A stretch of DNA of 32,265 nucleotides. Source: an uncultured archaeon. Lineage in GTDB: Archaea; Aenigmatarchaeota; Aenigmatarchaeia; GW2011-AR5; WALA01. The DNA is taken from NCBI GenBank assembly GCA_964469235.1, contig CAYYKR010000001.1:1-32265 (forward strand). The letters are read 5' to 3'. Both the position numbers and the translations under genes were made by a program. Under the pieces are notes generated by a model. That model ran no database searches. It saw only the letters and a list, made by a program, of their open reading frames with translations, and was not told the origin of the DNA. Each line of letters opens with the position of its first letter. Within the stretch, counting starts at the first letter, position 1. This document shows, in pieces, positions 1-32,265 of this stretch.

Positions 1-19
1 TAAACAATACACCAGATGT

Positions 20-565
20 TCAATAATTCTTAATCTTATCATCAATAAATGATTTACGCCCCGTAAATTCGACTTTATAATTCTTCCACGGTCTAATTAT
101 TACTACATCTGGCTTATCTTCGGTTAAAGTTGAAAATGCTCCACCATTATTGTATCTAATTAATAAATCAGTTATGTTGCTGAAAACTAATATTTCTTTC
201 TTTAATGGATCTCCTTTCCAAAGTGCGGTTACATCTCCACGTATGTGAAAATTGTTTGCAAGAGATTCAAGCATTACGTCAATATTTTTAGAGTGATCCT
301 TTTCATATACAATATCTTTTTTGTGAGAGACATTTTTCATATACTCTTTGTCATGTGGTATAAGAATATATCCTCCACCAATAATTATCTTTGAATTTTC
401 ATTATAATCTGTACGCTGTATTTCTAATTTTCCACTTCCAATTTTTCTTAAATAATCACTTATGCGAACGTCAGTGCATGGGATTTTGCCATTTAATCTT
501 ATGAAATTAGAAGCTACATCATCTGAAGGTATGTAAATATCTATTGGAATCATTTTATCAATCAT
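20..565 (-). CDS. hypothetical protein, 181 aa, no family recognised (immediately downstream of rtcB)
   Basis: Uninterrupted 181-codon ORF. ATG at 565 is preceded by AGGTGAT. Only a 41-nt spacer follows the rtcB stop on the same strand, so it is probably co-transcribed. No motif I can assign. Confidence 0.55.
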   Translation of the reverse strand: MIDKMIPIDIYIPSDDVASNFIRLNGKIPCTDVRISDYLRKIGSGKLEIQRTDYNENSKIIIGGGYILIPHDKEYMKNVSHKKDIVYEKDHSKNIDVMLESLANNFHIRGDVTALWKGDPLKKEILVFSNITDLLIRYNNGGAFSTLTEDKPDVVIIRPWKNYKVEFTGRKSFIDDKIKNY

Positions 566-606
566 TATATCACCTTAAAGTAAATAATCCCAAACCTTTA
601 AAAATG

Positions 607-2022
607 TTATCCCTTTATAACACCCATGGGTTTTAATCGTGCAACATTCTTTGCAATTCCAGAGCCTTCGCACACTCTTACAACTTCTGAGACGTCTTTG
701 TAAGCTTCTGGAGCTTCTTCCGATAAGACACCTTTAGAACCACCGTGGGCAAATATTCCCTTTTTCTCGAGCTCCTCTAAAATCTGGTTGTCTGTATATC
801 TTTTCAATGCTTTTGTTCTTGACATCGCTCGACCAGCCCCGTGTGCAATTGAGCCGAATGTCTGTTTCATTGCAATCTCGGTTCCAACCATAACATAGGA
901 TTCTGTACCCATTGATCCAGGAAGTAAGACAGGCTGTCCTGCTGATTTGTATTTTTTGGGAACTTCTGGTTCTTCAGGTCCGAACGCCCGTGTAGCTCCT
1001 TTTCTGTGAACGTAAACTTCTTTTTTCTTATTTCCGACAAAATGCTTTCTCTTTTTTACTATGTTATGCGAAAGTCCATAAACGAGTGGAAGGTCATCCG
1101 TCCCAAAAATATTCTTGAATGCCTTTCTGACTAAATGAGAAATCATCTGGCGATTTGCCCATGCAAAGTTTGCAGCAGCTTTCATTGCGTCGAAATACAG
1201 CTCTTCTTCTCTCGTACCAGATGGAGCATATATCAGCTCTCTATCTGGAATTGATTTTGCAACCTTTGGATATTTTTCGATAAGATTCTTTATGAAGTCA
1301 GTAGCAACTTGATGCCCAAACCCCCTCGATCCAGTGTGGATCATTACAACTACTTCATTTTCTTCGAGGCCAAATGTTTTTGATATCTTACCATTGAAAA
1401 CCTTATCAACGTATTGAACTTCTATGAAATGATTTCCAGCTCCAAGCGTTCCAATTTGGTTTATACCACGCGATATAGCCTTTTCACTTACGCCTTTGAG
1501 CTCCGTTTCCATGGCTCCATTTTCTTCTATAAATTTTTTATCTTCTGAAAAGCCGTATCCATTTTCTATCATATATTGAGCTCCGCCTTGTAAAATTTCG
1601 AGAAATTTTTTCTTGCTTAATTTTAATTTCGAATGCTTTCCAACACCAACCGGTACAATACTAGATATTTCATTTATCAGTTTCTTCAACTTTGGTCTGA
1701 CTTCAGAAATATCCATTTTTGTTCTCAGTAATCTTATACCGCAGTTTATATCAAAACCACACATCCCAGGGCTTACACCACCTTCGTTAACATCAAATGC
1801 GGCAACGCTTCCAATGGGAGCTCCATATCCATAGTGCATATCTGGAAGTCCAATTGAATGAAGTTGAATTCCTGGAAGGGATGCAATGTTTGCTAACTGT
1901 TCCATAGAACCGGGATCAACATTTCCAAAGAGTTCATCTGATAAGAACATCCATGCTGGAACTTTCATTTTTCCTTGCATCGGAATCTCGAATATAAAAT
2001 CATCAATCTTTTTTACTTTCAT
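607..2022 (-). CDS. rtcB: tRNA-splicing / RNA 3'-phosphate ligase RtcB
   Basis: Full-length RtcB-like protein with PDMHYGYG, GFDINCG, GAGNHFIE, HTGSRGFGHQ and AHGAGR motifs. The track start at 2034 is TTG. The in-frame ATG at 2022 follows GGTGA (2028-2032 on the minus strand) and is the likelier start. Confidence 0.95.
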   Translation of the reverse strand: MKVKKIDDFIFEIPMQGKMKVPAWMFLSDELFGNVDPGSMEQLANIASLPGIQLHSIGLPDMHYGYGAPIGSVAAFDVNEGGVSPGMCGFDINCGIRLLRTKMDISEVRPKLKKLINEISSIVPVGVGKHSKLKLSKKKFLEILQGGAQYMIENGYGFSEDKKFIEENGAMETELKGVSEKAISRGINQIGTLGAGNHFIEVQYVDKVFNGKISKTFGLEENEVVVMIHTGSRGFGHQVATDFIKNLIEKYPKVAKSIPDRELIYAPSGTREEELYFDAMKAAANFAWANRQMISHLVRKAFKNIFGTDDLPLVYGLSHNIVKKRKHFVGNKKKEVYVHRKGATRAFGPEEPEVPKKYKSAGQPVLLPGSMGTESYVMVGTEIAMKQTFGSIAHGAGRAMSRTKALKRYTDNQILEELEKKGIFAHGGSKGVLSEEAPEAYKDVSEVVRVCEGSGIAKNVARLKPMGVIKG

Positions 2023-2081
2023 TAGAATCACCAATTTAATTTGTTTGATTAATTCTTAAATATTCGTTTCTATTTAAAATT

Positions 2082-2330
2082 ATGGAATTTATTGAAGTGA
2101 TATGGATTTCGGGGATTATAATATCTCTGGTGTTGCTATTGAAAGATATGCCAAATAAAAACATTGGCCCGTCTACCAAAGCATTTTGGATTTTCATGGT
2201 CATAGTTTTCAATGTGTTCGGGCTTCTAATTTATAGAATGTTCACGCCCAGCAGAGCCAGAGATGAAATCAAAGTTAAAAAGCCCAAAATTAAAAAATCG
2301 GTTAAAAGAAAATCAAGGGTGCGAAAATGA
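2082..2330 (+). CDS. small membrane protein, PLDc_N-like (two TM helices plus Lys/Arg-rich tail)
   Basis: 82 aa with two hydrophobic helices. The second (KAFWIFMVIVFNVFGLLIYRMF) resembles the W..I....P/N..G.L.Y pattern of the PLD-nuclease N-terminal membrane domain. The stop overlaps the ABCE1 start (ATGA, 2327-2330). Confidence 0.5.
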   Translation: MEFIEVIWISGIIISLVLLLKDMPNKNIGPSTKAFWIFMVIVFNVFGLLIYRMFTPSRARDEIKVKKPKIKKSVKRKSRVRK

Positions 2331-4072
2331 GGATAGCAGTAGTTAATTATGATAAATGCGATTCTACAAAATGTTCATGGGAATGCATGAAAGTTTGTCC
2401 AATAAATAGAAAGGGAGAAGTTTGCATAAGTGGCGGAGAAGTTATTGTAAATGGCTCAAAGAAAAAAGTTCCGATAATAGATGAATCTATATGCATTGGA
2501 TGCGGATTGTGTACAAAGAAGTGCCCTATGGAGGCAATTAAAATTGTCAACACTCCAGAACAATTGAATGAAACTCCGATTCATAGATATGGAAGAAATG
2601 GGTTTGTTCTTTTCAGACTCCCAATTCCAAAGGTGGGGGTTGTGGGGCTTCTTGGTTCAAATGGAATAGGAAAAACCACGGCGCTTAAAATTCTTGCTGG
2701 CGAATTAAAGCCGAATTTGGGAAATGAAGAATCAAATTGGGATGAAATAATAAGAGCTCACAAAGGTACGGAGCTTTTTAACTACATGAAAAAACTTTCA
2801 AAAGGAAGCATAAAGGCTATTTACAAACCTCAGCAAGTTGATAAAATTCCAAAGTTCATAAAAGGAAAGGTTGAAGATTTGATGAAGGGAGTTTCAAATG
2901 AGATTAAGAGAAAGCTCCATGTAGATAAAATTCAAAATAGAAATTTGAAAAACCTTTCTGGTGGTGAGCTCCAGAGAGTTGCAATAGCAGTAGCTCTTTC
3001 GAAAGAGGGAGATATATTTTATTTTGATGAGCCGACATCGTATTTAGATGTTAAAGAAAGGTTAAATGTTGCTAAGCTCATTAGGGAAAAATCAAGGGAA
3101 TCTCCTATAATAGTTGTTGAACACGATTTGGCAACCTTGGACTTCTTGGCCGATACAGTTCATATATTTTATGGTGTTCCCGGTGCGTTTGGTGTTGTTT
3201 CAAAGCCTTATACAGTTAGAAATGGAATAAATGCATTTTTAGATGGTTATGTGAAAAGTGACAACGTCAGATTTAGAGAGCCCACCGTGTTTGAAAAATA
3301 CAGTCGCATAAAGAAGCGTACAGAATCACTTGTTGAGTTTTCTGATATTGAAAAAACATTTGAAGGATTCAAACTTTTTGTAAAGTCAGGAAAAATATAC
3401 AAGAATCGTGTTCTTGGGATTCTTGGAGAAAATGGACTCGGTAAAACAACATTTATGAAAATACTTGCAGGTGAATACACAGATTTTAAAGGTAGTATAA
3501 ATGAAAAATTGAAAATATCTTACAAGCCTCAATTCATATCGTCTGATTATGATGGAACGGTTTTGTCATTAATTTCTTCAGTTTTCAATCCATACTCTAC
3601 AGAAATAATGAATACAATAATAAAGCCGTTGAAGATAGATAAACTCTTCGAGAAGACTGTTAAAAATCTTTCTGGTGGTGAGCTCCAGAGAGTTTCAATA
3701 GGAATTTGTCTTGGAAGAAAAGCTGATATGTATTTGCTGGATGAACCTTGCGCATATTTGGATGTTGATCAAAGGCTTGCAGTCGCAAGCATATTGAAAA
3801 AGAAAAGCGAAGGAAGCACGGTAGTTGTTATAGACCACGATTTATTGTTCTTGAATTATGTTAGCGATGACACAATGCTTTTTACAGGTGTTCCAAGTGT
3901 TGAAGGTCATGGTGAAGTTATGAGCCTTGAAGATGGCATGAATAAATTCTTGAAAGAAATCGGGATAACATTTAGAAAAGACCCGGAGAACAATAGGCCA
4001 AGGGCAAACAAGCCGGGTTCACAAAAAGACCAGGAGCAGAAATCAAAGGGAAGATACTATTTTATGGTATGA
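2327..4072 (+). CDS. abce1: ABCE1 / RNase L inhibitor-type ribosome-recycling ATPase
   Basis: N-terminal di-cluster Fe-S domain (Cx4Cx3Cx3CP and CIGCGLCTKKCP). Two ABC cassettes: Walker A GSNGIGKT and GENGLGKT, signature LSGGELQRV twice, Walker B FYFDEP and YLLDEP. Confidence 0.94.
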   Translation: MRIAVVNYDKCDSTKCSWECMKVCPINRKGEVCISGGEVIVNGSKKKVPIIDESICIGCGLCTKKCPMEAIKIVNTPEQLNETPIHRYGRNGFVLFRLPIPKVGVVGLLGSNGIGKTTALKILAGELKPNLGNEESNWDEIIRAHKGTELFNYMKKLSKGSIKAIYKPQQVDKIPKFIKGKVEDLMKGVSNEIKRKLHVDKIQNRNLKNLSGGELQRVAIAVALSKEGDIFYFDEPTSYLDVKERLNVAKLIREKSRESPIIVVEHDLATLDFLADTVHIFYGVPGAFGVVSKPYTVRNGINAFLDGYVKSDNVRFREPTVFEKYSRIKKRTESLVEFSDIEKTFEGFKLFVKSGKIYKNRVLGILGENGLGKTTFMKILAGEYTDFKGSINEKLKISYKPQFISSDYDGTVLSLISSVFNPYSTEIMNTIIKPLKIDKLFEKTVKNLSGGELQRVSIGICLGRKADMYLLDEPCAYLDVDQRLAVASILKKKSEGSTVVVIDHDLLFLNYVSDDTMLFTGVPSVEGHGEVMSLEDGMNKFLKEIGITFRKDPENNRPRANKPGSQKDQEQKSKGRYYFMV

Positions 4073-4352
4073 ACAAAAATTTCTTAAGATTTATTTTTCC
4101 ATTTTTTACTTCTACACCCTCGCTCCTAAGTATCTTTATCTTATTTTTAACACCTCGAGCAAATCCTCCAATTGAACCATCTGACATAACAACTCTTTGG
4201 CATGGAACATCTTTTCTATCGTTTGTATGAAGTATTGATCCAACGGCTCTTGGAGATGTATTTGCAATTCGTGCAACGATTCCGTATGTAGAAATTTTTC
4301 CTTTCGGGATCTTCTTTACAAATGAATAGACCCTTTCCCTACTGGTGGGCAT
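4062..4352 (-). CDS. MGMT-family (O6-alkylguanine-DNA alkyltransferase-like) DNA-binding-domain protein, PCQRV variant
   Basis: 96 aa. YGIVARIANTSPRAVGSILHTN...VPCQRVVMSDGSIGGF matches the helix-turn-helix/Asn-hinge/PCHRV core of the alkyltransferase C-terminal domain, and no N-terminal domain is present. It overlaps the upstream gene by 14 nt and the convergent ABCE1 3' end by 11 nt. Confidence 0.75.
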   Translation of the reverse strand: MPTSRERVYSFVKKIPKGKISTYGIVARIANTSPRAVGSILHTNDRKDVPCQRVVMSDGSIGGFARGVKNKIKILRSEGVEVKNGKINLKKFLFIP

Positions 4353-4794
4353 TCAATATCCTCTCTATATTTTTTAGTCTGTGAAGAATCATTTCATTTT
4401 GAGATCTTATTGATTCCATCTCTTCCATTATAAGATCCATCCTATCATTTATGTCTTGACCTTTTCCCATACCACTTTCGCGAATCCTATTGAAGTTTAT
4501 ATTTTCACCTTCATCAAGGTTTTTATTTTCTTGATTTGAAAATTGATTTTTCATCGGCATATTTAATGGTTGGAATGGTGGTATGTTGTTTTCTCCAACT
4601 TCTTTTTTAATTTCTTCTTCTATTGTTCCGGACCTCTGTTTTGCCAGTTGCTCGGGGGTTGGGAATGGATTGTATTTGTCGAGATTTATTTTTGGCTTTT
4701 GCTCTACAGCGTATTTTAGCTCATTATTAATTTCATTTGATTCTATGTTTCTCCTTCCCGTTATCTTATCTTTTATTTTATCGAGCAGAGACAT
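4339..4794 (-). CDS. hypothetical protein, 151 aa, low-complexity N/E/P-rich region with C-terminal coiled coil
   Basis: Long ORF chained to neighbours, with a 1-nt gap upstream and a 14-nt overlap downstream. The C-terminus (RMDLIMEEMESIRSQNEMILHRLKNIERIL) has a heptad-like pattern. No family recognised. Confidence 0.6.
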   Translation of the reverse strand: MSLLDKIKDKITGRRNIESNEINNELKYAVEQKPKINLDKYNPFPTPEQLAKQRSGTIEEEIKKEVGENNIPPFQPLNMPMKNQFSNQENKNLDEGENINFNRIRESGMGKGQDINDRMDLIMEEMESIRSQNEMILHRLKNIERILNAHQ

Positions 4795-4795
4795 C

Positions 4796-5305
4796 TTATA
4801 TTCCCTCCAAATCTTCTTTTACATTTATGTTAAATGCATTCAAAATATCTTCTTTAAAATCCAATGCCCATTCTTTTAGGGTGTCCATATACTGCCTTCT
4901 TCTATTGTAATAGAACATCCTCATAAATATTTTGTAAAACAATCTTTCTAAAAAATTTTTGTATGAGAATGATGTAGTTATGATGGGCCTTACTGAAAGC
5001 GTGAAATCTCCATCCTTAGTTTTCTTGCCCTCATACATATGAAATATTAATCGTACATCGTATTTCGTATATTTGTCAAATTTATTCTTGGCATTCCATT
5101 GAGCGTAAAGCTCAACCTCTGGACCTATGTCTACAAATGTGAATTCATTTTCATACCAGTTTTTTGTTGGAACGCGAAAATTCTTTTTTGCTACGGTTTT
5201 TATTATGTTGATTGCAGATGATGGTTGGTGACCCTTGTATGAAAATTTAATTGTTCCTTTAGGTGCGAGAACTTCTTCAGTCATGCTTAATTTATTAAGA
5301 CTCAT
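4796..5305 (-). CDS. hypothetical protein, 169 aa (paralogue A of a tandem pair)
   Basis: Same length and shared landmarks with the upstream ORF (F.[YF].G..P ... KK.F.VP ... W ... P..T.F ... FY ... FY..[RK]R). Overlaps it by 11 nt. Confidence 0.65.
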   Translation of the reverse strand: MSLNKLSMTEEVLAPKGTIKFSYKGHQPSSAINIIKTVAKKNFRVPTKNWYENEFTFVDIGPEVELYAQWNAKNKFDKYTKYDVRLIFHMYEGKKTKDGDFTLSVRPIITTSFSYKNFLERLFYKIFMRMFYYNRRRQYMDTLKEWALDFKEDILNAFNINVKEDLEGI

Positions 5306-5804
5306 TTAACAGCACCCCAAAGTGTTTTAATTCGGCTTGGAATCTCATACAGAGCTCCCTTCCATTGTCATATATTTGTTCTCTCTTTCTTTTGTAAAAT
5401 ATAGTGTCCCAGAGCTTTCTTATGACTTCATAAAAAACGCTTTGCTGCCATGCGTAATCTTGTGGAAATTCGGTTACAACTCTCGGCTCAAACACTATTG
5501 CTGCCTTTCCATATCCATTTTCAGAATATCCCTTGAGACTGAGCTCCATGTCTAAGTATGTCCATCTGTCGTAAGGTTTGAACAATTCCCAAGAAATTTT
5601 GAATTTATGACCATTTTCAGTTTTTTTCCAATTGTACTCCTTTTCTTGGATGTAGGAATCTGGAACGGCAAAAATCTTTTTTAGCAGTTCATTTATCTTT
5701 ACATAGAACTTTTCAGGATGTTTTCCTTCAAATCTAAAATATATCTTTTTTATGGGTGGGAACAAATCCTCCCATATAGTAAGTCTAGTCCTTGCCCATA
5801 CCAT
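5295..5804 (-). CDS. hypothetical protein, 169 aa (paralogue B of a tandem pair)
   Basis: First gene of the minus-strand chain. ATG at 5804 is preceded by GGTG with 6-nt spacing. Paralogous to 4796-5305. Confidence 0.65.
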   Translation of the reverse strand: MVWARTRLTIWEDLFPPIKKIYFRFEGKHPEKFYVKINELLKKIFAVPDSYIQEKEYNWKKTENGHKFKISWELFKPYDRWTYLDMELSLKGYSENGYGKAAIVFEPRVVTEFPQDYAWQQSVFYEVIRKLWDTIFYKRKREQIYDNGRELCMRFQAELKHFGVLLNES

Positions 5805-5847
5805 TAAAACACCTATTATTTTTATACTTTCAATAACATAAATAATT

Positions 5848-6180
5848 ATGATATTTCAAATTTTGGGCATTTTATTACTTTCGCTCGGCGTATGGATGCT
5901 TGTAACATGGGACAGAGGGCTTGATAATAAGACCTTTACAATAGTTATAATTTTGTCCATTTTATTTATATTTTTGGGTGTTAAGTTAACATTTGATGGT
6001 GTGAATCCGTCAGTTCTATGGCACAGAATACTTGGGATTGCGATAGGATTTGCTGGAGTTTTTTGCATAGTGGGATTCCCAGATGTTACTCCTGATTATC
6101 AGAGTCCAGGAATGAGCTGGCTCATGGTATTCATAGGAATAATACTTATGGTAGTTGCAGTCTATCTTCTTATTATATAA
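5848..6180 (+). CDS. small integral membrane protein, about 4 TM helices
   Basis: 110 aa, four hydrophobic stretches of about 18-20 residues. First gene of the plus-strand chain, 43 bp from the divergent gene. Confidence 0.6.
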   Translation: MIFQILGILLLSLGVWMLVTWDRGLDNKTFTIVIILSILFIFLGVKLTFDGVNPSVLWHRILGIAIGFAGVFCIVGFPDVTPDYQSPGMSWLMVFIGIILMVVAVYLLII

Positions 6181-6213
6181 AATTTATTTAATATTTGAAG
6201 TATAATTATATGT

Positions 6214-8094
6214 ATGGCAAAACCTATTACTCGAAGATATCTGCTCGATAATAGCTATTTCGATCATGGACTTAGAGATGCCGGTGTACCGCATGCTCCA
6301 GCAAATTTATTTGGACCGTTTGGAAAGTTCAAAGGTTATGCATGGGTATCGCAACCATTGGAAGGGTATTCAAACATAGTTTACATTTCTAGTCCTGGAA
6401 AAACGAGGACGGTATTTAATGGACTTATGGATTGGATGGACCAAAACAAATGGAAGAATATAGTGTTTGACAAATCAATTGAAGTGACGCCAACTCACAC
6501 AAAGTTATATCAGAGTGTTATAGGTCAGAAGTATGAGCTTCAGGCAAGGATAAAACAGGCACTTGTTTCCATATCTCAATCTGTTGCAGATTTGGAACTC
6601 TTAGAGCATGATATAAGAAAGTATGAGGAATTTGATGAATATTTGAAGGGTATGGATACAGATGTCAATCATGTAAGGGATAAAAAAGAGAAGAAGGAGC
6701 TCGAGAGAAAGAAAAAATTTTCTGAGATGGCTATAAAAACAGTTTTTGTAGATCAAGTCGATTATCATTCTGGCGGGACTGGACAAGGTCCCGGAAGGCT
6801 AAGTATGGCATTTATGAGAAACAACAACATAATGCCAACAATAGTTGATGATTTTATGATTATGGGCGGACCAGATGATTTGGACAATGGTCCGTTAAAA
6901 AATTTGTCAACAGTCGAGAAGAATATGCTTCGTATAAAATGGAAAGCATATCAAGCATGGCTATCAAGCTTTAGGAATGAGGTTGAAAGTAGATTGGGCA
7001 GACTCACTCAACTTAGAATGAGCAGGGAGAAAACACTCGATGAATTTAGGGAATGGGTCAAGCCAATTATATCGAGAGAACTTGCAATAAAGGAAGGATT
7101 CTCTGAAGAAGGAAATAGAACATTTGAAAATATAATTGGAACCGAATATTCATCTTTGGGAGAGGCTACCGCTCAGACTTATAACAATATATTATCATTT
7201 CATAGACTTTCAATTGAAGAAGTTCAAAAGACGCCATCTGAAATGTATGAAATGGCAAGCGAAAAAATTTCCGAGCTTGATTTGAAAAACATATACGATA
7301 GCATGTCTGAAATACTTGTTCTTGATGAAAATGTTGGGCTTAGAGTAAAATATCCGTGGATAACAAAAGCATGGGTAGATAGTGTTAAAGGAGATTGTAT
7401 TTCAAGGGTCAAGAGTTTAATGCTGAAAGGATTTTCAAGATATCTAATTATGTCAAATATAAGATATATGACAAGAAATACGATATATCGTGGTGAATTT
7501 GAAGTTGAAATTGGTGTGTACTTGATTGACACATTCATGATAACACCAAATATAGCAGTTGTAAAAATGATAGAGCAAAAGGCTAAGGATGAAGAGATAA
7601 AGAGATATATAAATCAAATGCTCGGACTTAAAGATGATAGAAGGACCTTAACTTATACAATAAAAAATGGAAGATATGTTGTGAATAAAGAAAATGTAAA
7701 AAAAGTCGTTAGAGATGGTGGCGACGAAAAATCTGGTTTTAAAAATTATGATGAATTGATAGAAAAATATCCGGAAAGTAGATATAAACTTAGATTTACT
7801 CCTGAAGGTGAAAATGGAACGCTTAAAGAAATTAGAAATGTATTCAACTTCAAATTTGATTTCCTAAATCATTTGTTTCCAACGCATCCAGGTGAATATT
7901 TTTCAAGTGATTATGGAGATTATATCTACAACAAATTTAGAAAAATGAAAGGCAGGGGCATGTTCTTCTCATCAACACCTTACGATAAGGACTTCTTTGA
8001 TAGGGTTGCACAATTCCATATGGTTATTACGGGAATAAATAACGGCAAGATACGTGGGAAAATTCAAAGTCTTATGGGCGTTCCGGGAATTTAG
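6214..8094 (+). CDS. large hypothetical protein, 626 aa, no family recognised
   Basis: Uninterrupted 626 codons with protein-like composition. Charged helical segment about residues 125-175 and a Gly-rich SGGTGQGPG loop at residues 186-194. Confidence 0.7.
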   Translation: MAKPITRRYLLDNSYFDHGLRDAGVPHAPANLFGPFGKFKGYAWVSQPLEGYSNIVYISSPGKTRTVFNGLMDWMDQNKWKNIVFDKSIEVTPTHTKLYQSVIGQKYELQARIKQALVSISQSVADLELLEHDIRKYEEFDEYLKGMDTDVNHVRDKKEKKELERKKKFSEMAIKTVFVDQVDYHSGGTGQGPGRLSMAFMRNNNIMPTIVDDFMIMGGPDDLDNGPLKNLSTVEKNMLRIKWKAYQAWLSSFRNEVESRLGRLTQLRMSREKTLDEFREWVKPIISRELAIKEGFSEEGNRTFENIIGTEYSSLGEATAQTYNNILSFHRLSIEEVQKTPSEMYEMASEKISELDLKNIYDSMSEILVLDENVGLRVKYPWITKAWVDSVKGDCISRVKSLMLKGFSRYLIMSNIRYMTRNTIYRGEFEVEIGVYLIDTFMITPNIAVVKMIEQKAKDEEIKRYINQMLGLKDDRRTLTYTIKNGRYVVNKENVKKVVRDGGDEKSGFKNYDELIEKYPESRYKLRFTPEGENGTLKEIRNVFNFKFDFLNHLFPTHPGEYFSSDYGDYIYNKFRKMKGRGMFFSSTPYDKDFFDRVAQFHMVITGINNGKIRGKIQSLMGVPGI

Positions 8095-8110
8095 TTGATT
8101 GGTGTTTAAA

Positions 8111-10072
8111 ATGGTAGAATTTGATGAGTATGGAAAACCTAAGGGATATATTATTGCGGCTAGTCCTGGGTTTAGTCAATTTGGTCAAGGTATGGAAAAG
8201 CTGACATTTTCCGGACTTGCAAGAAAAATAAGTAAAGCTGCCAGACTTGGTTTTGAATTTGCTATGATAGATTATGAAGCTCTTTCAGAAATGTATGAAC
8301 CCAATATAGGCGAGCAGGTTAAAAGGATGAAAGAATCTGAAAAAATGGAGGTAGGGCTTCACTTACCAATCACTTTAGACCTAACACTTGCAACATCTTT
8401 CAACTGGAGTATAATGCATGATATTCTTCAGCGCGGTGCATATTCAGGAAAGGATATAATGGGAGCTCGGTTTGTTTTGGTGCATGCATCATCGTATCCA
8501 AAGCCCGGCATAGTTTTCAGACTTGGCCAGAGAGAATATCCAGAAAAGCTCTGCGCACATGATGGAACCAATCTTGGAGAATTTATGGAGTTAGTTGACG
8601 ATGGGGTATACAACGACCCCGCGCGTGGAAATATAAAACTTTCAAATGGCCGTCGATTGAAAGACTGGTTCATGGGAAAATTCATAAAAATTCTTTTTAG
8701 TGCTATGGGTGTACCTGGTGATGTTCCAATAATAACTTACTTTGATGAAATGTCGTACAATGATGTTTATTTTGCTGAAGCTGTTAAAAAGGCAAAGCAA
8801 TTTGTTTCTGATGTTGAAAAGAGGAAAGACGAGTATGTTACAAAAAGGATGGATGAACTTATAAAAGAGGCAAATTCAATAGAAAAACAAATTAGGGACA
8901 TGGAGAAGAAAAGCGACCTTACAGAAGAAGAAAGGTCAGTATATGAAAATCTAAAAAATAAATACATTAGTTTGAGACACGATATAGACTTGGGAAACAA
9001 TAAATTCGCAAATGAATTTTTTAACAACATGGATAAAGATGAAATTAAAAAGTACATGGAGAGAAAGCGTGTAATAGAAACCGTTGAAAGATACGAATTC
9101 AATCATGTTTACGATTATTGGAAATACAATGGGTCTCAAGCGGAAGAAAATGTTGCCTATAGAGTTATTGCTAAATACATGTACCTTACCGGAGATCCAA
9201 TATGGCTCGATATAATCGGTGATATTGATCCTGACCATATAATAGATGCAGATAATAAAGTGAGAACTGCTCCTGAATTGAAGGGAAAGAAGAACAAGGA
9301 TATAAAAGAACTTGTTGATAAATTCATAATTGCCGTTGCAATAAAATATATTCAAGGCCATCTATTTTCAACTTCAACTGGAAAGGGCATGGAGAGGTAC
9401 GGATTCAACGGCTCTGTTTATGATTATTTGACTAAAAACAAGATAAGAATTTACTTTGAGAATTCTCCCCCTCTAAAAGAAGGGAGTGGAGAATTGAGAA
9501 TATCGTCCGTCATGGGATTGATAGATATTGCAAAGGAGATTGACAATGGAACATTTATTTCTGCTGCCGTGGATACCGAGCATTTGATGTCAAATCTCTA
9601 CTCTCCTTATGAACAGTTTTCATCTATTCCAGATGGATATGGAAAATACATTACGATGCTTCATATAAATGGACCGCGTCCAATTCATCCAACCCACTCG
9701 CCAATTTTTTTATACTCTCCAGACATGGAAATTATTTACAAATGGCTTTACACATTGAAAAAGAGAGGGATGACATCAGCATATTTTGTTTGGGAAATGG
9801 GGTCATATGGAGTTCGGGAGAGTGCTATAGCAATGAGACTTATAAGAAATGAGCTCTCAAAAGAAAATCCTACACCCCCAGATAAACTTCCACCAGAATT
9901 TTTCGGTATGGATGAAACATTCGATGCACGCCAAATGGTTGCCATACGTGAACATGCGTTTGACCCTCTCGAAGGTCTTATAATGGTCCCAGAAGAAAGT
10001 CATACATTCTTGTCTACGGCTGCTAAATCCAAAGGAGGGTTGGCAGTTTGGAACAAGGAGAAGTACTCATGA
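8111..10072 (+). CDS. EndoIV / xylose-isomerase-like TIM-barrel protein with large charged helical insertion (tentative)
   Basis: An ordered series of motifs resembles the AP-endonuclease-2/sugar-isomerase barrel metal ligands: EFAMIDYE, VGLHLP, FVLVHASSYP, then about 250-300 aa of K/E-rich sequence, then RIYFEN, AAVDTEHL, MLHINGP, HPTHSP, YFVWEMG. The track start at 8099 is TTG; the ATG at 8111 follows GGTG with 6-nt spacing. Confidence 0.5.
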   Translation: MVEFDEYGKPKGYIIAASPGFSQFGQGMEKLTFSGLARKISKAARLGFEFAMIDYEALSEMYEPNIGEQVKRMKESEKMEVGLHLPITLDLTLATSFNWSIMHDILQRGAYSGKDIMGARFVLVHASSYPKPGIVFRLGQREYPEKLCAHDGTNLGEFMELVDDGVYNDPARGNIKLSNGRRLKDWFMGKFIKILFSAMGVPGDVPIITYFDEMSYNDVYFAEAVKKAKQFVSDVEKRKDEYVTKRMDELIKEANSIEKQIRDMEKKSDLTEEERSVYENLKNKYISLRHDIDLGNNKFANEFFNNMDKDEIKKYMERKRVIETVERYEFNHVYDYWKYNGSQAEENVAYRVIAKYMYLTGDPIWLDIIGDIDPDHIIDADNKVRTAPELKGKKNKDIKELVDKFIIAVAIKYIQGHLFSTSTGKGMERYGFNGSVYDYLTKNKIRIYFENSPPLKEGSGELRISSVMGLIDIAKEIDNGTFISAAVDTEHLMSNLYSPYEQFSSIPDGYGKYITMLHINGPRPIHPTHSPIFLYSPDMEIIYKWLYTLKKRGMTSAYFVWEMGSYGVRESAIAMRLIRNELSKENPTPPDKLPPEFFGMDETFDARQMVAIREHAFDPLEGLIMVPEESHTFLSTAAKSKGGLAVWNKEKYS

Positions 10073-10143
10073 AGGCAATAGAAAACTTTAAATACTACAT
10101 ATGTATATATTTACTTATAAGTAATAAATTGTAAGGTGGTTAA

Positions 10144-11391
10144 ATGGTAGAAATTGTAAAAGATATGAAAGATGAAAAAAAAGAGGGTATAAAGTATTCA
10201 ACAAGTAAAAGTGAAAAGAAGAAGAATGAAAAAAAGGTTGATTTGAAGAAGTTGCGTGAAGAAAAATTCAAGCTAGCGAAGAAATTTGCAGACCAAGTTG
10301 TAAAGAAATACGGATCTGTCATAAAATCTATTGTTGTATTTGGTTCTGTTGCTCGAGGGGACATGACAGAAAAAAGTGATTTGGACATAATAGTTGTTTA
10401 CGATGATGTTCTTTCTAGGATGAGCTCCGACGTTAAGGAAAAATTTGATGAAGATTTGACTCTAACGGCTAAAAAATTGGATAAGGACATGTCAATTCAG
10501 CCTGCGTGGTCATTATCGGAATTTTGGGAAATGGCACGTATAGGGCATCCACTTTTGATAACAATTGTGAGAGACGGCTGGGCAGTTTATGATACTGGAT
10601 TTTTCATACCATTTAGAAAGCTCTTGGAAATGGGAAAAATACCTTCAACACTTGAAGCTGTAGAAGTTTTCATTTCAAATGCTCCTGAGAAAATTATGAA
10701 AGTTGAAAATATGAAACTTTACATGATAGCTGAAGATTTATACTATGCCGTTTTGAATGCATCTCAATCGGTTTTGATGTATTTAGGGCAGGGTGTTCCA
10801 TCTCCAAAGAACACTGCAAATATTTTCAGAAGATATATGGTTGATACTGGAATAGTTGATGAGAAGTATGCAAGATTCTTAGAAAAAATTGTTGAATTTA
10901 GGAAGAGGGTTGAGCATAAAGAAGTTAGAGAGGTTAGTGGTGCCGAACTCGATAGATACATAAGAAGATCAAAGATATTCGTTTCTAAGATGATGCATGT
11001 TTTGAGTCGTCTTCAGAGAAAGAAAAAAGAGGATATGATAAAAAAGAATTACGACAACATGTTAAAAGCATGTATAATAAAATTGAAGGAAATGAACAAA
11101 CTTGAAAAAGATCCAAAGAAGTTGCCTGAGCTCATCGACAAAAATATATTTAAGACAAAAGAAAACAAACCTTATAGGGAGATATTCAAGCGTGTAATAG
11201 CAATGAGAAAGTTAGTTGAAGAAGGCGAAGTCAAGAAAATACCTGAACGTGATATAGACCTTGTAAATGGATACGTAAATAGATTCTTGAAGAGCATGAA
11301 CTTATCAGAGGAAACCATAGAAAAAGGAGGAAAGATATTAGAAGATATAATTGGAAATAATAAAGATAATGAGAAAGAAGATAAAAAATGA
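10144..11391 (+). CDS. fused minimal nucleotidyltransferase (MNT) - HEPN-like protein with K/E-rich N- and C-terminal extensions
   Basis: Pol-beta-type NTase motif FGSVARGDMTEKSDLDIIVV. Downstream helical domain ends in EFRKRVEH (Rx4H, HEPN-like). SD AAGGTGG lies 4 nt upstream of the ATG. Confidence 0.65.
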   Translation: MVEIVKDMKDEKKEGIKYSTSKSEKKKNEKKVDLKKLREEKFKLAKKFADQVVKKYGSVIKSIVVFGSVARGDMTEKSDLDIIVVYDDVLSRMSSDVKEKFDEDLTLTAKKLDKDMSIQPAWSLSEFWEMARIGHPLLITIVRDGWAVYDTGFFIPFRKLLEMGKIPSTLEAVEVFISNAPEKIMKVENMKLYMIAEDLYYAVLNASQSVLMYLGQGVPSPKNTANIFRRYMVDTGIVDEKYARFLEKIVEFRKRVEHKEVREVSGAELDRYIRRSKIFVSKMMHVLSRLQRKKKEDMIKKNYDNMLKACIIKLKEMNKLEKDPKKLPELIDKNIFKTKENKPYREIFKRVIAMRKLVEEGEVKKIPERDIDLVNGYVNRFLKSMNLSEETIEKGGKILEDIIGNNKDNEKEDKK

Positions 11392-11400
11392 GGTGGTTAG

Positions 11401-11604
11401 ATGAAACCAGATTTTTCCATTCACGGACTCTGGATTTTGGGTGCCGTGTTTATGACATTTGGGTGCTTGATTTTAGGGAATGTTGAATGGGTTGAAGGAA
11501 CTACAACATCAAGTTTTATAATATCATTGACTCTTGCATTTTTGCTCATACTGATAGCTGGAATGTTTTGGATATCAGCAGCAGTTAATGCAAAGAATGT
11601 GTAA
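11401..11604 (+). CDS. small membrane protein, 2 TM helices
   Basis: 67 aa with two hydrophobic helices. Starts 9 nt after the previous stop, preceded by GAGGTGG. Confidence 0.5.
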   Translation: MKPDFSIHGLWILGAVFMTFGCLILGNVEWVEGTTTSSFIISLTLAFLLILIAGMFWISAAVNAKNV

Positions 11605-11625
11605 AGAAATCAAAAATAAATTCAA

Positions 11626-12270
11626 TTAATTTTGAAGTGGTTCTTCTTTTTCTTTTTTCTTCTCTTCACCTTTTGGTTTTTCTTCGATGCGATTTCCTTC
11701 CTTGAGAACTTTTGACTTTATTATTTCAACAGCTCCAACAGGATAAATCTTTTTTATCTCCTCTTTGAGAGCTCTGTTGTAGCTTCCGTTTAGCATTCCA
11801 TCTATAACAGATGATATATCTGAGTTTTTTGTTAAGTTTTTCAATATCCCTTCTGCTTTTTTTCTGACATCTGTGTTTATGGAATTGCTCGTGTTTCTTA
11901 AAAGTATAATGAGAACTTTAAATCTAATTTTGGAGCCATCTTTTAAGCTTATGTCTTTTATAACATCAACTCTTTCAGACCTTCTTTGAACAAGTCTGTA
12001 AATTCTATCCCTTGTATATTCATGTCCGGCAAAAGTTGTATATGCTTTAAGTCCGTCTACTTTGTACACTCTGAGCTTTACCTTTATATAAAATTTGCTC
12101 ATGCTGCCAGTGAGCTCCATCATGCTTGATTCATGAATTCTTCCAACCAAGTTTTTCGGGTCGAATGCAGGTGTTTCACCTACAGTTTTCCCTCCCAATG
12201 ATGGAGGTGCTATGATTTGATACCATTCTTTGTTTAATGCCACATTATCACCATTTTTGTTGATTTTCAA
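11626..12270 (-). CDS. rps3ae: 30S ribosomal protein S3Ae (eS1)
   Basis: KEWYQIIAPPSLGGKTVGETPAFDPKNLVGRIHESSMMELTG...FAGHEYTRDRIYRLVQRR is the typical S3Ae core. The start is uncertain: TTG at 12270 or GTG at 12243 after GGTGA. Confidence 0.9.
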   Translation of the reverse strand: MKINKNGDNVALNKEWYQIIAPPSLGGKTVGETPAFDPKNLVGRIHESSMMELTGSMSKFYIKVKLRVYKVDGLKAYTTFAGHEYTRDRIYRLVQRRSERVDVIKDISLKDGSKIRFKVLIILLRNTSNSINTDVRKKAEGILKNLTKNSDISSVIDGMLNGSYNRALKEEIKKIYPVGAVEIIKSKVLKEGNRIEEKPKGEEKKKEKEEPLQN

Positions 12271-12377
12271 AAATTATACAACCTAAATGTTTTTAAACAT
12301 TAGATTATAACAATTTTAAAGTTTTTAAAGTTTATATGAGAGATAAGATAAGTTAAGAGTATTTGTGTGGTGTTTAA

Positions 12378-12830
12378 ATGGCAAGAATGCATTCAAGAAA
12401 ACATGGAAAATCCGGGTCCAAAAAACCGGATGAATTGAAAAAACCAATTTGGTTATCTTACGATAAAATAGAAGCTGAAAAGATAGTTGTAAAGTTGGCT
12501 AAGGAAGGACACTCGCCAGCTATGATAGGCCTTATTCTCAGAGACCAATATGGCATACCTGATATAAGAATTTACAAAGAAAGAATTCATGATATATTGA
12601 AAAAGAATAACCTCCTTCCAGAAATTCCAGAGGATTTGTATTCACTTTTGAAAAGAACCGTTGAGCTCAGAAAGCACATGAATAAAAATAAAAAAGATTC
12701 GGTCTCTAAGCACGGTCTTGAACTTCTAGAATCAAAAGTTAGGAGACTTGTAAAGTATTATAGAAGAGTCGGAAAACTTCCAAAGAATTGGAAATACGAT
12801 CCAGAGAAAGCAAAATTGCTCGTAAGGTAA
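12378..12830 (+). CDS. rps15: 30S ribosomal protein S15 (uS15, S13e type)
   Basis: [18 protein letters not shown]-terminus and C-terminal S15 helical domain ([29 protein letters not shown]). SD GGTG lies upstream. Confidence 0.93.
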
Positions 12831-12918
12831 TTTATTATTTTTAATTTTATTTTGTTAATTTCTGATTTTTATTGAATAATGTTTTATTAATTTACGCAAC
12901 AATAACTAATGTGATATT

Positions 12919-13527
12919 ATGGAGAAGATTGCACAGGGGGCTGAAGCTGTAATTTACAGAGACGAAGATAGGATAGTGAAAGTCAGATTGCCCAAGAAAT
13001 ATAGAATAAAACAATTGGATGATAAACTTATAAAATATAGGACGCGCCGAGAAATTAAGATACTTACTGATATGAGAGAAAATGGAATCCCGGTTCCGAG
13101 GGTAATGAATTCAGGCAAAAAAAATCTTGAAGATAAAGACCGTAAAATTGAAATGGAATTTATAGAAGGGAAAAAAGTTTTGGACGTATTAAATTCTTCA
13201 AACTGCGAGAGCATTTGTCATAAGATTGGAAAATATGTTGCAGAGATGCATGAGCTCAACATAATTCATGGAGACCTCACGACATCGAATATGATATTCA
13301 AAGATGGAAAGGTGTATTTCATAGATTTTGGACTTGGAAGGCATTCAAATAAAATAGAGGATAAGGCCATAGATTTAATAGTTTTTGAGAGATGCCTAAG
13401 GTCAAGCCACATTAAATTATTCGAATGCTGTTGGAAGAATTTTTTAAGTGGATACAAGAAATATGATAAATTTTTGGAGATTATGAATAGAATAGAAAAG
13501 ATAAATAAGAGGAGAAGATATACGTGA
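12919..13527 (+). CDS. bud32: Bud32/PRPK-type atypical Ser/Thr kinase (KEOPS subunit)
   Basis: GAEAVIY N-terminus, KYRTRREIKIL, catalytic HGDLTTSNMIF and YFIDFGL, EDKAIDL. About 200 aa as expected. Confidence 0.85.
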   Translation: MEKIAQGAEAVIYRDEDRIVKVRLPKKYRIKQLDDKLIKYRTRREIKILTDMRENGIPVPRVMNSGKKNLEDKDRKIEMEFIEGKKVLDVLNSSNCESICHKIGKYVAEMHELNIIHGDLTTSNMIFKDGKVYFIDFGLGRHSNKIEDKAIDLIVFERCLRSSHIKLFECCWKNFLSGYKKYDKFLEIMNRIEKINKRRRYT

Positions 13528-13531
13528 TTGC

Positions 13532-14818
13532 ATGGAGCTCATAGATGTTTTAAAGGAGAATATTGGCATTCTAAAAAATTTCGATGGATATATAAAAGTT
13601 GTATCTCATTACGATGCCGATGGGATATCTAGTGCAGCTATATTATATTCAGCTTTAAGAAGAAATGGAAATGATTTCTCAATACGCATAGTTAAAAGGA
13701 TAGATGACGATTTGATAGAAGATATAAATACAGAAAATCCGGACCTTGTTATTTTTTCCGATATAGGTTCTAGCTACGATTTGAGAAAATTAAAACCTCG
13801 TGCAATATTGCTAGACCATCACGAATCCAAAAAACTTTTTGGGAGCAAAGTCATAGAGATTAATCCGATGAATTTTTCTATAGAGGAGCTCTCCGGGAGC
13901 GGAGTGACTTATTTGTTCATGAAGGAGTTGAACAGGTACAATATATTTCTTTCATATCTTGGTATTGCAGGAGCAATTGGGGATATACGTCCGATAGTTG
14001 GAATGAATTTTGAAATTTTGAGCGATGCGCAAAAGGCAGGTGTTATGACGGTTTCAAAGTCCTTGAATGTTTTTGGGTCAACGACACGCCCGCTCCATAA
14101 ATCAATATACATGAATCAAATTCTACCCAATATTAATTCAGAATCGTCCTCGATACAATTTCTGTCGCAGGCTGGGATAAAGGTAAAAGATGAAAATGGC
14201 TGGAGGACTTTGAGTGATTTGTCTGATGATGAGATGAGGAAACTAACATCAGCAATAATAGCTGAAAGAATTGGAAATGGATTTAGAAATCATTCGGATA
14301 TATTTTCGGTAAGGATGTTGATAAATGGAATTAATATGGATGTGAACGAATTTTCTACCATACTCAATGCATTTGGACGTCTTGGAAAGTATTACGACGG
14401 TATAAAATTTGCAGTAAATCCAACAAGAGATGTTGCAATGAAAGTATACAAGGAGTACAAGAAGTCCATAGGGAAATATATGCGATGGTCAGCTGAAAAT
14501 GTTGAGCTCAAGAAGTTCACGCTCATAGATGCAGATGATAAAATTAATCCAAATTTTATAGGAACCATATGCTCAATGATAATAAAATCCAATGACAATG
14601 TCGATACGATAGTTGGATTGGCAAACGATGAAGGCGGTACCATAAAAGTTTCGGCACGCTCGAAGAAAATTGACATGAATTCTGTTGTGACAAAGATAAT
14701 AGACAAAATTGGTGGAGAGGCAGGAGGTCATTACAACGCCGCCGGCGCTACAATAGAAATTGGAAAGAAAAAGCAGTTTTTAGATGAGTTAAAAAGGATT
14801 TTAAATGTTTCCTTCTAA
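13532..14818 (+). CDS. DHH-family RecJ-like phosphoesterase (archaeal RecJ/GAN-type)
   Basis: DHH motifs HYDADGISSA, FSDIGS, LLDHHES and DHHA1 motif GGHYNAAGA. The rps15-adjacent position is typical for archaeal RecJ-like genes. Confidence 0.85.
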   Translation: MELIDVLKENIGILKNFDGYIKVVSHYDADGISSAAILYSALRRNGNDFSIRIVKRIDDDLIEDINTENPDLVIFSDIGSSYDLRKLKPRAILLDHHESKKLFGSKVIEINPMNFSIEELSGSGVTYLFMKELNRYNIFLSYLGIAGAIGDIRPIVGMNFEILSDAQKAGVMTVSKSLNVFGSTTRPLHKSIYMNQILPNINSESSSIQFLSQAGIKVKDENGWRTLSDLSDDEMRKLTSAIIAERIGNGFRNHSDIFSVRMLINGINMDVNEFSTILNAFGRLGKYYDGIKFAVNPTRDVAMKVYKEYKKSIGKYMRWSAENVELKKFTLIDADDKINPNFIGTICSMIIKSNDNVDTIVGLANDEGGTIKVSARSKKIDMNSVVTKIIDKIGGEAGGHYNAAGATIEIGKKKQFLDELKRILNVSF

Positions 14819-14882
14819 ATATTTCTTAACATTTTAGAATAGTTTAAATACTTTTCCATTTAGAATATAGTGTGGTTTTAAA

Positions 14883-14904
14883 CCTATGAGACATCTGTGG
14901 AGGT
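14883..14904 (+). promoter_or_regulatory. putative K-turn hairpin in the rpl7ae leader, overlapping the Shine-Dalgarno
   Basis: CC(14883-4)/GG(14902-3) C-stem, 3-nt bulge UAU, tandem G88.A901 and A89.G900, then G.G, A-U, C-G and loop AUCU. GGAGGTGA (14899-14906) is the SD for the ATG at 14912. Confidence 0.35.
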
Positions 14905-14911
14905 GAAATGT

Positions 14912-15214
14912 ATGGATGCAAGTAGAATTCTAGAAGTTGTGGAAGTTGCAAGAGAAACTGGTAAAGTAAGAAAGGGTATAAATGAAGTTACAAAGGCAAT
15001 AGAAAGAAGTCAAGCAAAGCTTGTCGTTATTGCTGAGGATACTAATCCACCAGAAATAATTATGCACATTCCAGCTTTATGTGATGAAAAGAAAATAAAA
15101 TACGTTAAGGTACCGAGTAAATCGGAGTTGGGAAGAGCTGTGGGAATAGGTGTTTCAACTTCAGCAGTTGCGATAGTAGAGCCAGGTCAGGCTGACATAA
15201 AATCTATAGAGTGA
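14912..15214 (+). CDS. rpl7ae: 50S ribosomal protein L7Ae (K-turn binding)
   Basis: [60 protein letters not shown] is the canonical L7Ae. The track start at 14897 is GTG; the ATG at 14912 sits 5 nt after GGAGGTGA. Confidence 0.93.
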
Positions 15215-15218
15215 TAAT

Positions 15219-15431
15219 ATGAATGGAATACCAGTTCAAGTAATTCAATTGTTAAAGAGATCCGGAATAAAAGGAATAACTCAGGTTAGATGTAAGGTTA
15301 TGGAAGGTCCTGAATCTGGAAAGGTTTTGATAAGAAATGTTGCAGGCCCCATAAAACTTGGTGATATTTTAATACTTACAGAGATAGATATGGAAAGCGC
15401 CGGAAACATAAGTACCAAAAGGAGGAAGTGA
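15219..15431 (+). CDS. rps28e: 30S ribosomal protein S28e
   Basis: [51 protein letters not shown] matches S28e. Canonical L7Ae-S28e-L24e order. Confidence 0.92.
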
Positions 15432-15433
15432 TT

Positions 15434-15595
15434 ATGGTTAAATGTAGTTTTTGCGGAAAGACGATTGAAAAAGGAACTGGAAAAATGTACGTTAAGACGA
15501 ATGGGCAGGTTTATTGGTTTTGTTCGTCTAAATGCGAAAAAAACTTTTTAAAACTTAAAAGGGATCCTAGAAAAATAAAATGGACTGAGAAGTGA
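15434..15595 (+). CDS. rpl24e: 50S ribosomal protein L24e (53 aa, not in the supplied ORF track)
   Basis: Own translation: [53 protein letters not shown]. CxxC...CxxxC zinc ribbon typical of L24e. ATG lies 2 nt after the S28e stop; TGA at 15593-15595. Confidence 0.88.
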
Positions 15596-15599
15596 TAAT

Positions 15600-16040
15600 A
15601 TGGCAAAGAAAATTGTTAGAATATCTTCAACGGATATAAGTGCGTCCTTAAGATTACACAGAGCTCTGATGAAAATCAAAGGCATTGGATTTTCATTTGC
15701 AGATGCTATAGTTAAAAATCTCAATATGGACCCAGAGGTAAAAATCGGGGACCTTAGCGATGATGAGATAAAATCTCTTGAAAAAGTAATAAAGGAGCCT
15801 GAAAAGAGCGGGATTCCATCGAGGTTACTCAACAGAAGAAATGATCCCGAAATCGGAAGCGATATGCATTTATCCGGAAGCTCAATAATCACTCACTTAA
15901 GAAAAGATATAGATGACCTAAGAAGAATAAGATCTTACAGAGGAATTCGTCATGAGAGAGGACTTCCTGTGAGGGGTCAAAAGACAAGGTCGTCTTTCAG
16001 AAAGAACAAGATTAGTAAGGTAGGAAGAAAGAGGAGATAA
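15600..16040 (+). CDS. rps13: 30S ribosomal protein S13 (uS13)
   Basis: [34 protein letters not shown] and C-terminal [18 protein letters not shown]. Confidence 0.95.
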
Positions 16041-16041
16041 A

Positions 16042-16572
16042 ATGGGACATCCAAAAAAATTGAGAAAGAAATATGATACACCGAAAAAACCTTACGATAA
16101 GGAACGATTAGAAGAAGAAAAAATGTTGATGAAAAGTTTTGGACTTAAGAAAAAGCAAGAAATTTGGAGAGCCGAAAGCAGGCTTAGAAATTATAGAAGG
16201 CGAGCAAGAGAAATTCAAACAGAGAAGAGTAAGGAGAAAGAAAAAATACTCGTTGATAAAGCTTGCAAGATAGGATTGATTGCCCCAAATTCATCACTTG
16301 ATGATATACTGGGTCTTAAGGTTGAAAATCTACTTGAGAGAAGACTTCAAACTCAAGTTTTCAGAAGAGGATTTTCAAGAACTATTAAACAGGCTCGTCA
16401 ACTTATAGTTCATGGTCACGTTTCTGTAAACGGAAGAAAAGTTTGGTGGCCAAGCTACATAGTTAAAGTTGATGAAGAAGACAAGATAGAAGTTGAACAA
16501 CCTCAAAATCCAATCGAGAAAAAACCAGTTAAAAAAATAACATCTACGAAAGAGGGAGAAAATGGAGAATAA
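16042..16572 (+). CDS. rps4: 30S ribosomal protein S4 (uS4, S9e type)
   Basis: [19 protein letters not shown]-terminus and S4 RNA-binding domain [37 protein letters not shown]. Confidence 0.95.
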
Positions 16573-16966
16573 GAGAAGTAGAAAAGAAAGATGGGGAATT
16601 TGCTATGTATTTTCATCTAAAAACAATACAATAATTCATATAACAGACATAACTGGTGCAGAAACTATTGCAAGAGTTTCCGGCGGCATGATTACAAATC
16701 AAGATAGATTAAAAGGAACTTCTTACCCTGCTATGAAAGCAGCTCAGAGAGCTGTTGATAAAGCAAAGGAGATGAGAATTACAGGAGTTCACATAAAGAT
16801 AAGAGCTCCTGGAGGAAATAAAAGTAAAATTCCAGGAAAGGGAGCTCAGTCAGCAATTAGAGCACTTGCACGTGCTGGATTGAGAATAGGAAGGATAGAA
16901 GACGTGACACCAGTTCCACATGATTCTATAAAGAAGAAAGGTGGAAGAAGAGGAAGAAGGGTGTGA
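16562..16966 (+). CDS. rps11: 30S ribosomal protein S11 (uS11)
   Basis: [32 protein letters not shown] and [12 protein letters not shown]...[28 protein letters not shown]. 11-nt overlap with rps4. Confidence 0.95.
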
Positions 16967-16968
16967 TA

Positions 16969-17733
16969 ATGGAAATAAAGATTTTGGATAATCAAAAGTA
17001 TAGAATGAAATTTATTGTTAGTGGAGTTAACAACAGATTTATGAACACTCTTAGAAGATTTGCGTACGGCGAAGTTCCTACAATGGCTGTGGACACGGTC
17101 AGATTTCAAGAAAACACATCTGGGATGTATGACGAAGTCCTAGCTCATAGAATAGGATTGATACCATTGACGTACGATGATAATGCATTTTCTTATGGCA
17201 GTAAAAAGAAAGTAACACTTGTCCTTGAAAAAGAAGGGCCGTGTGTTGTTATGTCTGGTGATATGAAATCTACAGATGATTCGGTCGTTCCAGTTTACAA
17301 CAACATTCCAATTATGACACTTCTAGAGCATCAAAAGCTAAAATTCGAAGCTGATGCAATTCTTGGAAAAGGAAAAGACCATGCAAAATGGCAGGCATCT
17401 GTATTCGGATACAAAAATATTCCATCTGTAAAAATAAACAGACAAAAATGTACTAATTGCAAAAAATGCATTGATGTTTGTCCAAAGAATGTTTTTGTCA
17501 TGAAGGATGGAAAGGTTGGAATTGATAAATCGTTTGAATGTGATTTGTGCAATAGGTGCGTTGAAGTTTGTCCAGATGGAGCGGTGTCTGTAACCTATGA
17601 TAAAGAGTCATTTTACGTTGATATTGAAAGTGTTTCAGGATTATCCGCTGAAAAAGTTTTGAAAAAAGCCCTCGAGGAAATGGGAGCTCACATTGAGAAA
17701 TTAAGTAAAGATATATCAAAGGCACTTAAGTAG
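16969..17733 (+). CDS. rpoD: DNA-directed RNA polymerase subunit D (Rpo3) with di-cluster ferredoxin-like insert
   Basis: NTLRRFAYGEVPTMAVDTVRFQENTSGMYDEVLAHRIGLIPL dimerisation domain. CTNCKKCIDVCP and CDLCNRCVEVCP give two complete Cx2Cx2Cx3CP motifs. The track start at 16963 is GTG; an in-frame ATG lies at 16969. Confidence 0.92.
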   Translation: MEIKILDNQKYRMKFIVSGVNNRFMNTLRRFAYGEVPTMAVDTVRFQENTSGMYDEVLAHRIGLIPLTYDDNAFSYGSKKKVTLVLEKEGPCVVMSGDMKSTDDSVVPVYNNIPIMTLLEHQKLKFEADAILGKGKDHAKWQASVFGYKNIPSVKINRQKCTNCKKCIDVCPKNVFVMKDGKVGIDKSFECDLCNRCVEVCPDGAVSVTYDKESFYVDIESVSGLSAEKVLKKALEEMGAHIEKLSKDISKALK

Positions 17734-17779
17734 GCACGCTTTAAAATTTAAATATATGTATTTAAAATGATAAAAGCGT

Positions 17780-17878
17780 GCGGGGGTGCCCAAGCCTGGT
17801 CAAAGGGGCAGGACTTAAGGAATTTATGAGAAATCCTGTGGCTTAGTGCCTTCGAGGGTTCAAATCCCTTCCCCCGCA
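17780..17878 (+). tRNA. tRNA-Leu (anticodon UAA) with 13-nt intron at 37/38
   Basis: Acceptor GCGGGGG/CCCCCGC plus discriminator A. Anticodon stem CAGGA(17809-13)/UCCUG(17834-38), anticodon TAA at 17816-18, long variable arm, T-arm GAGGG-TTCAAAT-CCCTT. Intron 17820-17832. No encoded CCA. Confidence 0.9.
17820..17832 (+). other. tRNA-Leu intron (13 nt), relaxed bulge-helix-bulge
   Basis: 4-bp helix C14-G30, U15-A29, U16.G28, A17-U27 (last two digits of coordinates) flanked by 3-nt bulges AGG (17818-20) and AAA (17831-33). Only 6 nt remain for the outer part. Confidence 0.75.
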
Positions 17879-17893
17879 TAAGTTCAAAGGTGA

Positions 17894-18238
17894 ATGTTTA
17901 TGAGAAGAGAAAAAGCAAATCCAGAATTGAAAAATTTGATAAATTTGTTTAGAAGTCAAAAGGATAAGTTTTACAAATTAATTTCGAAATATTTATCAAG
18001 ACCTAAAAGAAAGATGGAGCCTGTAAATCTTTTGAAGATAAATAAAACATCGCTTGACAATGATGTTGTTGTTGTTCCATCAAAAGTTTTGGCTCATGGT
18101 GATTTGACAAAGAAGGTAAAGATTTATGCATTTTCATATTCAAAAAAGTGTGAAGAAAAGATAAAGTCAAGTGGCTCTGAAATTCATAAGCTTTCTGAGC
18201 TTCTTGATAAAAAGATAAAAGGTAGAATAATAATTTGA
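17894..18238 (+). CDS. rpl18e: 50S ribosomal protein L18e
   Basis: NPELKNLINLFRS...SRPKRKMEPVNLLKINK...VVVVPSKVLAHGDLTKKVKIYAFSYSKKCEEKI matches L18e. The second ATG at 17900 is an alternative start. Confidence 0.88.
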   Translation: MFMRREKANPELKNLINLFRSQKDKFYKLISKYLSRPKRKMEPVNLLKINKTSLDNDVVVVPSKVLAHGDLTKKVKIYAFSYSKKCEEKIKSSGSEIHKLSELLDKKIKGRIII

Positions 18239-18247
18239 GGTGTAAAA

Positions 18248-18649
18248 ATGATAATAGATGCTGATGGTGCAATTGCAGGCAGATTGTCTTCATATGCAGC
18301 TAAACAATTAATGAAAGGCGAGAAAGTTATAATTGTCAATGCCGAAAAGGCTGTAATAACTGGAAATTCAAAATCCATTATGAAAGAATTTTACACGAGG
18401 AGAGAAATATCTCATCCAAAATATGGGCCATTTTTCCCAAGACGTCCTGATTTAATTTTGAGAAGAATGATACGTGGAATGGTACCGTACAAAAAACCTA
18501 CCGGAAGAAATGCATTTCGCAAACTCAAAGTTCATATTGGCGTTCCAGAAAAGTTGGATGAAGAACCCAAAAAATTTGCAAAGAAAAAAATAACAACTTC
18601 ATACATGACTATTCTAGATATATCAAAAAAATTAGGTTGGAGTGATTGA
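18248..18649 (+). CDS. rpl13: 50S ribosomal protein L13 (uL13)
   Basis: IIDADGAIAGRLSSYAAKQLMKGEKVIIVNAEKAVITGN...RRMIRGMVPYKKPTGRNAFRKLKVHIGVP. Confidence 0.93.
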   Translation: MIIDADGAIAGRLSSYAAKQLMKGEKVIIVNAEKAVITGNSKSIMKEFYTRREISHPKYGPFFPRRPDLILRRMIRGMVPYKKPTGRNAFRKLKVHIGVPEKLDEEPKKFAKKKITTSYMTILDISKKLGWSD

Positions 18650-19059
18650 TGATGAAAAAGCAGAAAAATATACAAACTGTTGGAAAAAGAAAGAAGGCAA
18701 TTGCACGGGCTACTTCAAAACCAGGGAGTGGTATTATAAAGGTAAATTCCAGACCGTTAAGCGAGTTTGGAACGAGATATATTAATATGTGGGTAAGAGA
18801 ACCTTTGATGCTTGCTGGAAAAGTAGCTACGAAATTAGATATAAATGTAACCGTTACCGGAGGCGGAGTATGGGGTCAGGCAAGTGCAGTTAGAACTGCA
18901 ATAGGCCAAGCTCTTGTGAAACTTGATGATAAATTACGTGACAAATTTGTAAGTTATGATAGAACTCTTCTCATTTCAGATTCAAGAAGAACTGAACCGC
19001 ACAAACCTTCAAGAAGTAGTGCCGGACCGAGAAGAAAGAAGCAGCAAAGTAAGAGGTAG
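18646..19059 (+). CDS. rps9: 30S ribosomal protein S9 (uS9)
   Basis: TVGKRKKAIARATSKPGSGIIKVN...VTGGGVWGQASAVRTAIGQALV...RRTEPHKPSRSSAGPRRKKQQSKR. 18646 is TTG; the ATGs at 18649/18652 after GGAGTGA are likelier starts. Confidence 0.93.
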   Translation: MMMKKQKNIQTVGKRKKAIARATSKPGSGIIKVNSRPLSEFGTRYINMWVREPLMLAGKVATKLDINVTVTGGGVWGQASAVRTAIGQALVKLDDKLRDKFVSYDRTLLISDSRRTEPHKPSRSSAGPRRKKQQSKR

Positions 19060-19065
19060 ATTAGT

Positions 19066-19269
19066 ATGATGATACCTGTTAGATGCCCAACTTGCGGAAA
19101 GCCGATAGGACATCTTTGTGTCGAATATGAAAAGAGAGTTAAAAATGGAGAAAATCCAGAAAAAGTTCTGGATGATTTAGGATTAGATAGATATTGCTGT
19201 CGAACTGCTGTTATGACATATGTAGACTTAACAGGTACAATTGCAAAATTCAAAAAAATCAATTCTTAA
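19066..19269 (+). CDS. rpoN: DNA-directed RNA polymerase subunit N (Rpo10)
   Basis: MIPVRCPTCGKPIGHL...LDDLGLDRYCCRTAVMTYVDL, the canonical zinc-bundle subunit N. Confidence 0.92.
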   Translation: MMIPVRCPTCGKPIGHLCVEYEKRVKNGENPEKVLDDLGLDRYCCRTAVMTYVDLTGTIAKFKKINS

Positions 19270-20366
19270 ATTTTTATTTTTTTAATTAAATCTTTATCTT
19301 CTTTTGGTACACTATTCATCTTTAATATTATTTTCCTTAAAATAGGAAGTTCTATCTTTACAAATCTTTGAATTGATATATGAAGTTCTTCTGCATATTT
19401 TTTGAGAACGAACATTTCCTTATCTGAAAGTTTATTTTTGCTAAATCGCTTTGGTGGTGAGTATTTAACAAATTTTTTATACTTCTTTTTTTTACAAAGG
19501 CTTATTGCTGCAAGGAGCTCATACATATAACTTGAAAATCCCCAGTACTGCCTTTTCATTATTCTCGATTCCATCAAATCTTCGTATGACAAAATTTCAA
19601 AAGCTTTTGATATTTCTTCCGGATCCTCATATTCATTTGGAATGTTTTCTTCAATCCACCATTTTAATTCTCTCAAATCTTTGTCAGAATTTCTTATTGC
19701 GTCAAGTGCATTTGAATATGTCGATGACTTAAAAATTATTCCAAGAACATTGAACACGTCTTTTAATTTATTTCTGTAGAACTCAAGATTCATGGATTCC
19801 AAATCAAGTATGGCTGCTCTCAAATCCCCATCTGAGTTGAGTGCTATTTGTTTTATATTCTTTTCATTAATCTCCACACCTTCCTTTAAAGAAATTTTTT
19901 TCAGAATGTTTTCAATAGTGTTAATTCTTATTTTATAATATTTTATTACTTCGAAATTTCTTATAAGAGATCTTAACTTGGATTTGTACGCATCATTTAC
20001 TATAAGTATTATTGGAGATTTTGTAACTTTTATAAGTTCATTGAGACCTTTCAGCGATGATATTGTTTCCGCTTCATCAATTACAATCATTTTTTTCTTT
20101 CTAAATAAACTCATCTGTGTGGAGGAATTTATGACTGTATCCTTAAACGATTGATAATCTCTCATTTCGTCTGAATTCAGATTGATAATCTCTCTATTTA
20201 ATTTTTTTCCAATGAGCTCCACCGATACGGTTTTTCCGCATCCAGGTGGTCCAGTAATTAGAATAGGTTTTTTGTAATGTTCTATTGAATATATGACTCT
20301 TTCAACCTGAGATTTGTTTCCAGCAAGTTCAGATATACTCTTAGGTTTGTATTTCATAAGCAGCAT
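19266..20366 (-). CDS. rfcL: replication factor C large subunit (AAA+ clamp loader), short form
   Basis: KYKPKSISELAGNK, Walker A GPPGCGKT, Walker B MIVIDEAE, LIVNDAYKSKLRSL, GDLRAAILDLES. The track start at 20378 is TTG; ATG at 20366. Its stop overlaps the rpoN stop by 4 nt (convergent). Confidence 0.85.
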   Translation of the reverse strand: MLLMKYKPKSISELAGNKSQVERVIYSIEHYKKPILITGPPGCGKTVSVELIGKKLNREIINLNSDEMRDYQSFKDTVINSSTQMSLFRKKKMIVIDEAETISSLKGLNELIKVTKSPIILIVNDAYKSKLRSLIRNFEVIKYYKIRINTIENILKKISLKEGVEINEKNIKQIALNSDGDLRAAILDLESMNLEFYRNKLKDVFNVLGIIFKSSTYSNALDAIRNSDKDLRELKWWIEENIPNEYEDPEEISKAFEILSYEDLMESRIMKRQYWGFSSYMYELLAAISLCKKKKYKKFVKYSPPKRFSKNKLSDKEMFVLKKYAEELHISIQRFVKIELPILRKIILKMNSVPKEDKDLIKKIKI

Positions 20367-20402
20367 TTTCTCATCCAATTAAATAGATTGATAAGTGTTT
20401 AA

Positions 20403-20831
20403 ATGCTTTTTGAAAAATATAATAGTATGGACTATATGGAACTTTTGAAAAGGGCAAATGACTTGAAATCAACTAGTAGCGGTGATTCTGAAAGATTTGA
20501 AATGCCCCGCGCTAATGTAAATTATTCCGGGAATAAGACTATAATAACAAATTTTGGAAAAATTGCTTCGATATTGAGAAGAGAAAAGAAGCACATTTCA
20601 AAATATATGTCTAAGGAGCTCGCTGCGCCAGGAGAGATAAATGGAAACGAACTTATTATACTTTCTAGAATTCCAAGAAACATACTTCAGAAGAAATTGG
20701 AATCATACGTTAAAGAATATGTTTTGTGCCCGCAGTGTGGAAAGCCGGATACAAAAATAGTTAAAGAAGGTAAAATAACATATTTGAAATGTGAAGCGTG
20801 CGGTGCCAAGAAATTTTTGAAAAATTTGTGA
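20403..20831 (+). CDS. eif2b: translation initiation factor aIF2 beta subunit
   Basis: RFEMPRANVNYSGNKTIITNF, HISKYMSKELAAPG, C-terminal zinc ribbon CPQCGKPDT...LKCEACGA. Confidence 0.9.
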   Translation: MLFEKYNSMDYMELLKRANDLKSTSSGDSERFEMPRANVNYSGNKTIITNFGKIASILRREKKHISKYMSKELAAPGEINGNELIILSRIPRNILQKKLESYVKEYVLCPQCGKPDTKIVKEGKITYLKCEACGAKKFLKNL

Positions 20832-20840
20832 TGTGATAAA

Positions 20841-21125
20841 ATGTTCTCATACACATACTTTGAGGATTTGAAGATGATTGGAATTTGTGATTCAGAATTA
20901 CTTGGAAAGAAACTTAACGGAGAAATTGAATTTTTGGTATCGAAATCTTTTTACGGTATGTCCGAGTGCAAAGAAGATGAAATATTGGAATTCATTGAAA
21001 AGGCAACCAATATAAATTGCATAGGAAACAGGATAGTTGATTTTCTCATAGAGAAAAAAATTATAGAAGAAAAAAATGTTATGATTATAGATGGTGTAAA
21101 ACATGCTCAAGTTTACAAAATCTAA
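20841..21125 (+). CDS. DUF424-like small protein (tentative)
   Basis: 94 aa. MIGICDSELLGKK...FLVSKSFYG...NCIGNRIVDFLIEKKII...IIDGVKHAQVY resembles the archaeal DUF424 family as I remember it. Confidence 0.5.
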   Translation: MFSYTYFEDLKMIGICDSELLGKKLNGEIEFLVSKSFYGMSECKEDEILEFIEKATNINCIGNRIVDFLIEKKIIEEKNVMIIDGVKHAQVYKI

Positions 21126-21444
21126 AAGGCCAAAGGGTCAGTGGTTTCTTATTTCGATAGTTATAATTTCATATTCGCTCCTTTCAATATATTCCGTTAT
21201 GTATTCGTTCTTAGGAAACAAATATTTTTGGAACTTGGTAAATAACAACAAGGGATATACAATGCGAAATATAAATGATTATCTAAAATCTACAATGAAT
21301 TATCAAAAGAGCGATGTCGATATAAATGAATCCATATATTTTATTGAAAAGAATCTTGCAGAGCGCGGGGTTTATGCAAATATAACTTACGGTCATAATG
21401 CCGATGGAAGTATATGGTACGATGTAAATATCCTTAATTCGTAA
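21103..21444 (+). CDS. small secreted/membrane-anchored protein, possible class III (type IV pilin-like) signal
   Basis: N-terminus MLKFTKSKRPKG-QWFLISIVIISYSLLSIYSVMY: basic stretch, KG then Q, then about 20 hydrophobic residues. Overlaps the previous ORF by 23 nt and the convergent Pop5 3' end by 11 nt. Confidence 0.4.
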   Translation: MLKFTKSKRPKGQWFLISIVIISYSLLSIYSVMYSFLGNKYFWNLVNNNKGYTMRNINDYLKSTMNYQKSDVDINESIYFIEKNLAERGVYANITYGHNADGSIWYDVNILNS

Positions 21445-21805
21445 AATCTTCGAGTGATTTAATTCCAAGATATTTTATTTTGCAGGTCTTTATAGTTCCT
21501 GTAACTCCTAGAATTTTAATTATAACCTTTGAATCTCCAATCATTTTTATGAATGCAAGAGAAGCTCTCACCTGCTCGACTAGGTCATGCTTACATCTTA
21601 AAATTCCTTTTTTTCCATCGTATAAGTTTTTAATTACCCACACATGAGATTCGGCCGTTCCTTTTTCTCCAAATAATTCAAGCATAGAATTCCAGACAGC
21701 TGTAGAAAACTCAGCATAATCTATATCTTTTTCTGATATAATTTCAAAAGCTATATATCTTTTTCTCATTCTAAGCGTCGGTGGGAGAATCTTTGGTTTT
21801 TCCAT
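21434..21805 (-). CDS. rnp2: RNase P protein component 2 (Pop5/Rpp14)
   Basis: LPPTLRMRKRYIAFEIISE N-terminus and about 120 aa size, typical of archaeal Pop5. Overlaps Rpp30 by 35 nt. Confidence 0.85.
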   Translation of the reverse strand: MEKPKILPPTLRMRKRYIAFEIISEKDIDYAEFSTAVWNSMLELFGEKGTAESHVWVIKNLYDGKKGILRCKHDLVEQVRASLAFIKMIGDSKVIIKILGVTGTIKTCKIKYLGIKSLEDFTN

Positions 21806-22514
21806 CTTCCATTACCTCCACATTTCCAACAATTTTTCCTTGAAGTTTCTTTCTATTCTCTTCTACAATCTGCCTTGGTGTTACAGATACAGTATCTATT
21901 GCATCAACAACATTGAGTCCTACTAAATTGGCAATTGATGCAAGTTCTCTTCCAGCACGCATATTCCATATGGAAGTTGCACTCGATGTCGTCACTATTG
22001 GTGCTTTATACTTTTGACAAAGGTCTATATTTTTCATAATTTTTCTCATTACATAAGTTCTTATCTTTCCATAACTTTCAAGGAGCTCCCTGAAATTTAT
22101 CTCTATTGAAACTCCATTATCGGCGGCACTTTTAATGCACACATGGTCAAGTCCGGAATCTTTTCTGTTCAGTTCCGGATGTGCAAGTATGTCTACTTTT
22201 GGATTTTCACACGCAGCTCGGTTTATTTCATACGAGCCACCGTGAACGATTACCAATTCAACTTTTTTCCTTGCCATATTTATTATATTGTTTAAGTCCT
22301 GAACCTTGTCCGCCTTTACAATAACCCCAGAGACGATATCTATGTCATCGTATTTTGGCAATTTTTCCAGATATTCGTTTAAATCCTTTAAAGAAGTATA
22401 ATATGTTGGCATGCATATACCGTCAAATTCGAGCTTTCTAGCCATATCTATAACTTCCTCGGGCGTATTTTCTCCTATTGAAAACTTGCTATGTACAACC
22501 AAGTCGTAAAACAT
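21771..22514 (-). CDS. rnp3: RNase P protein component 3 (Rpp30), PHP/TIM-barrel type
   Basis: MFYDLVVHS start, VIVHGG, VDILAHPE, GVSIEINFREL, with the conserved adjacency to Pop5. The track start at 22523 is TTG; ATG at 22514. Confidence 0.85.
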   Translation of the reverse strand: MFYDLVVHSKFSIGENTPEEVIDMARKLEFDGICMPTYYTSLKDLNEYLEKLPKYDDIDIVSGVIVKADKVQDLNNIINMARKKVELVIVHGGSYEINRAACENPKVDILAHPELNRKDSGLDHVCIKSAADNGVSIEINFRELLESYGKIRTYVMRKIMKNIDLCQKYKAPIVTTSSATSIWNMRAGRELASIANLVGLNVVDAIDTVSVTPRQIVEENRKKLQGKIVGNVEVMEDGKTKDSPTDA

Positions 22515-22679
22515 CTTAACCAATAAAAATATCCCTTTTAAATCTTTTAAACGTTAGAATTTCGAACTTTATGCCTTCATAAAAACATTTAAATATTTGG
22601 TAGTATAAAGTAGTATAATGAAGTAATAGGTATTACAAAAAATATGTTAAAGGAAAATTAAGCTCTGAGAGGTTTATGC

Positions 22680-23621
22680 ATGTCAGTTGTGATTGCCCTT
22701 GACCACGATGGAACGTTGTCGAAGTATGATATAGGAAAAGATTACTTAAGTCATTCCTTTCCGGAAGTTTATAAAAGATTTAATGCACGCGGAAAAAATG
22801 AAAAAGAAAAATTCTCTTATGTTGTAGAGGAAATACGATCAGGAAAATACAACAATTTTATAAAAAACGAGTTGGGCTTAGACTATGATTCTGAAAGGGA
22901 CCATGGAACTGAGCTCGCAATAATGGTTCTTCTAGAATCAAAGTACGATGGCATTACAAAAGAGAAAATTGAAGATATTGTTAAAGATGTTGCAAGAAAC
23001 AACCATGTTCTAAAAGATGGCGCGGCAGAATTTTTGAGGAATGATGGTTATGAAACCTGGATATCAACTGCAGGTGTGGAAAATTTCATAGGAGAATTAT
23101 TCAAAGTATATGATATTAATCATGGAAATGAAAATTTTTACATTGTTGGAACGAAGCTAAAGTATGATAAAAATGGGAAACCGCAATCTATAATTCAAAA
23201 GAACGGGCGCTATCAAAAGGGAGAAAATTTGAAAAAAATAATTAGTAATGACGATAAAATAATTGCAGTTGGCGATAGTTCTGGAGATTCCAAAGTAATG
23301 GATATGGCATTGAAAAATGATGGGGTTGCAATATCGTCTGGAAGGGGAGCAGATAAATATTCTGGGATATATGTACTTGATAAAAATGGGTCCTTCTTTG
23401 GAGAGATTGCATCTATAATTGCATCCAAGAATATTTTAGACGGAAAAGAATCCAAAGTTGCTCTTGAAGAACTGGAAAGTTATTTTGGAAAGCCTGGAAT
23501 GCTAAATGAAATAGAATTCGGTATTGGAAATTCTGCCAATGAAAATTCAAGAGTTGTTTTTGATATTCTAAAAAAATTTGCTCCAAGAAATAATAATAAG
23601 AAAATTTTCACGGTGGTTTAA
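22680..23621 (+). CDS. HAD-superfamily phosphatase (phosphoserine-phosphatase-like)
   Basis: Motif I ALDHDGT (DxDxT), STAG motif II candidate, motif IV AVGDSSGDSKVM. Confidence 0.7.
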   Translation: MSVVIALDHDGTLSKYDIGKDYLSHSFPEVYKRFNARGKNEKEKFSYVVEEIRSGKYNNFIKNELGLDYDSERDHGTELAIMVLLESKYDGITKEKIEDIVKDVARNNHVLKDGAAEFLRNDGYETWISTAGVENFIGELFKVYDINHGNENFYIVGTKLKYDKNGKPQSIIQKNGRYQKGENLKKIISNDDKIIAVGDSSGDSKVMDMALKNDGVAISSGRGADKYSGIYVLDKNGSFFGEIASIIASKNILDGKESKVALEELESYFGKPGMLNEIEFGIGNSANENSRVVFDILKKFAPRNNNKKIFTVV

Positions 23622-24541
23622 TGGTAAAGGTAATATCTTTTGGCGAGGCTCTTATTGATATGATAGGCGAGCGTGGTAAAGGCTTGGACGGAACTAAATT
23701 ATTTGAAAAACATTTCGGTGGAGCTCCAGCAAACTATGCAATAGCAGTTAGGCGACTTGGTGTAAAGTCATCTCTCCTAACGCGCATAAGTGATGACAAT
23801 TTTGGCAATTTTTTGATGAATATATTGAAGAAAAATAAAGTAGACACATCCATGATTGTTAGGACAAAAAAGAAAACCACACTTGCATTCGTTTCTTTGA
23901 ATAAAAGCGGAGTTCCAGAATTTTCATTTTATAGAAACGATACGGCTGATTTGGATGTAAGAAAGAGTGATATAAAGGAAAAATACTTTGATGGTGTAAA
24001 GATATTTCACTTTTGTTCTCTATCACTCGTTGAAGAACCTGTGAGGTCTGCACTTTTTAAGGCATTGAAGATAGCTAAAAGAAAAAACGTTCTCATATCT
24101 TATGATCCAAATCTTAGAAGAGATTTGATGAAAAGAGATACTATGAAATACGTTAGGAAGGCTGCAAAGTATGCTGATATCCTTATTCCATCCGAGGACG
24201 AGATAAGGAAAATCACGAATGAGACATCATTGGATTCCGCTGCAAATCATTACAAGGGAAAGAGATTGATAGTGACAATGGGAGCAAAAGGTTCTGTTAT
24301 GTACTATGCTAAATCAAAGATAATATTTCCTCCATTTAAAGTGAAAGTTGTTGACACAACCGGAGCTGGAGATGCATTTTCTGCCGGTGTATCCGTTGGA
24401 ATTATAAATGGATACGAAGGAGAAAAGTTACTTAAATTTGCATCTTCTGTTGCTGCATTGTCCATACAAAAGAAAGGTGCAATATCATCTCTTCCGAGCA
24501 TTATAAATGTTAAGAAATTTCTTAAAAAATACGAAAGATAA
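23621..24541 (+). CDS. PfkB-family sugar kinase (fructokinase/KDG-kinase-like)
   Basis: VISFGEALIDMI N-terminus, GGAPANYA, DPNLR, VVDTTGAGDAFSAG anion-hole/catalytic motif. Start overlaps the HAD stop (TAATG). Confidence 0.85.
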   Translation: MVKVISFGEALIDMIGERGKGLDGTKLFEKHFGGAPANYAIAVRRLGVKSSLLTRISDDNFGNFLMNILKKNKVDTSMIVRTKKKTTLAFVSLNKSGVPEFSFYRNDTADLDVRKSDIKEKYFDGVKIFHFCSLSLVEEPVRSALFKALKIAKRKNVLISYDPNLRRDLMKRDTMKYVRKAAKYADILIPSEDEIRKITNETSLDSAANHYKGKRLIVTMGAKGSVMYYAKSKIIFPPFKVKVVDTTGAGDAFSAGVSVGIINGYEGEKLLKFASSVAALSIQKKGAISSLPSIINVKKFLKKYER

Positions 24542-24542
24542 A

Positions 24543-25688
24543 TTACTTTCTGTTTTTGATTAGTTCGAATGTTATTTCTTTGCTTCTCTCAACTTCAGGT
24601 TGGTCAAACGGATTTTGTTCTCTCAATATCGCTGAATAGTATGCTATGTACTGCCACATTGCCATAAGTTTTCCAACATTATCTTCAGAAAGTTTGTCCA
24701 ACTCTATCACGGCATATGGTATTTTTTCCTCAGATGATGTTTTTACAACTCCTTCAGATTCGTAATTTATCGCATTTGAAAGATTTAGCCCATTTAAAAT
24801 TGATATACTGCCTTCTCTAAGTTTAACATCAGAAATATTTTTTGGAACTTTTATTTTTATGCCCTTATGATTTTTAATGACTATGAATATTCCAATCATA
24901 TTTTTGGGTCCACCAAAAAATCTTTGATTGGTATGATGCTGAGATTCTGGAGCTATGGCAGAAATTATTGTCTGACCAACTTCATTCTTTCCGGTTGTTT
25001 CATGAATTAGTTGGGTAATTATTTTTGCAAACCCGTCCATAAACTCGGAATATATCGGCATGAAAATTTCATTGTATCCATTTTCTTCCAACAAGAATAA
25101 TGATTTTGAGAATTTGTACAGGCTTCTTTTTATTTTTTCAGATTTGTAAATTTTCTTTGCGCCGTTATATATTTTTTTCACGTCAATCCCACACACAGCT
25201 GCTGGGAAAAGACCACATGATGATAATCCTGCAAATCTACCTTCGATGTCTGGATGTTTCACTATGTTCCATTTCATTCGTTTGGAAATTTCGAGGAGAG
25301 CTCCTCCCCCCGCTACAGAAACGATGTTGGTAAATTTTTTGTTGATGAAGTATAAAAGTTCTTCCAAAACTCCAACCGTGTCTCCAGATTTACTTATAGG
25401 AATTACTACGGTGTCTTCGGGGTTGCATTTTTTGGATACATCTTCGAGGAATTCTGGTTCCATTGTATCGATAAAATAAACATTTCTCTTTGGACGGAGA
25501 GCCCTTGAAAACGCTCTAAAACTGTTTATTGAACCGCCGTTTCCTATGACGACAACATTTTTGAATTTCTCATACCTTTTTGAAATCTTTATAATTTCTT
25601 TGAAGTTTGGAATGTGTTTTGAAAATTGAGGGTCATGTGGTAATTTTCCAACTTTAACACTTGGCAACTTTTCGTATATATTTATCAT
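24543..25688 (-). CDS. pgi: glucose-6-phosphate isomerase (short archaeal PGI/SIS type)
   Basis: VVVIGNGGSINS, PISKSGDTVGVLE, GRFAGLSSCGLFPAA (PGI signature 1-like), QHHTNQ, NPFDQPEVERSK (signature 2-like). Confidence 0.85.
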   Translation of the reverse strand: MINIYEKLPSVKVGKLPHDPQFSKHIPNFKEIIKISKRYEKFKNVVVIGNGGSINSFRAFSRALRPKRNVYFIDTMEPEFLEDVSKKCNPEDTVVIPISKSGDTVGVLEELLYFINKKFTNIVSVAGGGALLEISKRMKWNIVKHPDIEGRFAGLSSCGLFPAAVCGIDVKKIYNGAKKIYKSEKIKRSLYKFSKSLFLLEENGYNEIFMPIYSEFMDGFAKIITQLIHETTGKNEVGQTIISAIAPESQHHTNQRFFGGPKNMIGIFIVIKNHKGIKIKVPKNISDVKLREGSISILNGLNLSNAINYESEGVVKTSSEEKIPYAVIELDKLSEDNVGKLMAMWQYIAYYSAILREQNPFDQPEVERSKEITFELIKNRK

Positions 25689-25697
25689 AGATATCGC

Positions 25698-26708
25698 CTA
25701 TATAATTTTTTTCTTAATTGAAAATTTTTTACCGTTAATAAACTTTTTAATTTCTGATTCTGTTGGATTCCCGGACTTGGCACCAATATATTTACTCTGT
25801 ACATGGATAGCTCCAGCGGCGGATGCGTATTTTAATATTTTTTCAGGTTCCAAATGATTTATCAATCCATATATGAACCATGCTGCGGCACAATCTCCAG
25901 CTCCGGTTGTATTTTTCACATCAGCTACTTTGAACGATTTTGCAATGTATAAATTCTTCGCATCAAAATACATTATTCCATTCTTCCCCAAAGTTATGAA
26001 ACAATTTTTCAATCCTTTAGATTTGAGAGCTCTCAATTTTTCAATACTAAACTTTCCGAAGAGAAGCTCAAATTCTCCAATATTAAATGAAGATGCATCT
26101 GCCTTCATAAGAAGTTTCTTGACTTCTTTTGGAAATTGGTATATCATCGTTCTGCTTGGAGCAAAGAAAATTTTTCCTTTTCGAATTTTTGAATCAAATA
26201 TATACTTTATGGAATTAACTGCTGACTTTCCAGTGAAACTTGTTATGTCGAGCCATTTTGACGAGAAAATAAATTTCGATTTCTTTTTAACATCATTTAC
26301 TGTGAGCTCAGATGCAGAGCCGTGGTCAACTATGAGTGTTGTATCCTTTGTCTTTTCTGAAATTAATATAAGTGACCTTCCAACTTCAAGTCCACGCTGT
26401 TGTATTACATTGCTCATATCAACTCCATGATTTTTCATATCCATTATCATGAATTCTGATAATTTGTCTTTTCCAAGTTTCGTAAAGTATCCTGTTTTAA
26501 GACCGAGCTTAGAGAGATAGGAAACTGTATTTCCTGATGACCCACCAGAATGGATGTACACTTTTCCTTTTGTTTTCTTTCCGAGTGGAAACATTATGTA
26601 CTTTTCTATTCCACGCTTGTCTGATTCTATCATATAGAATTTTGAATCTGTAAAAATATCTATTGTGAGAGACCCTATTCCGATGATGTCATAAGATTTA
26701 TTAACCAT
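25698..26708 (-). CDS. PfkB-family carbohydrate/nucleoside kinase
   Basis: YDIIGIGSLTIDIF, GGSSGNT, NTTGAGDCAAAWFIYG. The track ORF runs to 26771 but its first 21 codons lie inside tRNA-Ala. ATG at 26708 (MVNKSYDIIGIG) is the first start outside the tRNA. Confidence 0.85.
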   Translation of the reverse strand: MVNKSYDIIGIGSLTIDIFTDSKFYMIESDKRGIEKYIMFPLGKKTKGKVYIHSGGSSGNTVSYLSKLGLKTGYFTKLGKDKLSEFMIMDMKNHGVDMSNVIQQRGLEVGRSLILISEKTKDTTLIVDHGSASELTVNDVKKKSKFIFSSKWLDITSFTGKSAVNSIKYIFDSKIRKGKIFFAPSRTMIYQFPKEVKKLLMKADASSFNIGEFELLFGKFSIEKLRALKSKGLKNCFITLGKNGIMYFDAKNLYIAKSFKVADVKNTTGAGDCAAAWFIYGLINHLEPEKILKYASAAGAIHVQSKYIGAKSGNPTESEIKKFINGKKFSIKKKII

Positions 26709-26710
26709 AG

Positions 26711-26803
26711 TGGACCGACCGGGATTTGAACCCGGAATCTTCACCATTTCGGTATAATATTCAATCGCCAAGGTGACGTCCTACCAGATTAGACTATCGG
26801 CCC
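26711..26803 (-). tRNA. tRNA-Ala (anticodon GGC) with 19-nt intron at 37/38
   Basis: Minus-strand read GGGCCGA-UA-GUCU-AAUCUGGUA-GGAC-G-UCACC-UUGGCG[intron]U-GGUGA-AGAUU-CCGGG-UUCAAAU-CCCGG-UCGGUCC-A. G3:U70 alanine identity pair is present. Anticodon at 26769-26767. No encoded CCA. Confidence 0.9.
26747..26765 (-). other. tRNA-Ala intron (19 nt)
   Basis: 4-bp helix UUGG/CCGA (one G.U) flanked by 3-nt bulges CGA and AAU. The outer helix is weak and AU-rich. Confidence 0.75.
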
Positions 26804-26837
26804 GATGAGATTTGATACATGTAATTGTATTTTAAAT

Positions 26838-27350
26838 TTATAAATCAATTCTCTTAAAATTATTTTTTTCAAGAACTTTTACAATAATATACGACATTCC
26901 AATTCCAAGAAGAGCTCCAGCAATAACATCTGTTAAATAGTGGACTCCAAAATAAATTCGCGATAATCCAACCAGGGTTGCAAGAGTATAAAATATCTCT
27001 GGATGCTTAAAATATTTTGAGAGAACATAGGCAAATGAAAATACTACAGCGGTATGCTGGCTCGGAAATGAATAGTCGATAATTTTAGTAAATGACATGT
27101 ATAATATCTGATGAAATGGTCTCGGTTCTTTTACCACGAACTTTATAATTATCGCTGATATCCACGATATTGATGATGACCATAGTATTGAAATTGTTTC
27201 TTTCTTCTTTTTCAAAATCACAAGAATTATAATGGTTACTACGAGAGATGGAACGAAGGAATACGCTATGAGTTTGAATAAGAAATCTGTAATGGGGTTT
27301 CTTATTGATTGAATATACGACATGTAATATGGAGAATTTTCTAGAATCAT
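26838..27350 (-). CDS. PAP2-family membrane phosphatase (undecaprenyl/dolichyl-diphosphatase-like)
   Basis: KEPRPF, PSQH, SRIYFGVHYLTDV, the three PAP2 motifs, within about 5 TM helices. ATGA overlap with the archease stop. Confidence 0.85.
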   Translation of the reverse strand: MILENSPYYMSYIQSIRNPITDFLFKLIAYSFVPSLVVTIIILVILKKKKETISILWSSSISWISAIIIKFVVKEPRPFHQILYMSFTKIIDYSFPSQHTAVVFSFAYVLSKYFKHPEIFYTLATLVGLSRIYFGVHYLTDVIAGALLGIGMSYIIVKVLEKNNFKRIDL

Positions 27351-27766
27351 ATGTCAAGCACCACCTGAGCTGTCCATTCGTTTTTCTTTTTGACTTCAAG
27401 TTTATGATATGTGCAAGATTTTACATCGTGCCGTGGCTCGTGTTTCTTCTTGTCGAATTTCTCGCCGTATCCAATTGCATTTAATTTATATTTACCCGTT
27501 GATTTGTCTTCGATTATTTTAACTTTGAAATCTTTGAAAAACATATTTTTGGAATCTTTTTCATATATTAGTTCATTTAGCCATAAAAAAAGGAGCTCCC
27601 TTAAATCCTTTGCAGAGAGCTCGAATTTTTTTTCGAATTTCTTTTCAATCCCACCAACCATGTAGTTTTCAAGAACTTTTGCAGCGGTTTTAAACAACTT
27701 ATTTAAAGAATTCTCTCTAACTATAACGGCAACATCAGCTGTTGACCAATCTTCAAAATGATACAT
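27347..27766 (-). CDS. archease (RtcB activator)
   Basis: N-terminal FEDWSTADVAVIV (H/S-TAD motif) and C-terminal VKSCTYHKLEVKKKNEWTAQVVLDI, about 140 aa. Confidence 0.88.
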   Translation of the reverse strand: MYHFEDWSTADVAVIVRENSLNKLFKTAAKVLENYMVGGIEKKFEKKFELSAKDLRELLFLWLNELIYEKDSKNMFFKDFKVKIIEDKSTGKYKLNAIGYGEKFDKKKHEPRHDVKSCTYHKLEVKKKNEWTAQVVLDI

Positions 27767-27820
27767 GATAATAAGTTTAAAAAGAAGTTATTTAAAATTA
27801 AATGTAAAATAAAATAAGAG

Positions 27821-28108
27821 GTGGTTGATATTCCAGCAGCATACAAGAGAACATATGAGCACACAAAATCTCGTGGACACGAAAAGATGGTAAGATGCGC
27901 GTTCTGCGGAAAGCTCGTTCCAAAATACAAAGCCATAGTTATAAAGAGAGGATTCCACGTAGATAAAGCAACTATGAAACTCGTCGATAGAAGGTTTGTG
28001 AGTCAAACCGAACAGAAGATGTACGTCTGTCCAAGTTGTGCGAGGCATAGGGGCATTATACAAATAGGAAAATCTAGAAAATCTAGAACACCTAACAAGA
28101 AAAGGTAA
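27821..28108 (+). CDS. rps26e: 30S ribosomal protein S26e (tentative)
   Basis: SRGHEKMVRCAFCGKLVPKYKAI ... YVCPSCARHRGII, the S26e zinc-ribbon pattern. GTG start at 27821 lies about 25-30 nt downstream of TTTAAAATTAAA. Confidence 0.7.
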   Translation: MVDIPAAYKRTYEHTKSRGHEKMVRCAFCGKLVPKYKAIVIKRGFHVDKATMKLVDRRFVSQTEQKMYVCPSCARHRGIIQIGKSRKSRTPNKKR

Positions 28109-28109
28109 T

Positions 28110-29804
28110 ATGATGTTTGACATCATAAGTAAGATTCTTGGCAAGAATAAAAAAAATAAGCTGAAATATACTCAAAGTAATACTCGTGCTTCTCAACTTA
28201 TAAGCTTAATACGGGGAAACTATATTCCAAAAAAAGAAATGATTGCTCAATCTCAAGAATTTAAATTAGATCCCCACTTTCCAAAATTTGTTGTAAAATC
28301 AGATAAGCACATATACAATTTGCAAGATGTAACGAAAGAACATTCTGTAAAGTATCCATTGATAGAACCTTATGCTTATGTCAATATTGCCTGGAATCAT
28401 TCAAACGATGAAGTTATTTACAATGTAATTGAGCCTATTCTATCTCCAAGTGAGAAAGAAATGTTGAAAAAAATTACAGATGGATTAATTCAAACTATAG
28501 ATGTTGGATTGACTCACATAAAAAATGGATATTTCTTAACGCAATATCTTGAATCAAAAGTTCAGGGCATAATTAAAGAATACAAAATGAAAATAACTCC
28601 CATTCAATATCTTAAAATCATGTACTATATATACAGAAATTTTGTTGGACTCAATAAAATCGAACCTCTGATGCACGATCCCTATATAGAAGATATAGGT
28701 TGCGACGGAATAAACATTCCAATATACATAGTTCATAGAAAATACGGGTCTGTAAAGACGAATATAATCTTTACGGATGAGGAGGATCTTCGAGAGTTTG
28801 TCGTAAAATTGTCTGAAAAGTGTGACAGATATATAAGTTATGCTGAACCTCTCTTAGACGGAGCTCTTCCGGACGGTTCCAGAGTACAAGCATCACTTGC
28901 AAAGGACGTTACTACAAATGGACCGACATTTTCAATAAGAAAGTTTAAAGAGATTCCATTTACACCCATAGAAATGATAAAGGACAAGACACTGTCATCT
29001 GAAATGCTTGCCTATTTGTGGTTTTTAGTTGAAAACGGCTCGAACATATTGATATGCGGTGGGGTATCAACCGGTAAGACGACCCTTTTAAATACGATAT
29101 CGATGTTTATACCCCCGGAAGCCAAGATAGTTTCAATTGAGGATACTCGCGAGTTAAATCTGCCCCACGAAAATTGGATACCTTCTGTGTCAAGAATTGG
29201 ATTTGGAAGCTCTACAGTTGGGGAAGTTTCCATGTTTGAGCTCTTAAAAGAATCCTTCAGACAAAATCCCGACTATATTATAGTAGGTGAAGTTAGAGGT
29301 AAGGAAGCTTACATATTGTTTCAGGCTATGTCATCTGGGCATCCGTCAATAGCAACTATGCATGGGAGTTCAACAGATGCGATAATGAAGCGTCTTGAAA
29401 CTCCACCAATAGAATTGCCGGTAGGATTACTTGAATCCTTAGATATAATTATAATAATGATACATGCAAGGGAAAAGGGAAAGTCTGCAAGGAGATTAAA
29501 AGAAATTGATGAGATAAGGTCTATCGATTCCGAGAGCGGGAAGGCAAATTATTCAAAAGTTTTCAAATGGATTCCGTCCAACGATACATTTGAATTTTCT
29601 GGAACATCGTGGGTTCTTGAAAAGATTTCCAAGAACAAGGGAATTCCAATGATTGAAATAAAAAAGGAGCTTGTACGCAGAAAGAAATTTATCGATTGGA
29701 TGCACGATTCTGATATAACTGAAATGAATAGAATATCGAAATTCATTCAGATGTATTACAAGGATAAAAAGAAGATGATGGAAATAATTGAAAATAATTC
29801 TTAA
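28110..29804 (+). CDS. FlaI/PilB-type (GspE/VirB11 superfamily) archaeal type IV filament assembly ATPase
   Basis: YPLIEPYAYVNI...YNVIEP N-domain, Walker A GGVSTGKTTLLN, Asp box IVSIEDTRELNL, Walker B PDYIIVGEVRGKEA, His box SGHPSIATMHG. ATG lies 2 nt after the S26e stop. Confidence 0.88.
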   Translation: MMFDIISKILGKNKKNKLKYTQSNTRASQLISLIRGNYIPKKEMIAQSQEFKLDPHFPKFVVKSDKHIYNLQDVTKEHSVKYPLIEPYAYVNIAWNHSNDEVIYNVIEPILSPSEKEMLKKITDGLIQTIDVGLTHIKNGYFLTQYLESKVQGIIKEYKMKITPIQYLKIMYYIYRNFVGLNKIEPLMHDPYIEDIGCDGINIPIYIVHRKYGSVKTNIIFTDEEDLREFVVKLSEKCDRYISYAEPLLDGALPDGSRVQASLAKDVTTNGPTFSIRKFKEIPFTPIEMIKDKTLSSEMLAYLWFLVENGSNILICGGVSTGKTTLLNTISMFIPPEAKIVSIEDTRELNLPHENWIPSVSRIGFGSSTVGEVSMFELLKESFRQNPDYIIVGEVRGKEAYILFQAMSSGHPSIATMHGSSTDAIMKRLETPPIELPVGLLESLDIIIIMIHAREKGKSARRLKEIDEIRSIDSESGKANYSKVFKWIPSNDTFEFSGTSWVLEKISKNKGIPMIEIKKELVRRKKFIDWMHDSDITEMNRISKFIQMYYKDKKKMMEIIENNS

Positions 29805-29807
29805 ACA

Positions 29808-31070
29808 TTAAATTGTAAATTTATTGTCAATTGCCAACGGGCTCGAGCCAGCGTGCCATGACTGACGTGGATGGACTTGAACCTTATAAATTCTCTCTGA
29901 ATTGTCGTCAAGAACCAATGCAACCCCTTTATTTCTTGGCAAATCGTTTAGATATTTTTCTATATCGAACAACATATAAGTTTGCATTATCGCTTTCAAT
30001 GCTTCTATATCTGATTTCGAGGTGAGTCTGTGGGATATTATTAAATCACTCTGTGCTATAACATCTGGATGAAGTTTATTCGGCCTTTGAGTCGCAAATA
30101 CAGTTGAAACTCCAGGTTGCCTACCTTCCTTTACAATCCTCAAAAGTATATCTGATGATGCAACCTTTCCCACATTTGGTACAAAGTTATGAGCTTCGTC
30201 TATAAAAATCCAGCAAAGCGGAACTCTTTTTATGTCTTCGTTTTCAACTCTGGCGAGCTCTTCAAGTCGGCGAGCTTTAATTCGGTCTTCAAGAACTTTT
30301 TTCAAGACAAGCGATACTAAAAGCGTTCTGACAACTGACGGTGTCATAGAAACATCAAGTATGGTAACTTTTTCGGGCTCGAGAATCTTTGGCATCAAAC
30401 TTTCTCCAAATATTCCCCACATTTTTGCCGCGAGAAATCTATTTTCAAGCGCGAGCTTTTCCTTTTCGAACCCTTCTTCCTTTTTTATGTTCTTTATTAT
30501 CTCTTCGATGTCATATGGTTTGTCGTAATTCTTTTTCATTTTCGTAATTACTCTTTCAAGAAGTATTCCCAATGTATCGTTTATTCCTAAATCAAAAACG
30601 TAGAGCCAGTCATCTGGACCTAGCTCCGATGGTGAAACTGAGAACGTTCCGTCAAAATTGACCCCGGCCCCTTCAAATAATTCTTTCTGACCGTGCGGAA
30701 TGTAAACCTTGACATCAAATCCACTTGGTTTCATTCCCCATTTGGCAAGCATTTGTTTAGATTCATCGTTCGGGTATTTCATCGTCCAAAAAATACCTTG
30801 AGTGTCTATCATTAAGGAACATAAATTTTTTCTTACATCTTTTTCAATTTTTTTCATCTCTTCAACAAAGACTCCGAGTGTGTAACTTTTTCCACCCCCT
30901 CGCTTTCCACAAATTATCATACAGTGAGGCCGTAGAACGTCAACTAGAATTGGAGAAGTTAAGTGAGCATCCTCTCCGGTTCCCACGATATGCTTTCCTA
31001 AAAATATGGTTCCCTTTTCTCCGAATCTTTCCAAATCTTTCATATCGCGTCCTATAACAACATTTGGCAT
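29808..31070 (-). CDS. HerA-like (DUF87) FtsK/HerA-superfamily ATPase
   Basis: Walker A CGKRGGGKSYTLG, Walker B WIFIDEAHNFVP, VFATQRPNKL...IISHRL. 420 aa. No NurA-like partner in the window. Confidence 0.8.
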   Translation of the reverse strand: MPNVVIGRDMKDLERFGEKGTIFLGKHIVGTGEDAHLTSPILVDVLRPHCMIICGKRGGGKSYTLGVFVEEMKKIEKDVRKNLCSLMIDTQGIFWTMKYPNDESKQMLAKWGMKPSGFDVKVYIPHGQKELFEGAGVNFDGTFSVSPSELGPDDWLYVFDLGINDTLGILLERVITKMKKNYDKPYDIEEIIKNIKKEEGFEKEKLALENRFLAAKMWGIFGESLMPKILEPEKVTILDVSMTPSVVRTLLVSLVLKKVLEDRIKARRLEELARVENEDIKRVPLCWIFIDEAHNFVPNVGKVASSDILLRIVKEGRQPGVSTVFATQRPNKLHPDVIAQSDLIISHRLTSKSDIEALKAIMQTYMLFDIEKYLNDLPRNKGVALVLDDNSERIYKVQVHPRQSWHAGSSPLAIDNKFTI

Positions 31071-31123
31071 TTAATCTCCTTTATATAATTTTACACGATA
31101 AATTAAATAGTTTTGGTGATTGA

Positions 31124-31417
31124 ATGAAAGTAAGAGAACTTATGGAAGGAATGAAAGGAGTGAACATAGAGGGAAGGGTTGTTGATGTTAAAGACCCGAG
31201 GGAAGTTAAAACGAAGTATGGAAAGACATTTCTAACAAATGCAAAGCTTGAAGACGACAGCGGAAAAATCAGCCTTACATTATGGGGAGACGATGCACTC
31301 AACATTAAAGAGGGAATGACCATAAAAATTGAAAATGGATTTGTAAACAGTTGGAATGACGAACCTCAATTGACTGTGGGAAAGTTTGGAAAGCTCACAA
31401 TTAAAAAAGAGGATTAA
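31124..31417 (+). CDS. single OB-fold nucleic-acid-binding protein (SSB/RPA-like)
   Basis: 97 aa. VNIEGRVVDVKDPREVKTKYGKTFLTNAKLEDDSGKISLTLWGDDA...IKIENGFVNSWNDEPQLTVGKFGKL is the pattern of small archaeal OB-fold proteins. Confidence 0.7.
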   Translation: MKVRELMEGMKGVNIEGRVVDVKDPREVKTKYGKTFLTNAKLEDDSGKISLTLWGDDALNIKEGMTIKIENGFVNSWNDEPQLTVGKFGKLTIKKED

Positions 31418-31419
31418 AT

Positions 31420-32037
31420 TCACAAAATTACAAATAGTGCAAGAGAAGTCAAAAATATCATGGACCAAACTTTCCAGCTGTAAAAGAATATTTTTGAGCC
31501 GTCCAACGGTGGTATCGGTATTAAGTTGAACACGGCAAGCCATATATTTATTCCAACTGAATATGTTAAAATACTATTTGCAATACTCGCCGATGAAAGT
31601 GGTATTAATTTTAGAGCAGCAAAAGATATTAGCGCTAGTATTATATTTATCACTGGACCGGCAGCTGAAATTATTGCATTTTCTTTTCTTGTTATCCTTT
31701 TTACATTACCCCAAAGGTCAATGCTCGGATAAATTACAACAGCACCCGGAGCTGCGAATGTAAAATTTCCATTTGTTATTATTGCAAATATAAATGCGAG
31801 AAATAATCCGTACTTCCACATTTCAAAACGTGCATAGCATCCAAATTTTCTTGCATAGTACCTGTGCCCCATTTCATGAAATATAAAAGCAAATGATATC
31901 GCAAACAATGATATTAAAAAGTTTTTTGGTAATGAAGATAAATTTTGTATTCCCCTGTATGCAAAAACGAACGCCAATACCACTGCAGATATCAAAAGAT
32001 CTGTCAATTCTTTTTTATCCATGATTTTGTTAATCAA
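31420..32037 (-). CDS. site-2 protease family (M50) membrane metalloprotease
   Basis: HEMGHRYYARKFG (HExxH) and NLIPIPPLDGSKI second motif, multi-TM. Confidence 0.85.
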   Translation of the reverse strand: MINKIMDKKELTDLLISAVVLAFVFAYRGIQNLSSLPKNFLISLFAISFAFIFHEMGHRYYARKFGCYARFEMWKYGLFLAFIFAIITNGNFTFAAPGAVVIYPSIDLWGNVKRITRKENAIISAAGPVINIILALISFAALKLIPLSSASIANSILTYSVGINIWLAVFNLIPIPPLDGSKIFFYSWKVWSMIFLTSLALFVIL

Positions 32038-32084
32038 TTAAAAGATTTAAATAAAATTATGTTTAAAATAACTATGCTATTTAT

Positions 32085-32265
32085 AGCGGGGTGGAGCAGC
32101 CTGGAGTGCTCGTCGGGCTCATAATAAGGGCGCCGAATGCCCTTATCAACCTTTTCCATCAAGAAGGAAAAGGGTGCTTTCTTAAAAGGAAGGAAGACGA
32201 AGAGCTCATTGCTCATCGCCTTATGAGAAACCCGAAGGTCAATGGTTCAAATCCATTCCCCGCTA
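32085..32265 (+). tRNA. tRNA-Met (CAU), initiator-type, with 106-nt intron; ends at the window edge
   Basis: AGCGGGG/CCCCGCU acceptor with A1:U72. Anticodon stem UCGGG/CCCGA has three G:C pairs next to the loop. Anticodon CAT at 32120-32122. T-arm AATGG-TTCAAAT-CCATT. Discriminator A is the last base of the window. Confidence 0.88.
32124..32229 (+). other. tRNA-Met intron (106 nt) with canonical bulge-helix-bulge
   Basis: 4-bp helix 32118-21/32224-27 between 3-nt bulges UAA (32122-24) and AAA (32228-30). Outer helix 32125-32/32217-23. Internal 8-bp hairpin CCTTTTCC(32150-57)/GGAAAAGG(32166-73). Confidence 0.8.

Follow-up and report, generated by a model that had tools for sequence, protein, structure and literature searches.

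Gene content and GAGCTC sites of the locus

The DNA analyzed here, which we call the window, is a stretch of 32,265 nucleotides from a metagenome scaffold of Candidatus Aenigmatarchaeota (DPANN), a group of tiny symbiotic archaea; its G+C content is 34.6% and 93% of it is coding. An exact search finds 41 copies of the palindrome GAGCTC in it, at precisely the 41 starts that the initial annotation had listed by hand (0 missing, 0 extra). The frame split given there also stands, with 25 sites in frame 0 (GAG-CTC, Glu-Leu), 14 in frame 1 (xGA-GCT-Cxx), one in frame 2 and one in the intron of a tRNA-Met gene. That 40 of the 41 lie in genes is expected anyway, because so much of the window is coding. 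The tRNA-Met(CAT) was assigned by direct reading of its acceptor, D, anticodon and T arms; in the scaffold's ENA copy, a gap of 100 Ns takes its place.

Related loci fall into a clade, made up of this scaffold, L123/L043/L124, L125, L126/L002 and L001 (five species-level lineages from different samples), and more distant sister Aenigmatarchaeota. The sites are listed below by gene, with gene coordinates and strand.

607–2034 (−), RtcB: 769–774, frame 0, Glu-Leu, same column in all six clade orthologues; 1498–1503, frame 0, Glu-Leu, this lineage only (relatives NL, DP or DA); 1578–1583, frame 1, Gly-Ala-Gln, common to L123/L043; 1818–1823, frame 1, Gly-Ala-Pro, in all six clade orthologues
2327–4072 (+), ABCE1/RLI: 2754–2759, frame 1, Arg-Ala-His, unique; 2966–2971, frame 0, Glu-Leu of the first LSGGELQR signature, common to L002/L126; 3680–3685, frame 0, Glu-Leu of the second LSGGELQR signature, common to L002/L126/L001 (outgroups GAGTTA, GAGCTT or GAGCTG)
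5295–5804 (−), conserved hypothetical 169-aa gene: 5352–5357, frame 0, common to L001; 5541–5546, frame 0, unique (relatives EI or DI)
6214–8094 (+), hypothetical 626-aa gene: 6697–6702, frame 0, common to L126
8099–10072 (+), hypothetical 657-aa gene: 8463–8468, frame 1, Gly-Ala-Arg, unique; 9851–9856, frame 0, unique (GAACTC in L125, GAGCTT in L126)
10144–11391 (+), nucleotidyltransferase-domain gene: 10422–10427, frame 2, Met-Ser-Ser (sisters FTE or FTD); 11128–11133, frame 0 (sisters RA or AA)
11626–12270 (−), ribosomal protein S3Ae: 11769–11774, frame 1, Arg-Ala-Leu; 12112–12117, frame 0 (sister GAACTT at the same Glu-Leu)
12378–12830 (+), ribosomal protein S15: 12663–12668, frame 0 (sisters KI)
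12919–13527 (+), RIO kinase: 13252–13257, frame 0 (sisters KN)
13532–14818 (+), RecJ/GAN-like nuclease: 13535–13540, frame 0, codons 2–3; 13886–13891, frame 0; 14504–14509, frame 0
15600–16040 (+), ribosomal protein S13: 15661–15666, frame 1
16562–16966 (+), ribosomal protein S11: 16803–16808, frame 1; 16842–16847, frame 1
16963–17733 (+), RNA polymerase subunit D: 17684–17689, frame 1
19266–20378 (−), RFC large subunit: 19515–19520, frame 0; 20214–20219, frame 0
20403–20831 (+), aIF2-beta: 20616–20621, frame 0
21771–22523 (−), RNase P p30 subunit: 22083–22088, frame 0
22680–23621 (+), 313-aa gene: 22911–22916, frame 0
23621–24541 (+), PfkB-family kinase: 23721–23726, frame 1
24543–25688 (−), glucose-6-phosphate-isomerase-like gene: 25298–25303, frame 1
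25698–26747 (−), second PfkB-family kinase: 26027–26032, frame 1; 26304–26309, frame 0
26838–27350 (−), PAP2 phosphatase: 26912–26917, frame 1
27347–27766 (−), archease: 27593–27598, frame 0; 27617–27622, frame 0
28110–29804 (+), FlaI/PilB-type ATPase: 28861–28866, frame 1; 29238–29243, frame 0
29808–31070 (−), HerA-like DUF87 ATPase: 30255–30260, frame 0
about 32085–32265 (+), tRNA-Met(CAT): 32202–32207, in its intron of ~106 nt, the sole noncoding site

GAGCTC is the most over-represented hexamer

By observed/expected ratio (O/E), GAGCTC ranks first among the 4096 hexamers of the window at 13.5, and the next palindrome reaches 3.6. The order-of-magnitude excess first estimated by eye is borne out, since the mononucleotide expectation is 3.0 and dinucleotide-preserving shuffles give a mean of 3.61 (sd 1.72, maximum 8; 0 of 100 reach 41). 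Markov models of order 1, 2, 3 and 4 predict 3.8, 5.2, 17.6 and 31 copies in the window, and under order 2 the z score for the scaffold is 17.8. The order-4 model, put forward in the initial annotation as a null that could overturn the excess, is formally approached (41 vs. 31, O/E 1.3), yet it is self-referential and invalid for this purpose because its conditioning 5-mers come mostly from GAGCTC itself: P(C|GAGCT) is 0.67 here vs. 0.08–0.12 in sister genomes.

The unit is the hexamer itself, with only a weak flank preference (K-GAGCTC-M), and no other member of the GDGCHC family is enriched. Among related words in the window, GAGCTT plus AAGCTC total 27, as counted by hand, and the hand counts for GAGCTG plus CAGCTC (~12) and AAGCTT (~8) become 13 and 10. 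AAGCTC/GAGCTT have an O/E of 2.28 in the clade vs. 1.67 in the sisters, and the remaining outer one-base variants are not raised.

The excess is not a coding effect

When synonymous codons are shuffled within genes, 6.7 ± 2.4 sites are expected (maximum 16 in 3000 shuffles) vs. 40 observed; by frame the expectation is 3.2 vs. 25 observed in frame 0 and 2.8 vs. 14 in frame 1. Applying a GC-matched sister lineage's codon usage to the proteins of the scaffold yields 6.0 ± 2.3 sites vs. 52 observed. Where the clade encodes Glu-Leu, 16–67% of occurrences are GAG-CTC (4% in the nearest sisters; the dipeptide itself is in excess, 1.4–1.7), and [GR]-A-[LPHQR] is written xGA-GCT-Cxx in up to 75–86% of cases vs. 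0/24 in the comparison. In RtcB and ABCE1 together GAG-CTC does encode four of the nine Glu-Leu dipeptides, as had been claimed. Across the clade all three reading frames carry the word, with frame preferences that differ among genomes of different G+C, frame 2 being used in the GC-richer members.

A cause at the level of coding or RNA, namely a codon-pair preference, a favored peptide or a GAGCUC signal in mRNA, could draw on the location of 40 of the 41 sites in genes and on the dominance of frame 0. It is nonetheless extremely improbable: the three frames give unrelated peptides and their use moves with G+C, the synonymous-shuffle and sister-codon nulls fail 6- to 9-fold, sister lineages do not use GAGCTC in the same proteins, sites show no preferred position along a gene and follow no rule of one per gene, and an RNA signal need not be a DNA palindrome. 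The shuffle, the sister-codon recoding and the relation of frame use to G+C effectively refute it.

Many sites have also changed the protein. Relatives encode KV, SF, NL or GIH at the positions of many of them, and the site at 2754 was created by an amino-acid change, because relatives have GIH, KVH or GVH there. The pressure behind the excess is DNA-level, acting in three frames and on both strands and strong enough to recruit amino-acid replacements. The initial annotation had likewise argued for a DNA-level cause over a codon or dipeptide effect, and its argument is supported by the shuffle, the recoding and the use of three frames, and further by orthologous genes, which hold 14 sites vs. 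one in a GC-matched sister lineage.

The enrichment is confined to one clade

GAGCTC has an O/E of 5.6–15 in the five clade lineages (ABCE1 identity ≥70%, G+C 30–49%), 0.3–2.7 in eight syntenic sister loci (seven lineages, ABCE1 identity ≤61%) and ~0.8 in ~115 outgroup loci from other archaea and bacteria. Every locus with at least 70% ABCE1 identity shows the enrichment, and a search of the sister lineages for a replacement word found none. The enrichment is therefore a trait of one Aenigmatarchaeota clade and independent of G+C. The clade DNA examined is ~115 kb over five lineages, and from this we infer a genome-wide extent. Our search of the literature found no earlier report of GAGCTC over-abundance.

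Upkeep and spacing of the sites

At positions where the amino acids are conserved, GAGCTC is shared between genomes far more often than control hexamers (8/11 vs. 18%, P = 1e-4), and further genome comparisons agree (6/7 vs. 24%, P = 0.001; 10/12 vs. 53%, P = 0.03). Third codon positions are saturated between the genomes compared, and the observed sharing equals what independent filling of permissive positions would give (8 vs. 7.5 expected). Sharing above the controls that still equals independent filling points to a strong, continuing, DNA-level pressure that is not bound to position. The pressure is continuing and presumably genome-wide, filling much of all coding-permissive positions, and it targets overall site density rather than individual positions.

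This pattern, independent refilling rather than position-specific conservation, would also follow from a neutral repair ratchet, in which a Vsr-like enzyme or Elhai's methyl-dependent mismatch repair turns near-matches into functionless GAGCTC faster than mutation removes it. The mild rise of AAGCTC/GAGCTT is as expected around an abundant word. Sequence-specific repair has a precedent in the Vsr/Dcm bias of Escherichia coli, which raises the frequency of the methylated palindrome CCWGG. That effect is far smaller than 13-fold and comes with depletion of the T-containing precursor, whereas here the excess is more than 10-fold and GAGTTC/GAACTC, from which a T:G-to-C:G correction at the inner C would start, show no depletion (window O/E 0.82/0.93; 1.55 for the pooled clade sequences vs. 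1.10 for the sisters). The simple Vsr-type mismatch-correction drive suggested in the initial annotation is disfavored on this ground. Moreover, many sites differ from relatives at several bases and alter residues, which single-mismatch correction would not easily yield, and a Vsr gene was not found in the ~115 kb of clade sequence. Although the same model has been proposed for HIP1 (PMC4390886), we regard a ratchet as distinctly unlikely here.

Site density is 0.7–2.6 per kb. The largest gap in the window, put at about 2 kb by eye, measures 1947 bp. Regular spacing, raised as a check in the initial annotation, is seen in the window and scaffold, where sites are more even than random (CV 0.65–0.69, P = 0.002–0.003; window CV 0.65, P = 0.003), but not in the relatives L001, L125 or L123. 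L123 has 8 kb with 19 permissive contexts and zero GAGCTC (P = 0.002), which speaks against a uniform genome-wide pressure because such a pressure would not predict the gap.

A palindromic word at high and, in this scaffold, fairly even density is what an abundant, clade-specific dimeric nucleoid protein might require, if it bound GAGCTC and density were selected for chromosome organization without methylation. Recognition of a strict hexamer is rare among known nucleoid proteins. A candidate protein was not found, even spacing is not general and L123 has its site-free 8 kb, so that we consider such a protein very unlikely, even though Xu et al. favor a role in nucleoid structure for HIP1 (PMC5861425).

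The site-free region of L123 could instead reflect recombination history, as would be expected were GAGCTC an uptake or recombination signal, with import or recombination machinery preferring fragments that carry it and molecular drive, with or without methylation, spreading it as site-bearing alleles are taken up from relatives. GAGCTC resembles the USS of Pasteurellaceae and the DUS of Neisseriaceae in its density (about one per kb), its location in genes and least costly frames, its effect on encoded peptides, its restriction to a lineage and its evenness in this scaffold; sites occur in every frame and at residues of low conservation, with amino-acid recruitment, and HIP1 is now proposed to be an uptake sequence. 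Sites do move by short-patch conversion: the site at 2966 is polymorphic, being GAACTT in an ENA assembly of the same population, and the two assemblies are set apart there by four substitutions in a patch matching a paralogous segment. Strain SNPs cluster near sites in one pair (P = 0.02), but this failed to replicate in three other pairs. Known uptake sequences are asymmetric and 9–12 bp long, whereas GAGCTC is a symmetric hexamer to which flanks add little, and six bases confer little specificity; even spacing, too, is absent from three relatives. USS and DUS depend on a known receptor and on competence machinery. In the window a PilB/FlaI-type ATPase adjoins a HerA-like translocase, but both are generic, housekeeping-type ATPases with no membrane partner adjoining, and the clade DNA shows only such enzymes. 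An uptake signal thus appears possible but unlikely.

Comparison with iterated palindromes and modification targets

The closest known systems are HIP1 (GCGATCGC) and the alternate HIPs of cyanobacteria. Like GAGCTC, they are perfect, hyper-abundant palindromes, about one per gene, in several coding frames; they are lineage-wide and lost or replaced in sub-lineages; they are retained between genomes far above control words, codon usage giving no explanation; and methylation, repair-ratchet, nucleoid and uptake hypotheses are all on offer for them (PMC4390886, PMC5861425). GAGCTC shows the abundance, codon-independence and lineage restriction of HIPs in the broad sense (Elhai 2015), and their retention above control words (Xu et al. 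2018). It is not HIP1 proper, from which it differs in word (an AGCT core rather than GATC/CGATCG), length (six bases vs. eight), magnitude (5.6–15-fold vs. 15–300-fold) and host domain (one clade, below phylum level, of DPANN archaea vs. cyanobacteria). Independent refilling of permissive positions accounts in full for the sharing of GAGCTC, a further difference from the HIPs. One-base deviants of HIPs are biased to the outermost positions; of the outer variants of GAGCTC, AAGCTC/GAGCTT alone are raised. HIP1 is periodic at the 10–90 kb scale; the longest clade contig is 37 kb.

Six-base palindromes are also typical targets of type II restriction-modification enzymes, which occur in DPANN archaea, and GAGCTC belongs to the same word or family as SacI-type targets (e.g., of M.Sgr13350I) and the GDGCHC methylation of Ca. 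Nanohalococcus occultus. Restriction-modification targets are normally avoided rather than enriched, and the genome of Ca. Nanohalococcus occultus, the one DPANN archaeon with a GDGCHC methylome, contains just 140 GDGCHC sites (PMC11001535); both points count against a link to a methyltransferase. GAGCTC, enriched 13.5-fold, does not behave as an avoided target of this kind; GATC shows the usual avoidance in the clade (O/E 0.15–0.54).

A tentative explanation

We favor, tentatively and at somewhat below an even chance, the reading that GAGCTC is a highly iterated palindrome specific to this lineage, an archaeal counterpart of the cyanobacterial HIPs that is probably methyltransferase-linked. 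A perfect six-base palindrome suggests that double-stranded DNA is read by a protein with two-fold symmetry. By analogy with the HIPs, each abundant one of which is accompanied by a cognate methyltransferase (PMC4390886), the agent would most likely be a DNA methyltransferase peculiar to the clade that recognizes GAGCTC or its AGCT core. This enzyme would be coupled to a methylation-dependent process, perhaps recognition of self DNA in recombination or uptake, or discrimination of strand or self in repair; dense modified sites would be advantageous through that process and would persist at mutation-selection balance at every position that the proteins permit. Suitable enzymes exist: m5C methyltransferases specific for GAGCTC are known (M.Sgr13350I; PMC11275837), archaea carry persistent orphan AGCT m4C methyltransferases (PMC10609329), and the DPANN archaeon Ca. 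Nanohalococcus occultus has Dcm-like enzymes that methylate GDGcHC (PMC11001535). The ~115 kb of clade sequence contains no gene for a DNA methyltransferase, a restriction endonuclease or a Vsr-type enzyme, so the central component of this best explanation is unobserved there, and this counts against it.

A bolder proposal, which we think rather improbable, is that GAGCTC is a methylated self tag, by which a host-dependent DPANN archaeon may distinguish its own DNA from that of its host or of foreign origin in import, recombination or repair. If so, no sequence for uptake or self-recognition would have been described from archaea before it, and it would match cyanobacterial HIP1 by independent convergence. 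The GAGCTC clade provides a second, independent case in which the function of iterated palindromes can be worked out.

Abundance of GAGCTC in the window

An exact search of the window, which has a G+C content of 34.6%, returns 41 copies of the palindrome GAGCTC, at the same 41 coordinates that the initial annotation had found by hand. The expected number is 3.0 from base composition, 3.61 in 100 dinucleotide-preserving shuffles (sd 1.72, max 8), and 3.8, 5.2, 17.6 and 31 under Markov models of order 1, 2, 3 and 4, respectively. None of the other 4096 hexamers reaches the observed/expected ratio (O/E) of GAGCTC, 13.5, and the second-ranked palindrome, TCCGGA, stands at 3.6. A maximal-order (order-4) model had been proposed initially as a comparison that could refute the excess; 41 sites are observed against its 31, and we discarded this null as self-referential because most GAGCT (41/61) and AGCTC (41/68) occurrences in the window belong to GAGCTC itself. 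The probability of C following GAGCT is 0.67 in the window, compared with 0.08–0.12 in sister genomes. Recounts of the one-mismatch neighbors gave 27 for GAGCTT plus AAGCTC, 13 for GAGCTG plus CAGCTC and 10 for AAGCTT, close to the earlier estimates, and the widest gap between sites, put at about 2 kb, measures 1947 bp.

The enriched word is GAGCTC and no other. It is the only raised member of the GDGCHC family, which rules out a general enrichment of that family, and, apart from a weak K-GAGCTC-M preference, the flanking bases have no similarity, which rules out a repeat element or a longer hidden motif. In the clade described below and in its nearest sisters GATC is strongly avoided (maximal-order Markov O/E 0.15–0.54 in the window and loci L123, L125, L126, L001, L127 and L129) and not in the sister locus L044; avoidance of CTAG is confined to the clade (0.21–0.67). 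These depletions are typical restriction-avoidance signatures, and GAGCTC behaves oppositely.

Coding sequence and the GAGCTC excess

Recounting bears out the frame distribution reported earlier, with 25 sites in frame 0 (GAG-CTC, Glu-Leu), 14 in frame 1 (xGA-GCT-Cxx, Gly/Arg-Ala-x), one in frame 2 (x-Ser-Ser) and one in the intron of tRNA-Met. Non-coding DNA amounts to 0.4–1.6 kb per locus, where the expected GAGCTC counts are <0.1. The 40 in-gene sites compare with 6.7 ± 2.4 (max 16) in 3000 per-gene synonymous-codon shuffles that preserve protein sequence and the codon counts of every gene; by frame, the shuffle expectations are 3.2 for the 25 sites in frame 0 and 2.8 for the 14 in frame 1. 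Usage of GAG, CTC and GCT is inflated by the sites themselves, so proteins were also recoded by the codon frequencies of a sister lineage matched in G+C. This was done for the whole of SONG20-1_SAMN10739806_METAG-scaffold_101 (ENA, 37.2 kb, 99.9% identity to the window; hereafter the scaffold), which has 52 sites against 6.0 ± 2.3 after recoding. GAG-CTC makes up 25 of the 80 Glu-Leu dicodons, with GAG at 27% of Glu codons and CTC at 13% of Leu codons (in RtcB and ABCE1 together the fraction is 4/9, as had been claimed), and xGA-GCT-Cxx encodes 14 of the 18 Gly/Arg-Ala-[LPHQR] tripeptides. The Glu-Leu dipeptide is itself somewhat frequent in the clade (Table). The synonymous shuffle, the sister-codon recoding and the comparison of dipeptide and frame usage rule out a codon, dipeptide or peptide cause, and we regard any coding or RNA cause of the excess as extremely improbable.

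Distribution of the word among Aenigmatarchaeota

The closest relatives of the window in genome collections carry the label Candidatus Aenigmatarchaeota, a DPANN phylum. Syntenic loci were compared, with ABCE1 identity to the window as the measure of distance. GAGCTC is enriched at every locus with ABCE1 identity of at least 70%, and these loci (70–100%) come from different samples and assemblies. The sister loci, which are also Aenigmatarchaeota, have the same gene order as the clade. Counted over orthologous genes only, sites number 14 in 9.75 kb of the scaffold and one in 9.48 kb of sister L127. The GAGCTC excess is thus a clade trait. No alternative hyper-abundant word, analogous to a variant highly iterated palindrome (HIP) or a DUS dialect, was found in the sister lineages. 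The more distant and GC-richer sisters L044 and L134 are intermediate in the probability of C after GAGCT (0.41 and 0.43), as they are in O/E, and these values could reflect codon usage or the trait in a weak form.

Table. GAGCTC at syntenic loci and its use in permissive peptide contexts
Locus: ABCE1 identity to window; G+C; GAGCTC O/E
Scaffold tail (L130): 100%; 35%; 15.0
Clade L123, L043, L124: 79%; 30–32%; 12.2, 12.3, 5.6
Clade L125: 73%; 44%; 5.7
Clade L002, L126: 72%, 71%; 49%; 10.8, 11.0
Clade L001: 70%; 47%; 12.1
Sisters L127, L128, L129, L132, L133, L135: 57–61%; 34–42%; 1.0, 1.3, 0.6, 1.4, 0.3, 1.1
GC-richer sisters L044, L134: 53%, 57%; 43%, 56%; 2.4, 2.7
Other archaea and bacteria, about 115 loci: 23–53%; G+C not listed; about 0.8 pooled
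Context: clade; sisters
Glu-Leu written GAG-CTC: scaffold 36%, L123 16%, L125 29%, L126 64%, L001 67%; 4% in L127–L129, 17% in GC-richer L044
[GR]-A-[LPHQR] with GAGCTC: scaffold 75%, L123 86%; 0/24
x-Ser-Ser (frame 2) with GAGCTC: 8/24 in GC-rich L126; 1/54
Glu-Leu dipeptide O/E: 1.2–1.7 (1.44–1.73 in scaffold, L126, L001 and L002); 1.0–1.35

Gain and maintenance of sites

In codon alignments of 22 orthologue groups, a few sites are universal (e.g., those at 769 and 1818 in RtcB), several are common to part of the clade, and many are lineage-specific and lie at positions where relatives encode other residues (examples are KV/KL→EL, SF→EL, NL→EL and GIH/KVH→RAH). GAGCTC is therefore gained through amino-acid replacements and silent changes alike.

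The scaffold and L126 agree at only 28.5% of the third positions of four-fold families, so these positions are saturated. At amino-acid-conserved positions of this pair, GAGCTC is nevertheless common to both in 8 of 11 cases, against 18% identity of control hexamers (P = 1e-4); the figures are 6 of 7 against 24% for L125 and L126 (P = 0.001) and 10 of 12 against 53% for L126 and L001 (P = 0.03). This is the test by which Xu, Lawrence and Durand argued for selection on HIP1 (PMC5861425). At joint Glu-Leu positions, use of GAGCTC in both genomes equals the product of each genome's usage (8 vs 7.5 expected and 3 vs 2.9), which rules out position-specific conservation, and the sharing data give no sign that particular positions matter. 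Since sharing is at the independent expectation, these data show that strong continuing pressure acts on GAGCTC at every permissive position. Taken alone, they do not distinguish selection on density from a drive by biased conversion or repair.

There is no one-site-per-gene rule (31 genes have a site, 29.3 expected), nor any bias in position along genes. Regular spacing, a check suggested in the initial annotation, is found in part: in the window, sites are spaced more evenly than chance would place them (CV 0.65, P = 0.003), with a largest gap of 1.9 kb where 3.3 kb is expected, and this is not so in L001, L125 or L123, so that evenness is a feature of this scaffold only and is ruled out as a general property. 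Occupancy also varies regionally. In L123, GAGCTC fills 13 of 33 permissive contexts in the 9.5 kb upstream of ABCE1 and 0 of 19 in the 8 kb that holds ABCE1 and five genes downstream (L123 9700–17518, orthologous to window 2327–10072), at equal G+C (P = 0.002). The site-free stretch is likewise present in L043 and L124, which represent the same species in other samples, and its orthologous stretch is filled at 8/26 contexts in the scaffold and 13/25 in L126. Regional heterogeneity or introgression could account for it.

The source population is polymorphic at site 2966, where the window has GGT GAG CTC CAG and the ENA assembly GGA GAA CTT CAA, a difference of four synonymous changes in 10 bp; altogether the assemblies differ by 28 SNPs in 26.4 kb. 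Over 27 nt the version in the window (2954–2983) coincides exactly with the second LSGGELQR-coding segment of ABCE1 (3668–3697), 714 bp downstream, and this match suggests that short-patch intragenic gene conversion created the site. Between the two assemblies (window 1–14072 and 19808–32195), 4 of 17 SNP events lie within 25 bp of a GAGCTC, a zone that makes up 6.4% of the sequence (P = 0.02); this clustering was not replicated in L123/L043, L123/L124 or L126/L002.

Gene content

Window genes are core housekeeping genes, including RtcB, ABCE1, archease, sugar kinases, the ribosomal proteins S3Ae, S15, L7Ae, S13, S4, S11, L18e, L13, S9, RpoD, a RecJ/GAN-like nuclease, the RFC large subunit, aIF2-beta, RNase P subunits, and one FlaI/PilB-type and one HerA-like ATPase. 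Other features are as follows.

4062–4352 (-), 96-aa protein, the Ogt/MGMT C-terminal DNA-binding domain (PF01035) alone
4796–5804, two neighboring 169-aa genes
6214–10072, neighboring 626-aa and 657-aa genes
17780–17878 (+), intron-containing tRNA gene
26711–26803 (-), intron-containing tRNA gene
28110–31070, FlaI/PilB-type ATPase adjoining a short HerA-like DUF87 ATPase
about 32085–32265 (+), tRNA-Met(CAT) with an intron of about 106 nt at the canonical position

The 96-aa protein carries PCQR instead of the active-site motif PCHR; its gene adjoins ABCE1 in the scaffold, L125, L126, L001 and L002 and is missing from that position in L123 and the sister lineages. The 169-aa pair and the 626-aa and 657-aa genes have no match in Pfam, NCBIfam or PADLOC, and their order beside ABCE1 is conserved at all Aenigmatarchaeota loci examined. 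The best defense-library matches of the HerA-like ATPase are HerA and, over its full length, mad8 of the MADS system, with a weak match to CedD; neither a membrane partner nor a methyltransferase is adjacent to the ATPase pair. The first two tRNA genes are called as tRNA by Rfam and cannot be assigned by ARAGORN, and tRNA-Met, whose discriminator base is the end of the window, is missed by Rfam. Window 32196–32210 reads GACGAAGAGCTCATT, and the public ENA copy has a 100-N gap exactly there, so site 32202 rests on a gap-closed assembly.

No DNA methyltransferase, restriction enzyme or Vsr-type nuclease is encoded in the roughly 115 kb of clade DNA available, including the window, scaffold tail, L001, L123, L125 and L126, a small fraction of each clade genome and hence weak negative evidence. 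The methyltransferases present in this DNA are all of the small class-I SAM type, which sisters carry too.

Possible origins of the GAGCTC excess

Enrichment of a perfect six-base palindrome in every frame and on either strand suggests that a symmetric protein recognizes duplex DNA. We infer this protein, as well as methylation and any function of GAGCTC, from the properties of the word and from comparison with known systems. Full-text literature searches returned no report of GAGCTC over-representation in archaea or of HIP-like words in DPANN. Among known phenomena the nearest is the HIP family of cyanobacteria, whose palindromes are likewise hyper-abundant, conserved between genomes and unexplained by coding. 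HIPs have been known for about thirty years with no agreement on their function, and to our knowledge they have so far been essentially limited to one phylum, which has limited comparative tests. In abundance, independence of coding, confinement to one lineage and retention between genomes, GAGCTC behaves as a HIP in the broad sense; it is not a member of HIP1 proper, from which it differs in word, length, domain of life and magnitude.

In cyanobacteria a cognate methyltransferase accompanies each abundant palindrome (PMC4390886), and GAGCTC-specific m5C methyltransferases are known (PMC11275837). Dcm-like enzymes methylate GDGcHC in a DPANN archaeon, where the word is rare, as is usual for restriction targets (PMC11001535), and other orders of archaea retain orphan m4C methyltransferases for AGCT (PMC10609329). 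Given these enzymes and the likeness to HIPs, we therefore rank a methyltransferase-linked explanation first, followed by uptake, ratchet, architectural and coding explanations. GAGCTC would then be a methyltransferase-linked, HIP-type word with its sites held at mutation-selection balance, a reading that we favor tentatively, somewhat short of calling it probable.

Ideas on HIPs also include a methyl-dependent repair ratchet, nucleoid structure and DNA uptake (PMC4390886, PMC5861425). Spread of GAGCTC by an uptake- or recombination-signal drive is unlikely, though it comes next in our ranking. A functionless repair ratchet that accumulates the word, with which the sharing data agree, is a little less likely again; in its Vsr-type form, correction of deaminated 5-methylcytosine predicts depletion of GAGTTC and GAACTC, and this is absent (O/E 0.82 and 0.93 in the window; 1.55 in the pooled clade vs 1.10 in sisters). 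That GAGCTC is the binding site of an architectural protein seems to us improbable.

As a methyltransferase-linked word or otherwise, GAGCTC is a second, independent HIP-type instance, in another domain of life and with another word. It switches on or off at a sharp phylogenetic boundary between syntenic sisters, spans a wide range of G+C (30–49%), and so makes the HIP question directly testable by phyletic profiling, and also by methylome sequencing. The word can be used as a cheap marker for binning contigs of the clade. Finally, it shows that in core genes of a reduced-genome symbiont (ABCE1, RtcB and ribosomal proteins) a short DNA word is able to alter which codons are used and even the amino acids encoded.

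Follow-up and report, generated by a model that had tools for sequence, protein, structure and literature searches.

Eight of nine adjacent genes in the window, a 32,265-nucleotide stretch of DNA from an uncultured archaeon, constitute a real and previously undescribed cluster. Its transmission is vertical, at a constant site among housekeeping genes (between ABCE1 and rpS3Ae), and its distribution is lineage-specific: the full set occurs in Aenigmatarchaeota and a part of it in Nanohaloarchaea, both tiny symbiotic archaea. The ninth gene, which encodes an MGMT-like protein, is a recent passenger and lies outside the conserved cluster.

The ORF coordinates, the overlaps and the 43-bp divergent spacer all agree with a preliminary description made from the sequence alone. 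On the minus strand, parA (5295..5804), the first gene of its operon, is followed by parB (4796..5305), cc151 (4339..4794) and the MGMT gene (4062..4352), joined in that order by an 11-nt overlap, a 1-nt gap and a 14-nt overlap. The plus-strand operon begins with tm110 (5848..6180) and continues with p626 (6214..8094), p657 (8111..10072), nt415 (10144..11391) and tm67 (11401..11604), separated by gaps of 33, 16, 71 and 9 nt; a TTG at 8099 provides an alternative start for p657, giving a 657-aa product. The flanks are housekeeping genes, with RtcB and ABCE1 on one side and rpS3Ae, rpS15, a RIO kinase and a DHH protein on the other. Six of the proteins are orphans, without a family in Pfam, NCBIfam, PHROG or PADLOC.

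As read from its sequence, the spacer between the two operons (5805..5847) is a putative promoter. It carries a TATA-like run, TTATTTTTATAC, at 5816-5827, although the TATA-like octamer is not enriched across the AT-rich window (24 seen versus 33.8 expected). This run had been proposed as a single box serving both directions. The run exists, but the spacer contains two AT-rich boxes (5816-5827 and 5838-5847), a layout also seen in the related 40-43-bp spacers of loci L024, L025 and L001. A GGTG Shine-Dalgarno-like element precedes parA, as the complement of CACC at 5810-5813.

The eight genes (cc151, parB, parA, tm110, p626, p657, the nucleotidyltransferase (NTase) gene and tm67) occur in the order of the window in approximately 34 independent loci, whose proteins share 30-70% identity. 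In at least seven rearranged layouts (L039/L032, L041-43, L016-type, L034, L061/62, L074/87 and L057), order and strand are reshuffled, yet the genes are still neighbors, and only a few kb hold cc151, both par genes, tm110, p626 and p657. Among metagenome loci recruited by the NTase alone, p626 and p657 lie upstream in 27/34 and the full set is present in 20/34; the NTase stands without upstream p626 or p657 in the other seven (7/34), and in L059 no NTase follows p657. The core of cc151, p626, p657 and NTase genes also occurs together in a contig labelled Nanohaloarchaea, in which p626 and p657 have diverged strongly (HMM E-values of 1e-46 and 7e-35) and the par and transmembrane (TM) proteins were not detected. 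The genome titles of the related loci are almost all Aenigmatarchaeota or DPANN, and ABCE1 and rpS3Ae border the block in most of them. The possibility that the gene order is unconserved in relatives fails decisively, because the order is kept in dozens of loci, and the suggestion of an undescribed conserved system is thereby upheld. Because the synteny with ABCE1 and rpS3Ae is conserved too, common descent rather than selection may account for some of the shared arrangement.

We assign p657 with confidence, on the basis of its structural model, to the xylose-isomerase-like (AP_endonuc_2) TIM barrels. Its AlphaFold2 (AF2) model (pLDDT 88, pTM 0.85) matched ketose 3-epimerases, UlaE and EndoIV in Foldseek with a probability of 1.0. 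PF01261 was recognized in 23/48 orthologs and weak CbiR model matches were found in 13/48, while the window protein itself falls below every Pfam model and showed no significant sequence match to any PDB chain or at the nfo/CbiR equivalog cutoffs. The barrel is split between strands 3 and 4 by a helical, coiled-coil insertion of ~240 aa (residues ~183-420), as expected from the barrel with a charged insertion proposed initially. Nine residues are invariant (H84, H125, E450, D488, H491, H518, N520, H529 and E562), and in the model the five His together with Asp and Glu are placed at the C-terminal ends of predicted strands. This complete His/Asp/Glu set argues for catalysis and against a pseudo-enzyme.

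Like EndoIV (Nfo/Apn1) and CbiR, p657 has a (beta/alpha)8 barrel, and its invariant residues, read by eye, map to eight of the nine metal ligands of EndoIV, the DxxH and HxN motifs among them. A local hhalign comparison with a provisional Nfo sequence paired DTEH and HIN of p657 with DTCH and HLN, respectively, at a non-significant E-value of 0.16; no equivalent of EndoIV Asp229 was found. Unlike both enzymes, p657 possesses the large insertion and a conserved C-terminal tail of ~70 aa. Endonuclease IV (EndoIV) and CbiR are the phosphodiesterase branches of PF01261, the AP endonuclease 2/xylose-isomerase-like TIM-barrel superfamily (Mok et al. 2020, PMC7733943). The description of p657 as an EndoIV-like metal-dependent barrel therefore stands for the fold, while the likeness to EndoIV is a by-eye residue pattern and the top Foldseek matches are sugar (ketose 3-) epimerases. 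For the same reason, the statement that all nameable domains of the locus act on nucleic acids was too strong.

The almost invariable upstream neighbor of p657 is p626, an orphan of 626 aa with 54 homologs and 303 representatives at 50% identity. Its conserved core (~85-290) comprises a helical hairpin, a Gly-rich loop (HxGGxGQGPGRLSMAFMRNNNIMPTIVDDF) and a 60-aa helix of constant length family-wide, followed by beta-hairpin/helix domains. Foldseek searches of PDB and BFVD with the AF2 model (pLDDT 80, pTM 0.69) gave nothing significant, the top hit being a BAR-PH domain (E 0.19), and no PDB profile match or Pfam relative was identified.

The products of parA and parB are alpha+beta orphans of 169 aa and, as first suggested, true paralogs (BLASTP, 22% identity over 166 aa, E 2e-9) that form separate orthologous groups in the alignment. 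ParA displays the motifs MVWARTKL...TEYPQD...FYxKxR and has 64 homologs, every named one a hypothetical protein from Aenigmarchaeota; ParB has no Pfam or PDB relative. An alignment of 22 cc151 orthologs resolves the anticipated low-complexity protein with a C-terminal coiled coil into a short basic amphipathic N-terminus (MSLLDKIKDKI; modest 11-mer hydrophobic moment of 0.2-0.7), a variable disordered linker rich in Pro/Gln and a conserved C-terminal helix of ~30 aa (LxxIRSQNExIxxRLKNIExRL). Its gene invariably adjoins the paralogs or p657, and cc151 is a putative tether or adaptor. Hydropathy confirmed four hydrophobic segments in tm110 (110 aa) and two in tm67 (67 aa), which marks both as integral-membrane proteins. 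Orthologs of tm110, which has no family match in Pfam or NCBIfam, occupy the same position in most loci, and the protein may serve as a membrane anchor. The position of tm67 after the NTase gene is likewise conserved, and the two genes are tightly coupled, with a 9-nt gap in the window and a 4-nt overlap in L001.

The nt415 protein is a Pol-beta-type nucleotidyltransferase with a helical, HepT/HEPN-like tail. It contains an N-terminal NTP_transf_2 domain (PF01909, E 2e-11), the PDB structure closest to it is the KNTase N-domain (E 3e-9), and its catalytic motif is invariant (G67 S68 ... S78 D79 x D81 ... D87 D88). The tail carries FRKRVEH at 252-258, in which RKRVEH corresponds to Rx4H; weak HepT-like matches occur in 7/16 orthologs, and one clade has lost the Rx4H Arg. 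The proposed nucleotidyltransferase-HEPN fusion is accordingly sound in its NTase half and weakly supported in its HEPN half. In the L041 and L043 orthologs an MTPAP-like palm domain exceeds the Pfam cutoff, and one NTase clade combines RNA-type palm matches with a sub-threshold HhH domain.

With MNT-HEPN modules (MntA/HepT, type VII toxin-antitoxin) and KNTase, nt415 shares the Pol-beta NTase core and the GS...DxD motif, and the Rx4H-like motif and HepT-like matches of its C-terminal half recall MntA/HepT. It differs from MntA/HepT in being a single fused chain of 415 aa with an extra helical C-terminus of ~130 aa, a Lys-rich N-terminus and, in some family members, an N-terminal HhH-like extension, as well as in its vertical inheritance, housekeeping context and coupling to a 2-TM protein. 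A DPANN-specific cluster in which MNT is fused to HEPN in a housekeeping context, cls.004259 (NEQ050), has been reported without linkage to p626, p657, par or TM genes (Makarova, Wolf and Koonin 2019, PMC6393860). Its architecture and context match nt415, a likeness of description rather than of sequence, and nt415 probably belongs to this DPANN-wide fusion family. The NTase is probably also more widely distributed than the other cluster genes.

The 96-aa protein does contain the MGMT-type DNA-binding domain assigned to it (PF01035 DNA_binding_1, E 6e-22; TIGR00589, E 2e-15). It corresponds to the C-terminal DNA-binding/active-site domain of Ogt/MGMT and ATL proteins and keeps the acceptor Cys in PCQRV, with Gln replacing the His of PCHR; unlike those proteins, it lacks the N-terminal domain, and its gene is not conserved with the cluster. 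A search of 56 related loci recovered no MGMT homolog (0/56). The gene is present only in one close relative (L059) and missing from L060, a relative at 68% identity, which excludes it as a component of the system.

The locus had been proposed to encode a membrane-associated module for nucleic-acid damage, defence or surveillance. In such a module, MNT-HEPN would be the sensor or effector, the EndoIV-like protein an effector nuclease and MGMT the reader of damage. The matches of nt415 to PADLOC models for candidate defence NTases (PDC-S09, E 3e-13) and to MntA favor this idea, as do the HepT-like matches among its orthologs, the EndoIV-like metal-site pattern of p657 and the 14-nt overlap between the MGMT gene and cc151. 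Defence systems, however, have a patchy and mobile distribution, the opposite of this cluster, which dozens of species carry at one and the same position among housekeeping genes and whose related loci are nearly all labelled Aenigmatarchaeota or DPANN. The cluster families found no match in phages, plasmids or IMG/VR, the PADLOC matches are to generic NTase models with none for the other seven proteins, one NTase clade has lost the HEPN-motif Arg, and MGMT is confined to a single relative. Given this vertical, fixed-locus inheritance and the silence of phage, plasmid, viral and defence models beyond a generic NTase, we regard a defence or surveillance role as very improbable. Its narrower version, housekeeping DNA/RNA repair, is folded into our best explanation, and both the membrane-associated part of the original proposal and its structural coiled-coil alternative are viable.

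The latter can be framed as a membrane scaffold or cytoskeleton in which p626 and the p657 insertion, BAR-like or coiled-coil, give membranes their shape or link them to one another, for instance at symbiont-host contacts, with the p657 barrel as a pseudo-enzyme or regulatory module. The models place long helical hairpins in both large proteins, the p626 helix is of fixed length, cc151 is laid out like a membrane tether and two TM partners are available. The top matches, BAR-PH for p626 and, for the p657 insertion, the IRSp53 IMD (E 0.018), are non-significant and no better than charged helices give by chance; the hairpins differ widely in length, and the cluster proteins lack signal peptides and extracellular domains. 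Together with the intact catalytic residue set of the barrel, this makes a mainly structural role unlikely. We likewise consider it unlikely that there is no single system, only unrelated lineage-specific housekeeping genes left adjacent by slow local rearrangement. The equally preserved flanks, the loss or solitary occurrence of the NTase and the location of p626 and p657 on separate contigs in assembly GCA_964407715.1 (L003, L036) are consistent with such an origin, but the tight or overlapping junctions, the proximity retained through at least seven reshufflings and the neighborhood kept in the Nanohaloarchaea-labelled contig despite p626/p657 divergence argue against it.

In our best explanation, p657 would be an active metal-dependent phosphodiesterase of the EndoIV/CbiR type rather than a sugar isomerase, acting in complex with p626. 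The lengths of the two helical elements, the insertion in p657 and the hairpin in p626, show no positive co-variation, which counts against this explanation. A ParA/ParB heterodimer would form part of this complex, cc151 would tie the assembly to the cytoplasmic membrane face through its amphipathic N-terminus, flexible linker and coiled-coil helix, and tm110 would provide a further anchor. A second, more loosely linked module would consist of the NTase-HEPN fusion and tm67, its 2-TM partner. As for the substrate, our leading guess, offered as a doubtful one, is a phosphodiester at the ends of nucleic acids or at lesions in them; the head groups of lipids or glycans seem a good deal less probable. 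Overall, we propose, at somewhat under an even chance, that the vertically inherited, lineage-specific housekeeping cluster of these archaea encodes a membrane-tethered phosphodiesterase complex together with a looser nucleotidyltransferase module.

The open reading frame map reproduced exactly the coordinates, overlaps and gaps of the preliminary description, with two gene chains diverging from a 43-bp spacer (5805-5847). On the minus strand, the paralogue genes parA (5804 to 5295) and parB (5305 to 4796), each encoding 169 aa, overlap by 11 nt; a 1-nt gap separates parB from cc151 (4794 to 4339; 151 aa), which overlaps by 14 nt the gene for a 96-aa MGMT-like protein (4352 to 4062). On the plus strand, tm110 (5848-6180; 110 aa) is followed after 33 nt by p626 (6214-8094; 626 aa), after 16 nt by p657 (8111-10072; 653 aa), after 71 nt by nt415 (10144-11391; 415 aa) and after 9 nt by tm67 (11401-11604; 67 aa). 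The start of p657 is ambiguous (8099-8111), as public gene calls begin either with a TTG (8099; 657 aa) or with the ATG (8111; 653 aa); orthologues start near the position of the ATG. No structured RNAs were found inside the nine-gene block.

RtcB, a small PLDc_N protein and ABCE1 precede the block, and rpS3Ae, rpS15, a RIO-type kinase and a DHH phosphoesterase follow it; the remainder of the window is likewise housekeeping, in agreement with the earlier claim. The 82-aa PLDc_N-domain protein (2082-2330, plus strand) overlaps the start of ABCE1 by 4 nt, a pairing kept in two related loci from other genomes or metagenomes (L059 and L060). A tRNA gene of 99 nt (17780-17878, plus) and another of 93 nt (26711-26803, minus) score above the Rfam tRNA threshold, and ARAGORN assigns neither a normal anticodon, which is compatible with archaeal tRNAs that carry introns; the RtcB ligase (607-2034) is also encoded in the window.

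The spacer carries TTATTTTTATAC at 5816-5827, a TATA-like run previously read as one bidirectional box co-regulating all nine genes. The spacer and its run stand, whereas the single shared box has been replaced by a two-box reading. In the window and in three related loci with the same layout and 40-43 bp spacers (L024, L025 and L001), the tm110 ATG is preceded by one AT-rich box at a distance of ~22-30 nt and adjoined by a second, which faces parA, and a GGTG element precedes the parA start by 5-8 nt. This layout is read more naturally as two back-to-back promoters than as a single TATA box serving both chains; because the TATA-like octamer is not enriched in the AT-rich window (24 found versus 33.8 expected), these promoters are best regarded as putative.

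Searches of the nine proteins against Pfam, NCBIfam, PHROGs and PADLOC recognized only two of them, the MGMT-like protein (PF01035, E 6e-22) and the N-terminal third of nt415 (PF01909, E 2e-11), while six matched nothing in these collections. Sequence and profile searches of the PDB with p626, p657, the par family, insertion-free p657 and the p626 core gave no meaningful match, the sequence searches being empty; matches to the IRSp53 IMD and Rpn2 at E ~0.02 in the profile searches were rejected as products of coiled-coil composition. Profile-profile comparison detected no homology between p626 and the par family or between p626 and p657. Homologues of p626 and p657 are all unnamed or annotated as hypothetical, and their labels, where given, are Aenigmarchaeota or other DPANN. 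No publication describing this gene cluster was found. At least four of the families, and the combination of them all, have no known counterpart; both enzymes, p657 and nt415, are divergent variants of known superfamilies.

To compare gene neighborhoods, an HMM was built for each window protein and mapped onto every related locus. With each GTDB species represented by a single genome, a scan yielded 49 loci, nearly all titled Aenigmatarchaeota, 'Nanobdellati' or 'Nanohalarchaeota'. In the common layout, which recurs on contigs whose p626 relatives share 31-37% identity, two paralogue genes and a tether gene (~130-150 aa) diverge from genes for a 4-TM protein (~110 aa), p626, p657, a nucleotidyltransferase (NTase; ~400 aa) and a 2-TM protein (~67 aa), usually between ABCE1 and rpS3Ae. 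An independent metagenome scan seeded with the NTase only recovered 80 loci; of these, 34 extended 7.5 kb or more upstream, with p626 and p657 present in 27 and the full set in 20. Overall, the gene order of the window occurs in about 34 independent loci, a strongly positive outcome for the neighborhood comparison proposed in the preliminary description. An exhaustive representative search with p626 returned 303 representatives (E ≤ 1e-3). On a contig labeled 'Nanohaloarchaea', a distant p626 relative obtained from this search is followed by p657 and, further on, the NTase, with cc on the opposite strand (HMM E-values of 1e-46, 7e-35, 2e-100 and 3e-8, respectively).

The neighborhood also persists where its internal order has changed. 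In L039 and L032, tm110-p626 diverges from parA-parB and cc diverges from p657-NTase; L041-43 share this form without p626. Five further loci (L016, L019, L021, L038 and L040) carry parA-parB followed by cc diverging from p657, L034 has par diverging from tm110-p657, and L061/62 show a strand-swapped form. In L074 and L087, ABCE1 sits between p626-p657-NTase-tm67 and the cc-par-par chain with its divergent tm110. This survival through rearrangement is the main argument that the genes work together. Where p626 lies apart from p657 (L003/L004, 14700-18300), both a dense array of small MNT/HepT toxin-antitoxin-like genes and an S-layer protein gene are found ~3 kb from p626. On the DPANN contig L001, a gene directly upstream of ABCE1 (2875-6225, plus) encodes a 1116-aa protein with SecA_DEAD and P-loop_SecA domains; because SecA is normally bacterial, it represents either horizontal transfer or an assembly chimera.

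One gene of the block lies outside the conserved cluster, and another is only loosely attached to it. The MGMT-like gene, initially counted as a component of the system, had no counterpart in the 56 loci first examined by HMM mapping; it is present in L059 (60% p626 identity) but absent from the closer L060 (68%), which marks it as recently inserted between ABCE1 and the tether gene. Its product retains the acceptor Cys in a PCQRV motif, with Gln in place of the His of PCHR, and it matches the C-terminal DNA-binding domain of Ogt/MGMT but lacks the N-terminal domain. The 3' end of the gene overlaps that of ABCE1 convergently by 11 nt (4062-4072). The NTase gene is the loosest member of the cluster: it is absent after p657 in L059, has no p626 or no p657 upstream in 7 of the 34 loci that it recruited, and is separated from the other genes by two opposite-strand genes in the 'Nanohaloarchaea' locus. 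In L059, an HD-domain protein gene (12809-13585, minus) fills the site of the missing NTase and 2-TM genes. In one clade (L133 and L136-L139, about 9080-11100 in each), the NTase is duplicated in tandem downstream of p657, with a ~280-aa copy preceding one of ~380-400 aa.

For p657, an AlphaFold2 model based on an alignment of 48 orthologues (pLDDT 88, pTM 0.85) showed a (beta/alpha)8 barrel of AP endonuclease 2/xylose-isomerase-like topology, bearing out the earlier TIM-barrel assignment. Foldseek matched it with probability 1.0 to xylose-isomerase-like TIM barrels, including D-allulose/tagatose 3-epimerases, UlaE, EndoIV and xylose isomerase, with target-normalized TM-scores up to 0.68. The window protein did not match PF01261 at E ≤ 0.1; 23 of the 48 orthologues did (best E 1e-12), many homologues carry precomputed PF01261 annotation, and 13 of the 48 weakly matched the model for CbiR, a cobamide phosphodiesterase. 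A long-helix insertion spans residues ~183-420 and contains a hairpin of 45 and 35 residues whose length varies among orthologues; insertion length and p626 hairpin length were not positively correlated (Spearman -0.21, p 0.15).

Residues H84, H125, E450, D488-x-x-H491, H518-x-N520, H529 and E562 of p657 are invariant across the 48 sequences. In the model, the His, Asp and Glu residues fall where predicted strands terminate (80-84, 121-125, 446-450, 483-488, 514-519 and 557-562), so that each barrel strand concerned bears acidic or His candidates for metal binding at its C-terminal end. Hosfield et al. are said to have described in 1999 three zinc ions in EndoIV bound by five His, two Asp and two Glu, the E. 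coli ligands reportedly being H69, H109, E145, D179, H182, H216, D229, H231 and E261. In the sugar epimerases of the superfamily, the set is one His, one Asp and two Glu. When mapped by eye, eight of the nine EndoIV ligand positions have plausible invariant counterparts in p657, and none was found for D229. With its five invariant His and its DxxH and HxN motifs, p657 probably belongs to the phosphodiesterase branch of the superfamily; an overview of the superfamily is available (PMC7733943). In an hhalign comparison with an Nfo sequence, both motifs aligned at a nonsignificant E of 0.16. At the sequence level, p657 gave no nfo-specific match in NCBIfam or Pfam and no sequence or profile match to PDB EndoIV chains, even insertion-free, and a barrel-only profile found nothing in the PDB. 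The last ~65 residues (~590-653; window ~9880-10072) are among the most conserved (LPPEFFGxDExFEAxQxVAIREHAxDPLxG...PEExH) and are modeled at pLDDT 47-71; this segment may fold on a partner.

In the p626 model, built from 50 sequences (pLDDT 80, pTM 0.69), a small alpha/beta unit leads into a long helical hairpin. Next come a Gly-rich loop that is strongly conserved (HxGGxGQGPGRLSMAFMRNNNIMPTIVDDF), a helix with a constant length of 60 residues and, finally, beta-hairpin/helix domains. In distant family members, conservation is restricted to a core at profile positions ~47-320. Foldseek found no significant match in the PDB or BFVD (best E 0.19 and 0.009, respectively; TM-scores < 0.2), and the scattered START, Bet v 1, BAR-PH and Tc-toxin matches were rejected; profile searches with the whole protein or its core were also empty. 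A tubulin/FtsZ-like reading of the GGxGQG loop was discarded, as the loop follows a long helix without Rossmann-type context.

Among the smaller proteins, parA and parB are tandem paralogues, as originally proposed (22% identity over 166 residues, E 2e-9), and form two orthologous groups predating the sampled diversification; no relatives were found in Pfam, in the PDB or outside Aenigmarchaeota-labeled sequences. Built like a flexible tether, the cc151 protein starts with a basic amphipathic motif of short length, continues with a Pro/Gln-rich linker that varies and ends in a conserved helix; that its N-terminus binds the membrane is only a suggestion. Hydropathy analysis gave four hydrophobic segments in tm110, two in tm67 and none in the other window proteins, in line with the 4-TM and 2-TM assignments made earlier.

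In nt415, G67, S68, S78, D79, D81, D87 and D88 are invariant in 16 orthologues, matching the Pol-beta NTase motif of MNT-HEPN systems, hG[GS]x9-13Dh[DE]h plus a third carboxylate. The protein matches the MntA model at E 2e-7, below the model cutoff, and its nearest solved structure is the kanamycin nucleotidyltransferase N-domain (E 3e-9). Members of one NTase clade score above the Pfam threshold set for the palm domain of MTPAP-like poly(A) polymerases and also bear the N-terminal helix-hairpin-helix described below; a CCA-adding enzyme was rejected, as no tRNA_NucTransf2 or cca model matched. Of the fused nucleotidyltransferase-HEPN architecture described previously, the first half is thus well founded, and the HEPN half is weakly matched: PF01934 (HepT-like) was detected in 7 of the 16 orthologues (best E 4e-4) and not in the window protein. 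The C-terminal half contains an Rx4H motif (FRKRVEH, R253-KRVE-H258), which in the L039/L041/L043 clade reads FAKDVEY or FAKEMEH, with the Arg lost. NTase orthologues of 553-595 aa in L041 (12600-14387) and L043 (12549-14210) carry an N-terminal extension resembling the RadA helix-hairpin-helix (HHH_5, E 5e-4, below cutoff), which hints at nucleic-acid binding. Whereas type VII MNT-HEPN toxin-antitoxin systems (MntA/HepT) are two-gene, patchy and mobile, nt415 is encoded by one fused gene that, across dozens of species, occupies a fixed position among housekeeping genes. A passage of PMC6393860 notes an MNT-HEPN fusion in a housekeeping context as an oddity and flagged it in 2019 as a priority unknown; the corresponding DPANN cluster, cls.004259 (NEQ050 family), was compared with nt415 by its published description only.

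The preliminary description had proposed a membrane-associated module for nucleic-acid damage, defence or surveillance. PADLOC does match the NTase, to generic candidate models, and none of the other eight window proteins. An anti-phage role is unlikely, because the locus is fixed, related loci are almost all labeled Aenigmatarchaeota or DPANN, the non-NTase proteins match no defence model, and the neighbors of nt415 have no matches in phages, plasmids or IMG/VR, which also speaks against a mobile-element origin. The synteny of the cluster is vertical and its neighbors are ribosomal and translation genes. Simple inherited synteny remains as a rival explanation, although a neighborhood kept through rearrangement outweighs mere common inheritance of a quiet genome region.

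The evidence supports a real, undescribed and vertically inherited cluster of eight genes. Its products may form a membrane-tethered complex centered on p657, a metallo-phosphodiesterase-type barrel predicted to be active, and its orphan partner p626; a parA/parB heterodimer would belong to this complex, cc151 and the 4-TM tm110 would anchor it, and the NTase-HEPN protein with the 2-TM tm67 would constitute a second module alongside. A nucleic-acid substrate is tentatively favored on account of ligands resembling those of EndoIV, an NTase of RNA type and its HhH fusion, while a mainly structural role remains as a rival to this catalytic reading.

DPANN archaea represent a large share of archaeal diversity, and only a minority of the genes specific to their lineages have been given a function. 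Here, eight tightly linked genes are found phylum-wide, six of them in annotation-free families, and p626, the largest such protein, has a confidently predicted structure without a PDB or BFVD match. The tempting defence-island reading of such blocks is unsupported and is corrected here, and the MNT-HEPN gene flagged in 2019 would gain a genomic context. The cluster offers a testable target, with one probable metallo-phosphodiesterase and one nucleotidyltransferase, both assayable. Some Nanohaloarchaea have been grown in co-culture; since the cluster core occurs on a contig labeled Nanohaloarchaea, proteomics and cryo-ET would be feasible if cultured strains carry it. More speculatively, and in our estimate improbably, the cluster may be a new membrane-attached machine of Aenigmatarchaeota and Nanohaloarchaeota, comprising at least four orphan families with an EndoIV-like phosphodiesterase and an RNA-type NTase, that handles host-derived phosphodiesters (nucleic acids or lipid head groups) and is thus core to symbiosis. 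On this reading, such phosphodiester-linked material is something that the biosynthetically crippled DPANN episymbionts would have to obtain from their hosts.

What the first reader, a model, noticed from the sequence alone, without database searches (positions are those of the whole stretch)
8111..10072. EndoIV / xylose-isomerase-like TIM barrel interrupted by a roughly 250-300 aa charged helical insertion
Seen: the ordered motifs are LGFEFAMIDYE, VGLHLP and FVLVHASSYP, then a long K/E/D-rich stretch (for example VEKRKDEYVTKRMDELIKEANSIEKQIRDMEKKSDLTEEERSVYENLKNKY), then RIYFEN, AAVDTEHL, MLHINGP, HPTHSP and YFVWEMG. Established: in AP endonuclease family 2 and sugar-phosphate isomerase/epimerase barrels the metal ligands come in this order (H, H, E, D-x-x-H, H, D/H, E) at the ends of successive beta strands. 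Inference: this is a metal-dependent barrel whose halves are separated by a coiled-coil-like module, an architecture I do not know from characterised members. Together with the MGMT-like gene across the divergent promoter, a DNA-lesion-processing role is conceivable.
Basis: partly seen in the sequence, partly recalled or inferred. Interest (0 to 1): 0.6.

Follow-up and report, generated by a model that had tools for sequence, protein, structure and literature searches.

The report
Split endonuclease-IV-like barrel enzyme
[quoted passage not shown] The barrel is cut in two by a roughly 265-320-residue extra domain that carries a protruding helical arm, nearly every genome of the phylum has the gene, and nobody has described what it does.

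Summary
ORF 8111-10072 (+) holds every quoted motif in the stated order.

- **Fold:** an AlphaFold2 model (pLDDT 87.6) and Foldseek show that the two halves form one xylose-isomerase-like TIM barrel.
- **Insertion:** about 265-320 residues lie between the H129 strand and the E454 strand. Only about 108 of them form the charged coiled-coil hairpin, which varies in length between relatives. The rest is a conserved cap.
- **Metal ligands:** with the insertion removed, a profile comparison aligns H88, H129, E454, D492/H495, H522, H533 and E566 with the ligands of the canonical endonuclease-IV-like family. Each is kept in 99-106 of 107 diverse relatives.
- **Distribution:** the family is in 279 of 301 genomes sampled from the phylum (97 of 98 good ones). 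It also occurs in Nanohaloarchaeota.
- **Neighbours:** it often sits next to a 550-630-aa protein with no recognisable fold and a minimal nucleotidyltransferase.

The suggested link to an MGMT-like gene fails. That gene lies four genes away and is absent from related loci, and a canonical endonuclease IV next to PolX exists elsewhere in the genome.

Best reading: a lineage-specific multinuclear-metal phosphoesterase working in a conserved module, substrate unknown. Earlier follow-ups of this scan report the same architecture on other DPANN DNA.

The parts
8111..10072 (+). Gene for the split EndoIV-like TIM-barrel protein (653 aa from the ATG at 8111; 657 aa if read from the TTG at 8099)
   Evidence: ORF listing. 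GGTG at 8101-8104 lies 6 nt before the ATG. The database copy P0001 is 653 aa.
8111..8503 (+). N-terminal barrel half (res 5-135): strands 17-22, 54-58, 84-88 and 125-129, with ligands H88 (8360-8362) and H129 (8483-8485)
   Evidence: AF2 secondary structure; hhalign to the canonical EndoIV-like family; H88 kept in 104/107 and H129 in 105/107 relatives; codons checked.
8504..8770 (+). Conserved first part of the insertion (res 136-224), with invariant G156 and W190
   Evidence: Alignment A1; 107-sequence alignment; AF2 pLDDT above 90.
8771..9094 (+). Variable, charged antiparallel coiled-coil hairpin (res 225-332; helices 225-269, 276-310 and 313-332)
   Evidence: AF2 model; length 83-202 aa and no sequence conservation among relatives; 46% charged residues.
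9095..9445 (+). Conserved second part of the insertion plus the helix that returns to the barrel (res 333-449), with W341, G345, E350, Y354, G420 and H421
   Evidence: Alignments. Helix 399-423 aligns with the canonical helix between the H and E strands.
9446..9886 (+). C-terminal barrel half (res 450-596) with ligands E454 (9458-9460), D492 (9572-9574), H495 (9581-9583), H522 (9662-9664), H533 (9695-9697) and E566 (9794-9796); E494 is also conserved
   Evidence: PF01261 matches this half in 22/45 homologues; hhalign; each residue kept in 99-106/107 relatives; codons checked.
9887..10069 (+). Conserved C-terminal tail (res 597-657: LPxEFFG, REHAxDPL, PEE, W651), partly of low model confidence
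   Evidence: Invariant and near-invariant columns; pLDDT 49-60 for the last 40 residues.
6214..8094 (+). Upstream partner p626: coiled-coil protein with no recognisable fold; its stop codon lies 16 nt before the barrel gene's ATG
   Evidence: Own family of 54 clusters. No Pfam or PDB sequence match. AF2 pLDDT 76.6 with no significant Foldseek match. Directly upstream in 25/44 evaluable loci. Homologue also upstream in Nanosalina (hhalign E 7.5e-23).
10144..11391 (+). Downstream MNT-HEPN fusion (minimal nucleotidyltransferase with a HEPN-like helical domain)
   Evidence: PF01909/PF18765. The GS..DxD motif is kept in all 17 orthologues, but Rx4H is not. Within 400 nt downstream in 15/40 evaluable loci and also in Nanosalina. 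Described as family cls.004259/NEQ050 in PMC6393860.
4339..5804 (-). Divergently transcribed unit: p169b (5295-5804), p169a (4796-5305) and p151 (4339-4794). The two 169-aa proteins are paralogues of unknown fold.
   Evidence: ORFs; alignment A4; no Pfam or PDB match; linked to the barrel gene in several rearranged orders.
5848..6180 (+). Small membrane protein tm110 that heads the plus-strand unit
   Evidence: Hydrophobic ORF; homologues at the same position in related loci.
11401..11604 (+). Small membrane protein tm67 that ends the plus-strand unit
   Evidence: ORF; 49-64% identical homologues after the MNT-HEPN gene in 10 loci.

Best explanation
The gene encodes a catalytically competent metalloenzyme of the endonuclease IV branch of the xylose-isomerase-like TIM barrels.

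Shown here:
- The two sequence halves fold into one eight-stranded barrel.
- They carry, in canonical order, the ligand set H-H-E-D..H-H-H-E of the multinuclear metal site.
- Between the fourth and fifth ligand-bearing strands lies a 265-320-aa module. It is a conserved cap domain from which a length-variable antiparallel coiled-coil arm projects.
- The protein is a near-universal core gene of its phylum. It is repeatedly linked to a coiled-coil protein with no recognisable fold (p626), a minimal nucleotidyltransferase (MNT-HEPN) and a pair of 169-aa paralogues.

Inferred:
- It hydrolyses a phosphoester with a two- or three-metal centre, as EndoIV and UVDE do.
- The cap restricts the site to a specific substrate, and the arm and C-terminal tail dock partners or a large substrate.
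- It is not the cell's general AP endonuclease. It works with the nucleotidyltransferase on a shared substrate, most plausibly by cleaning or cutting nucleic-acid (RNA or DNA) 3' ends that the transferase then extends. This would parallel the canonical EndoIV-PolX pair encoded elsewhere in the same genome.
For: - **Fold:** AF2 gives pLDDT 87.6 and pTM 0.85. Foldseek matches only xylose-isomerase-like barrels. These include D-allulose 3-epimerase 7cj9, aligned over about 600 query columns at TM 0.65-0.67 per target, and EndoIV 3aal/8axy, which have the highest identity at 17%.
- **Family link:** PF01261 is matched by 22/45 homologues. With the insertion excised, hhalign against the class's canonical EndoIV-like family aligns 229 columns (E 1e-4) and pairs every ligand. 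That canonical protein matches solved EndoIV and UVDE structures and the nfo models.
- **Selection:** the ligands are kept in 99-106 of 107 diverse members.
- **Core status:** present in 279/301 genomes and 97/98 high-quality ones.
- **Linkage:** neighbours stay linked in several rearranged orders. The p626-barrel-NTase triad recurs in Ca. Nanosalina in a different genomic setting.
- **Precedent:** in P. furiosus, the EndoIV homologue that keeps the two N-terminal His is a nuclease, while the paralogue lacking them has neither nuclease nor DNA-binding activity (PMC2770678).
Against: - This protein itself matches no Pfam or NCBIfam model.
- HMMER profiles find no solved structure.
- The hhalign probability is only 57%.
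- The best Foldseek E-values belong to sugar epimerases, not nucleases.
- The EndoIV D229 equivalent is not present (consensus G-A-H).
- The Tyr after the first His, typical of canonical enzymes, is missing.
- The protein is mildly acidic with no basic segment.
- The neighbours include membrane proteins and proteins without recognisable relatives, which do not point to nucleic acids.
- The HEPN RNase motif of the neighbour is lost in some lineages.
- Linkage to p626 and the NTase is frequent but not obligatory.
- I could not inspect model coordinates, so the ligand geometry is unverified.
Confidence: 0.45

Rival explanations
1. It is a sugar or sugar-phosphate isomerase, epimerase or dehydratase of the DTE/UlaE/IolI type. 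It would use the E-D-H-E single-metal site, with the insertion shaping a sugar pocket or mediating oligomerisation.
For: The top Foldseek matches are D-tagatose/D-allulose 3-epimerases, UlaE and 3-keto-glucoside lyases. E454, D492, H522 and E566 correspond to that family's four ligands. Some database copies are auto-named 'sugar phosphate isomerase/epimerase'.
Against: H88, H129, H495 and H533 are almost invariant. Those residues are hallmarks of the EndoIV/UVDE branch and are not needed for E-D-H-E chemistry. The best profile link is to the EndoIV-like family. No sugar-metabolism gene is conserved beside it. It is a core gene in genomes of 0.4-1.3 Mb.
Confidence: 0.15
2. It is a phosphodiesterase that acts at the membrane on lipid head groups or another envelope phosphodiester, as part of a membrane-associated complex. 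DPANN archaea are thought to depend on host lipids.
For: Two small membrane proteins bracket the operon. Several p626 orthologues carry an N-terminal hydrophobic helix. Sub-threshold START-like or helix-grip matches recur for a p626 subdomain (all E > 1).
Against: The START-like matches are not significant. The barrel protein has no membrane segment. No lipid gene is consistently linked. The Nanosalina triad has no such membrane genes beside it.
Confidence: 0.12
3. It is a genuine DNA-repair AP endonuclease or 3'-diesterase, and the arm recruits repair partners.
For: The EndoIV-type ligand set is present. A neighbouring Pol-beta-superfamily transferase echoes the EndoIV-PolX pairing.
Against: A canonical EndoIV-like gene sits beside PolX in the same genome and in 49/61 genomes of the class. 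The MGMT link is not conserved. The Tyr after the first ligand His is absent. The neighbour is an MNT-type transferase, not a templated polymerase.
Confidence: 0.1
4. It is an MNIO/DUF692-like multinuclear iron oxidase that modifies a peptide or protein together with a partner subunit (p626), as MbnB does with MbnC.
For: From my own knowledge, MNIO enzymes share the barrel and a very similar H/H/E/D/H/D-H/E ligand pattern and need a partner protein. Here a partner of unknown fold lies directly upstream.
Against: None of 45 members matches PF05114. The chemistry needs O2, whereas the family is core in a lineage found mostly in anoxic habitats (habitat from my own knowledge). No precursor-peptide gene is evident.
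Confidence: 0.06

Closest known systems
Endonuclease IV (Nfo, AP endonuclease family 2; solved e.g. 3aal, 8axy, 1xp3) and its short archaeal relatives (P. furiosus PfuAPE PF0258; the 252-aa gene in this genome)
   Same: TIM barrel. Same order and strand positions of H, H, E, D-x-x-H, H, H and E. Shared local motifs: HxP...(N/D)L, FH(T/P)(S/G), IE(T/N), DxxH, HxN. Highest identity among the Foldseek matches.
   Different: A 265-320-aa cap plus coiled-coil arm is inserted between the second His strand and the Glu strand, and there is a 60-aa conserved tail. No D229 equivalent and no Tyr after the first His. Sequence similarity is detectable only profile to profile. The protein coexists with a canonical copy.
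UV damage endonuclease UVDE (PF03851; 2j6v, 3c0q)
   Same: From my own knowledge, UVDE uses an H-H-E-D-H-H-H-E set without the EndoIV Asp, which is the pattern seen here. The canonical relative in this genome matches UVDE chains.
   Different: No PF03851 match in 45 members. No insertion in UVDE. UVDE was not among the top 50 Foldseek matches.
D-tagatose/D-allulose 3-epimerase family and MJ1311 (PDB 3wqo, 'D-tagatose 3-epimerase-like protein')
   Same: These are the best Foldseek E-values and give whole-barrel superposition across the insertion (4q7i, 2ou4, 7cj9; 3wqo_B at rank 32, E 9.5e-3). The E-D-H-E ligands are shared.
   Different: Per my own knowledge, these enzymes lack the conserved His pair of the first half. 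They have no insertion. MJ1311 is listed in the literature only as a predicted EndoIV homologue (PMC2770678).
MNIO enzymes (DUF692: MbnB, TglH)
   Same: Same superfamily, similar multinuclear ligand pattern and dependence on a partner protein (my own knowledge).
   Different: No PF05114 match. Their chemistry depends on oxygen. They have no coiled-coil insertion.

Membership tests
Xylose-isomerase-like TIM barrel superfamily (Pfam PF01261 AP_endonuc_2) | Match to the PF01261 profile above its gathering score | tested here: inconclusive
   The window protein has no match. 22 of 45 full-length homologues match (best E 4.4e-12, 39-47 bits against a cut-off of 31.1), covering profile positions about 99-233, i.e. 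the C-terminal half.
Xylose-isomerase-like TIM barrel superfamily (Pfam PF01261 AP_endonuc_2) | Single (beta/alpha)8 barrel fold | tested here: met
   AF2 pLDDT 87.6. All significant Foldseek matches are members of this superfamily. 7cj9 chains align over about 600 query columns with TM 0.65-0.67 per target, so both halves are used.
Endonuclease IV (Nfo) | Nine metal ligands H69, H109, E145, D179, H182, H216, D229, H231 and E261 (E. coli numbering) | tested here: inconclusive
   Eight are aligned and conserved: H88, H129, E454, D492, H495, H522, H533 and E566. The D229 position (two residues before H533) is P/G/A. E494 (100/107) might substitute for it, but this was not shown.
Endonuclease IV (Nfo) | DNA-recognition elements, including the aromatic residue after the first ligand His that enters the AP site (Y72 in E. 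coli, from my own knowledge) | tested here: not met
   The class's canonical family has HAPYyINL. The split family has H-(G/L)-(E/S/P)-(I/L/V) with no aromatic residue.
Endonuclease IV (Nfo) | Match to the curated nfo models (TIGR00587, NF002196) | tested here: not met
   No NCBIfam match for the window protein or for P0032 and P0060. The genome's 252-aa canonical copy matches them weakly (E 8e-14).
Endonuclease IV (Nfo) | AP-endonuclease or 3'-diesterase activity | not testable with these tools
   Needs biochemistry.
Sugar-phosphate isomerase/epimerase (DTE/UlaE type) | E-D-H-E metal site on the last four ligand strands | tested here: met
   E454, D492, H522 and E566 are kept in 104-106/107 relatives. 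This feature is shared with EndoIV, so it does not discriminate.
MNIO / DUF692 (PF05114) | Profile match to PF05114 | tested here: not met
   None of the 45 members scanned matches at E <= 0.01.
UVDE (PF03851) | Profile match to PF03851 | tested here: not met
   None of the 45 members scanned matches at E <= 0.01.

The most novel reading that the evidence does not exclude
The split barrel, p626 and the minimal nucleotidyltransferase form a DPANN-specific, essentially universal three-protein machine for a housekeeping reaction that other archaea carry out differently or not at all. One example would be trimming of damaged or cyclic-phosphate RNA 3' ends by the barrel, followed by untemplated extension by the transferase. 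In this picture p626 and the coiled-coil arm hold a large substrate such as a ribosome, a tRNA or imported host nucleic acid.
Probability: 0.2. Interest if true: 0.8.

Novelty: new variant of a known kind. Interest (0 to 1): 0.58.

Why it matters
DPANN archaea have very small genomes, so a 650-aa enzyme kept in 97 of 98 good genomes of a phylum is very likely important to the cell. The gene is also present in Nanohaloarchaeota. Even so, it has no name, no Pfam match of its own and no paper that I could find.

It is a tractable target. The predicted active site gives clear point mutants, and the partners are known from gene order. One orthologue lies in a complete Nanosalina genome. Finding its substrate could reveal a lineage-defining process in these symbionts. 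It would also show how an endonuclease-IV-type metal centre can be retargeted by inserting a cap and an arm into the barrel.

Tried and rejected
- **HMMER profiles against PDB sequences:** the whole family and the C-terminal half gave only coiled-coil or chance matches.
- **hhalign against a single canonical sequence:** weak for the N half and empty for the C half. It worked only after I excised the insertion and built a canonical-family profile.
- **p626:** no Pfam match, no PDB sequence match and no significant Foldseek match. Its tubulin-like 'GGTGQG' loop is missing in three orthologues, so I dropped the idea of a GTPase.
- **p169a/b:** no Pfam or PDB match.
- **Paired arm lengths:** I tested whether arm length in the barrel tracks the p626 hairpin length. 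There is no positive correlation (rho -0.41).
- **Barrel as de-AMPylase of the neighbouring HEPN domain:** the acceptor Tyr two residues after the HEPN His, described for fused MNT-HEPN (PMC13000451), is absent, and Rx4H is lost in some lineages.
- **MNT-HEPN as replacement for the CCA-adding enzyme:** rejected, because a canonical one is present.
- **Model coordinates:** not available to scripts, so I could not measure ligand geometry or the position of the cap.
Full report
**What is there.** The ATG at 8111 lies 6 nt after a GGTG (8101-8104) and 16 nt after the stop of the upstream gene. The database copy starts there too, so the finding's coordinates are right. The window is archaeal and AT-rich (GC about 0.30-0.39). 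It carries RtcB, ABCE1, S3Ae and a DHH-family phosphoesterase. The whole assembly is 661 kb, and the nearest public relatives are labelled Aenigmatarchaeota.

**Fold.** The protein itself matches no Pfam or NCBIfam model.
- It has 62 full-length relatives at 37-71% identity. Of 45 that I aligned, 22 match PF01261 (xylose-isomerase-like TIM barrel / AP endonuclease 2) above the cut-off, through their C-terminal half.
- An AlphaFold2 model built on that alignment is confident (pLDDT 87.6, pTM 0.85).
- Foldseek against the PDB returns only xylose-isomerase-like barrels. D-tagatose 3-epimerase is first (E 4.6e-4). D-allulose 3-epimerase chains align across about 600 query columns with TM 0.65-0.67 per target, which means both halves of the sequence build one barrel. 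Endonuclease IV (3aal, 8axy) is the match with the highest identity, 17%.

**Anatomy of the insertion.** Strands 17-22, 54-58, 84-88 and 125-129 form the first half of the barrel, and strands 450-454, 487-492, 518-523 and 561-566 form the second. About 320 residues lie between them.
- In the profile alignment with uninterrupted relatives, helix 399-423 takes the place of the ordinary connecting helix. The true insertion is therefore about 265 residues, plus a 25-residue loop.
- Residues 225-332 are an antiparallel helical hairpin rich in K, E and D (46% charged). This part has no conserved sequence and varies from 83 to 202 aa among relatives.
- Its flanks (136-224 and 333-423) are conserved, with invariant G156 and W190, and with W341, G345, E350, Y354, G420 and H421.
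- The module is therefore a conserved cap carrying a variable arm, not simply a charged linker. A conserved C-terminal tail, modelled with low confidence, follows the barrel.

**The metal site.** I removed the insertion from the family alignment. I then compared it with a profile of the short (about 250-280 aa) EndoIV-like proteins of the same class.
- hhalign aligned 229 columns (E 1e-4, probability 57%). It paired H88, H129, E454, D492/H495, H522, H533 and E566 with the H, H, E, D/H, H, H and E of the canonical family.
- That canonical protein matches solved endonuclease IV and UV-endonuclease chains directly (E 6e-7 to 6e-3). It also matches the nfo models weakly.
- In a 107-sequence alignment that combines 50%-identity cluster representatives from the 1.84-billion-protein library with ten closer homologues, each of these residues is kept in 99-106 sequences. 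H421 (102), E494 (100), G156 (106) and P526 (104) are kept as well.
- Two EndoIV features are not kept. The Asp two residues before the last His is replaced by G-A or P-T, and the Tyr after the first His (HAPYyINL in canonical proteins) is missing.

**Distribution.** The family profile finds only 191 cluster representatives among 1.84 billion.
- Within the phylum it is nearly universal: 279 of 301 sampled genomes, 97 of 98 high-quality genomes and 142 of 151 genera.
- The canonical EndoIV-like gene is less universal (49 of 61 genomes, 36 of 44 good ones). In this genome it sits directly beside a PolX gene.
- The most distant profile hits are from Nanohaloarchaea. They include an 800-aa orthologue in the complete genome of Ca. 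Nanosalina sp. VS9-1.
- Earlier follow-up notes of this scan report the same architecture in Woesearchaeota, Nanoarchaeota, Parvarchaeota and another Aenigmatarchaeota genome. I tested only the Aenigmatarchaeota and Nanohaloarchaeota parts.

**Context.** In the window the gene is third in a plus-strand unit: tm110, p626, barrel, MNT-HEPN, tm67. This unit is transcribed divergently from p169b, p169a, p151 and, in this genome only, an MGMT C-terminal-domain ORF.
- The same block, without the MGMT ORF, lies between ABCE1 and S3Ae in relatives whose barrel protein is only about 40% identical to this one.
- Across about 50 loci the members stay linked in several different orders and orientations. 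p626 is directly upstream in 25 of 44 evaluable loci. The nucleotidyltransferase lies within 400 nt downstream in 15 of 40, and a few more sit slightly further away. The p169 pair is within 5 kb in about half.
- Where p626 is not adjacent, it is elsewhere in the genome.
- In Nanosalina the flanks are entirely different (A-type ATPase operon, MoxR/DUF58). The triad of a p626 homologue (hhalign E 7.5e-23), the barrel and an NTP_transf_2 protein is still intact. That is good evidence for a functional module.
- p626 has no Pfam, PDB-sequence or significant fold match, and p169a/b have none either.
- The MNT-HEPN fusion is the DPANN family noted by Makarova et al. as 'typically in house-keeping context' (PMC6393860). 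Its nucleotidyltransferase motif is kept in all orthologues, but the HEPN Rx4H is lost in some.

**Interpretation.** The structural statement rests on several independent results: one barrel, EndoIV-type ligands under strong selection, a conserved cap, a variable arm, and core status in the phylum.
- The chemistry is inferred. The His pair of the first half and the D-x-x-H and final His of the second half are typical of the EndoIV/UVDE branch and are not needed for sugar epimerase chemistry.
- In P. furiosus, the EndoIV homologue that keeps the two His is a nuclease, while the paralogue lacking them neither cuts nor binds DNA (PMC2770678).
- I therefore favour a multinuclear-metal phosphoesterase.
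- A canonical EndoIV/PolX pair exists separately, and the DNA-probing Tyr is missing. So I do not think this is the general AP endonuclease.
- The recurrent pairing with a Pol-beta-superfamily transferase suggests end-processing followed by nucleotide addition. This is an analogy, not a result.
- Alternatives remain open: a membrane-directed phosphodiesterase, a sugar isomerase, or an MNIO-like oxidase.

The MGMT-like ORF is four genes away, at the far end of the opposite unit, and has no counterpart in any related locus. It gives no support to a DNA-lesion role.

**Limits.** I could not read model coordinates, so ligand geometry and the position of the cap over the active site are unverified. 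The link to EndoIV is profile-level and of moderate probability. The wider DPANN distribution rests partly on unchecked earlier notes.

**Verdict.** This is a real, conserved and undescribed variant of the endonuclease-IV-like barrel, with a unique inserted domain and unknown substrate. It is of moderate to high interest and directly testable by expression and assay.

Noticed in passing
L004 1450-2208 (-) and 2205-3614 (-) (own genome, contig C11): A canonical 252-aa EndoIV-like gene overlaps by 4 nt with a 469-aa PolX-like gene (Pol-beta fold plus PHP domain, judged by eye from the sequence). This looks like a compact base-excision-repair pair.
   Followed up: partly
window 6214-8094 and orthologues P0088, P0095, P0104, P0107: Several p626 orthologues begin with a hydrophobic, membrane-anchor-like helix that the window's copy lacks. 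The Gly-rich loop HSGGTGQGPGRL is conserved in most orthologues but absent in three divergent ones (P0114-P0116).
   Followed up: partly
window 10144-11391 and orthologues in L037, L039-L041: In the MNT-HEPN fusion, the nucleotidyltransferase motif GSx10DxD is kept in all 17 orthologues. The HEPN Rx4H motif degenerates to AKxxEH/AKDVEY in the longer (547-595 aa) orthologues.
   Followed up: partly
window 4062-4352 (-): A stand-alone 96-aa MGMT DNA-binding/C-terminal domain reads VPCQRVV instead of PCHRV. It overlaps the ABCE1 stop by 11 nt and has no counterpart in related loci.
   Followed up: partly
L008 (JAIVYS010000035.1) and L015 (JAIWAJ010000024.1): Contigs binned as 'Bathyarchaeota' and 'Methanosarcinales' MAGs carry this DPANN-type gene at 42-43% identity with the same neighbours as Aenigmatarchaeota contigs. 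The contigs are probably mis-binned.
   Followed up: no
L084 (Ca. Nanosalina sp. VS9-1, CP180230.1) 6346-11761: The p626-like, split-barrel and NTP_transf_2 triad lies beside the A-type ATP synthase operon and a MoxR/DUF58 pair, a setting quite different from the one in Aenigmatarchaeota.
   Followed up: partly
L014 11028-11918 (+): In the lineage where the barrel gene is not followed by MNT-HEPN, a 296-aa ORF with no Pfam match takes that place. Glycogen-synthase-like and GT4 glycosyltransferase genes follow on the other strand.
   Followed up: no
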